This document shows, in pieces, positions 1-46,843 of a stretch of 46,843 nucleotides of DNA; the first letter of the stretch is position 1, and every line of letters starts with the position of its first letter. Source of the stretch: an uncultured Flavobacteriaceae bacterium. GTDB lineage: Bacteria > Bacteroidota > Bacteroidia > Flavobacteriales > Flavobacteriaceae. The notes under the pieces are model-generated. The model searched no databases and was not told the origin of the DNA. It saw only the letters and a list, made by a program, of their open reading frames with translations. The position numbers and the translations under genes are program-made. The stretch lies in NCBI GenBank assembly GCA_964490235.1, contig CAZBCH010000302.1, positions 1 through 46,843 on the forward strand, in the 5' to 3' direction.

Positions 1-759
1 GGAACTCCTGCCGTTTTTATGCATGCTGCTGATGCCATTCATGGTGATTTAGGAATTGTACAGAATGATGATGTGGTGATTTGTATTTCTAAAAGTGGTA
101 ATACTCCAGAGATCAAGGTGCTCGTTCCACTTATCAAAAACTTTAAGAATAAACTTATTGCTATTACTAGTAACAAAGAATCTTTTTTAGGTAAAGCCGC
201 AGACTATATTTTGCACGCAGCCATAAAAGAAGAGGCATGTCCCAATGGTCTAGCACCTACTACTAGCACCACGGTACAACTGGTTATAGGAGACGCTCTT
301 GCTATAAGTCTGCTAGAATTGAAAGGTTTTACAGATAAAGACTTTGCGAGATACCATCCTGGTGGCGCTTTAGGTAAGAAATTATATTTGAGAGTTCAAG
401 ACTTAACAGAAAAGAACAACAAACCAGAAGTGCTGGCAACTACCTCATTAAGAGATGTGATCGTGAATATTTCAGAAAACATGCTAGGAATGACGGTTGT
501 AACAAAGGATAAGAAAGCTATAGGAGTGATTACCGATGGTGATTTAAGACGCATGCTTTCTAGTGCTAATAATATTGATAATTTACAAGCTAGGGATATA
601 ATGAGCGGTAATCCTAAGACGATTAAAGCTACAGCAATGGCTGTGAAAGCTAGAGAAATGATGGAAGAACATAACATATCTCAACTTATTGCTGTAGATG
701 AAATAGGTTACACTGGTGTGGTACACATTCATGATCTAATAAGAGAAGGTATTATTTAA
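1..759 (+). CDS. kdsD: KpsF/GutQ-family arabinose-5-phosphate isomerase (SIS + CBS domains), 5'-truncated by the window edge
   Basis: Frame is open from base 1 (GTPAVFMHAADAIHGDLG). Motifs ISKSGNTPE, APTTSTT, HPGGALG and a C-terminal CBS pair (ITDGDLRR). Confidence 0.9.
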   Translation, partial: GTPAVFMHAADAIHGDLGIVQNDDVVICISKSGNTPEIKVLVPLIKNFKNKLIAITSNKESFLGKAADYILHAAIKEEACPNGLAPTTSTTVQLVIGDALAISLLELKGFTDKDFARYHPGGALGKKLYLRVQDLTEKNNKPEVLATTSLRDVIVNISENMLGMTVVTKDKKAIGVITDGDLRRMLSSANNIDNLQARDIMSGNPKTIKATAMAVKAREMMEEHNISQLIAVDEIGYTGVVHIHDLIREGII

Positions 760-761
760 TT

Positions 762-1598
762 ATGGCTCGCAAAAAAGCAGATCCCAACAACATGTCGTTT
801 CTAGACCACGTAGAAGAACTACGATGGTGTTTGATACGCTCTATAGCAGGTGTATTAATAGGCGCAGGAATTGCTGCCTTTTTTACCGACTTTATTTTTG
901 ATGTTATTATTTTTGGTCCTAAAAGAGGTACATTTATTACATATGAGTTCTTTTGTGAATTTGGGAATTACTTTGGTATAGTAAGCGATTTCTGTAATCC
1001 AGAATTTAATTTTAAAGTCCAGTCTAGAGAAATGTCTGATGAATTTTCTACTCATATATGGACATCTATTCTGGTAGGTTTTGTAGTGGCGTTTCCATGG
1101 ATTCTATATCAAGTATGGAGATTTATTGCACCTGGTCTTAAAGCTTCAGAAAAAAAATACAGCGGCGGTTTCATTATCATCTGTTCTTTGTTATTTTTCT
1201 TAGGTGTTATTTTTGGATACTTTGTAATTGCACCGTTATCCGTGCATTTTATGATGACCTATAATTTGAGTCCAGAAATCTCTACTGAACCTAGTTTATC
1301 CAGTTACATAGGATATATAAGAGCCTCTATATTAGCCTCTGGACTATTGTTTGAATTACCGGTTATTATATATTTCTTAACTAAAATAGGACTTGCCACT
1401 CCTGAAGGTTTAAGAAAAAACAGAAAGTTTGCATTGGTAATTGTTCTTATCGTGGCTGCAGTAATCACACCACCAGATGTAGCGAGTCAAATAATAGTTG
1501 CTATACCTGTGTTAATTTTATATGAAGTGAGCATTTTCATATCTAAATTTGTCCTCTATAGACAAAAAAGAAGAGAAAAAAAATTAGCTACCCCTTAA
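762..1598 (+). CDS. tatC: Twin-arginine translocase subunit TatC
   Basis: MSFLDHVEELR, FIAPGL, FELP and ITPPD motifs with multiple hydrophobic segments. Confidence 0.95.
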   Translation: MARKKADPNNMSFLDHVEELRWCLIRSIAGVLIGAGIAAFFTDFIFDVIIFGPKRGTFITYEFFCEFGNYFGIVSDFCNPEFNFKVQSREMSDEFSTHIWTSILVGFVVAFPWILYQVWRFIAPGLKASEKKYSGGFIIICSLLFFLGVIFGYFVIAPLSVHFMMTYNLSPEISTEPSLSSYIGYIRASILASGLLFELPVIIYFLTKIGLATPEGLRKNRKFALVIVLIVAAVITPPDVASQIIVAIPVLILYEVSIFISKFVLYRQKRREKKLATP

Positions 1599-1601
1599 AA
1601 T

Positions 1602-1952
1602 ATGAGTAATCAAGTAGAAGAATTCAATGCGTATCGCGCAAAAATGAACGATGCCATTCTTGAAGATAATAATAAGATCATCAAGCGTATATTTAATCTG
1701 GACACCAACGCTTTTACGGCTGGTGCACTGGATAAAAAAACAAAAGAGTTATTAGGCCTTGTAGCTAGTACGGTATTAAGGTGCGATGATTGCGTAAAGT
1801 ACCACCTAGAAGCAAGTCATAAAGAAGGTCTTTCTAAAGAAGAAGTTGTAGAAGCACTTTCTATTGCTACGCTAGTAGGTGGAACTATCGTAATCCCTCA
1901 TTTAAGACGTGCCTATGAATACTGGGATGCAATTGAGAAGAATGCTTCTTAA
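1602..1952 (+). CDS. Carboxymuconolactone decarboxylase/AhpD-like protein
   Basis: GALDKKTKELLGL and CDDCVKYH (CxxC) motifs; 116 aa. Confidence 0.85.
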   Translation: MSNQVEEFNAYRAKMNDAILEDNNKIIKRIFNLDTNAFTAGALDKKTKELLGLVASTVLRCDDCVKYHLEASHKEGLSKEEVVEALSIATLVGGTIVIPHLRRAYEYWDAIEKNAS

Positions 1953-2035
1953 GCAATGATGACTTGCCATTACCCATTTTCAAGTAAATCTCAATTTTTA
2001 ACAATTACATTTTAAAAAACGAGAACATGTTAAGA

Positions 2036-2078
2036 TTTGACATGCCAACTATTCGTGTTGGCATTGTCTAAATCTATT
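2036..2078. repeat. 43-bp direct repeat copy 1 with internal hairpin
   Basis: tttgacatgccaactattcgtgttggcattgtctaaatctatt, identical to 2400-2442; stem tgccaac/gttggca. Confidence 0.95.
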
Positions 2079-2145
2079 AGAGAAACCTCTTGTTAACTAT
2101 TTAATTTTATCATATCAATAAGCTAACAACAAGTACTTGAAGTTT

Positions 2146-2382
2146 AATCAAGAGCTAAATGGCCTAAGAACATAGCTCGTGAAAAATGAAATGAAGCGCA
2201 GGAACAAGCAAAAATCCTTATATCTTCTTAGTAAATTAATAAGATAAGTTTCAGATAAACAAAATTTACATTGTTCAAATCAATGAATCTTCTTTTTGCG
2301 CCGTAGCAAATGAAATTTTTAGAGCTAGGTTCTTAAGCCTTGATTTTTTTGTTTCGTTTTTTGATCAAGCAAAAAATGAAAA
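2146..2382 (+). repeat. ~240-bp structured REP/MITE-like repeat, copy A
   Basis: Arms cctaagaac..gctcgt.aaaaatgaaatgaagcg and ttctttttgcgccg.agcaa.tgaaattttta..cttgatt..tgatcaagcaaaaaat are shared with 40600-40982 and 41065-41300. Confidence 0.9.
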
Positions 2383-2399
2383 TCAACTAACTTTTGAGT

Positions 2400-2442
2400 T
2401 TTGACATGCCAACTATTCGTGTTGGCATTGTCTAAATCTATT
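2400..2442. repeat. 43-bp direct repeat copy 2 with internal hairpin
   Basis: Identical to 2036-2078. Confidence 0.95.
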
Positions 2443-2511
2443 TAAAAGGGTTCAACATAACTAATATTCTAAAATGATTTTATAGTTATATTATTATATG
2501 CCTCGATAGTT

Positions 2512-3585
2512 TTAATTAGGAGCTTTGTAAATATTCAAAAGCTGTTTCACATAACGATCACTACCATAATTATCAACCACATGAGAAAAGAAACCGTGAC
2601 CATAAGCTTTCCTTTTATCTTTATCAATAATCAACTCCATCATAGCAGCAGCTAGAGCGGCAGGATCTTCTGGTGTCACTACAATACCATAATCCTGTAT
2701 CACCTCGGCACAGGCACCTACATCAGTTACTATACAAGGTAATTCATGCATTCCATACTCTAACAAAGCTACTGGTAAGCCTTCAGATTTTGAGGATAAT
2801 ACTGCTATATCGCATTCCTCCAGCACCGCACTAACATCTGACCTGGAACCTAGTAGAAATATATGATTTTGTAGGTTCTTTTCTATTATTAATGTTTTCA
2901 GTTTTGCAGAGTAATCATCTTGAAAATCCTGACCACATAAATGAAGCGTCCAGTCTTTATTTTCCTTATGAATTATATCAAAAGCATGAATTAAATTAAA
3001 ATGATCCTTTTGTTCCCTCAGATTAGCCAGACATATCATGCGTTTGCCTTGAACACCTTTTAAGGGTGAAGAAATATGTGACTCCATGGGCTTCACAGCA
3101 AAATTCTCTAAGTAGGTAACCTGCTTACATTTTAAATGTTCTACAGCCCAATCACGTAATAAAGGATTTACACTGATCACGTGATCAAAATTTCTAGAAA
3201 TGAATCTAATAAATATTAAAGGTCTTTGATCTAATTCGTTTGCTTTACCATAATGATCATGCCATACCAAAAGAGGTTTTTTTCTTAAAAACAAGAATGC
3301 AAGAACAGCAATAAATGCTGATGTGCTATGCGCATGCACTACATCTATTTGATGAACACGTATGTAATTATTGAGTTTAAAAATAGCCGCAAGACCTAAT
3401 TTACCTTTCTTTATAAGAAAAAGGTACTTCACATTCCCATCAATAGATTCTTTAAGTAAACCTTCTCTTCTTGTAACGCAAATATGAGAATCGTGTCCCG
3501 CACCAGCTAGCGCATTTGCAACTGTAACTGCCATACGCTCAGCTCCACCAGCTTCTAGACTATCTATGATTTGCAATACCTTCAT
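2512..3585 (-). CDS. GT4 glycosyltransferase
   Basis: GGAERM at the N-terminus; SKSEGLPVALLE (EX7E) motif. Confidence 0.9.
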   Translation of the reverse strand: MKVLQIIDSLEAGGAERMAVTVANALAGAGHDSHICVTRREGLLKESIDGNVKYLFLIKKGKLGLAAIFKLNNYIRVHQIDVVHAHSTSAFIAVLAFLFLRKKPLLVWHDHYGKANELDQRPLIFIRFISRNFDHVISVNPLLRDWAVEHLKCKQVTYLENFAVKPMESHISSPLKGVQGKRMICLANLREQKDHFNLIHAFDIIHKENKDWTLHLCGQDFQDDYSAKLKTLIIEKNLQNHIFLLGSRSDVSAVLEECDIAVLSSKSEGLPVALLEYGMHELPCIVTDVGACAEVIQDYGIVVTPEDPAALAAAMMELIIDKDKRKAYGHGFFSHVVDNYGSDRYVKQLLNIYKAPN

Positions 3586-3588
3586 ATA

Positions 3589-4737
3589 TCAATCAATTTG
3601 CAATAATTCTTGAATAGCTTCTTCAAAATCATCAAGAGTATACTTTCTAGACCAGATTGCGGCATTTTGCGACAGTTCTTGAAGCAACTCTGGCGCTCTT
3701 AAATATGCTGCTACTTGTGCATCAGCTGTGGAAAGATCATTGATTAAAATACCTCGTCCACAACGAGCATCTTCCCGCTGCGGCTGATTATTTGAACAAC
3801 CCAACATCCATGGCACACAGCTTACTGCACTTGCTATAGGCACACAACCCCAGAACATGGCTTCGGCAACAGCTTTAGGCCAGCCTTCACTCTTAGAAAG
3901 CAAAAAAGAGAAATGAGCATTTTTATAAGCTTTTGTTACTATGCTATTATCGACATTGCCGTGTAACCTAACCTTATCATGCAGATTGTACTCATCAATC
4001 TTCACGGCCATCTCATTTTTTAACGGTCCATCACCATAATAATCGATAGAAATATCTATACCATCTTTAGTAAGTGATTTAATAATCTCAAGTACTTCTA
4101 ACGGTCGTTTATTAGCTCCCATAGTTCCTACAAATACCGACTTAAAAGGTCCATTCCAGTCTCTTATAGAAAGAGCGGTTATTTGATTTCTTCTGTAGGT
4201 GGCTGTAAAAAAGGGCTTGACGTTTTTAGATTGATTTGGCCATTTTCCATAAGCTAATATTGAAATATTCTTAGTTAAGAATGTATTAGAAAGAATATTT
4301 TTTTGCCATCTATATGCAACAGGTTGTGCAGCATTAGGGTCAAAATTACCAGCATACTTGGCTGTTTTCTTTTTGGAAGGAAATAAGATTTGTGCGATAC
4401 TAGCCAGCAAGGCTAGGTTACCAGGACATCTTAAGTGTATGTGATCCGCGTTCGCGAAAGCGAAACACAAAACAATAAACTGATAAGGAATATTGCATAA
4501 AGACCAAAAAGCACTTGAATAATTATGAAACTCTAATCTTCTAAGCGATTTAACAGTAAAATCTTGTTTAATAAATGGTTGCGTTAATAATGACCTATTA
4601 TAATACGTCGGACATATAAAAGTAATATGATCAACATATTTCATCCATAAATCCATTTCTCTTACATATGGTGCATAAGCCTCTTTTTTACCCTTGCTTT
4701 TTAAAATAGGCGCATCTGAAATAATGAGAAGTCTCAT
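3589..4737 (-). CDS. GT4 glycosyltransferase
   Basis: SKSEGWPKAVAEAM (EX7E) motif. Confidence 0.85.
   Translation of the reverse strand: MRLLIISDAPILKSKGKKEAYAPYVREMDLWMKYVDHITFICPTYYNRSLLTQPFIKQDFTVKSLRRLEFHNYSSAFWSLCNIPYQFIVLCFAFANADHIHLRCPGNLALLASIAQILFPSKKKTAKYAGNFDPNAAQPVAYRWQKNILSNTFLTKNISILAYGKWPNQSKNVKPFFTATYRRNQITALSIRDWNGPFKSVFVGTMGANKRPLEVLEIIKSLTKDGIDISIDYYGDGPLKNEMAVKIDEYNLHDKVRLHGNVDNSIVTKAYKNAHFSFLLSKSEGWPKAVAEAMFWGCVPIASAVSCVPWMLGCSNNQPQREDARCGRGILINDLSTADAQVAAYLRAPELLQELSQNAAIWSRKYTLDDFEEAIQELLQID
4447..4462. repeat. 16-bp palindrome, 1 mismatch, intragenic (encodes AFANA)
   Basis: cgcgttcgcgaaagcg. Confidence 0.85.
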
Positions 4738-5282
4738 AAAATATAATCAGCTGAGTCGTTATCACTTATCTTAATTGCTGGAACACCTACCACGGTTGTT
4801 CCTGCCGCAACCTCTTTTACCACTAGACTATTTGCGCCTATCACAGCCTTATTACCTATTTTAGTTTTCCCAGCGACCGTGGCATTTGCACCGATATAAA
4901 CATGATCGCCAATTACTGGAACACCACGCTTATCACCTCTACCACTAACACCAATTGTAACTCCTTGAGAAATATTACAATTCTTTCCTATAACAGCATG
5001 TGCACTAATAATAATCCCTGAATGATGACCTATATAAAAGCCTTCTCCTATAGTTGCACTATATGGAATGGTTATTCCTGTTAGAATTTCAATTGCTTTT
5101 AATTTCAAAACGCCAATTCCTAATAATGGCCATTTGATTAATTTAGGTAAAGATGAGGTATAAATCCAATTGAAAAATCGATAGTGAAATAATGCCCAAA
5201 GACCTTGCTGTGTCAACAGCATAAGGAATGCAGACTTGCCACTATAATCTGTATATCTTTTGATATCTTTAGAAAACTTCAT
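4734..5282 (-). CDS. Serine-acetyltransferase-like hexapeptide-repeat O-acetyltransferase
   Basis: LbetaH repeats (IGEGFYIGH, IGKNCNISQGVTIG, IGDHVYIGANA) and GVPA. Confidence 0.85.
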   Translation of the reverse strand: MKFSKDIKRYTDYSGKSAFLMLLTQQGLWALFHYRFFNWIYTSSLPKLIKWPLLGIGVLKLKAIEILTGITIPYSATIGEGFYIGHHSGIIISAHAVIGKNCNISQGVTIGVSGRGDKRGVPVIGDHVYIGANATVAGKTKIGNKAVIGANSLVVKEVAAGTTVVGVPAIKISDNDSADYIL

Positions 5283-6283
5283 TAATTCGGTTTATTAAAT
5301 AACAAGCTTATTATTCCCACGGTTCTTCCTATTGCTTCGGTGAAAGCTTCTTTGTGCTCGCTAGTGGTAAAGATATTGAGAAATCTAATAGCTGTGAGTA
5401 AAAGAGTGATTTGGTACCATTTGATTTTATTTTTAAAAGTTGGTTGTAGATGTTTAACACGCCATACATACCAACCATTACGTACCACCATCTTACCATA
5501 ATTATACTGATTAGGCCTACCAGAGGCATCGTGATGGTGCTCTAATTGTGCTGCTGTATTCACGTACAAATCACCTATATGAGATAATCGCAAGGTAAAA
5601 TCTGCATCTTCATACAGACCGTAGCCTTCAAAATATTCAGAGAATCTATGCTCTTTTAAAACTGACAGAGGAAAACTGGAAACACCACCCATTAATTGAT
5701 CCACTTTATATATTTTACCAGATGGTGGCAAAAAACCTATGGACCTGCCATGTCCAAATTCGGGATAAACCGCTGGTGGTGTCGATTGTGCAAGCCCTAA
5801 TTTTCTTCTTAATTGGTACCTGCTGCTTTCCTTACGACGGTAGCCATCATAATAAAAGTGATTCAAATCCTGAGGTCGCTCTTCTTCTACTTTTTCCCAA
5901 AATACCTCGTTTGTAATATAACCACCTACTCCTAAAGCCTTAGGATAATAAACATAAGTAGAAATTAAATTCTCAAAATAATCTGAATTTAAAATCGTGT
6001 CATCATCTAAGAAAGCTACGATATCTATATCATCGCGCACTCTTGCAATTCCATAATTTCGCTGCTTTGTTAAACCGCGTTGTTCTGGTGCGACTTTGTG
6101 ATATTTGATGATAGGGTTTCCGCTTTCGCGAAAGCGTAATTCAGTACCATTATCTATCGACCCATCGATGATCAAGATTTCATCTGGCACTTTAGATTGA
6201 ATCATCACAGATTCTAGCAACCTGGTCAAAGGTTCTGGTCGCATGTAAGTGCAAACAATAAGACTTACTTTATATTTTTGCAT
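5282..6283 (-). CDS. GT2 glycosyltransferase
   Basis: IVCTYMR, IIDGS, FLDDD and YEDADF motifs. Confidence 0.9.
   Translation of the reverse strand: MQKYKVSLIVCTYMRPEPLTRLLESVMIQSKVPDEILIIDGSIDNGTELRFRESGNPIIKYHKVAPEQRGLTKQRNYGIARVRDDIDIVAFLDDDTILNSDYFENLISTYVYYPKALGVGGYITNEVFWEKVEEERPQDLNHFYYDGYRRKESSRYQLRRKLGLAQSTPPAVYPEFGHGRSIGFLPPSGKIYKVDQLMGGVSSFPLSVLKEHRFSEYFEGYGLYEDADFTLRLSHIGDLYVNTAAQLEHHHDASGRPNQYNYGKMVVRNGWYVWRVKHLQPTFKNKIKWYQITLLLTAIRFLNIFTTSEHKEAFTEAIGRTVGIISLLFNKPN
6121..6136. repeat. 16-bp palindrome, perfect, intragenic (encodes RFRES)
   Basis: cgctttcgcgaaagcg. Confidence 0.95.
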
Positions 6284-7754
6284 CTTCAGCTAATTTTTGA
6301 GACCAATAAATACTTTTACTCCATGCTTTTTTAAAATACTTATAGTAAGATATAGGATTTTTAATAGAGTTATCTTTATAAAACTTAATAAATAAGGTAA
6401 ATTTGTAACCTAACAACTGTTTAGCTGTATAATTCTTCTTACGATGATACATAATTTGAGGCGACGGCTTGGGTAAAACATCATCTTCTTGCCAAGGAAA
6501 AACATGTGGCTTCCTAAAACCTCCTACAGGCGCTTTTAAGTGCAATAGTTGAATTTGCGGCGCATAGATTACGTCATAGCCTGCATTACGTATTTGCATA
6601 CCATAATCTACATCTTCCCCATAGCCATGTTCTAAAGCCAGATCAAATTTACACTTTTCTATAACTTCTCGATGAACAATAGAACATCCTGAACCAAAGG
6701 ATTCCCATTGTTTGAAACAAGTAGCATTTTCTACTTCTCCCTTTTGTAAATAAGCAAGATTTAAAACCTTTGTTTGAGTAGCTACAATGGCTTTAAATAC
6801 TCGCTCCATGATATCAGACTCAAATCGATTGTCATCGTCAAATAGTAATACCCATTCAGAATTAGTTTGAGAGATTGCTACATTACGTGCATTACACGCA
6901 CCAGTTTGATGTATAAACTCGTGCGCGATAGGAAATGGCCAGGATTGAGTGGCTATATAATCTAATTCTGTATCAGCATTTATATTTGCATTTTGTTCAA
7001 TAATGATTATTTTTTTAGGAAGAATAGTCTGATTAGCGAGATCAAATAAAACATCTTTAAGATAACCTGCTCGTCCCATAGTAGGAATAATAACTTCATA
7101 ATTAGATTCATGTAGGCCTGTTTTCTTTTTAATACGTTGAAGTTGTTCCACATTTATATCAATGTTAATCTTTTTATGATAAATGGAATAAATAAAAGCT
7201 AGAATAGGTAATCGCCTTTCATACCATAGATGACATAGCAATAAAATAAAAACCCAACGCGTTTTGTAATGCTGTTTTACAAATTTATAGAGCTGCTTAT
7301 CATTAAAACATTGATTTTCTGCTATTAAAGGGATTTGATAATTTAAAACACCTAATGGTAATGATATTTTACCAATGGAATTAACCCAATACAAATAATT
7401 AGACTCTGATGAATGCGAGTCCGCTGTCATGATTACAAGCTGTGAATGAATACAAACGATCGCAGTACTTTTTAACCACGTCGGATAAATTGCTTTTTTA
7501 TTAATATTTATAAATGGACTATCTTCAACGTATCCTAGGTCTTCACTGACAGGATTATAATTAGAAATAAAATAAGCACGGTGATTTAATTCTGGTAATT
7601 GTGCTTGAAATGATTCAATATCTGTATCCTTTTTATAAATCAAAAGATAATCATCAGGATGCTCTTGAGCACATTTATAAATTGCCTTAACAATAGGCAA
7701 CCCATTATAATGCTCTGTAATAGCAATACCGTTATGATAAACTAGAGTAATCAT
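6270..7754 (-). CDS. GT2 glycosyltransferase with N-terminal extension
   Basis: VIIPTMGR, GACNARN, LFDDD and GEDVDYG in the C-terminal half. Confidence 0.85.
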   Translation of the reverse strand: MITLVYHNGIAITEHYNGLPIVKAIYKCAQEHPDDYLLIYKKDTDIESFQAQLPELNHRAYFISNYNPVSEDLGYVEDSPFININKKAIYPTWLKSTAIVCIHSQLVIMTADSHSSESNYLYWVNSIGKISLPLGVLNYQIPLIAENQCFNDKQLYKFVKQHYKTRWVFILLLCHLWYERRLPILAFIYSIYHKKINIDINVEQLQRIKKKTGLHESNYEVIIPTMGRAGYLKDVLFDLANQTILPKKIIIIEQNANINADTELDYIATQSWPFPIAHEFIHQTGACNARNVAISQTNSEWVLLFDDDNRFESDIMERVFKAIVATQTKVLNLAYLQKGEVENATCFKQWESFGSGCSIVHREVIEKCKFDLALEHGYGEDVDYGMQIRNAGYDVIYAPQIQLLHLKAPVGGFRKPHVFPWQEDDVLPKPSPQIMYHRKKNYTAKQLLGYKFTLFIKFYKDNSIKNPISYYKYFKKAWSKSIYWSQKLAEDAKI

Positions 7755-8893
7755 AAAGAACAGATACGTTTATAAAATTCGAGATTTTGATGTACGGTTT
7801 TATAAATATCAAATTTTTCTGCAGTTTTCATTCTGCCTGCTTTACCTATGGATCGGACCAACTGCCTATTTTCAAACAACTCCTTTATAGTTTCCACATA
7901 GGCATCTACATCATCTGGATGATGCATAAATCCATCAACACCATGATCTATTAAATCTTTTGCCCAACCTATACTGGTGTTAACAACGGCTTTTTGTAGT
8001 GCCATAGATTCAATGGTCACCATTCCTAGGGTTTCCGCAAACGATGGGAAAACACAAACATGTGCTCTTTTTATTTGTTCTTGAACTAATTCATAAGGAA
8101 TTTTACCTAAGTAGGTAATTCGAGATGCGGCTCTATCGGTCATTTGATTTTGCATCAATTCCCATGTAGAATTTGATCCAGTTTGAATGTCTGCACTATC
8201 AGCTCCAATAAAAATAAGTGAGCTATTAGGTTCTATTTCAATCAGCCTATTAAACATCTCAATAAGCTGAAATACGCCTTTCTTTCGAATCAAAGTTCCT
8301 ATATTAAGGACTCTATAAGTTTCAAAAGTTTCTGGCTGGTCATTTTCAAAATTTTCAAGCTCAATACCATATGGAATGATTGATAGCTTTTCTTTAGGTA
8401 GATGAAATAACTCCATGCTTTTTTCACCAGCATAAGTAGTAGGTGCTATAAAAGCTTTTGCTTTTTGAACACCTAGTTTTTCAAACCATTTATTTTTAAA
8501 CTTCTGCGCTCTCTTTTCTAGATGACAGAAATAGGTATCACTACCATGAAACCTTATAACAAGAGGTTTTTTCAAGTGCATAAAAGCTGCAATTCCAGTC
8601 CAATCTGGAGCTTCTAGAATATCTACAGCTGTTGTGTGAGCGTTAATATAATTCTGAATAAATTTGCGGTGCCTATAGAAACCAAGAAAAGGATAATTTT
8701 GTTTTTTTATAAGATGAAAAACAATACCATCTTCATTAAAGATCTGGCTATTCTCTTGTCCATAAATAAATAAAGTAACTTGATGACCTGTATTTACAAT
8801 CGCATGAACTAAGTTTTTAATACTAGTCCCCATTCCACCACTAGCACGTGTCAGTTCATGTGGATACTCTGGTGTGATATACGCGATATGCAT
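7751..8893 (-). CDS. GT4 glycosyltransferase
   Basis: RKKG and PSFAETLGMVTIESM motifs. Confidence 0.9.
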   Translation of the reverse strand: MHIAYITPEYPHELTRASGGMGTSIKNLVHAIVNTGHQVTLFIYGQENSQIFNEDGIVFHLIKKQNYPFLGFYRHRKFIQNYINAHTTAVDILEAPDWTGIAAFMHLKKPLVIRFHGSDTYFCHLEKRAQKFKNKWFEKLGVQKAKAFIAPTTYAGEKSMELFHLPKEKLSIIPYGIELENFENDQPETFETYRVLNIGTLIRKKGVFQLIEMFNRLIEIEPNSSLIFIGADSADIQTGSNSTWELMQNQMTDRAASRITYLGKIPYELVQEQIKRAHVCVFPSFAETLGMVTIESMALQKAVVNTSIGWAKDLIDHGVDGFMHHPDDVDAYVETIKELFENRQLVRSIGKAGRMKTAEKFDIYKTVHQNLEFYKRICSL

Positions 8894-9774
8894 TAGTTCT
8901 TATGTTGATTTTGTAGTAAATCTGCTGTAAGTTTTTTGGTAAAAGCGGTTGCTCCTTCTCTATTAAGATGACCGCAATCTGCAAAATAAGATTCTGTAGA
9001 ATCAAATAGGTCTATATAATTAATTACTTCTGGATAGTTCTTTTGTAATCCCTTCATAAAAACAGACCTATTAGAAGCACTTTTACAATAAGGAGCTGTG
9101 TAAAATGAAAGAGATGTAGGTGCTACTTCTTTCATTATTTGAACACCTCTATTATTTGCAGTAATAGTTTGAGGTAAAGTTCCTTTCATGGCAGTTCCTA
9201 CACGGTCTATACCTAGAAATCCGTTGGTAAAGTTAACTTTTGAAGGTTTTTGAATAAGCTGTAAAACCACTTCTCTTAATCCTATCATTTTATCGTTAGC
9301 TGCATAGCGCACAAAAGGCAGATCTATAGATGGCATTTCTAATTGCTCCTTTAAATCTTTACTTATCATTTTTGTATTTTGATAAGGCGCTATAGAAGAA
9401 ATAAAGGCAGGCGCATAAGAATCAAAATTCACTGCATAATCTAATTGAAAAAGAACTTGATCATAGGTAACTTTATTGTCTTTCAGTATCTGTAATAAAG
9501 CGGCAGAATCATTTGTTTTACTGCCCTGAAGCCCTAAGTTAATACAGCTTTTACCTGTTAATTGAGTAACCAGTTCACAGTCTATATGATTTTCAACTCG
9601 AGAACTTCCTAAAAAAATATAATCAATATGAGTATCTTTTAATTGCACTACGTACTGCGTTTTGTTCCTAGAAAATCCAGTGGTAAATGCATAAGTATAA
9701 ACAGATTCAAGCAAGTATGCACTAGCAATCGTAATGATAATAACAGCTATGATATGTTTTAAGAACCTACTCAT
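8893..9774 (-). CDS. SGNH-like membrane-anchored protein, probable acyl-transfer partner of the MBOAT
   Basis: N-terminal TM segment, FLGSSR (Ser block), FADCGHLN (DxxH); directly follows the MBOAT gene. Confidence 0.65.
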   Translation of the reverse strand: MSRFLKHIIAVIIITIASAYLLESVYTYAFTTGFSRNKTQYVVQLKDTHIDYIFLGSSRVENHIDCELVTQLTGKSCINLGLQGSKTNDSAALLQILKDNKVTYDQVLFQLDYAVNFDSYAPAFISSIAPYQNTKMISKDLKEQLEMPSIDLPFVRYAANDKMIGLREVVLQLIQKPSKVNFTNGFLGIDRVGTAMKGTLPQTITANNRGVQIMKEVAPTSLSFYTAPYCKSASNRSVFMKGLQKNYPEVINYIDLFDSTESYFADCGHLNREGATAFTKKLTADLLQNQHKN

Positions 9775-11208
9775 CTAAAACTGGAAGTATATAAAATCTT
9801 GATGATTTGAATAAACACCTAAAGTAAGCAACATAAGTATAATACTAGCAATTTTTAGCCATTTCCATTTTCCATAAAATGGATGTTCTTTATCTCTATG
9901 GAACCATTCATACGTTATTAATACAAATAATATCAAAAGCATTTCGATACTATAACGTTCAATATTTAAATACTGAATATCAAAGCCAGATGTAGCAAAT
10001 GTACGTTTCAAGTAATCAAAAGCTTCTGTAATAGTTGAGGCTCTGAAAAACACCCATGCCACACATGCTAGTAAAAAGGTTACTATCATTTGAGCTACTT
10101 CCTTAAAACTAGGTAAAATTCGGTTCTCACTTACTTGATTTAAATGATTCCTATTTCTATTTAATAATAAAACTGGAACAAAAAATAAAGCATGTAAAAA
10201 GCCCCAAAACACAAAGGTCCAATTTGCACCATGCCAAAAACCGCTTACTAAAAAAATGATCATCACATTTCTTAATTGCAACCATTTACTTCCTCTGGAA
10301 CCACCTAGCGGAATATATAAATAATCTCTAAACCAAGTAGATAATGAAATATGCCAGCGTCTCCAGAATTCGGCCATATCTCTAGAGAAATAAGGATAAT
10401 TAAAGTTACGCATCAAGTCAAATCCTAGCAACCTTGCTGTACCTATCGCTATATTTGAATATCCAGCAAAATCTCCATAAATCTGAAAAGCAAAATAAAC
10501 CGCTCCTAGTATGAGACTCAAGCTGTTCATGTTCTCATAATTATCAAATATGCTGTTTACGTAAGGTGCACAGCTATCAGCAATCACGATTTTTTGAAAA
10601 AGTCCCCAAATAATCAAATGGATACCAGAAATCGCTAGCTCTTCATTAAACACCCTTTTCTTAGAAAACTGAGGCAATAAGTTAGTAGCACGTTCTATCG
10701 GACCTGCCACCAATTGTGGGAAAAACGCAACATAAGCTGCAAAATTGATAAAGTTTTTAGAGGGTTCTAGTTTTTCTCTATACACGTCTATGGTATAACT
10801 TAACGTTTGAAAGGTATAAAATGAAATACCTACTGGTAATATGATGTTAAGCGTACTTTTATGCATTTCTATACCTAAAGCGCTAAATGCATCTACCCAA
10901 GAATCAATAAAGAATCCGTAGTATTTAAAAAATCCTAGCAGCCCTAAATTGATAGTAAGCGAAGTAAACAATAGTAGTTTCTTTCTGTTTGCAGATTGTG
11001 TCTTACCCATTAATATGGCAATAGAATAATCTACTACAGTACTAAAGGCGATTAAAGCAAGAAATCGATAATCCCACCATCCATAAAAAAAATAGCTAGC
11101 CAAAAGAATAAAGGCATTCTGTAATTTAAGATTTCTTTGCACTACAAACCAGTATATTATAAAACATACTGGTAGAAATAGAAGAAATTCAATAGAATTA
11201 AATAGCAT
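9775..11208 (-). CDS. MBOAT O-acyltransferase (AlgI/DltB-like); start moved to MLFNS
   Basis: LPVGISFYTFQ, FWRRWHISLSTWFRDY and SGFWHGA motifs. A start at 11208 removes the overlap with the upstream gene. Confidence 0.92.
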   Translation of the reverse strand: MLFNSIEFLLFLPVCFIIYWFVVQRNLKLQNAFILLASYFFYGWWDYRFLALIAFSTVVDYSIAILMGKTQSANRKKLLLFTSLTINLGLLGFFKYYGFFIDSWVDAFSALGIEMHKSTLNIILPVGISFYTFQTLSYTIDVYREKLEPSKNFINFAAYVAFFPQLVAGPIERATNLLPQFSKKRVFNEELAISGIHLIIWGLFQKIVIADSCAPYVNSIFDNYENMNSLSLILGAVYFAFQIYGDFAGYSNIAIGTARLLGFDLMRNFNYPYFSRDMAEFWRRWHISLSTWFRDYLYIPLGGSRGSKWLQLRNVMIIFLVSGFWHGANWTFVFWGFLHALFFVPVLLLNRNRNHLNQVSENRILPSFKEVAQMIVTFLLACVAWVFFRASTITEAFDYLKRTFATSGFDIQYLNIERYSIEMLLILFVLITYEWFHRDKEHPFYGKWKWLKIASIILMLLTLGVYSNHQDFIYFQF

Positions 11209-11209
11209 T

Positions 11210-12613
11210 CTATTGAATTTTTTGAATACCTTCCCAAATACGCTCACTAGCTTTTTCAGGTGATTCTGGTTTGTTTATGATACCATACCACGATTTGCAA
11301 ACTGGTACTGGATCAACTACTTTTTCTAAAAGCTGTTGAATACCTGTACAAATATCTTCCTTTTTATGCGCCCAAACCACAGCATCGCTTGGCATGGTTC
11401 TAAAATGGACGTACTTGTAATTTTGTCCTATGTCTCTTATCCCTTTTTTTAGTTCCGGTTGCTCATAATTTGGGTAAATAGTAGGCTTATCGTGCGCCAC
11501 AAAATCAAACACCATACTAGAGCAAATATTGACTACCAGCTCGCAGTGATGACATGTGTTCACTAATAAAGCAAAGTCTTCTTTAGTAGGCATCACTTGG
11601 TTCCACTGCTCGCCCATAGGTTTCCATAAAGGCTTTATCGTGGAAATGATGTCATCATATTCATCCAGCACCTCACGATATCTATCAGAATGATCTACAG
11701 GAACCGGACGGAAAATAATCCCTATGTTATATCCACGATCATTTAGTTTTTGAACAGCCTCAGCGGTATCTTTAAGATACAAATGATCTAATGGTGAAGT
11801 AGTCGTATCATCACCAGAAAAACAGATGTAATCCTTTTTTTCATCTAGACCATGCTGTTCACAATAACGTTTCCGCGAAAGCAATATAGAATTATCATAA
11901 TGAGGCTCAAATTGAGGTGTCCCAGTAACAAAGATTTGTTCTTCTCTGGTTTTAGGATAATATTCTAGCAGTTGCGATTTCATCAATTCTGACCAGACAA
12001 AATAATAATCAGTTTCAATGGTGGTCATTCCTTTTGGAAGATTATCCCAACTGTAAATCCAGCAAGCGGTTTTAATTCCTAAATCTTGAGCCGCAAGTAT
12101 AGGTGCGATGGCTTGTGTCGCTCGTTGTGTGGTACAAAATACCAAATCTGGCCGGTGCTCTTCTAGCTGTGCTTTCACTTCTTGATACCGTTGTGTAGAA
12201 CGTTCGGCAGCATTCATTTGATCCATCAAGCGTTGCCAGCCTTCTGGTGTAGCGCTAAAGGTTTCATGAAACTTTACAAATGAACTTTTAGCGATATTCT
12301 TTAAGTTGTTCCACCTCAAAGGAAATCTATAGGTAGGATACACCTTATCCTTAGTCCGCTTTCGCGAAAGCGATAACTCCACTCTTTTACGAGCATGATT
12401 GATTACCGGTGTTTTAGGATGTATTCTAGTACTTTCTATTTTTAATTCTGGATAGCCCAATTCCTTCTCTAAGGAGAAAACAGTATTATTCCAGTAGGTA
12501 ATATCAAAGCCTTGTTGCTCACCAATTTCTTTAAATTGAGTAAACGCAAAATTGCGCAGTCCTACACCATCTGGGAAGAGGATGAATACTTTGGATTTGA
12601 TATTTTTAATCAT
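11210..12613 (-). CDS. GT-B-fold glycosyltransferase, candidate nonulosonate transferase
   Basis: YSWDNLPK and TGTPQFEPH motifs; adjacent to neuB/neuA. Substrate is inferred from context only. Confidence 0.6.
   Translation of the reverse strand: MIKNIKSKVFILFPDGVGLRNFAFTQFKEIGEQQGFDITYWNNTVFSLEKELGYPELKIESTRIHPKTPVINHARKRVELSLSRKRTKDKVYPTYRFPLRWNNLKNIAKSSFVKFHETFSATPEGWQRLMDQMNAAERSTQRYQEVKAQLEEHRPDLVFCTTQRATQAIAPILAAQDLGIKTACWIYSWDNLPKGMTTIETDYYFVWSELMKSQLLEYYPKTREEQIFVTGTPQFEPHYDNSILLSRKRYCEQHGLDEKKDYICFSGDDTTTSPLDHLYLKDTAEAVQKLNDRGYNIGIIFRPVPVDHSDRYREVLDEYDDIISTIKPLWKPMGEQWNQVMPTKEDFALLVNTCHHCELVVNICSSMVFDFVAHDKPTIYPNYEQPELKKGIRDIGQNYKYVHFRTMPSDAVVWAHKKEDICTGIQQLLEKVVDPVPVCKSWYGIINKPESPEKASERIWEGIQKIQ
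11868..11883. repeat. 16-bp palindrome, degenerate 13/16, intragenic (still encodes LSRKR)
   Basis: cgtttccgcgaaagca. Confidence 0.7.
12357..12372. repeat. 16-bp palindrome, perfect, intragenic (encodes LSRKR)
   Basis: cgctttcgcgaaagcg. Confidence 0.95.
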
Positions 12614-12635
12614 ATAAGCAAATATTATATAAAAT

Positions 12636-12741
12636 TGTCATACCGAGCTTACCGAAGTAGAGTTTAAATCAGAGAACTGCTGAAATATCAAATCTTTCTT
12701 AATAAGACTGTATGGATTACATCGAAGTGCTCGAACTGATA
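12636..12741. repeat. Degenerate inverted REP-like pair
   Basis: tgtcataccgagcttaccgaagta (12636-12659) versus the reverse complement of 12718-12741, tatcagttcgagcacttcgatgta. Confidence 0.55.
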
Positions 12742-12775
12742 TCACATTTTAAGTTTAAGTTTTAAAATAATAATT

Positions 12776-12854
12776 ATTCACAACTCACAACTAATCAACT
12801 CAAAGACTCACCAACTCAAAGCTCAAAGCTCAACAACTCAAAGACTCACCGACT
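12776..12854. repeat. Degenerate 7-8-mer tandem array (ACTCAAAG/ACTCACCA-type, about 10 units)
   Basis: attcaca actcaca actaatca actcaaag actcacca actcaaa gctcaaa gctcaaca actcaaag actcaccg, abutting the neuB stop codon. Confidence 0.85.
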
Positions 12855-13725
12855 ATTTCCTATACTTCAACTTATCACGTTGCACTTGCTCGATAGGTAA
12901 GATGTCTGTCGCTTTATAATCTAATGCTTGATAAACGGCTTTTAAATCACGAGCCAGTTTTCGCATTCCGGCTGGTTCTAAAGAGGCACTGTGATCTGTA
13001 CCTTTCCAAGTACGATCAAGTGTGTAATGACGTTCTACCACATTTGCTCCTAGTGTATAAGCCGCAACATCTACAGCAATTCCTAAATGATGACCTGAAA
13101 ATCCAATCGTTTTAACACGATCACCATATTTATCAATCATTGTTGTTATTTCTAATAAACACACGTCTGGAAATGGCACTGGATATCCTGAGGTACAGTT
13201 GTATAGAACAAGATCTTTTGCACGATGATGATTTTCAAAAAACGCTACGAGTTCTTCCACCTCATCCTTAGTAGTCATTCCAGTAGAACAGTGAATTTCT
13301 CCTTTATAGTTCTCACATAACCAGCCTAGCATCTCATAATGATTATTACAAGCACTAGGGATTTTAATAAATTCAGGATTCAAACCTGCAATTTCTTTAG
13401 CACTTGTTAGATCCCAAACACTTGTGGAATAAGTAATGCCTACTTCTTCACAATAGGCTTTTAACTCTGCATGCTGATTCACATCAAATTCTAAGAATTC
13501 TCTATGCGCTCCATACGTATCACCATAAGAGTTTACAGGATTAGGATGCGGTGCCTCGTATTGCTCTTTAGTCAGGAGCTCAATGTTATGACGTTTTTGA
13601 AACTTTACGGCATCTACTTTACAGAATATTGCCGCTACTTTGATTAGTTCTTTAGCAATCTCCATGTCGCCTTTGTGATTACCACCTATCTCTGCGATAA
13701 CATAGGGCGCTTTATATTTACTCAT
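12853..13725 (-). CDS. neuB: NeuB-family nonulosonic acid(-9-phosphate) synthase
   Basis: IAEIGGNHKGD, VKFQKR, GFSGH, ERHYTLDR and TDHSASLEP motifs; 290 aa, apparently without the C-terminal SAF domain. Confidence 0.88.
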   Translation of the reverse strand: MSKYKAPYVIAEIGGNHKGDMEIAKELIKVAAIFCKVDAVKFQKRHNIELLTKEQYEAPHPNPVNSYGDTYGAHREFLEFDVNQHAELKAYCEEVGITYSTSVWDLTSAKEIAGLNPEFIKIPSACNNHYEMLGWLCENYKGEIHCSTGMTTKDEVEELVAFFENHHRAKDLVLYNCTSGYPVPFPDVCLLEITTMIDKYGDRVKTIGFSGHHLGIAVDVAAYTLGANVVERHYTLDRTWKGTDHSASLEPAGMRKLARDLKAVYQALDYKATDILPIEQVQRDKLKYRK

Positions 13726-14881
13726 AACGGTTATTGTATTTTATAATAAATTCTGTAGCCTCACGTATGGCACCTTCGGCACTATTGTTTTGCAGGATAA
13801 CATCTGCATGATTTTTTATAGGTTGTGTAGCGTTTGCTGGAGTAAATGACCAACCTGCGGCACAAATATTTGCCATATCATTAACGTCATCACCTATGTA
13901 GGCGATATTGGAAAACGATAAATTTCTATCTGTTACAATTCTAGAAAGCAAACTGTATTTATCCTTAACACCTAAATAGACATCATTAATTTTTAGCTTT
14001 TTCATTCGGCTCGCGACGATTTGTGAATCTTCAGAAGTCATGACCATTACTTCTACTCCATACTGACGTAGGATTTCTAATCCCATGCCATCGCGCATGT
14101 CAAATTTTTTCATCATTTCGCCATCAGCTCCATAATAAATGCAACCATCAGTAAAAACGCCATCTACATCTAGAATAAGGTGAGTAATTTTTTCACTTTC
14201 TTTCTTTGATTTTAAACGAGCAGCTAGTAATTCTTCAACTATTTTCCAGTCTGTTAAGGTATCTATCTCTGTAAGACTATCCTCAGGCATAAGGACTGTT
14301 GCTATATTACCGCTTATTCTATTTTGGCTTTCGCGTAAAGCAGAATCAGTAGTTACATAACAAGCGCCATTTTCAATTAATAAACCTTCAAAATCCTGTC
14401 TGCGCGGTCTGTTGAAGATATCATAGTTTTTAGGCGTTCCATCGGCATGCCAAGTGAATCGATGCGTGTTTACTACAGTCAGTGCACTATCATAATTTTC
14501 ACCATCGGTAACTGCTTCTAAACAATTATTAATATCTACAGCGGTTGTAAATGGCGAAGTCGCTTGAAGTAAGCAGAATAAATCAAAGTTTGATTCGTGC
14601 TTGTTTACAAATTCCATTATAGCCATTTCTGTACTTGCAGTATCTGAAGCGCTGGCATCACTTCTTCTCACCGCATGAACCTTATCGGTCCAGTGGTATT
14701 CCTTTTCTATAAAATTGAGAATATCTTGATCATCTGTATAAACGTAAATTTCGTCTAGATGTGATGCAATAGCTTCACCCAGTGCCCAACAAAATAGCGG
14801 TCTTCCTAAAAGCTTCTTTTTGTTTTTACCAGGAATGCCTTTTGAACCTGCGCGTAATGGTATAAATCCTATGGATTTCAT
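13718..14881 (-). CDS. neuA: CMP-nonulosonate synthetase fused to a KdsC-type HAD phosphatase
   Basis: IPLRAGSKGIPGKN, LQATSP and EIDT motifs, then LDVDGVFTDG and YIGDDVND. Confidence 0.9.
   Translation of the reverse strand: MKSIGFIPLRAGSKGIPGKNKKKLLGRPLFCWALGEAIASHLDEIYVYTDDQDILNFIEKEYHWTDKVHAVRRSDASASDTASTEMAIMEFVNKHESNFDLFCLLQATSPFTTAVDINNCLEAVTDGENYDSALTVVNTHRFTWHADGTPKNYDIFNRPRRQDFEGLLIENGACYVTTDSALRESQNRISGNIATVLMPEDSLTEIDTLTDWKIVEELLAARLKSKKESEKITHLILDVDGVFTDGCIYYGADGEMMKKFDMRDGMGLEILRQYGVEVMVMTSEDSQIVASRMKKLKINDVYLGVKDKYSLLSRIVTDRNLSFSNIAYIGDDVNDMANICAAGWSFTPANATQPIKNHADVILQNNSAEGAIREATEFIIKYNNRYE
14327..14341. repeat. Degenerate 16-bp palindrome, intragenic (encodes ALRES)
   Basis: gctttcgcg[t]aaagc, the palindrome core with one extra base. 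Confidence 0.55.
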
Positions 14882-14897
14882 AAAAATAATTAGAATG

Positions 14898-14905
14898 CAA
14901 AAATA
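14898..14905 (-). promoter_or_regulatory. Bacteroidota sigma-A -7 element upstream of neuA
   Basis: TATTTTTG(C) matches TAnnTTTG, 16 nt before the ATG. Confidence 0.55.
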
Positions 14906-14961
14906 AGTAAACTATTCAACAACATATCTTATGAAAGCTCATGGAATACTATTTAAATATG

Positions 14962-15843
14962 CTATTGATAAAATGGTGCCTTTAATGATCTAAATCTTTT
15001 TATGGAACTATTTTCAACCGGTTTTCTATAAGCCCACGTTTCTGGTAAGGAAATAAGAATCGTAAAAATTGCTTTTAGAAATCGCCACAAGTAGGTAAAG
15101 TCAGTAATGGCGTACTTTTTAAAATTATGAAACAACGCTCTAACTATGAAGTAAATAGGCTTTTTATAATATACTAAGTAAAACTTAACCACATTGACCA
15201 GCTGCTTTTCAAACCTAAAATAGTTTTTATTCTCTAATGTTCTTTTTACTACATCTTTACGATGATTCACCATAATAGAAAAATCATAAATGATATCATA
15301 TCCTAGATCGATAACCTCTAGAGAAAGAGCACTTTCTTCTCCATAAATATCCATCCAGACAGGAAACCCATCGGTTTGTTGATAAACCTCTTTCCTAATA
15401 GCAAAACCACATCCTACAAATTCACTGGCGTGAAAAGGAATGCCTTCTCGTGCAGTTTTCAATGCAACAAGATCGTTCTCAAATATACCTCGCACTTCTT
15501 GAAAAGCGATGATGGCTGTTTTTTCGCTTTCGCGAAAGCGAGACAATACTCGTTCTATAAAATGATCTCCTATAGGATGTGCATCGTCATCTAGCCCTAT
15601 CCAGATCATACCTGTTGCATGTTGATACAATTGATTTCTCGCTGGAGACGCCCCTAAATGGTTTTGTGATCTATACCATTTTACCCATTGAAAATGTGAA
15701 ACAATTTGTTCTGTATCAGGACAAGCATCTATAAAAACAAGAACTTCATGAATTTCTGGTTGAATAAGCTGTTTTAATTTATTTAAAGTGAAGCTTAATT
15801 CTTCAGGCCGGTGACGTGTCACGATAAGAAATGAAATTTTCAT
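14962..15843 (-). CDS. GT2 glycosyltransferase
   Basis: GASPARN, LDDDA and YGEE motifs. Confidence 0.85.
   Translation of the reverse strand: MKISFLIVTRHRPEELSFTLNKLKQLIQPEIHEVLVFIDACPDTEQIVSHFQWVKWYRSQNHLGASPARNQLYQHATGMIWIGLDDDAHPIGDHFIERVLSRFRESEKTAIIAFQEVRGIFENDLVALKTAREGIPFHASEFVGCGFAIRKEVYQQTDGFPVWMDIYGEESALSLEVIDLGYDIIYDFSIMVNHRKDVVKRTLENKNYFRFEKQLVNVVKFYLVYYKKPIYFIVRALFHNFKKYAITDFTYLWRFLKAIFTILISLPETWAYRKPVENSSIKRFRSLKAPFYQ
15525..15540. repeat. 16-bp palindrome, perfect, intragenic (encodes RFRES)
   Basis: cgctttcgcgaaagcg. Confidence 0.95.
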
Positions 15844-15852
15844 ATGAAATTC

Positions 15853-16998
15853 TTAAACCCTTTTAACCTGTCGATACAGTTCTATTATTTGAGAGCGCAA
15901 GGTAGTACGATTATAATTCTTAGCAATAAAGTCAATGTTATATTCTTGAGCAGCCATACGCAATGAAGTATTACCAAGACTTTCTGTAATAAGTTGCGCT
16001 ATCTTTTCATGATCATTCACCTCTTCAATTAGAAATCCATTTTTACCATGCACGATCACTTCTTCTGTAACATTTCCTGGATTAGATTGTATAGGGAATG
16101 CACCCATGGACATGGCTTCTAATAAAGCGTTAGGCATGCCGTCAGAATTACTATTAGCTATATGAATAGCGGCGTTTCCCATGTAGTGAAGCAATTCTTT
16201 ATTAGGCACATTTTCAGTACGTGGCACAATTTGATAGGCTAGCTTTGTTAAAATCTCACTTTTAAGCAGGTATGTAATCACGGCATCATCAGCACTGTAA
16301 ATAAAAATTTTAAAGGACTTTAGTAGTTCTTGTGGTACTAATTCTAGCGCTTTTATTACAGGCAGTGCTTTACCTATAGCACTTTCATAGCCTTTTATAA
16401 GAATATAATCTCTTTGATCTACTGGCAATCGATGTTTGTCTGATATCTCAAGTCCACCATTACCAGGAAAAACTCCTAAATGTATATTTTGAAAACCTAA
16501 GTCCTTAGCTATTCCAGCATCTCTATGACAATCGGTGATAAGATAATCTACTCTGGTTAAGAATGCGGTAGCTTGCTCTTTGCGTATTTCTAAAACACCC
16601 AGATCATAGAGGTCTGTTCCCCAAGAAGAATAGATCAATGGCAAAGAATTCTCTTGCATGACAGGAAGAATTTTAAGCCCAGATAGTTTCATTTCAAAAC
16701 AATGTACAATATCTGGTTGAATATCTTGTAGCGCTTTTTCAAATGCACTAGCAACAGACACATCATAACGTTTTACCAGCGTGTGATACAACTTAGGAAA
16801 TTTGCTTTTAACTAACGTGCGACCACGTTTTTTTAAAAATCCCTTTTTCCAATCGGTAATTTGATGCATGAAAGATAAGGACGTAGCTGCTCCTTGATCT
16901 AATACATCAAACCAGTACAAATCCATACCATCGCTAGCAACTTGCTGTGCCCATCTTTTAAAATGATGGTTGTTCATGGAGACGAATAGGATTTTCAA
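15853..16998 (-). CDS. GT4 glycosyltransferase
   Basis: SDGMPNALLEAM motif. Confidence 0.85.
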   Translation of the reverse strand: MKILFVSMNNHHFKRWAQQVASDGMDLYWFDVLDQGAATSLSFMHQITDWKKGFLKKRGRTLVKSKFPKLYHTLVKRYDVSVASAFEKALQDIQPDIVHCFEMKLSGLKILPVMQENSLPLIYSSWGTDLYDLGVLEIRKEQATAFLTRVDYLITDCHRDAGIAKDLGFQNIHLGVFPGNGGLEISDKHRLPVDQRDYILIKGYESAIGKALPVIKALELVPQELLKSFKIFIYSADDAVITYLLKSEILTKLAYQIVPRTENVPNKELLHYMGNAAIHIANSNSDGMPNALLEAMSMGAFPIQSNPGNVTEEVIVHGKNGFLIEEVNDHEKIAQLITESLGNTSLRMAAQEYNIDFIAKNYNRTTLRSQIIELYRQVKRV

Positions 16999-18158
16999 TT
17001 TATTAGGTTTTTAATTTGCTCTTGATACTGAGAAGCAATTACGTTAAAGCTGTATTTTTTAATATAGTGTTTTCGATTTTCTTCTTTTAGTTCAAGCAAG
17101 GTGTTACGATCCATACTCTCAATTTTTTCTAGAACATCTAGTAACGATTGTTCTTTCTTTATATCAAACCAAAAACTATTTCTACCATCCTTTAATCGAT
17201 CTGGCATAGCACCAACTCTGGTGGAAACAATCAACTTACCAGCCGCCATTGCTTCAATACCTACTAAGGGTCCTGCTTCTTCAAATGATGGGATGATCAA
17301 TACGTCTATTTTATTAAAAAATAGATAAATATCTTCTGGCTTTAATTCTCCCAAATAAGTAAATAAAGCATTTGACAAGCAGTAATTCTCTACTTGAGAT
17401 TTGAAAGGACCATTTCCAGCAATTACTAAATGCTTATTATTCTTATTGAATATTTGAAGTATTTCTAAAATGCCTTTTTCTTTTCCGAAGCGTCCTAAAA
17501 AGCCATAAACTAAATCTTTTCCCTGTAGTCCTAGTTTTATAGTTAAAAGTTTAGATTCACTCAAAGAAGCCTGATCTATAATTGACGTTTTTAAACTTGA
17601 TGAAGTATCGATAGCTATTTTATTTGCAGTAGAATGAACTAAAAATATATGTTTATTATAAATCTTTTCAGATAAGAAACTTGGCAAAAACTTAATTGTA
17701 CCTGTTGTCCTTATCATTAAAGGTTTACTATTTGAATTACAAATATTTATTACCTCTTTCAACCATTTAGAAGTCAATTCACCAGAATATATGATGATAT
17801 CACTTTCAATCATTTTTTTTGTGATACAGGTCTCGATCTTCTGTTCAAAATTGACATATTTATTAGTTATAAAATTAGAAATAAAATAATCAGCAGATTC
17901 CTTTCTATTGTTATAGTGTTTAGCTAACCAACTTGATGCTCTAATTAACAAATTACCTTTGTAAATTAAACGCTGTACTGAACTCCATTGAAAATTATTA
18001 TGCTTGATAATAGCATCTGATTTGGCACCAATTGATATCGTTGAAATAAGTTCAACTTTATATCGATTAACTAAGAATTTAGAAATAAGCTGTACCTCTA
18101 CTTCCCTTCCCCCAAAGTCAGAAACAGGACCTATTATTAATATTTTTTTGTTAGTCAA
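16995..18158 (-). CDS. GT4 glycosyltransferase
   Basis: GGRE, GRFGKEKG and PSFEEAGPLVGIEAM motifs. Confidence 0.88.
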   Translation of the reverse strand: MTNKKILIIGPVSDFGGREVEVQLISKFLVNRYKVELISTISIGAKSDAIIKHNNFQWSSVQRLIYKGNLLIRASSWLAKHYNNRKESADYFISNFITNKYVNFEQKIETCITKKMIESDIIIYSGELTSKWLKEVINICNSNSKPLMIRTTGTIKFLPSFLSEKIYNKHIFLVHSTANKIAIDTSSSLKTSIIDQASLSESKLLTIKLGLQGKDLVYGFLGRFGKEKGILEILQIFNKNNKHLVIAGNGPFKSQVENYCLSNALFTYLGELKPEDIYLFFNKIDVLIIPSFEEAGPLVGIEAMAAGKLIVSTRVGAMPDRLKDGRNSFWFDIKKEQSLLDVLEKIESMDRNTLLELKEENRKHYIKKYSFNVIASQYQEQIKNLIN

Positions 18159-18175
18159 AACCTTAGCTTGAAGAA

Positions 18176-19021
18176 TTAATTATTTGTCTTTTTTCGGTTA
18201 AATAAATAACTCAATATAATTGAGATCCATTTAATCACTTTCATACTATACTTAGAATTAACAATATCTATCAGCTCATTAGGTAATTTTACCTGTCTAT
18301 TTTGTAAATATTTATATTCCTCATAATCGTCTATAAAAGCTTTAAAAGACTCATTTAAAACTTGAGATCTCTCTCTTTGAATAACTTTTTTATGTGAATC
18401 AGAAGCTGACAAACCGTCTAAATAAAAAGTAGCCATAACTATAGGACAATATTTATAACTAACTTGTTTTAGACAAACCACTCTTACGAAAAATTCCCAA
18501 TCTGAAATAATTTGAAAGTCTTCCCTATATTTTCCATATTTTAAAAATAATTCTCTCTTAATTAATGTACTGGGATGTCCCAGTGATTTATATAAAAAAA
18601 AACTAAAGGACAGCTTTTCAGGATAGCTTATAATATTTTTAGGCGTACTTAAGAAATTTTCTTTAGTATATAGATCACCATATATTATATCATAATTTTT
18701 ATTGATTATGTTTAAAATAGCTTTGTTGTACTTCATGGGAGTCAATTCATCACCAGAATTAACAAATAAAACATATTTACTTGTTGCTCGATCGATTCCT
18801 TTATTCATTGCATTATAAATCCCAGAATCTTTCTCAATAATTATTAGGTCTATATAACTCTCATATGTGTTTATAATGGTTGCACTATTATCTATAGAGC
18901 AGCCGTCTATTACTATATATTGAGAAATATAATCCCTATTTCGAATCACACTGTTAATAGTCCGATCTAATCCTATAGCATTATTTAGATTGATAGTAAT
19001 AATCGTCAAGGGTAAAGTCAT
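18176..19021 (-). CDS. GT2 glycosyltransferase (WfgS/WcaE-like); start moved to MTLPL
   Basis: DSGIYNAMNKG, FVNSGD, HPS and SDW motifs; ATG lies just after the upstream stop. Confidence 0.88.
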   Translation of the reverse strand: MTLPLTIITINLNNAIGLDRTINSVIRNRDYISQYIVIDGCSIDNSATIINTYESYIDLIIIEKDSGIYNAMNKGIDRATSKYVLFVNSGDELTPMKYNKAILNIINKNYDIIYGDLYTKENFLSTPKNIISYPEKLSFSFFLYKSLGHPSTLIKRELFLKYGKYREDFQIISDWEFFVRVVCLKQVSYKYCPIVMATFYLDGLSASDSHKKVIQRERSQVLNESFKAFIDDYEEYKYLQNRQVKLPNELIDIVNSKYSMKVIKWISIILSYLFNRKKTNN

Positions 19022-19022
19022 A

Positions 19023-19895
19023 TCATCTTCCCTTTTTAGCAATTAAATTATTGTATGGATAATGTAATCTTTTAAATTCATTTACAAGTTTACCGTTTTG
19101 AATAGTGTACCATGAGTATCCCCAGTCACTTAACAAGTCATAAATTTCCTGCACAAAATAACCTGCATTAAATGCATTTTCCTCTGTAAATTCTACCATG
19201 ACATATGGATTATAATTTTTGAAAAAACTTTTCCCACCTAAGACTACAAATTTCTCCCAGCCTTCTACGTCAATTTTGACTAATTTAATTTTTTCCTTCT
19301 CAATTCTTTCTAGTTGTTCATCTAATTTACAGGCTTTTACTTTTATTACATTTTCGACTCCATAAGCCTCGTTTTTCACCATAGAATTCCATGCATCATG
19401 TCCTGTCTCTGATTTATAAAAATTTAATTCTGTTGTTTTGTCTGACAATCCAATATTGTGAGTTTCAATTTGATGAAAATTATTTAATCTTATATTATCA
19501 AGCAACTTTACATAAGTATTTGGATCTGGTTCAAAAGAAATTACCTTACCATCTTCACCAACTTTATCAGCAGCAATAAGTGAAAAAAGGCCAATATTCG
19601 CCCCTATGTCTAAATATGTGTCTCCTTTTTCTAAAATAGAATAAGTAAAATTTAACTCTTCAAGTTCAAAACCCCTATAAATCTCTTTAGATAAGGCATT
19701 TGATTTAAACAAATTTATTTTAATGTTGTTGTAATAATTATAAACCGTATGTCCATCTTGAAATATTTTATCATATTCTTTTTGGCGATTTTCATAAATC
19801 CACTTTTTATAATTATTAAGAAATCTTCTACTAAACCTCATAAGCTTCTGAAAAAACCAAATAGTAAACTTGTTATACTTTATTCTTGAAATCAT
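19023..19895 (-). CDS. FkbM-family methyltransferase
   Basis: DIGANIG, FEPDP and KIDVEGWE motifs. Confidence 0.9.
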   Translation of the reverse strand: MISRIKYNKFTIWFFQKLMRFSRRFLNNYKKWIYENRQKEYDKIFQDGHTVYNYYNNIKINLFKSNALSKEIYRGFELEELNFTYSILEKGDTYLDIGANIGLFSLIAADKVGEDGKVISFEPDPNTYVKLLDNIRLNNFHQIETHNIGLSDKTTELNFYKSETGHDAWNSMVKNEAYGVENVIKVKACKLDEQLERIEKEKIKLVKIDVEGWEKFVVLGGKSFFKNYNPYVMVEFTEENAFNAGYFVQEIYDLLSDWGYSWYTIQNGKLVNEFKRLHYPYNNLIAKKGR

Positions 19896-19924
19896 ATGTG
19901 TGTTATAAAATGATATTTATTAAC

Positions 19925-20704
19925 TTAAAACTTCTCAGGTTTATTAAAAGTAAACTTAAGAATATATAAAAATCGCTTACAAGCATAATACATATCTATA
20001 AATGCTCCTTTTACAATTCTCCACAAACTTGCGATCAGCCCATTAAAGGCACTTTTTACAGTGACCTCTTCATGCCACAATTGGTAATTGCCTATGACAT
20101 CATTTTTAAATCTAAAAAAAAGTTGCTTTTTATTTCTATTGATTTCATAATGAAAAATCGCTGGTACAAATTCAATGTCATAACCTGCTTCTAGCACTCT
20201 TTTAGACCATTCTTTATCTTCAAAGGTAGCGACATCATCTCTAAAGGGATGTTCTTTCCATACCGCTTTCGCAAAAGCGGAACCTGAAAAAATCAATCCT
20301 GCTCGATTAGGATCATCCTTAGCTTGTATTTGATTGATATAGGCTCTATAATCATTTGTACTATGCAAACACCTCAAACCTGCTAGGCCTGGCTTCTCTT
20401 TAAATCGTTGTGCAATAACCCTAAAAAAGTCATGACTTACGGGATAAGAATGGGCACTAAAGATAACCACGATATCATGAGAAGCTTCCTGTGCCGCAAG
20501 ATTTGCACTACTACCGTAAGAAAAATTTTCTATGGTCACTAACCGCGCATCAAATTGCTCGCATACCGTTGCTGTATGATCTGTAGATAAGTTATCGATC
20601 ACGAGTACCTCATCGATATCTCCTGCATAACGCGCTCTCAAATTTTTCAATAAGAAAGAAAGTGCACTAGCCTGGTTTTTAGTTCTTATAACTACAGATA
20701 TCAT
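19925..20704 (-). CDS. GT2 glycosyltransferase
   Basis: SVVIRTKN, IDNLSTD and FEDKEW motifs. Confidence 0.85.
   Translation of the reverse strand: MISVVIRTKNQASALSFLLKNLRARYAGDIDEVLVIDNLSTDHTATVCEQFDARLVTIENFSYGSSANLAAQEASHDIVVIFSAHSYPVSHDFFRVIAQRFKEKPGLAGLRCLHSTNDYRAYINQIQAKDDPNRAGLIFSGSAFAKAVWKEHPFRDDVATFEDKEWSKRVLEAGYDIEFVPAIFHYEINRNKKQLFFRFKNDVIGNYQLWHEEVTVKSAFNGLIASLWRIVKGAFIDMYYACKRFLYILKFTFNKPEKF
20264..20279. repeat. 16-bp palindrome, 1 synonymous mismatch, intragenic (encodes AFAKA)
   Basis: cgctttcgcaaaagcg. Confidence 0.9.
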
Positions 20705-21573
20705 GATGCAGTGCCTGTTTTGCTTTTAAATAAACCCAACACTCTAAAGGGTTTCATAATAAGTTTACCTAGTTTATATTCTAACGAATTTTGCAAGCGT
20801 TGTTCCTTTGTCCTACTCGTTACAAGATGATGGGTAAACACAGTGACGCAATTATCAAAGTCTTCTATATAAATCTCTCTATGCTTGTGCATCAAATACT
20901 CTTTAACTTTTTCTGCTTTAGTTTTAATAGTATCAACCAGCATAGACTGAGATGCTTTACGGTAATAGAATAATGCTTTAGGGATAACATAATAATCATA
21001 ACCACGTTTTGTAATGGAAAGCCAAAAATCCCAATCTTCAAAACCATCCTTCATAGACTCGTCATAACCTCCTACTTCTACCCAACTCTTTTTTCTGTAA
21101 AGCGATGTTGCCACTAATTGGTTGACGTATAATAAATAGCGGTAATTAGTACCTTTTGGCTGATGGGTCATTACCACATTTGAAATCTCTTTTTTAAAAA
21201 ATGCGCTATAGCAACCTACGATAGCAATATGATCGTTTGAACTTAATACAGATTCTGTCTCCTTCAAAAATTCTGGATGCAACAAATCATCTGCATCTAA
21301 TGGTAGTATGTATATACCTTTTGCGATTGAAATTCCAGCATTTCTAGCACTGGACAATCCTCCATTCTCTTTTTCTATGTATTTGAAACGTGCATCTTTA
21401 AGACACCATTTTTGAGCTGCACTTGCAGTATCATCAGGACTACCATCATTAACGATGATACACTCCCAGTTTTCAAAAGACTGATCCATTACAGACTGTA
21501 AAGATGTATCTAAAAAATGCGCCTGTCGGTAGCAAGGAACTATTATAGATATTTGAGGCTGAGCGTCTGTCAT
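20701..21573 (-). CDS. GT2 glycosyltransferase
   Basis: VNDGSPD, GLSSARNAG, LDADD and FEDWDFW motifs. Confidence 0.92.
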   Translation of the reverse strand: MTDAQPQISIIVPCYRQAHFLDTSLQSVMDQSFENWECIIVNDGSPDDTASAAQKWCLKDARFKYIEKENGGLSSARNAGISIAKGIYILPLDADDLLHPEFLKETESVLSSNDHIAIVGCYSAFFKKEISNVVMTHQPKGTNYRYLLYVNQLVATSLYRKKSWVEVGGYDESMKDGFEDWDFWLSITKRGYDYYVIPKALFYYRKASQSMLVDTIKTKAEKVKEYLMHKHREIYIEDFDNCVTVFTHHLVTSRTKEQRLQNSLEYKLGKLIMKPFRVLGLFKSKTGTAS

Positions 21574-21661
21574 TAATTAGTTGAAAAATATTATACAAAT
21601 CTAATAGGTTTTTATAGAATGTAGTGTTGACAATAATCTTTATTGTTTTGAAGATTAACAA

Positions 21662-22777
21662 TCAGGCTTTACATAATATTTCTATGATTTGAGAAACCGC
21701 TTTTCCGTCTCCATATGGATTAACGGCACTTGCCATGATATCATAATGACTTTTATTAAGAATAAGATTTCTTGTTTCATTTACTATCCGCTCTTTGTCA
21801 TTACCTACTAAAACAACAGCTCCACTATCTACAGCTTCTTGTCTTTCAGTAAATTCTCGCATTACTATTACTGGTTTATTGAGCGATGGTGCTTCTTCTT
21901 GAATTCCACCACTATCTGTAATAATTAGATAACTGCGTTTCATGATCCATATGAACAACTCATAATCTAGTGGCTCTATTAATTTGATATTATCTATTCC
22001 CTCTAATTCCTTATGCACTGGAGTAAGAATTTTAGGATTCAAATGAACTGGAAAAATAATATTATAATTAGGGAATTCTTTTGCTATTGCTTTTAATGCT
22101 CCACATATTTCTATAATTCCCACACCTTGATTTTCCCTGCGATGGCTTGTCACTAGAATCACTTCAGAATCACCTATATACTTTTTAAAATCAAGCAGTT
22201 TTTCTGATGGGGATTCTTCAACAATTTTTAAGCCTAAAAACAAAGCATCTATGACAGTATTGCCAGTTACTGCTATGGCTTGCTCGTCTACTTTTTCATC
22301 TATTAATTCTTTTCTAGATTGCATTGTAGGTGCCATATGCAATGTAGCAAGTCTAGAAATAATTTGACGGTTTGCTTCTTCTGGAAATGGCGAATAGATA
22401 TTATGTGTGCGCAATCCTGCTTCTATGTGGACAATTTTCTTTTGAGCATAAAAAGATGCTAGTGCTGCTATCATCGCGGTACTTGTATCTCCATGAACAA
22501 ATACATAGTCTGGATCAAAATCATTGATTACATCAGTAACACCATTCATTAATCTACTAGACAAAGAAGATAGACTCTGATTAGGCTTCATTAAATCTAA
22601 GTCACTATCTGCCTTTAGATCAAAGAAGTCCATCACCTGATCCAGCATTTGTCTATGCTGTGCAGTTACACAAAGATGGAAGTTAAATAATTCTGGTTTT
22701 GATTGAAATTCTTTTATCAAAGGTGCCATCTTAATAGCCTCTGGTCTAGTACCTATTACAATAAGTATTTTTTTCAT
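21662..22777 (-). CDS. wecB: UDP-N-acetylglucosamine 2-epimerase (non-hydrolysing)
   Basis: GTRPEAIKMAP, AQHRQML, HIEAGLRT, TDSGGIQEEAPS and NPYGDG motifs. Confidence 0.95.
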   Translation of the reverse strand: MKKILIVIGTRPEAIKMAPLIKEFQSKPELFNFHLCVTAQHRQMLDQVMDFFDLKADSDLDLMKPNQSLSSLSSRLMNGVTDVINDFDPDYVFVHGDTSTAMIAALASFYAQKKIVHIEAGLRTHNIYSPFPEEANRQIISRLATLHMAPTMQSRKELIDEKVDEQAIAVTGNTVIDALFLGLKIVEESPSEKLLDFKKYIGDSEVILVTSHRRENQGVGIIEICGALKAIAKEFPNYNIIFPVHLNPKILTPVHKELEGIDNIKLIEPLDYELFIWIMKRSYLIITDSGGIQEEAPSLNKPVIVMREFTERQEAVDSGAVVLVGNDKERIVNETRNLILNKSHYDIMASAVNPYGDGKAVSQIIEILCKA

Positions 22778-22885
22778 AAAATAAGTATATTAGGATTTCA
22801 ATAAATCGATCATTTTCAACATACGAATATATTTAGGCTTTCTAGTAATAGTTGCCGTATACCTTTAGACTTCTATTAAAATACT

Positions 22886-23899
22886 TTAAACAGGTTTAAT
22901 AATTTTTCTTTTAATTCTTTTAAGTGTATATATAAATAACCATAAAAGTGATGGAATACTCAGTCTATACTTTTTTACAATATTATAGCTGACTCTTAAA
23001 GACTTAGAAATCATCATAAAGTCCAATAGCTTTTCATAGTGTTTGATATGAGCTTTAAAAGCGGTAATTAAGCTATGTTGATCATATTTTTGAACAATGT
23101 TAATCATATCATTAAGGATGATCAAATTGTTTTCTAAGAAATAGCTAGAAGCTTCTTTTTTAGCCAAATGATTCAAAACTAAAAAATGCTTAGTAATTGC
23201 GCCATAGTTAAACTTATGCTGCAATTTAGAAAACATTTTATCGATTAAATCTTGTTTAAATCCACCTGACGTACTAATCTCTGATGTTAATGATGCCCCA
23301 TGTAACCTATATCTATACAAGCTTTCCTCTACCTTATGGCATTTTAGTCCAATTAAATTAGATACCCAAAATTCATAATCTTCTACCCTAAATAAATCCA
23401 CATCATATGCATTATCTTTAAATAAGCTTGCTTTTCCTAAAAAGCTAGGACCTATTACATTTTGAAATAACAACTCCTTTATCGCACCTACAGGTTGTGT
23501 TTTAATAAAACGATTATCTTTATTAATTACATCATAGTTAGAATAAACAAAATCTGATTTAGTCTTTGTGATACTATCTAATAAAACCTCTAGATAATTA
23601 TTCTTCAATACATTATCGTCACTTGTCCAGGTTACATATTTACCTCGAGCGGTTGCAAAACCAGCATTTAACGTATATGGAAGTTTTTTGTTTATTTCGT
23701 TTTGAATTATGGTTATCCTGCTATCTGTTTTTTGATAGGTACTTGCAATATTTAAACTTTGATCAGTTGAGCAATCATTAACTATAATGAGCTCCCAATT
23801 TTTAATTGATTGACTAAAACAACTGTCTAATGCCTGCGCAAGAAACTCTTCACCATTGTAAAGAGGTAAGATTATCGATATTAAAGGAGTTGTTTTCAC
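22886..23899 (-). CDS. GT2 glycosyltransferase
   Basis: VNDCSTD, WTSDDN and VEDYEFW motifs; GTG start. Confidence 0.88.
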   Translation of the reverse strand: MKTTPLISIILPLYNGEEFLAQALDSCFSQSIKNWELIIVNDCSTDQSLNIASTYQKTDSRITIIQNEINKKLPYTLNAGFATARGKYVTWTSDDNVLKNNYLEVLLDSITKTKSDFVYSNYDVINKDNRFIKTQPVGAIKELLFQNVIGPSFLGKASLFKDNAYDVDLFRVEDYEFWVSNLIGLKCHKVEESLYRYRLHGASLTSEISTSGGFKQDLIDKMFSKLQHKFNYGAITKHFLVLNHLAKKEASSYFLENNLIILNDMINIVQKYDQHSLITAFKAHIKHYEKLLDFMMISKSLRVSYNIVKKYRLSIPSLLWLFIYTLKRIKRKIIKPV

Positions 23900-24087
23900 T
23901 AGAGCTGATTATAAGATTTTAATAGAGCCGATTGATGTAAGAGCCAACTATAAAAATAGGCAATGACTGGTCCTTACTTTGAATCAGATATGTACTTAGT
24001 TTTATGAGGTTTTATTAAGTAAATTAAGTTTGATCAAAGCTAGTTACTATATTAAACCAGTATATTTTAAATACTTGTCTCCTTATA

Positions 24088-25020
24088 TTAAGAACGAATA
24101 TACTTCATAATCGCATAGCCTTTTCCCGTCACAAAAGTTACTGCTATCGCAAGTGGATATAAAAATCCTTTAACACCAAAAAACTTAACTAGTAGTGAAG
24201 TTGTTTTCCAGATCTTCTCTGGCATTACTCTAGAACTTGCTAATTCATAATTTAATTGCAATTGACTGGCTAGCATCCATCTGTTCATTTCTATGGTACC
24301 TGAATTTTTGAAGAAATTTACCGTGGCTAAAAAATTATCGGCAGTTGTGGCTTTGAAAACATTCATATCTTTTTTTGCCATCTCGACTATACCTTGATCA
24401 TGAATTCTACGATGTGTTAAAATTTCATTGATTAAAAATCCATTTTCTGTAAGTAATAATAATTTGATATTATATTGATATTCAGTAGCCTGATCTCTTA
24501 GACCAGCTAAAAAACTAATCTGATCTGCGTATTCTCTTTTCAATAATAAATCATTAGTAATCCATGCCGTTTTAAAATCTGCAAATCTCATAGCAGTTAA
24601 TTCTGCAGTGGTGCGATCGATCTCATAAGGTCTTTCTAATAATCCAGTCTCGTCAAAGTTGATACAGTCACCTACAACAAAATCATAATTCCCTTCTTTT
24701 AAATACTTTATACTCGTCTCTAAATGATGTGGCAGCATCACATCATCACTATCAAAAAACTTTACGTAATCTCCTTTTGATAATGTATAGCCGTAGTTTC
24801 TTGAAAAGTTAGCGCCTTTGGGTACACTTTCAGGTCTCTGCAGATAAATAAAGCGCTTATCATTATTTACACATTCTTGTACGATCTCATTAGTATGATC
24901 TGTCGAGCCATCATCTACTATGATGCATTCAAAATCAGTATAAGTTTGATTCTGGATAGCTGTAAGTGTTTCTGCTATATACGCTGCTCGATTATAGGTA
25001 GCGATGATGATAGAAATCAT
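24088..25020 (-). CDS. GT2 glycosyltransferase
   Basis: IATYNRA, VDDGSTD and FFDSDD motifs. Confidence 0.9.
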   Translation of the reverse strand: MISIIIATYNRAAYIAETLTAIQNQTYTDFECIIVDDGSTDHTNEIVQECVNNDKRFIYLQRPESVPKGANFSRNYGYTLSKGDYVKFFDSDDVMLPHHLETSIKYLKEGNYDFVVGDCINFDETGLLERPYEIDRTTAELTAMRFADFKTAWITNDLLLKREYADQISFLAGLRDQATEYQYNIKLLLLTENGFLINEILTHRRIHDQGIVEMAKKDMNVFKATTADNFLATVNFFKNSGTIEMNRWMLASQLQLNYELASSRVMPEKIWKTTSLLVKFFGVKGFLYPLAIAVTFVTGKGYAIMKYIRS

Positions 25021-25026
25021 ATAATA

Positions 25027-25863
25027 TTAATTGGTATTGATAATGTTCTTTAATCCTTCAACAAATGTGATAATGGAATGACTCCATTTAAAAGATGTAC
25101 TGTTTCTTATCCTGCGATTTTCTTTTCTCAGTCTGTTATTCTCTTTAATAAATTCCTTAAAAAAATAAGCATGATTCTGCTTGTAATCCTCTAAGTATTT
25201 ATAGTATAACTTCATGCGCAGCTTTAGGTCATTGATCTCTGCATGATCATTTCTAGAGGCCTCAGTATCGGTATAGTTAAAAAGTACTTCTCTTACAACT
25301 CCATAACTATATCCCAATTTTAAAATCCTTATGTTTAAATCCCAGTCTTCATAGCCCAGTCTCATTTGCTCATCATACATGCCTGCTTTTATAACTATTT
25401 CCTTCTTAAACAGTAAACAAGAAAGGGCACCGTTATTCATCAAACAGGACTCTAATGTAATCTCTGGCGGTATATAAGGCAGGATTTTCTTACCATTCAC
25501 CACACGCACATAACCACACATGACAGCGCCATAACGATCATCTTCCTCAAACTTTTTCAATGCTTTTTCTACAAAAGTGTCCTCAAAATAATCATCTGCG
25601 TCCAGTGTTAAAAGATAGGTTCCCTTAGCTTGTTCTATACCAGCATTTCTCGCGGCACAAACACCTTTATTTTCTTGATCAATTATAGTTATGGTGGAAT
25701 GTTCTCTTTGCAATTCCTCAATCACTCTCAAAGAGCCGTCTGTAGAACCATCGTTGATGACAATAATCTGATCGATAGCCACGGTCTGTGTTAACAAACT
25801 AGTAATAGCTCTACCTATTGTAGCTTGAGAATTATAACATGGAATGATAGCAGATACCAGCAT
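25027..25863 (-). CDS. GT2 glycosyltransferase
   Basis: INDGSTD, GVCAARNAG, LDADD and YEDWD motifs. Confidence 0.9.
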   Translation of the reverse strand: MLVSAIIPCYNSQATIGRAITSLLTQTVAIDQIIVINDGSTDGSLRVIEELQREHSTITIIDQENKGVCAARNAGIEQAKGTYLLTLDADDYFEDTFVEKALKKFEEDDRYGAVMCGYVRVVNGKKILPYIPPEITLESCLMNNGALSCLLFKKEIVIKAGMYDEQMRLGYEDWDLNIRILKLGYSYGVVREVLFNYTDTEASRNDHAEINDLKLRMKLYYKYLEDYKQNHAYFFKEFIKENNRLRKENRRIRNSTSFKWSHSIITFVEGLKNIINTN

Positions 25864-25867
25864 GCCG

Positions 25868-25875
25868 CAAAATTA
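25868..25875 (-). promoter_or_regulatory. -7 element of a probable leaderless internal promoter
   Basis: TAATTTTG-CGGC-ATG on the minus strand. Confidence 0.6.
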
Positions 25876-25909
25876 GACTTTTTTACAAGTAATGACGTTA
25901 TTATTTATC

Positions 25910-25925
25910 CGCTTTCGCGAAAGCG
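25910..25925. repeat. 16-bp palindrome, perfect, intergenic
   Basis: cgctttcgcgaaagcg. Confidence 0.95.
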
Positions 25926-25959
25926 AAACTCTTAAAACCTCTGTGCTCCTATCACACTA

Positions 25960-26805
25960 CTATTTATAAGAACGTTTTTTGTTTAATAGAGTAGAAAGAA
26001 TTGAAATAAATCGATTCAAGAGGCGCAGCAACTTTTTATTAGTCGTGAGCAAACCTATTTGAGGATGTAACTGATCAAGGATGAATGACTGGTTGCTATG
26101 ATGTTGCAGCAACTGATCAAAACTGGAATTGAACAAATCAAAATGTTCTAGAAGTACACTTTTAATTTCGTTATTCTTTACATCAGCAGTTGTAGCAGAT
26201 GTGGAAATGCCACCTTCATAAAAGTGAGCTATAGTAAGATCTATTTTTTGATAAGAAACCTGTTCCACACAAATCACTTTTATAAAAAATGCCCAATCAG
26301 ATACTACTTTTAAATCCGTACGATAACTACCGTATTTGTAAAACAACTCTTTTTTTATAAAAGTAGATGGATGCCCTAAAGAGGTCTGTTTAAAAAACGT
26401 AAAATCTAGTGATGCAGGATAGCTATGTTTAAAACTAGGTCCATCCGTAGCTACTATATAAAGATCACCATAAACGATAGCACTGTCATTTTCTAAATGG
26501 GGTAGCGCCTGTTCCAGAACCTTATCGTTTAATAAAGTATCACCACTGTTTAAGAAAAGCAGGTATTCACCACTTGCATGACGTATACCTTTATTCATTG
26601 CATCATAGATACCATGATCGGGCTCGCTGATCCAGTAACTATAATGTTCTTTTGTACGCTCTATTAAGTCCACACTACCGTCACTACTATTACCATCAAT
26701 AATTAGATGTTCAAAATCAGAGGCGCTTTGATTTTGAACGCTTTTAATAGTACGTTCCAATCCTGTAGCGTCGTTGTAATTGATGGTGATGATGGATAAT
26801 TTCAT
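25960..26805 (-). CDS. GT2 glycosyltransferase (WfgS/WcaE-like)
   Basis: GIYDAMNKG, FLNSGD and HPSTF motifs. Confidence 0.9.
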   Translation of the reverse strand: MKLSIITINYNDATGLERTIKSVQNQSASDFEHLIIDGNSSDGSVDLIERTKEHYSYWISEPDHGIYDAMNKGIRHASGEYLLFLNSGDTLLNDKVLEQALPHLENDSAIVYGDLYIVATDGPSFKHSYPASLDFTFFKQTSLGHPSTFIKKELFYKYGSYRTDLKVVSDWAFFIKVICVEQVSYQKIDLTIAHFYEGGISTSATTADVKNNEIKSVLLEHFDLFNSSFDQLLQHHSNQSFILDQLHPQIGLLTTNKKLLRLLNRFISILSTLLNKKRSYK

Positions 26806-26818
26806 AGAATAATGGTTG

Positions 26819-27712
26819 CTATAACATGGCTCTTACCGAAGTAATGGCCTTGGTATTATAGTCTTTATATTTTTGATACTTCCATAATTTGAGTAAAACA
26901 GCATCTGTAAAATAACGGCCATTAATTACTTGAGAAATGTTCTTAGAAATCTTAAATAGGGAATGATCCCAAAACTGTTCTTCCATCAATTTTTTAAAAA
27001 GAACTGCATAAGATTCATTATATCTTTCATAGATAAGCAGCAATTCTTGTTGCCTTTTATCGCCACCAGCACCACTTTTATGATCTTCATGAATACGGTA
27101 TAGAGATAAAGGTCTTGAAAAGGAATGCAATGAAATACCATTCTTTTGTGCTCTTAAAAACCATTCCCAGTCAAAACCAAAATGAAGAGTCGCATCTAAA
27201 ACACCATTTTGTTCCCATACTTTTTTTGTCCAGAAGGAAGATGGCTGTATGATATAATCTATAGCCTCTAGATCTTGCTTTTTATGAGCAGTAACAACGT
27301 CACTTCCTCTAGTATCAAGAGCATCTTTATTAATCTCATGAAAATGAATGCAGTTCCCAAAATAAATCGCATCTCCATACTCTAGATAGAGCTGTGCTGC
27401 ATAATTTAAAACACCAGGCATTAACATATCATCGCTATTAAGCCACATAAGAAGATCTCCTGTCGCCTTATCAAAACCAGCATTTACAGCGGCTGCCTGA
27501 CCTCCATCTTTTCCAGAAAACCAGTAAGCAAGTCGTGACTCGTATTTTTTAATTATAGAAACAGATGCATCAGTACTACCACCATCCATAATAATGTATT
27601 CGATATTAGGATATTCCTGACCTAAGACAGAAAGTATCGTTTGCTCAAGAAACTGCCCTTGATTATAGGATGGAGTGATGATGGATATTTTGGGGCTGTT
27701 CTCCGAACTCAT
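26819..27712 (-). CDS. GT2 glycosyltransferase (WfgS-like)
   Basis: [20 protein letters not shown] and QPSSFW motifs. Confidence 0.9.
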
Positions 27713-27731
27713 GTTACTTATAAATTAAGTC

Positions 27732-28880
27732 TCAGGCTATAGTCATTAACTCCATAAAGTCTTTTGCAAAAGCCTTGACAAAAATACTATAATCTAACTC
27801 TACCTCATTTTGAAAAGCTAGATCATCTTTTAAAAGTATCTGAGCTAATTCTTGAGGTTCTTTGGGATTAAAGAAAGTTACATTTTGCTTTACTTGTTCT
27901 TTATGAACATCAATATTTGATAACACCAAAAATTTATCTTGCGCCTTTGCATCTTCTACAACAGTGCTCCATCCTTCAAATAAAGATGGTTGAATAACGG
28001 CTATTGAATTCTGCAAAATTAGTAATTGATCTTCACGAGGTAAAAAACCTAAAAATTTTACATTATTTTCAAGTTGATATTCTTTGACTAAACTTTTTAA
28101 ATTTTCAACATGACCAGAAGTTCTATAATCTGCTTCTTTACCAGAAAACGCTATTAATAATTCTGGATTAGTTTGAACGGCAATCTTAAGCGCTTCTATA
28201 ACTACAATATGGTTTTTATGAATCCAGAACTGATTAGGTGTAAAGAAGTAAGGCCTTGTTAAGCTATACTTAGATCGTACTTGTTCAAAATTTGTTTGAT
28301 TGATAGGCTGATGTGTTACCGCAAATTTCAGTACAAAGGTCTCGCATTTTGATTCAGGAAATAGATTTTTGAAATCTTTGCAGGCGTCATCACTGCTAAA
28401 CACTACAATATCTGCATTTTGAGCAATAAATTCATGCCTTTTGTATCGATTACTTATATCCTTTTTTGTGAATAATTCTGGTAAATGGATTTCCTGAAAA
28501 TCTGGAATCCATTCTACATGTTTAATATGAGAGCAATCCATTCCTTTAATAGGACTAGGATATAAAAAATCTACGTTCACAGATTTTAATTTTGAAGAAT
28601 TGAACAACTTGCGGTTCAACAGCTTTTTAGAAACTCTATTACTGATGGTTTTAAATTTACTTAAACTAAAATTCAGACTCTTAAACTTTAAATAAGGATA
28701 ATTAGTAATGTCTTTGAGTTCTCTAAATCGCTCTTCACTTTCAGAAAAAACAGTAATCTCTGGCTTTACTTTATCATCTAAAGTTTGAAGCGCATGGATC
28801 AAGTTTAATATGTAATAAGTACCACCTATCCAGTTCTCATTATAGGAATAGATTAAACCTAACTTTATTTTTTGAGCCAT
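27732..28880 (-). CDS. GT4 glycosyltransferase
   Basis: NQFWIHKNH and PSLFEGWSTVVED motifs. Confidence 0.88.
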   Translation of the reverse strand: MAQKIKLGLIYSYNENWIGGTYYILNLIHALQTLDDKVKPEITVFSESEERFRELKDITNYPYLKFKSLNFSLSKFKTISNRVSKKLLNRKLFNSSKLKSVNVDFLYPSPIKGMDCSHIKHVEWIPDFQEIHLPELFTKKDISNRYKRHEFIAQNADIVVFSSDDACKDFKNLFPESKCETFVLKFAVTHQPINQTNFEQVRSKYSLTRPYFFTPNQFWIHKNHIVVIEALKIAVQTNPELLIAFSGKEADYRTSGHVENLKSLVKEYQLENNVKFLGFLPREDQLLILQNSIAVIQPSLFEGWSTVVEDAKAQDKFLVLSNIDVHKEQVKQNVTFFNPKEPQELAQILLKDDLAFQNEVELDYSIFVKAFAKDFMELMTIA

Positions 28881-29752
28881 TCCGCATATTTACGTAAACC
28901 TTGAGGTAAGGAAACTTGTGGTTGAAAACCTAAATCGGTTATTTTATTTATTTGAGCTACCCAATTAATAGGGTCTCCTATTCTATTGGTTCCTTTGAAC
29001 TTTATCGTTCCTGTATAATTTAATTCTTTGTAAAAGGTAGTTACCACTTCTTTAATAGAAGTTTCTAATCCTGTTCCTAAATTAAGTGATTCTCCATTAA
29101 AAGAATGTTCAGTGGCAATTATTTTCAATGCATGGACTAAATCAGATATATATATAAAATCTCTCGTTTCATTTCCCGTACCGAATAACTCTACTTCATT
29201 TTTATCTATTGATTTTTTATATAAATCCCAAAATAATTGCTTCTTTAAACCAGGACCGTAAGCAGAGAAAACACGAACTGAGCAAGTATTTAAATTATAT
29301 AACTTATGAAATTCTTTACAAACATTCTCTGCCATGTCTTTATGGAAACCATACGGTGAAACAGGATTTAGAAGTTGAGATTCTACCACTGGTAAGGATG
29401 CCGGATTACCATAAACGGCAGCGCTACTTAAGTTTATGAATTTACATGATGCGTTTAATAGTCTTATGCCATCTAATATTTTAAAAACGTTCAAAACGTT
29501 GAGATTAAAATCTCTTAAAGGTTGTTTTACAGAATCTGGAACGCTAGCTGCACCAGAACAGTTGATACACAAATCATAGTTATGATTTTCAAAACATGAT
29601 TTATAATCAGCATTTACAGTGTCGATTAAGAAGTAATTTGCATTATCATAGTCGGTAACGACATCACATTCAAAAACTTGAGCAAATGAAGAAAAATAGT
29701 CCACACAATGTGATCCTATAAAACCTTTTGAGCCTATTATTAATACGTTCAT
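28865..29752 (-). CDS. NAD-dependent epimerase/dehydratase
   Basis: GSKGFIG, SSAAVYG and YGFHK (YxxxK) motifs. Confidence 0.9.
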   Translation of the reverse strand: MNVLIIGSKGFIGSHCVDYFSSFAQVFECDVVTDYDNANYFLIDTVNADYKSCFENHNYDLCINCSGAASVPDSVKQPLRDFNLNVLNVFKILDGIRLLNASCKFINLSSAAVYGNPASLPVVESQLLNPVSPYGFHKDMAENVCKEFHKLYNLNTCSVRVFSAYGPGLKKQLFWDLYKKSIDKNEVELFGTGNETRDFIYISDLVHALKIIATEHSFNGESLNLGTGLETSIKEVVTTFYKELNYTGTIKFKGTNRIGDPINWVAQINKITDLGFQPQVSLPQGLRKYAEWLKK

Positions 29753-30606
29753 TATTTTAAAACTATATAACTATAAATGCGTCCTGGTACTTTCTTTTCA
29801 TTTAAAGGACGGAACTTAAACAACATTTTATAAATGTCAAATATGAATCCAGTAGTCCCTATAAACCCTAATTTATCCTTAAGCTTTCTTCTTATACGCT
29901 GTTCTTCTTCTTGTACTAGGTTATCAAGTGATTCCTTTGTTTCTGGAAAATAATTTAAAACACTATCGTAATGCTTTAATTCTTTGATAATCCTTCCTCC
30001 TGCTAATTCTATAGCATTTCTATATTGTCCACTTGTAAAAGCATTCTCGCCACCATAAAACTTATGTAATGGATGTGATTTTAAAAACCACTTTTTGTCA
30101 TTAGCATCAAATATAACATGATCTCTTACAGTAAGAAGTAAGCCACCATGTTTAAGTACTCGCAAACACTCTCCTATAAACTTATTCAAGTCATTAGAAT
30201 GATGCACAGCTTGTCTTACATAAACAATGTCAAAGCTGTTATCTTTAAATTTGATGTCTTCAGCAAATTCTTCATAAATTTCAATATTATTAAGGTTATG
30301 TTTTGCTTTCATTATCTTGATCGCTCCAGCACCTACGGTGTCACTAGCATCTGGTTCTACAGCGCTTACTTGATAGCCTTTTAAGGCAAAGTTTATGGAG
30401 CTTATTCCATTACCGCAACCTATATCAAGAATACGTGTTGCATCAGGTGCGTATTCTTTAATGATCGCAAGTGTTTCAATGAACTCATGGCTATTGCCAA
30501 AGTTTTTTACATTAAAATCTAGATCTTCATGAAAATAGGCTTTCTCCACGAGGTCTTGATACTCAGGTTTAGTTCTTATAAAAGTAATGGTTTCTTCCCA
30601 AGTCAT
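29752..30606 (-). CDS. Class I SAM-dependent methyltransferase
   Basis: ILDIGCGNG, SFDIV and RVLKHGG motifs. Confidence 0.88.
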   Translation of the reverse strand: MTWEETITFIRTKPEYQDLVEKAYFHEDLDFNVKNFGNSHEFIETLAIIKEYAPDATRILDIGCGNGISSINFALKGYQVSAVEPDASDTVGAGAIKIMKAKHNLNNIEIYEEFAEDIKFKDNSFDIVYVRQAVHHSNDLNKFIGECLRVLKHGGLLLTVRDHVIFDANDKKWFLKSHPLHKFYGGENAFTSGQYRNAIELAGGRIIKELKHYDSVLNYFPETKESLDNLVQEEEQRIRRKLKDKLGFIGTTGFIFDIYKMLFKFRPLNEKKVPGRIYSYIVLK

Positions 30607-30608
30607 GT

Positions 30609-31235
30609 TTATGATTTTAACTCTTTAACTATTTGAGCAGGATTACCAGCAACCACAGTGAATGGTGCAACATCTTTTGTAACAACGCTACCAGATGCCA
30701 CTACTGCACCTTTACCTATGGTTACACCTTTTAAAATGATACAATTAAATCCTATCCAACTTTTATCTTCTACGACTATAGGTTTAGATTTTACGTGAGA
30801 CCAATCTTTAAATTTGCCTATTTGGTTTGAATCATAACCTTCTTTCCAGTCTTTCACATCATTCTTACGCTCTTCCCAAACTACGGAGTGCGCATCAGTA
30901 TCCATGAAAGTACAACCCCAAGAAATTAATACATCATTTCCAATAGTAATGCGCGCGGCCGATATAAATCTACTACTTCCTATAAAAGTGTTGTCACCTA
31001 TACTAATAAAGCCACTTGAGCTCTCAGAAATATAACTACCACCTATTAAACTATTCTTTCCTATTTGAACAAATAATGGGTTTTGAAATAGAATAGATCT
31101 AGAAATTGACAGATTATCTAAACTAGAATTTTCTCCTACTTGAAGCCATCCTTTTTCTGCATAGACTTCATAGCGGCTCTTTTTTGGTGCTTTTTTCTTG
31201 AATTTATTAAAAATACGTTGAAGTATTTTATTCAT
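30609..31235 (-). CDS. Hexapeptide-repeat acyltransferase
   Basis: [15 protein letters not shown] and VAGNPA motifs. Confidence 0.88.
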
Positions 31236-31241
31236 TATACA

Positions 31242-32186
31242 TTATTTAATGATTCGTTTAAATTGATTTATTAAACGATTTTTAATTAAAAAGAGTTTTG
31301 ATTTATTTGAGATGCTTTTAGCCTCAAACATTTGTGATCTAAAGCTTTTTTTGAATATATTTTTAACATCTTCACGCACAATGATAGGTTCGCTCTGGAC
31401 ATTTATTAACTCATCTGAAACAGATATTTTACTAAAAAAATCCTCAATCTCACAATGTTGTCCAGAATTATCAAAACCAATGTTTTGAATCAATGATAAA
31501 TTAGGAAATAAAAACAATTTATTTTTAAGAAACATAGAAGTATGAAATCTGATTGCCCATGAATCATTATTTCCTTTCACTTGATTTTCTAACATCTCAT
31601 AATAAGGGTAATTTCCAAAATTTATTTTTTTCATGAGCTGACGTTTTTTAATATCCGCTAACAAAAATTTTCCATCAAAATTAACTTCATTCCAGCGATC
31701 TAACCAAGTTCCAAAACTCCAAGAACTTGAAATCGGTAAAAAATATGTTACTGGTTTTATTTTTTCTAAGGTTGGAAATTTATAACCTGAAACACCAAAA
31801 ACTTTAGTATCGTTCGCATACAATTCAAGAGACTCATTCATGAATCTTAAAAAGTACTTACCAGTTACGATATCGTCCTCTAACACTATTACTTTACCAA
31901 ATTTATTAATTACTTTTGTCACACCATCAATTATAGAATTTGCTAAACCTTTATTTTTATCCTCATATTTGATAGTAATTTCTTTACACCAATTCTGCTC
32001 CATCAACACGCTCCTAGTAGACTTTACATTATCGAGGTCTTTAGAAGATACATCATTTTTAGGTCCGTCTGCAAAAACAAACAATTTGGAGTGCTGAGCT
32101 AGTTCGTTTTTTGACAACGCCATTAAAGTGCGCCTTGTATGATCAGGTCTATTGTATACAAATAAAACTATGGGCGCTAAATTCAT
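31242..32186 (-). CDS. GT-A-fold glycosyltransferase; start moved to MNLAP
   Basis: LFVYNRP, VIVLEDD and NIGFD motifs. A start at 32186 avoids overlap with the upstream gene. Confidence 0.82.
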   Translation of the reverse strand: MNLAPIVLFVYNRPDHTRRTLMALSKNELAQHSKLFVFADGPKNDVSSKDLDNVKSTRSVLMEQNWCKEITIKYEDKNKGLANSIIDGVTKVINKFGKVIVLEDDIVTGKYFLRFMNESLELYANDTKVFGVSGYKFPTLEKIKPVTYFLPISSSWSFGTWLDRWNEVNFDGKFLLADIKKRQLMKKINFGNYPYYEMLENQVKGNNDSWAIRFHTSMFLKNKLFLFPNLSLIQNIGFDNSGQHCEIEDFFSKISVSDELINVQSEPIIVREDVKNIFKKSFRSQMFEAKSISNKSKLFLIKNRLINQFKRIIK

Positions 32187-32187
32187 A

Positions 32188-32931
32188 TTAAGGACGATTA
32201 TCTTTAAAAAACAAAGTATTAAATGTCTTTGCTGCGAAAGAATAGTCTTGGTTTTTAAGGAATTTATACATTTCACTACTATTTATAAAATTCTCTATCG
32301 ATTGCTTCTTCAAATCTTCTACCAAGAGTAAACCAGGCCTATATTTCTCCCAATCATTTGATTTCAAAACATCTAGATCAAGTCCTTCAACATCTATAGT
32401 CATAAAATCTATAAGTGTTCCTGACTTAATATATTTATCTAAAATAGAGCTTAATGGATAAGTCCTTATTTTTCTTTGTTCTATAATTTTATAAATACTT
32501 AGACCACCTTTCTTTTGAGCTTCTTCTTTAGAAAATGTATTTAATGCAGGCTCATTAAACATATAATAAATTAGTTCCTGCTCTTCAAGTGAAACTCCTG
32601 CTTCAATATTTATATCATTAGGTCTTTGCGTATTGAATTTATCCATTATACCTGGTAACGGATCTACATTAATACCACTCCAGCCTTTCTCATAAAATGA
32701 AAATGTATTGGAAAAACGAGTTGGGTGATGAGCGCCAATATCGATATAAAAACCTTTTTCTTTATTATTTAAAAATCTTTTAATTAATAGATCTTCACCT
32801 TCTTGCGCATAAGAAATATTAGCAAATTCCATTGATCTCAATTCAGTTTTCAGAAATAGATTGTAATAAAACTTTTTGAGTTTGATCGGAGTAATTTTAT
32901 TCAAAAGATATTTTAAAAATTTATGTATCAT
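32188..32931 (-). CDS. FkbM-family methyltransferase
   Basis: SYAQEGED, DIGAHHP and IDVEG motifs. Confidence 0.88.
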   Translation of the reverse strand: MIHKFLKYLLNKITPIKLKKFYYNLFLKTELRSMEFANISYAQEGEDLLIKRFLNNKEKGFYIDIGAHHPTRFSNTFSFYEKGWSGINVDPLPGIMDKFNTQRPNDINIEAGVSLEEQELIYYMFNEPALNTFSKEEAQKKGGLSIYKIIEQRKIRTYPLSSILDKYIKSGTLIDFMTIDVEGLDLDVLKSNDWEKYRPGLLLVEDLKKQSIENFINSSEMYKFLKNQDYSFAAKTFNTLFFKDNRP

Positions 32932-33683
32932 TTTGAATAACCATATTTAAAAAAGTATTCCTCAGCATGTTTAAAAAAATAAACTAACTCTTCTTCACTC
33001 ATGTCTTTATCCCAGCGTCTTGTAGTTTTAAAAAGCCCTTGATTTATTTGCCAATTACGATTTTTCATATGACGTTCATGGGAATGGCTCTCTAAAGTAT
33101 CTATTTCACTTTTAGTTATTTTACCTCTATCGTAAAATGTTTTCACTTCATTTCCTTGTTTCGATAAAATTTTATTATCAAAATTAATATTGATAAAATC
33201 AAAGATAAATTTCATAGTATCCATTGGATTGGCAACTAAGTCTTCCAATTTAATAAACTCGACATTATCGTTGTTTATAAATTCATAAGCTTTTTCGTTA
33301 GAGCTAATCCATCTACTCACACCTTCCTCAAAATTACCTGTTCGTTCTTTTATTGAGCAAGCAACATCTCTCCCATCTCTAACCATCACAATGATTTTAG
33401 CATCTGGATATGTATTAATGATAAAATCAATCTTTTCTACATGTTTAGGAGTTTTTTCTACTAAAGCTTTCTTATTTTCAAGTTTTGCAAGCTTTGTTTT
33501 CTCTCTAAAAAAGTTTTTTACTTCTCTCTTTTTTTTGAAAAAAATACCAGTCTCATTTGGGATTACTTGAATAGACTCGTGATTATCAAGTAATGATAAC
33601 ATAATAGATGTACCACTATGACCACAACCAACTATAAATATCTTTGTTACTGTATTATTCTGACTTTTAAAAAAATTCAACAT
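32928..33683 (-). CDS. PAPS-dependent sulfotransferase
   Basis: 5'-PSB GCGHSGTS, EKTP and 3'-PB RDGRDVACS motifs. Confidence 0.88.
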   Translation of the reverse strand: MLNFFKSQNNTVTKIFIVGCGHSGTSIMLSLLDNHESIQVIPNETGIFFKKKREVKNFFREKTKLAKLENKKALVEKTPKHVEKIDFIINTYPDAKIIVMVRDGRDVACSIKERTGNFEEGVSRWISSNEKAYEFINNDNVEFIKLEDLVANPMDTMKFIFDFININFDNKILSKQGNEVKTFYDRGKITKSEIDTLESHSHERHMKNRNWQINQGLFKTTRRWDKDMSEEELVYFFKHAEEYFFKYGYSK

Positions 33684-33695
33684 AATTAAATTTAT

Positions 33696-34970
33696 TTATA
33701 ATTTGTCCCATCCATATTCAATTAATACACCTTTATTATTATCTGGAAGGACACCAGTTCCATAAAAATCAGACGCAACTACATCTAGATAACCAGCATC
33801 GTTAATCCAATCGGCTATTTCATTTTGAATTTCAGCGAATAAATTGAATTTATATCTACCTTCTTTTAATGGTAATTTTGGGATTCTACATACCAATGTG
33901 CCTTTCTCTTGAATATCAATTTCTGTATTTAAGATATTTGTTGGACAGTTAAACAATAAAGTGTCATAATTATCTCTTACTCCAACTGATATCCTACACT
34001 TTTTGATTGATATAGCTTTTCTAGAAATATAATCTAAATGTATTTCTATAGGCGAGCCTGATTGGACTGTGTTACCTGATAATTTATAATTTAAATCCAT
34101 GATTTTATATCCAACAAATTGAAAAACGCCGTTACCTTTGCGTTCCAAATTTGTCAAATTAGATGACTGGATTTTTGAGCTACTTTTTAAATACTCTGCA
34201 ATCACTTCATCTACAGTGCCTTCTATAGCGATCCCTCCATTGTTGAGCATTATAGCACTGGTACACAAATTCTGTATACTAGCCATATTATGACTTACAA
34301 AAAGAACTGTTCTACCGCTGGTATTTGAAATATCTTGCATCTTCCCTATGGCCTTTTTTTGAAACTCTACATCACCCACGGCAAGTACTTCATCTACCAC
34401 AAGAATATCTGGCTCTAGAAAAGCAGCAACTGCAAATCCTAGACGTACTCGCATACCACTAGAATAACGCTTTACAGGTGTATCAATGTACATCTGGCAA
34501 CCTGAGAATTCTATAATCTCATCAATCTTACAAGAGATCTCTGTCTTATTCATTCCTAAAATTGCACCGTTTAAGTAAATATTTTCTCTACCGGTAAGTT
34601 CTGGATGCATTCCTGTTCCTACTTCTAGTAAACTGGCTATACGGCCTTTAGTTTTGATACTTCCTGTGGTAGGACTCGTTACTCTAGAAAGTATTTTTAA
34701 TAGTGTAGATTTACCAGCGCCGTTTTTACCTATGATACCTAGGATCTCTCCGCGCTTTACTTCAAAGTTGATATCTTGTAACGCCCATACATAATCTGAG
34801 CTTGCCGTCGCACTGCGATCATTTACAGCACCTATTTGTAAGTAAGGATCTTCTTTACCTCGTATTTTATGCCAGAACCTATTTAAATCATGGGTTAAAG
34901 TTCCTGTACCTACTAATCCCAGACGGTATTGCTTTGAGATATTGTCTACTTTTAAAATTACATCGTCCAT
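33696..34970 (-). CDS. wzt: Polysaccharide ABC transporter ATPase with C-terminal Wzt_C domain
   Basis: GKNGAGKST, YSSGM and DEVLAVGD motifs plus a long C-terminal extension. Confidence 0.93.
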   Translation of the reverse strand: MDDVILKVDNISKQYRLGLVGTGTLTHDLNRFWHKIRGKEDPYLQIGAVNDRSATASSDYVWALQDINFEVKRGEILGIIGKNGAGKSTLLKILSRVTSPTTGSIKTKGRIASLLEVGTGMHPELTGRENIYLNGAILGMNKTEISCKIDEIIEFSGCQMYIDTPVKRYSSGMRVRLGFAVAAFLEPDILVVDEVLAVGDVEFQKKAIGKMQDISNTSGRTVLFVSHNMASIQNLCTSAIMLNNGGIAIEGTVDEVIAEYLKSSSKIQSSNLTNLERKGNGVFQFVGYKIMDLNYKLSGNTVQSGSPIEIHLDYISRKAISIKKCRISVGVRDNYDTLLFNCPTNILNTEIDIQEKGTLVCRIPKLPLKEGRYKFNLFAEIQNEIADWINDAGYLDVVASDFYGTGVLPDNNKGVLIEYGWDKL

Positions 34971-35830
34971 TATACGGTATCTATAAAAGTTTTTTCAGTG
35001 CGGTTAAAGAAAACTAGTCCTATAAAAAATAACACTATACCTAATCCTAGTCCTATATAAATTCCAATCCAATTCATTTCTAAACTATTGAACCATATGC
35101 TGCGGTAGCTCTCTATAACATAGGCGATAGGATTCCATTCTACTGCCCAGTAATAATCTTTAAGTTTATCTCGAGCTGCATCCATAGAATACATCACAGC
35201 GCTGAGATACATTAATAGATTTAAACCAAAACCTACAAGTAATGATAAGTCGCGATATTTTGTTGTAAAGGCAGATAGTATCATACCTATTCCCATCGCA
35301 ATTAGAATAATATTTAAGAGTATCACAAATATAAATGGTAAGAAAACAGATGGTCTTACTTCCATACCATGGTATGCATAATAGATATAGAATACTAATA
35401 AAATCAACAGCTGAATAGAAAACTTAAGTAAGCCTGATATCACTTTAGACGCAGGAGAAATAAATCTAGGAAAGTACACTTTTCCAAAAATCCCTGCATT
35501 ACTTTTAAAAGAATTACTTGTTGCATTTAAAGATTCCTTAAAATAGGACCAAAGCGTAAGTCCAGTTAGGTTGAATAAAAAATTAGGAATTGCTCCATTA
35601 TCAATTCCAGCGACCTCGTTAAAAATTAAAGTAAATACCACACTGGTAAATAAGGGCTGGATGATAAACCATAACGGTCCTAAAATGGTCTGTTTATAAA
35701 CCGTAACAATATCGCGCTTTATAAAAAGAACTAACAGGTCCCTGTACCTCCAAATCTCTTTAAGATTTAAGTCTATGAACTTACCTTTAGGTTTAATCTC
35801 GTAGAGCCACTCCTCCGTATTACTACTCAT
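34970..35830 (-). CDS. wzm: Polysaccharide ABC transporter permease
   Basis: YKQTILGPLW, KVYFPR and NP motifs with multiple TM segments. Confidence 0.93.
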   Translation of the reverse strand: MSSNTEEWLYEIKPKGKFIDLNLKEIWRYRDLLVLFIKRDIVTVYKQTILGPLWFIIQPLFTSVVFTLIFNEVAGIDNGAIPNFLFNLTGLTLWSYFKESLNATSNSFKSNAGIFGKVYFPRFISPASKVISGLLKFSIQLLILLVFYIYYAYHGMEVRPSVFLPFIFVILLNIILIAMGIGMILSAFTTKYRDLSLLVGFGLNLLMYLSAVMYSMDAARDKLKDYYWAVEWNPIAYVIESYRSIWFNSLEMNWIGIYIGLGLGIVLFFIGLVFFNRTEKTFIDTV

Positions 35831-36065
35831 ATTGATTTATTTGCTCTTTGTAGCAAATGTTACTATAATTAAATTAATTCAAAAATTAGATTGAAGTTTT
35901 ATCAATTAATCAGACAAAAATAATGTTTTAAACTTCAACGAAGTTACTTTTTGAACTTCTCATAAATATCATATTACAGTTATTTTATTATTGCTACATG
36001 CAAGCTATCAAATACTAAAAATTTTAATTTGTATGAGGATTGCTTTCTTACTTACTATTGATTTT

Positions 36066-37031
36066 TTAAAATTTTTTTTTAAGCTTTAATTTTGCGTTCT
36101 TCAATTTTGTCGCTATCCAATATATATGTCTCTTATAGGTTTTTGAAACTGGAGTTTTAACTTTAGAATCGTCAATGCACAAGGATATAAAATCTAGTAA
36201 GTGATTTAGATCAAAAAACTCTGGTGTTTGCGCATTTTTAAATATTGGTTGTTGTATAATCTCCATAAACTTTTTATCGTTTGAGTCTATCTCTAAAATG
36301 GTATTGATCAAATCCTCAGTATTTGAAAAATCATCGTAATTGAGAAACCTTTTTGGGTTAAACACCCCATTAACCGTTGGGTCACCAAAATAGATAGGTA
36401 TGGAATCACTTAAAAGGGCATCGGTTATTTTTTCTGTACAATAACCTTTTTCTTTCTCGTTTTCAAAGGCAAACACAAACTTATGCTTTTTACAAAAACT
36501 ATTTTTATCTTTTACAGGACCACCTACATTATTCTCAAACCTTCCACCAGAATTTACTTTTTTAACTTTATTCAATTCTCTAAAGAAGTGATTGCGCACC
36601 AGTCCCAAGCCATTAGAAACAACGGTACAACAAAATTGCGTTTTAGAATCTAAAATATCCTGAGCCTCCTGTTGATTATATATTTTTTCAAGGTTAGGTA
36701 GTTTATTTGCTTCAATAACTCTTAGCACATAATAAGGAAGGTAATATTGTTTATGAGTAGCTAGCTTCTCAAAAGTGATAGAGTAGTCACAAGCATCAAA
36801 ATTAGATTTCCGATTTTCTCCAGTATAAAACAATTTAGCACAAGAATACTTTGCATGCCCATTGCCAAAGCAGGAATAAATTAAAAAATCAGGAGTGTCA
36901 GAAATTTCTAAATCATATCGCTTACTTAATAATTGATGAAAAATGTTATTTTGATTTTGAAAATCAGGCCACATATCAGCATAATTAATTCTTAGCTTTT
37001 CCTTGTATGGTTTAGAATCTCTGGCACACAT
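36066..37031 (-). CDS. GT10 alpha-1,3/1,4-fucosyltransferase-like protein
   Basis: YTGEN, VVSN and KFVFAFEN...GYCTEKITDA...IPIYFG signature. Confidence 0.88.
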   Translation of the reverse strand: MCARDSKPYKEKLRINYADMWPDFQNQNNIFHQLLSKRYDLEISDTPDFLIYSCFGNGHAKYSCAKLFYTGENRKSNFDACDYSITFEKLATHKQYYLPYYVLRVIEANKLPNLEKIYNQQEAQDILDSKTQFCCTVVSNGLGLVRNHFFRELNKVKKVNSGGRFENNVGGPVKDKNSFCKKHKFVFAFENEKEKGYCTEKITDALLSDSIPIYFGDPTVNGVFNPKRFLNYDDFSNTEDLINTILEIDSNDKKFMEIIQQPIFKNAQTPEFFDLNHLLDFISLCIDDSKVKTPVSKTYKRHIYWIATKLKNAKLKLKKKF

Positions 37032-37106
37032 TAATTAAATCTTTGAATATTTATTATTTCAATTTCATTCTCATAATCATGATGTATTGAATATAGGTAT
37101 ATGGAA

Positions 37107-37122
37107 CGCTTTCGCGAAAGCG
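37107..37122. repeat. 16-bp palindrome, perfect, 6 nt downstream of the wzc stop
   Basis: cgctttcgcgaaagcg. Confidence 0.95.
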
Positions 37123-37128
37123 AGATCA

Positions 37129-39603
37129 TTACTTCTTTTTACTAATAAATGACTTCAATGCGCTTGTTATTTTACTTAAAAAGCCTTGTTTGGCGTCATT
37201 TTCATGGTAACCATTTCCATAAGCCCCATAACCATAGCCGTAACCATAACCATAACCGTAACCGTAGCCATACTTACCGCGTTCATTAAGATAGTTAAAA
37301 ACAAAACTAATATTTTTCACTTCTTTACGTGTAAACTTTTCATTAACTACATCCAGCATACCACGTTTAGTATATCCTTGACGTATCAGGTATAATGAAG
37401 CATCGGCATACTTAGCAATTTCTAAGGCATCGGCTACAAGCCCTAAAGGTGGCGTGTCTAAAATGATGTAATCATAGTCTTTTTTAAGTTGTTCGATCAT
37501 CTCACCGGCACGTCTGGACATAATCAATTCACTAGGATTAGGAGGCACAGGACCAGAAAGGATAATGTCTAAATTCTCCATTCCAGCAGAGCGTATGATG
37601 TCGTTTAAGTCGCAGTCATTCACTAAGTAATTAGAAACTCCTAAGTCATTATCAATATTAAAGTCGTCAAATATCTTAGGCTTTCTTAAATCCATCCCCA
37701 CCAGAACTGTACGCTTGCCACTCAACGCAAATACGGTGGCAAGATTTATACTAGTAAAAGTTTTACCTTCTCCGCTTACACTACTGGTAACCATTATGGT
37801 ACGGGACCCATATAAAGATTCTTGATCATAAATAAAATGCAAACTAGAACGTATACCTCTAAAAGATTCGGCAATAGTAGATTTAGGCTTATCGCGCACT
37901 ATTAAGTTAGTAGGATGATCCATTTTACCTACAACCCCTATAAGAGGTATTTTAGATAGCCTTTCTACATCCTTAGGAGCGTTGATATAATTATCTAAGA
38001 TAGTAAGTACAAAAGCAAGTGTGATAGGTATAGTAAACCCTATAAGCAAAGCTATTAAATAATTAATATTAGAATCTTTGCGAGTCCCTGGACTGCCAGT
38101 ATCCTTTGCCTCGTCTATCACAAAAATATCAGACACGTTAGCCGCTTTAACCAGTTCTGCTTCGGCTCTTTTGGCCTTAAATACGTTATATGCATTTTGA
38201 TCTATGGCAAACTGTCGTTGTATTCTTAAATATTCTTGTTGCTCTTTAGGTAATTTTTTAATTTGAACCTCTACCTTGTTAATTTGCACGAGCAGTTCAT
38301 TCAACTCTGCATTGAGCAAGCTTTTAGAACTACTTATATTCTCATATATGATATCTTTAATAGCATTAATATCTCGATCTATTTCTCTAAAAATAGGAGC
38401 ATCAGGTCGCATAGCAAACTCGCGTCTTTTACGCTCTTCAGAAAGACTTATTAATCTTCCTACAGCCGCTGTTATACTTCCTTCTTGTATGCCTACTACA
38501 GATGGTGCTTGAATTAAGGTGTAATCAGTTTTATTTTTTAAGTAAGATTTTAATTGATCGTAATAGTTAAGTTTGCTTTGTAAGCCACGTTTTTGAATTT
38601 CAAAATCGGTCAATCGCTTGTTAAAATCAGAATTTTGAGATACTGCATCTAGCATTTGGGACTTATCTCTGAATTCTTTCATATCCTGCTCAGAGCTTTT
38701 CAAAGCTTGCTCTTGCAACACGAGAGAACTGTCAATATACTTTATCGTACTTACGGCAAATTTATTTTTGCGCTCTAATTCGCCTCGCTCCAGTAGGACA
38801 GAACTCGTATTGATATAATCGATGAGACGTTGTTTGTTCCCACCAGATAATGACAACTCTAATATCGAGGAGCCTTCTGGTTTTTGAATAATAGAAATAC
38901 CTTTGTAGCGATTTACTTGTCCCCAGTAATTACCAAAATTAAAAAGCCATTCGCCACCAGTCGCTATTGTTTTTCCTCGCTTTTCAATTAAAACATGTAA
39001 AAAAGGGAGTTGTATAGAATCTCCAAATTTAAATTGTTGTTTCCAGTCTCCTGTAGGTGTAGCTACGGTAGTATTCTTTTTGAATCCATAATGAAAACCT
39101 GCTGCACTAGGAGTTTCAGAAAACTGTGTAGAAAGTTCAAAATTTTCTTGATCCAGCACTTTTATTCTGATGCGTTTACCATAAAGCTGTGCCTTGCTGG
39201 TGTCTGCATAAATAAAGAAAGGAGTTTGTTTGTAAGCATCTGTATTATAATATTCACCTTCTTTAATGTAATGGATATAATATTGAAGTTCGTCAACTAC
39301 ACTTTCAGCATGAGTTCGAGATTTAAATTGAACAATAGCAGTAGTAACCTTATCTGTGGTCCCACCCCAATTAAATGTAAGGCTTTGATTACTGGTGAAT
39401 AAAGGATTAGAATTGTCTTTAATACTTATTAATGAGCTTACTCTATAAACTGTTTGAATAAACTGATTTTTATAATAGGCATAGCACATCCCTATACCTA
39501 TACATAATATAAACAGCCACCAAAATCTAATGATTTTGATAAAAAACTGTCTTACATCAAATAAACCAGATAAGGAATTTACGTCTTTTTCTTCTTCTTC
39601 CAT
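37129..39603 (-). CDS. wzc: Polysaccharide co-polymerase / BY tyrosine kinase
   Basis: Two TM segments with a coiled coil, SGEGKT, DLRKP, DTPP and a (YG)n tail. Confidence 0.95.
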   Translation of the reverse strand: MEEEEKDVNSLSGLFDVRQFFIKIIRFWWLFILCIGIGMCYAYYKNQFIQTVYRVSSLISIKDNSNPLFTSNQSLTFNWGGTTDKVTTAIVQFKSRTHAESVVDELQYYIHYIKEGEYYNTDAYKQTPFFIYADTSKAQLYGKRIRIKVLDQENFELSTQFSETPSAAGFHYGFKKNTTVATPTGDWKQQFKFGDSIQLPFLHVLIEKRGKTIATGGEWLFNFGNYWGQVNRYKGISIIQKPEGSSILELSLSGGNKQRLIDYINTSSVLLERGELERKNKFAVSTIKYIDSSLVLQEQALKSSEQDMKEFRDKSQMLDAVSQNSDFNKRLTDFEIQKRGLQSKLNYYDQLKSYLKNKTDYTLIQAPSVVGIQEGSITAAVGRLISLSEERKRREFAMRPDAPIFREIDRDINAIKDIIYENISSSKSLLNAELNELLVQINKVEVQIKKLPKEQQEYLRIQRQFAIDQNAYNVFKAKRAEAELVKAANVSDIFVIDEAKDTGSPGTRKDSNINYLIALLIGFTIPITLAFVLTILDNYINAPKDVERLSKIPLIGVVGKMDHPTNLIVRDKPKSTIAESFRGIRSSLHFIYDQESLYGSRTIMVTSSVSGEGKTFTSINLATVFALSGKRTVLVGMDLRKPKIFDDFNIDNDLGVSNYLVNDCDLNDIIRSAGMENLDIILSGPVPPNPSELIMSRRAGEMIEQLKKDYDYIILDTPPLGLVADALEIAKYADASLYLIRQGYTKRGMLDVVNEKFTRKEVKNISFVFNYLNERGKYGYGYGYGYGYGYGYGAYGNGYHENDAKQGFLSKITSALKSFISKKK

Positions 39604-39604
39604 C

Positions 39605-40405
39605 TTACAATCGTGTAAAAAATAACAAGGTAGTTACTAGAGTGGTGAAAACAGAAATAATAGTAGTAAATGATGCCAATCCAGTGGTACCTGTTCCTAA
39701 AGCTTTTTGAGGTAATGGATCCACAACTATCATATCATTAGGCTGTATATAATAGTAAGGAGAATAAATAACATCTAATTGAGTAAGATCTAGATGATGC
39801 ACTTTGACACCTTCTGGATACTGTCTTACAATTCTCACGTTAGTTAAATCACCTGTGATAGGAACACCACCACCATTTGATATCGCCTCTACAATTGTAG
39901 CTTGATCTCTAAAAATTACCTGTTCACCTTTATTACCTACTTCACCAGTCATCACATAACGCAAACCACCTAGCCGCACTGTGACAAATAAATCTGCATT
40001 TTCTTTAAAATATTCGGTCAATAACCGTTTTTCAATAAGTTCTCGCAGCTCTTCTAACGTTAATCCTAATGCTTTTATTTTACCCAATTGAGGCACTCGT
40101 ATATCACCATGTAAATCTACTGTATAACCGCTAAAATAAAGCCCACCACCTTGTTGTGGATTTTGATTAGAATTGCCTCCAGTTACATTAAACATAGAAA
40201 CCAAATTCTGATCATAAGGAGCCTTAATTTGAATACTCAAAATGTCATTGATTTGTAATCGATAGGGCGCTTGCACTTTTTGAATCCTGATCAACGTATC
40301 ATTTTTAACAGCGTCAGATTCTTGTAAGTAAGTGATTTTGCGAGTAGGTACACAAGAAGTTACTATCAACAATAAAAGTATGATTAGACCTATAAGCTTT
40401 CTCAT
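39605..40405 (-). CDS. wza: Outer-membrane polysaccharide export lipoprotein
   Basis: Lipobox VTSC, poly_export motif GYTVDLHGDIRVPQLG and C-terminal helix. Confidence 0.92.
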   Translation of the reverse strand: MRKLIGLIILLLLIVTSCVPTRKITYLQESDAVKNDTLIRIQKVQAPYRLQINDILSIQIKAPYDQNLVSMFNVTGGNSNQNPQQGGGLYFSGYTVDLHGDIRVPQLGKIKALGLTLEELRELIEKRLLTEYFKENADLFVTVRLGGLRYVMTGEVGNKGEQVIFRDQATIVEAISNGGGVPITGDLTNVRIVRQYPEGVKVHHLDLTQLDVIYSPYYYIQPNDMIVVDPLPQKALGTGTTGLASFTTIISVFTTLVTTLLFFTRL

Positions 40406-40426
40406 GAATAAAAATTACATAAGTGG

Positions 40427-40434
40427 CAAATATA
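40427..40434 (-). promoter_or_regulatory. -7 element of the wza operon promoter
   Basis: TATATTTG(C), 21 nt upstream of the ATG. Confidence 0.65.
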
Positions 40435-40599
40435 GAATTTATGATGCTAATAATCCATCAATATAGATTTATTCATCATAGATATATCGTTCAAATACCC
40501 AAGCTCAACACATACGTCCTAAAAAAGGATGAAATGTAAAACAATATGCAACACATTCTCGAACGATCGCTTCAAACAAAAACCGATCTCTTAGAATAC

Positions 40600-40982
40600 G
40601 ACCTAAGAAAATAACTCGTAAAAAATGAAATGAAGCGCAAGAAAAAGCAAAAACCTCAGTGCTTTCAATTGCAAATCGAATGCTGATAGATCAACAACAA
40701 CACAAGAAAATTATCACACCTATATACGTTCTTTTTGCGCCGCAGCAATTGAAATTTTTAAAACCAGGTTCAAATACCAATGTCGCTAAACAATAGCCCT
40801 TAAATAAATAGAATTATTTAAAGATGGATCGAGGCAAAAAATAATAGCATAGCAGCGCTACGGTATTATTTTTTAACGATGATAAATCAAAAAATAAACT
40901 ATTTATTGCGCGATTGTTTAGCTAGAGTGGTATACAGTCTTGATTTTTTGTTTCGTTTTTTGATCAAGCAAAAAATAAAAAA
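40600..40982 (+). repeat. Structured repeat copy B, interrupted by a nested palindrome
   Basis: Same arms as copies A and C; 40772-40935 is inserted between ggttc and agtcttgatt. Confidence 0.88.
40772..40935. repeat. ~160-bp imperfect palindrome (MITE/REP-like insertion)
   Basis: Nested arms atacca/tggtat, gctaaacaat/attgtttagc, aataaatag/ctatttatt, aaaaaataata/tattatttttt, with central tagc-agc-gcta. Confidence 0.85.
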
Positions 40983-41064
40983 AGCCAGTACCAATTCCCT
41001 AAAACCTAAATTTATCCCATTTAATTAGTTCTGTCAACGTAAAGCTGTATCAAAGGTTTAAAAT

Positions 41065-41300
41065 AATCGAGGATCAAATGACCTAAGAACATGGCTCGTA
41101 AAAAATGAAATGAAGCGTAGGAAGAAGCAAAAATCTTTGTCTTATCAATTATTAATTATAAACTAATAGCTAGATAAGAGCACAAAAAATAATGATACCA
41201 ATAAACTTTCTTTTTGCGCCGCAGCAATTGAAATTTTTAGAGCAAGGTTCTTAAGTCTTGATTTTTTTGTTTCGTTATTTGATCAAGCAAAAAATGAAAA
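41065..41300 (+). repeat. Structured repeat copy C
   Basis: Colinear with 2146-2382. Confidence 0.9.
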
Positions 41301-41301
41301 A

Positions 41302-41364
41302 AGCCAAAAGCTAACAGCCAAAAGCTAACAGCTAACAGCTGACAGCTGACAGCTGACAGCTAAA
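41302..41364. repeat. Heptamer tandem array, 9 units of AGCYRAM
   Basis: agccaaa agctaac agccaaa agctaac agctaac agctgac agctgac agctgac agctaaa. Confidence 0.92.
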
Positions 41365-41367
41365 AAT

Positions 41368-41405
41368 AAAAAAACCGATACACCATTACAGTCTATCGGT
41401 TTTTT
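41368..41405 (-). terminator. Intrinsic terminator after the 250-aa gene, possibly bidirectional
   Basis: aaaaaaaccgata...tatcggtttttt stem flanked by A and T tracts. Confidence 0.75.
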
Positions 41406-41428
41406 AAATCCCTTAATTAGAAACCTAT

Positions 41429-42181
41429 TTACAACACCTCAACAACATTAAGAACATTATAAGCCCCATTCCTCATGTCATACAACGTACCATTCACCTC
41501 TTGACTAAAACTCATCAAGAAAAACACAAATCTTGTACCTGTACCGCTTGGTACATTAGAAGGAACAAGATCAAGACTTTGCCCTACCATATCACCCACT
41601 TCAAGAGTTTTCAAGTCACTCACATATAATTCAGATGCTTCGGTCTGAAAATCTATATCAGCAAAAGCGCTTAATAAACTAACGTGGGTACTTCCGGTAG
41701 GAGCAACAATAGCCTGACTAGGTATAAAATCAGTAAAAGCAATCGTTCCTGTGGTACTATCTATTGCCATAGGAGCAAACAGGATACTACTCAAGGCGGT
41801 ACGATTGTTAAAGTCAAAGCCTTTTAAAAACGCTTTACCTTCCGCAGTTGACAAACCTTGAGAAACAGTACGCGAGCCGCGAGCCGAAACAGCATCAGCA
41901 TTTTTAACTGCTGCCATAACTTTTACAAGACGCGAGGTTACCCTACTGTCTTTTGCTTGCAGCAACAAGGGCCGTATCGCATCTCGCATAACCTTGCCGC
42001 TACGAGTAATTTGCCCAAATTCTCGACCATTCTCTCGTGTACGAGAAAAGGCAGGATCACTTTCGATCCTAGATTTAGAAATTCCACCTTTGGTTCTCAC
42101 TAGAAAACCATCTTTTGACTTGTAGAAGGTCAACTCTCCTAGAGTTCCTTCAATCTTTAATAATCCGCTATTTCTAGCCAT
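41429..42181 (-). CDS. Conserved Bacteroidota hypothetical protein (basic N-terminus, beta-rich C-terminus)
   Basis: Clean 250-aa ORF with its own -7 promoter and terminator. The N-terminus G..KIEGTLG.LTFYK..DG...DPAF.RTREN..EFG resembles a family I recall from Flavobacteria (unverified). Confidence 0.8.
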   Translation of the reverse strand: MARNSGLLKIEGTLGELTFYKSKDGFLVRTKGGISKSRIESDPAFSRTRENGREFGQITRSGKVMRDAIRPLLLQAKDSRVTSRLVKVMAAVKNADAVSARGSRTVSQGLSTAEGKAFLKGFDFNNRTALSSILFAPMAIDSTTGTIAFTDFIPSQAIVAPTGSTHVSLLSAFADIDFQTEASELYVSDLKTLEVGDMVGQSLDLVPSNVPSGTGTRFVFFLMSFSQEVNGTLYDMRNGAYNVLNVVEVL

Positions 42182-42209
42182 AACTAATAATTTAAAAATT
42201 AATATGGAC

Positions 42210-42217
42210 CAAAACTA
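42210..42217 (-). promoter_or_regulatory. -7 element for the 250-aa gene
   Basis: TAGTTTTG, 28 nt upstream of the ATG. Confidence 0.55.
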
Positions 42218-42612
42218 AAGACATTGAAAACCTAGGTCGGGAAATATGACTAATTAAGAAAAAGACTACTTAAAATGTATAAAGTTGATAATCTATAAGT
42301 AAGAATGATTAATTTAAATCAAAATAGAAAGAAAATGGGAAAAAATGGGAAAACAGGCACCATCTTAAAACAAAATCTCTAAGCTATGAGAGCATATTTT
42401 CAAGTAAAAATTAGCGCCACATTTTTGTAACTGGAAATCAGTTATTCAACGTAAATGAAAGCTTTACATAAAATTTTTGAATCATAAATTAATTTAATTA
42501 ACTCGTTATCAATGTTTTATCTAATAAAAACTCTTATGGAGATAAAAAAAAACGGTTGATTAAAAAAAATTAATTGTTGATAACGATGTTCAGACTATTC
42601 CAAAAACTACTT

Positions 42613-42620
42613 TAAATTTG
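42613..42620 (+). promoter_or_regulatory. Candidate -7 element for the small HTH gene
   Basis: TAAATTTG, about 200 nt upstream of the ATG at 42818. Confidence 0.45.
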
Positions 42621-42698
42621 TATCACACTCATTACGAGTAGCTAAGCTAATTATTGATAAAAATGAAACTAACATCGTAATCGATTTAACAATCAATA

Positions 42699-42764
42699 CT
42701 TAATAGCTGCTTAATAGATACTTAATAGATAGTGTATGGATAGTGTATGAGAGCTGCATACAAG
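42699..42764 (+). repeat. 11-bp phased degenerate tandem array
   Basis: cttaatagctg cttaatagata cttaatagata gtgtatggata gtgtatgagag ctgcatacaag. Confidence 0.75.
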
Positions 42765-42817
42765 AAAACAGAGAAAAAGAAGTAAAATATAATCAAACGC
42801 CACTTAAACAAATACAA

Positions 42818-43069
42818 ATGATGAGATTATCAAATACAGAAAGTAAGTACAAGAGAAGCCTGAAAAAAGCGCCATTGTTCATCAGTGCAAAGGATGTAGA
42901 ACGACTTCTAGATTGTTCTTCATCAACTGCCTACAGAAATTTAAAAGCAGCAAAAGCAGATCATATGAGATCTAACGGCAAAGTGACCCATAAAGAATTT
43001 GCAGCCCACTTAGAGATCCCTTTAGAAGAACTCTATTACCGGTTAGATTATCACAAACCTACAGGTTAG
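42818..43069 (+). CDS. Small basic HTH-like DNA-binding protein (~83 aa)
   Basis: ISAKDVERLLDCSSSTAYRNLK is HTH-like, with a second helix pair VTHKEFAAHLEIPLEEL. The ATG follows an A-rich leader; the track's GTG at 42743 lies inside the repeats. Confidence 0.7.
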   Translation: MMRLSNTESKYKRSLKKAPLFISAKDVERLLDCSSSTAYRNLKAAKADHMRSNGKVTHKEFAAHLEIPLEELYYRLDYHKPTG

Positions 43070-43128
43070 GATTTTTCCACAAGTAGTGGTGGTATCACGG
43101 TTGCTTTCATGATGATGAAGGAAGATTC

Positions 43129-43144
43129 CGCTTTCGCGAAAGCG
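43129..43144. repeat. 16-bp palindrome, perfect, between the convergent HTH gene and cysN
   Basis: cgctttcgcgaaagcg. Confidence 0.95.
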
Positions 43145-43161
43145 AGAAAACTAATAACTAC

Positions 43162-44418
43162 TTATACAATCATCCCAGCAGCAACAGTCTCATGTGTTTG
43201 CTCGTCTACTAGAATAACACTTCCTGTGATTCTATTCTCACGATAGGTATCAATCATTAAAGCCTTACTTGTTTTAAGTGTAATACGGCCTATTTCATTC
43301 ATATGAAACTCTTCAGTAGCATCATCACGCTTTAAGGTTTCTATGTCCAGTTTGTAAACTTTATTACGTATCATGCATACTTGCTCATTATTAGCATGCA
43401 TGATTTTATACTTTTTTCGAGGCTGAGAAGGTTTTTCATTAAGCCAGCACACCATAACATCAAATTCCTGAGACAACTCTGGCTGATTGTTAGAGCGCAC
43501 AATCATATCACCTCTGGCAATATCAATGTCATCTTCTAAAGTAATCGCAACACTCATAGGTGCAAAAGCCTCTTTCACTTCTTGTTCACCTAAATGGATA
43601 CTTGCTATTTTTGAAGTAAATCCAGATGGTAATGCGGTAATATCATCACCTACTCGCACTACTCCACTACTCAATCTACCAGCATAACCTCGATAATCTT
43701 CAAATCCTTGAAGCTGTGGTCTGAGCACCGTTTGAACAGGAAATCTTAAATCTAGTTTATTTAAATCACTGCTTATATGAAGTGTTTCTAATGTATAAAG
43801 TAATGGTGCTGCAGGATACCATGGCATATGCTCTGACCTATGCACTACATTATCACCATTTAAGGCACTCATGGGAATAAATGTGATATCTCTTGTAAGC
43901 ATTTTTGAAGAGAATTCTTCAAAGTCCCTTACGATATTATTATAAACTTGCTCATCATAATCAACTATGTCCATTTTGTTCACACAAACAATAATATGAG
44001 GTATGTTCAATAAACTAGCAATAAAAGCATGTCTTCTAGTTTGTTCTATAACGCCATGACGAGCATCTATAAGAATCAAAGCTACGTTTGCAGTAGAAGC
44101 ACCAGTAACCATATTTCTCGTGTATTGAATATGACCTGGAGTATCTGCTATAATAAATTTTCTTCTAGGTGTGGTAAAGTAGCGGTAGGCAACATCTATG
44201 GTGATACCTTGCTCTCTTTCATCTCTTAAACCGTCGGTAAACATGGCTAGATCAATAGAATCCAGTCCTTTTTGTTTACTAGAATTTTCTACGGCATTAA
44301 TTTGATCTTGAAATATAGACTTTGAATCATAAAGCAATCTACCTATCAATGTGCTTTTACCGTCATCTACACTTCCTGCGGTGGTGAATCTTAATAGTTG
44401 ATTATTATCTATATTCAT
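43162..44418 (-). CDS. cysN: Sulfate adenylyltransferase subunit 1 (GTPase)
   Basis: GSVDDGKSTLIGRLL, QGITIDVAY, DTPGH and NKMD motifs; ATG start at MNIDN. Confidence 0.96.
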   Translation of the reverse strand: MNIDNNQLLRFTTAGSVDDGKSTLIGRLLYDSKSIFQDQINAVENSSKQKGLDSIDLAMFTDGLRDEREQGITIDVAYRYFTTPRRKFIIADTPGHIQYTRNMVTGASTANVALILIDARHGVIEQTRRHAFIASLLNIPHIIVCVNKMDIVDYDEQVYNNIVRDFEEFSSKMLTRDITFIPMSALNGDNVVHRSEHMPWYPAAPLLYTLETLHISSDLNKLDLRFPVQTVLRPQLQGFEDYRGYAGRLSSGVVRVGDDITALPSGFTSKIASIHLGEQEVKEAFAPMSVAITLEDDIDIARGDMIVRSNNQPELSQEFDVMVCWLNEKPSQPRKKYKIMHANNEQVCMIRNKVYKLDIETLKRDDATEEFHMNEIGRITLKTSKALMIDTYRENRITGSVILVDEQTHETVAAGMIV

Positions 44419-44482
44419 TTCTTTCTTATTCTTCAATTAGTCCAGACTTAAAAAACTCCTGACTTCATTTTCCTATTTACTT

Positions 44483-44524
44483 ACCTCATGCCTCATCCTC
44501 AAGACCTAATATCTAATACCTTAA
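44483..44524. repeat. Degenerate heptamer array (about 6 units) between cysD and cysN
   Basis: acctcat gcctcat cctcaag acctaat atctaat accttaa. Confidence 0.6.
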
Positions 44525-44526
44525 AA

Positions 44527-45432
44527 TTAAAAGTACCCTTGCTTTTTCCGGTCTTCCATCGCAGTTTCAGATCGTTTATCATCGCTACGATTACCTCTTT
44601 CTGTTTGTTTTAAAGCTGCAACTTCTAAAATAATTTTTTCAATCGTATCTGCATCAGATTCCATTCCGCCAGTAATAGTAATATCTCCTAAGGTTCTGAA
44701 TCTAATCTTTTTTGTAACCACATCTTCAGGACTCACATGCGATAAATAATCAGAATATGGTATCCAGGCATCGTTCATCCAGACTACTTTTCTCTCGTGT
44801 GCTAGATATAGATTAGGGATCTTGATTTGTTCTCTATTGATGTAATTCCAGACATCCATTTCAGTCCAGTTAGATATAGGAAAGGCTCTAAAATGCTCTC
44901 CTTGGTAATGATGACCATTTAAGATATTCCACAGTTCTGGACGTTGATTTTTAGGATCCCATTGCCCAAAGTCATCTCTATGTGAAAAGAAACGTTCTTT
45001 GGCTCTAGCTTTCTCCTCATCCCTACGTGCTCCACCAATGGCACAATCTATTCCATGCTTTTCTATAGCATCTAATAAGGTTGTTGTTTGTAAAGCATTT
45101 CTCGTGGCATTCTTACCTTTCTCTTCTTGAACACGGCCAGTATCAATAGACTCCTGAACGCTAGCTACGATCATTTCTACATTCTTTTCTTTGGCAATTG
45201 CATCTCTAAAAGCAATAGTTTCTGGAAAATTATGTCCGGTATCTACATGCATTAATTTAAAAGGTATACGTGCTGGGTAAAAGGCTTTTTGCGCCAGATG
45301 TGTAACTACAATGCTATCCTTACCGCCACTAAATAAAATCACCGGTTTCTCAAACTGCGCCCATACTTCTCTGATCACATACATCGCCTCAGACTCTAAT
45401 TCTTCTAAATAATCGAGATAAAACTTATTCAT
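44527..45432 (-). CDS. cysD: Sulfate adenylyltransferase subunit 2
   Basis: FSGGKDS, GGARRDEEKARAKER, WDPKNQRPELW and KKQGYF motifs. Confidence 0.97.
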   Translation of the reverse strand: MNKFYLDYLEELESEAMYVIREVWAQFEKPVILFSGGKDSIVVTHLAQKAFYPARIPFKLMHVDTGHNFPETIAFRDAIAKEKNVEMIVASVQESIDTGRVQEEKGKNATRNALQTTTLLDAIEKHGIDCAIGGARRDEEKARAKERFFSHRDDFGQWDPKNQRPELWNILNGHHYQGEHFRAFPISNWTEMDVWNYINREQIKIPNLYLAHERKVVWMNDAWIPYSDYLSHVSPEDVVTKKIRFRTLGDITITGGMESDADTIEKIILEVAALKQTERGNRSDDKRSETAMEDRKKQGYF

Positions 45433-46022
45433 TACTTAATTTTTGAACGTATTTCTTTTGATAAAAAAGCCACTGATTTTTCAACGGTAAAAATACTAGT
45501 TTCTATGTGAACATCTGGCTGTTCTGGTTTTTCATATGGTGCGTTGATTCCAGTAAAGTCCTTTATTTTACCTTCTCTAGCAAGTTGATACAACCCTTTT
45601 ACATCACGCTGCTCGCATATTTCTAACGTAGTGTCTATGAAAACCTCCATAAAATTACTTGCTCCTACAGTGTTCTTGACTAAATCTCTATTCTCTTTTA
45701 AAGGCGATACAAATGCTGCAATTACTATCAAACCAGCATCTGTCATCAATTTAGCCACCTCAGCAACTCTTCTTAAATTTTCTTCACGATCTTCTTTACT
45801 AAAACCTAAACCATTATTTAATCCAGTTCTCAAATTATCACCATCTAGAGTAGATGTATGAAAACCATTTTTGATCAACTGTATTTCTAGAGCCTTTGCA
45901 ATGGTGGATTTACCAGATCCAGAGAGACCAGTAAGCCAAACAACCAATGGTCGATGTCCTTTTACAGAACAACGCAATTCTTTTACTTCTTCATAATCGT
46001 AAGCAAAAATATTATTCTCCAT
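45432..46022 (-). CDS. cysC: Adenylyl-sulfate kinase
   Basis: GLSGSGKST, LDGDNLR, RDVKGLY and FTGINAPYE motifs. Confidence 0.96.
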   Translation of the reverse strand: MENNIFAYDYEEVKELRCSVKGHRPLVVWLTGLSGSGKSTIAKALEIQLIKNGFHTSTLDGDNLRTGLNNGLGFSKEDREENLRRVAEVAKLMTDAGLIVIAAFVSPLKENRDLVKNTVGASNFMEVFIDTTLEICEQRDVKGLYQLAREGKIKDFTGINAPYEKPEQPDVHIETSIFTVEKSVAFLSKEIRSKIK

Positions 46023-46251
46023 GATCTGATTTTCGCCCTTTTAAACCAAAATTACTCTTATACCAGAAACGCTCATGAAAATAATACAACAGCATTTTAA
46101 TCAGCGACTCGGCAATCGCAACACCACTAGCTTTAGAAATCGCTTCTGGGTCTTCTTTAAAGAAAACATAAGCCAAAATAAAAGTGGTGACACTAGCGAT
46201 AATGCGCCAGGTAATGGTTTTGGCAATATGCCTTTTCTTAGAAACTTCCAT
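46012..46251 (-). CDS. DUF2061-like small membrane protein
   Basis: RHIAKTITWR ... KMLLYYFHERFW pattern. Confidence 0.8.
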   Translation of the reverse strand: MEVSKKRHIAKTITWRIIASVTTFILAYVFFKEDPEAISKASGVAIAESLIKMLLYYFHERFWYKSNFGLKGRKSDHGE

Positions 46252-46252
46252 A

Positions 46253-46843
46253 TTACTTCACTATAAAATGCGGATTATACAAATCTTCCTTATTGTACTG
46301 CAAAGCTAGGTGACTATTTGCATCTACTACTTGAAGTCCAGCAGCTTCACAAATCGCCTGACCAGCGGCAGTGTCCCATTCCATTGTAGGGCCAAAACGT
46401 GGATATATCTCACAAATACCAGATGCTACAAGACAAAACTTTAAAGAACTACCTATACTTTCTACCTCAATAGATCGATCAGTTTCTTTCTTTAATTTTT
46501 CAATAAAAGCAACTGTTTCTTCATTCATATGCGACTTACTTCCCACAACTTTGAGCACCTCGTCATTGTTCTGAGGTACCAACTGTTGAGCAGCAGCCAT
46601 TAAGTCATCAAACTCTGGAAGTTCTCCTTTATGAGAATACTTGTAAGCGGCAGTCATGTCTCCAGCAGTGAAATAAAGATCTCCTGTAATTGGTACGTAA
46701 ATAATACCTAGTTGCAATTTTCCATCGCTAAGTAAAGCTATATTAACAGTAAACTCACCGTTTTTATTGATAAACTCCTTAGTACCATCTAACGGATCAA
46801 TGATCCAGCACTCATCCCAATTCTTACGTTTCTTAAAAGGCAC
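46253..46843 (-). CDS. cysQ: 3'(2'),5'-bisphosphate nucleotidase, 5'-truncated by the window edge
   Basis: IDPLDGTKEF, GEFTVNIAL, GSSLKFC and EWDTAAG motifs. Confidence 0.93.
   Translation of the reverse strand: MPFKKRKNWDECWIIDPLDGTKEFINKNGEFTVNIALLSDGKLQLGIIYVPITGDLYFTAGDMTAAYKYSHKGELPEFDDLMAAAQQLVPQNNDEVLKVVGSKSHMNEETVAFIEKLKKETDRSIEVESIGSSLKFCLVASGICEIYPRFGPTMEWDTAAGQAICEAAGLQVVDANSHLALQYNKEDLYNPHFIVK

Follow-up and report, generated by a model that had tools for sequence, protein, structure and literature searches.

The window considered here, a 46,843-nt stretch of DNA from an uncultured Flavobacteriaceae bacterium (contig CAZBCH010000302.1), raises the question of why a single 16-bp palindrome should recur within and between its genes. 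An earlier note on this DNA had listed six perfect copies and two copies with one mismatch, and all were found at the positions given in Table 1. As to the weaker copies also proposed, that at 11868 was recovered with three mismatches, while that at 14327 proved to be a 1-nt insertion variant, showing five mismatches in an ungapped comparison to the palindrome. Nine matches with up to three mismatches were counted in the window, whereas 100 shuffles gave 0.04 on average, in line with the claim of a density beyond chance.

The three translations ascribed to the motif were each encountered in real ORFs, namely, RFRES (6121 and 15525), LSRKR (12357 and 11868) and AFAKA (20264) or its variant AFANA (4447). 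Three exact copies (25910, 37107 and 43129) lie between ORFs, such that the description of the palindrome as being written into protein-coding genes holds for part of the copies and overstates the coding share. The copy at 11868 and the exact one at 12357 lie 489 bp apart in a shared 467-aa ORF, itself without a Pfam match at 1e-6, and the former is possibly a decaying redundant site. The GTP_EFTU-domain gene near 43129 is presumably cysN-like, judging by its neighbor. The site-free stretch is the longest in the genome containing the window (G000, genus Nonlabens) without a site of at most two mismatches. Finally, in a contig from a relative (run X3), homology to the window begins exactly at the copy at 37107.

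Table 1. Palindrome copies, variants and the site-free stretch in the window.
Feature	Positions	Strand	Location	Frame
One-mismatch copy	4447..4462	.	group-1 glycosyltransferase gene 3589-4737 (-)	AFANA
Exact copy	6121..6136	.	GT2 gene 5282-6283 (-)	RFRES
Three-mismatch copy	11868..11883	.	same 467-aa ORF as 12357	LSRKR
Exact copy	12357..12372	.	467-aa ORF 11210-12613 (-)	LSRKR
1-nt insertion variant	14327..14342	.	cytidylyltransferase/HAD gene 13718-14881 (-)	ALRES
Exact copy	15525..15540	.	GT2 gene 14962-15843 (-)	RFRES
One-mismatch copy	20264..20279	.	GT2 gene 19925-20704 (-)	AFAKA
Exact copy	25910..25925	.	intergenic, flanked by two GT2 genes (25863 / 25960)	
Site-free stretch, 11.2 kb	25926..37106	.	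GC 31.8%, polysaccharide genes	
Exact copy	37107..37122	.	intergenic, 6 bp after stop of 824-aa wzc-like gene	
Exact copy	43129..43144	.	intergenic, 17 bp after stop of 424-aa GTP_EFTU-domain gene	

Abundance, placement and structure of the site

Counting across G000 revealed 619, 143, 28 and 22 sites with 0, 1, 2 and 3 mismatches, respectively, against 0, 0, 0 and 1 in order-4 Markov simulations. Between 175 and 738 copies per genome were found in 39 of 39 Nonlabens genomes, and genomes of Dokdonia and of the genus g248 are likewise motif-rich. Across 23 Leeuwenhoekiella genomes, copy number is graded from 4 to 227, a range within one genus that suits drive of varying strength. The kinship of the motif-rich lineages drew differing answers, as an unfinished EF-G tree split them, ParB paired G248 with G268 at 82% and trees of neighboring genes conflicted. 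When 140 kb from G028 and 120 kb from G346 were searched for dialects, nothing other than degenerate versions of this motif was returned. The literature was searched for the exact 16-mer, for palindromes or repeats in Nonlabens and Dokdonia, for HIP in Bacteroidetes and for flavobacterial uptake sequences; among the mostly open-access papers covered, none described the motif.

Of the exact copies in G000, 329 (53%) are coding and 3 partial; intergenic DNA makes up ~10% of this genome according to our own ORF caller, yet holds the other 287 of the 619. Coding sites are read as AFAKA (203), RFRES (74) or LSRKR (52), and their density is flat with distance from intergenic DNA, a profile that counts against the uptake reading discussed below. 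Phage contigs, likely prophages, bear sites within ORFs, up to 6 per 37 kb, while phage P12024S contains none at up to three mismatches. Sites are scarce in low-GC cassettes, the two longest site-free stretches being low-GC polysaccharide clusters that, from their GC content, would have been recently acquired. In islands found in motif-poor hosts, copies of the palindrome look decayed.

Comparison of related genomes revealed sites to be conserved, to occupy permissive protein positions and to be mostly gained by length-neutral substitution. Thus, 67 of 82 aligned sites are common to G000 and G437 (79% identity), as are 14 of 16 when G404 is considered. For 42 coding sites with an orthologue in G115, amino acid identity in the core was 35%, against 66%; 20 of these sites are near gaps, as compared to 7.5% of 2,475 controls, and at the 22 ungapped sites a median of 10 of the 16 bases in the G115 sequence depart from the motif. 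Coding gains relative to G401 and G404 were length-neutral, and in some cases a gained site stands in place of unrelated sequence, with a small net indel. The proposal of a genome-wide DNA mark of the HIP1 or DUS kind, rather than of the Rickettsia RPE kind, is in agreement with this enrichment, conservation and mode of gain.

Although the flanks of individual copies are not conserved, as had been noted, in aggregate each side carries a soft consensus (RRA-HHA-HHA-HHA, G-poor to approximately +18, ~3.6 bits per side), present around intergenic copies and in all three coding frames. As such, CGCTTTCGCGAAAGCG with its soft period-3 flanks is a site of ~40 bp. The dyad is strict, with lone half-sites being nearly absent from G000, and intermediates with 2-5 mismatches are rare. 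No longer element, tag or target duplication was found around the copies, arguing against the palindrome being the end of a longer IS or REP element; nor were flank haplotype families found, left-right coupling being limited to weak composition effects. Assessed on short contigs and on stretches of at most 260 kb, sites occur once per ~3-4 kb, with 10 of 398 gaps shorter than 1 kb, against ~105 expected at random, and with gap CVs far below random (0.43 in G000, 0.38 in G437 and 0.53 in G401). The distance of short-range exclusion is 1-1.5 kb, and none of 156 contigs of at least 7 kb is without a site.

A candidate uptake signal and its rivals

To our knowledge, sequence-specific DNA uptake is established in Neisseriaceae and Pasteurellaceae only, and has been suggested for HIP1. 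The reading preferred here, which we hold with about even confidence, is that CGCTTTCGCGAAAGCG is a DNA-uptake-sequence-like signal of Nonlabens/Dokdonia-type Flavobacteriaceae. Were this so, a predicted two-fold symmetric receptor of a pilus-free flavobacterial competence machine would bind the palindrome in duplex DNA, such that uptake and recombination would be more frequent for fragments bearing the tag. Presuming that the hosts are competent and that the site raises uptake, biased uptake and recombination would fix new sites at protein positions able to accommodate them. An exclusion of 1-1.5 kb would be expected, because a 16-bp site would pay only if the length of a fragment holds no other site; the even spacing as such fits any function needing one site per few kb. 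A search of the literature on Nonlabens and Dokdonia found no competence or uptake assay.

Of the options raised in the earlier note, uptake is favored by a comEA-like gene, in which 10 of 11 genomes with at least 100 copies, representing four genera, have a site with at most one mismatch at one and the same codon, as compared to 0 of the 23 remaining genomes. By comparison, ordinary coding sites of Dokdonia and g248 are found at the matching place in G000 in 2 of 17 cases. The motif-rich genome without the comEA-like gene site is G455 (105 copies). The codon appears pre-adapted, with xFRExx being common in motif-less genomes and G099 being just two mismatches off.

Components of a putative uptake machine are widespread. 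ComEC was present in 5 of 5 genomes, the comEA-like gene in 34 of 35, and a DUF5689 lipoprotein with an upstream receptor-like gene in 26 of 26, including G000:C360. Motif-less genomes carry all of these to the same extent, which weighs against the uptake reading. G000, a genome 85% complete, has ComEC and the DUF5689 locus, while a search there for the comEA-like gene gave no match. Within Nonlabens, mosaicism is seen in the DUF5689 lipoprotein, and in its receptor-like neighbor no more than one column, and a weak one, sets motif-rich genomes apart. Rates in the comEA-like gene are mildly raised, at 1.32-1.66 versus 1.09-1.58 in a neighbor gene, with motif-less G160 at 1.48. Riemerella transformation requires DUF5689 and an HhH protein (PMC8459023), and R. 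columbina favors its own DNA (PMC7965970). A fuller version of the uptake reading is offered tentatively, at somewhat below even confidence. According to this version, the motif may be the first Bacteroidota DNA uptake sequence, comprising a ~40-bp duplex signal around the 16-bp palindrome that would serve a pilus-free machine as a cross-genus exchange tag in at least four genera, with the comEA-like gene being self-tagged and the 4-227 gradient corresponding to drive that is rising or fading.

An unlikely alternative is a site of chromosome architecture, where a dimeric nucleoid protein bound every 3-4 kb would anchor loops, load a topoisomerase or helicase, or wrap ~40 bp, all without canonical SMC. 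The strict dyad, the even spacing with few long gaps and the extended footprint are consistent with such a role, as is the finding of no SMC-sized ATPase among SMC_N matches in five genomes, although motif-less G115 is also without SMC. The likely prophage contigs that carry sites, while P12024S does not, point in the same direction, and HIP1 periodicity was interpreted likewise (PMC5861425). However, a single ParB_N match was obtained in each of G000, G014, G268 and G248, with no extra ParB, as in motif-less genomes, and two HU/IHF proteins were found regardless of motif richness. Moreover, the 4-227 gradient would be unexpected for an essential scaffold, and the shared site of the comEA-like gene would be left unexplained.

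Less probable again is a Chi-like repair site, at which the palindrome would halt AddAB-type resection from both sides, with a G/T-rich 5' flank, bearing T at every third base, nucleating RecA. E. coli Chi has a density close to that of the palindrome; the incoming flank, G/T-rich, C-poor and of period 3, resembles DNA preferred by RecA; and P12024S, without sites, has ERF and YqaJ recombination proteins of its own. The relative's homology boundary at 37107 would also suit this proposal. Yet AddB does not differ in size between motif-rich and motif-poor genomes, nor do its sequence identities bring the motif-rich ones together, and a search for PDDEXK_1/AddB revealed no tracking of the motif. 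The palindrome is symmetric and is therefore not a polarized signal as Chi is, and a 16-bp dyad requiring both halves seems ill-suited to being read in a single-strand tunnel. Shared sites were not enriched at synteny breakpoints (21/131 versus 16/138.5, p = 0.38), giving no significant sign of the motif being a general recombination joint, with the boundary at 37107 being one suggestive case.

Very unlikely, in our estimate, is a selfish or enzyme-written mark, whereby a nuclease, recombinase or repair bias would write the palindrome (in a REP/SDR-like manner or by Elhai's methyl-directed ratchet), with target immunity setting the spacing. The rarity of intermediates, the replacement of unrelated sequence in some gains and the coding sites near gaps are compatible with such writing. 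By contrast, the lack of flank haplotype families, target duplication or a longer element, together with the conservation of sites and their apparent decay in islands of motif-poor hosts, argues against it. The families sought did not offer a writer either. Y1_Tnp gave no match in G248 and a marginal one in G268, in agreement with the earlier view that no transposase accompanies the motif, and GIY-YIG genes were present in 12 of 12 genomes, motif-rich or not. In methyltransferase searches limited to the C5 and N4/N6 families, C5 enzymes (PF00145) were not found in G000, G268 or G248, and N4/N6 enzymes (PF01555) scored above cut-off in 4 of 6 motif-rich genomes but also in motif-less ones. The suggestion that copy number might correlate with a gene family thus failed for the methyltransferases covered, ComEC, Y1_Tnp and GIY-YIG alike, and HHH_3 and DUF5689 did not track the motif either. 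The methylation option was further weakened by observed/expected ratios of 0.73 for CGCG and 0.94 for TCGCGA outside the motif. Terminase PF03237, the one terminase family covered, was found in 0 of 5 genomes. Derivation from a REP-like hairpin was rejected, given 0 full copies in G000.

Lastly, a terminator, RNA hairpin or AFAKA/RFRES/LSRKR peptide function is hardly credible and largely refuted, for although the 16-mer can form a 6-bp hairpin in single-stranded DNA (-4.3 kcal/mol) and a stop codon is found within 40 bp of many intergenic copies, the motif is used in three frames and on both strands, every intergenic orientation class is occupied, including the divergent, the sequence downstream is rich in A on either strand rather than forming U-tracts, the folding z-score is -0.94, an Rfam search gave 0 matches, and the peptides are encoded almost exclusively by the motif's own codons (231 of 244 for AFAKA).

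Should the palindrome be an uptake signal, it would be of a new kind for flavobacteria, implying a new receptor type, and would provide a ready transformation tool for marine degraders of algal polysaccharides. Because the site persists in islands of motif-poor genera, the palindrome is usable as a tracer of gene flow. The long site, sharp exclusion and 4-227 gradient make the question of drive versus function, familiar from DUS and HIP1, directly testable. Were it a nucleoid mark instead, it would offer a clue to chromosome organization in SMC-less bacteria.

Comparison with known systems

Like parS and NBS, 16-bp dyads bound by dimers, the palindrome is a 16-bp dyad; relative to these and to matS and SBS, it is present genome-wide in 10-100 times more copies, with no extra ParB. 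Chi, similar in density, is short, asymmetric and polarized. With REP/BIME-RAYT elements and RPEs, the motif shares being a short palindrome with hundreds of copies, intergenic enrichment and some genic copies. It differs from REP/RAYT in that single copies are evenly spaced and 53% are coding, with no tag, clusters or tracking HUH transposase, and from RPEs, which are in-frame insertions, in that coding gains are mostly length-neutral (22 of 42 ungapped versus G115).

HIP1 (GCGATCGC) and the alternate HIPs of cyanobacteria are likewise GC-rich palindromes that are hyper-abundant, conserved in genic and intergenic DNA, shared across genera and non-randomly spaced, and HIP1 has also been tied to transformation (PMC4390886, PMC5861425, PMC13756078). 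The present palindrome is, however, twice as long and much sparser, has no cognate methyltransferase within the C5 and N4/N6 families searched, is not accompanied by enrichment of its internal CGCG or TCGCGA elsewhere, and, on stretches of at most 260 kb, shows short-range exclusion, where HIPs are known for a 10-90 kb periodicity.

Known DUS and USS are 9-12-nt non-palindromes, with the Neisseria DUS being read by a pilin, whereas the motif described here is a perfect palindrome of 16 bp. It lacks close inverted terminator pairs and adds the 1-1.5 kb exclusion and period-3 flanks; soft flanks are themselves a USS feature. Neisserial DUS are reported at permissive sites, with gains too divergent for point mutation, with none in recently acquired genes and with a spacing equal to conversion-tract size (PMC2397512), a pattern matched by the palindrome in its permissive positions, divergent gains and scarcity in acquired DNA. 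The host is a member of the Bacteroidota, where Riemerella-type uptake genes are without counterpart in well-known machines (PMC8459023). With DUS and USS, the palindrome nevertheless shares hundreds of near-perfect genic and intergenic copies, a frame bias, kb-scale spacing and the presence of competence genes in the host (PMC2397512, PMC2817400).

Copies in the window and across the genome

Examination of the window upheld the eight strong palindrome copies reported in the earlier note, their density being beyond chance (nine matches at ≤3 mismatches, as compared with 0.04 by chance), and the occurrence of all three translations in real genes. The two weaker copies are more precisely described as listed in the table. 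That the palindrome is written into genes held only in part: coding copies exist, being hosted by glycosyltransferase and cytidylyltransferase genes and by one unannotated gene, in a polysaccharide cluster, yet half of the six perfect copies lie between genes.

Coordinates of palindrome copies and associated features
Feature	Coordinates	Observation
Perfect copies	window 6121, 12357, 15525, 25910, 37107, 43129
One-mismatch copies	window 4447, 20264
Weaker copy	window 11868	three mismatches
Weaker copy	window 14327	variant with one-base insertion
Large surface-polysaccharide cluster	window 2512-39603	many GT2/GT4 genes, Wzt-type ABC ATPase, GT10 fucosyltransferase, wzc-like kinase
Longest site-free stretch	window 25.9-37.1 kb	low-GC polysaccharide cluster
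Possible boundary of variable polysaccharide cassette	window 37107-37122	homology of a relative's contig (run X3 record 8, X4 record 16) begins exactly at palindrome; wzc-like side matches, 926 unlike bases beyond
Multi-gene island common to motif-poor genera (L251-L253, L256-L259, L348)	G099:C3 32-119 kb	palindrome density near Nonlabens level, decayed copies in some hosts; likely from motif-rich donor
Repeat, probably a CRISPR array (L339-L345)	G028:C1 1-140000	about 94 occurrences in 140 kb

The genome containing the window, assigned to Nonlabens on its closest hits to named loci (G000; 3.0 Mb, 34.7% GC, 84.5% complete) holds 619 exact sites and 143, 28 and 22 sites with one, two and three mismatches, respectively, as compared with 0, 0, 0 and 1 in order-4 Markov simulations; the excess has all but vanished by five mismatches (282 versus about 256). 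Isolated half-sites are rare, and the outermost base is the variant position in 95 of the 143 one-mismatch sites. By our own ORF calls, 329 exact sites are coding (AFAKA, 203; RFRES, 74; LSRKR, 52), 287 intergenic and 3 partial, with 76 coding calls falling in the first tenth of the ORF and possibly reflecting miscalled starts. The motif's codons encode 231 of 244 AFAKA peptides, near-peptides totaling only three AFEKA and two AFSKA. The palindrome lies at 21 of 792 contig ends, ~5x a rough expectation and probably an assembly or hairpin artefact.

Each side of the palindrome bears a soft consensus, reading outward RRA-HHA-HHA-HHA and G-poor to about +18, that contributes about 3.6 bits. Its presence in 548 intergenic flanks and all three coding frames rules out codon wobble as its source. 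No complementarity between left and right flanks was found. Nor were flank haplotype families found beyond a modest excess, such that the palindromes were not pasted together with their surroundings. Outside the palindrome, neither CGCG (O/E 0.73) nor TCGCGA (O/E 0.94) is enriched. The Dokdonia genome G268 tolerates a recurrent alternative second half-site ending AAATGTGA (L260-L265), which we take to resemble a CRP half-site, albeit outward-facing; this variant is also seen in the comEA-like gene of G099. Sites in G248, of genus g248, are often reduced to a 14-bp core. The strict dyad and extended footprint point to a protein that binds the duplex as a dimer.

Spacing and turnover of sites

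Only 10 of 398 gaps in G000 are below 1 kb, as compared with about 105 expected, with a median gap of 3.3 kb, and none of 156 contigs of ≥7 kb lacks a site. The coefficient of variation of gaps is 0.43 in G000 and 0.38 and 0.53 in the comparison genomes G437 and G401, respectively, but reaches 0.66 in G268 and, over just 13 gaps, 0.76 in G248. The two longest site-free stretches are both low-GC polysaccharide clusters. Coding-site density is 1.1-1.5 per 10 kb at any distance from intergenic DNA, which speaks against a simple fill-in model.

Comparison with G437 (79% identity, 274 kb aligned) revealed 67 of 82 sites to be common, 12 absent and 3 near, where a binomial estimate of neutral decay predicts about 30-50% to be kept. 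With a further genome, G404 (84%, 49 kb), 14 of 16 sites are common and one is seven substitutions apart, without an indel. Coding-site differences from G401 are length-neutral, often on already similar peptides, and some are purely synonymous. Against the motif-less G115 (0.8 of 2.95 Mb; 307 orthologues), 20 of 42 sites adjoin gaps, versus 7.5% of controls, while the 22 ungapped sites show a median of 10 differing bases (controls, 12) and 35% amino-acid identity (controls, 66%). Most differences between genomes are unpolarised as gain or loss. Because some lineage-specific sites in the G437 comparison stand in place of unrelated sequence, with small indels, sites may at times be written in one step.

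Distribution and competence genes

All 39 genomes of the G000 genus hold 175-738 exact copies. Of 401 family genomes surveyed, 42 contain a match, the rich ones being only the three g1 genomes, G268 (549) and G248 (154, with 409 copies of the 14-mer). A 10-bp core survey agreed, also showing a slight, scattered excess in g61 (27, 51) and g28 (42), and the few copies in several poor genomes are grouped in shared islands. The 12-bp core occurs 227 times in the genome to which a named Leeuwenhoekiella locus belongs; counts across the 23 genomes of its genus run from 4 to 227 (controls, 0-2). Gene trees differ on whether the rich lineages group together. Fifty viral stretches carry the palindrome within ORFs, the maximum being six copies along a 37-kb contig. 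The palindrome-bearing ORFs are presumably terminase, portal and tail genes, those of IMG/VR contigs L177, L178, L182, L183, L201-L203 and L206 appearing to us Mu-type terminase and portal genes. The palindrome is absent from the 35.7-kb Nonlabens phage P12024S, which we take to be lytic. G248 and G268 share the palindrome at one comEC codon and near parB (L354, L355, L208, L211), possibly reflecting exchange between motif-sharing genera; their ParB proteins are 82% identical and AddB 41%. No PF03237 terminase tracks the palindrome. SMC_N matches in G401, G416, G268, G248 and G115 included only RecN-, RecF- and ABC-sized frames, none SMC-sized.

Rich and poor genomes alike encode ComEC (5/5), a ComEA-type HhH protein (29/30 and 5/5; TIGR00426 above cut-off) and the DUF5689 lipoprotein locus (26/26); the HhH protein was not found in the 84.5% complete G000. 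Transformation of Riemerella anatipestifer needs an HhH protein in addition to DUF5689 and the outer-membrane protein encoded next to it (PMC8459023); the ComEA-type protein here is a candidate counterpart of that HhH protein. Among the 11 genomes in which copies number ≥100, ten carry a ≤1-mismatch site at one comEA-like codon (six of Nonlabens plus G268, G248, G443 and G462, the exception being G455), as opposed to 0/23 other genomes (G099 being closest, at two mismatches, the rest at 5-13); of 17 other coding sites in Dokdonia/g248, only two have a counterpart at the matching position in G000. Since this position is pre-adapted, the genomes counted include non-independent kin and no receptor-specific residues were found in candidate uptake proteins, the shared site is a pointer to a link with competence, not proof.

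Candidate functions and known systems

The best reading, with about an even chance of being correct, is that the palindrome is a DNA uptake signal. Tagged fragments would enter and recombine more often, spreading the signal, and a second site within one fragment length would add little, leaving an exclusion zone. That the palindrome is instead a nucleoid site (cf. PMC5861425) is unlikely; in searches across rich and poor genomes, no ParB paralogue, SMC or HU paralogue tracks it. A Chi-like site is more doubtful, a test for sites at breakpoints not being significant genome-wide; no altered AddB tracks the palindrome in the same searches. Slightly less probable still is an enzyme-written or selfish mark (PMC4390886); neither a Y1_Tnp transposase nor a C5 or N4/N6 methyltransferase tracks it. 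An RNA or peptide role is very improbable.

Targeted literature searches, supplements not covered, returned no description of the palindrome. Neisserial DUS are reported to show the same evolutionary pattern (PMC2397512, PMC2817400) and HIP1 is now linked with transformation (PMC13756078). Since uptake bias is here predicted only and, with regard to HIP, a cognate methyltransferase was not found, the palindrome is on present tests placed outside both DUS and HIP, yet appears to work as they do.
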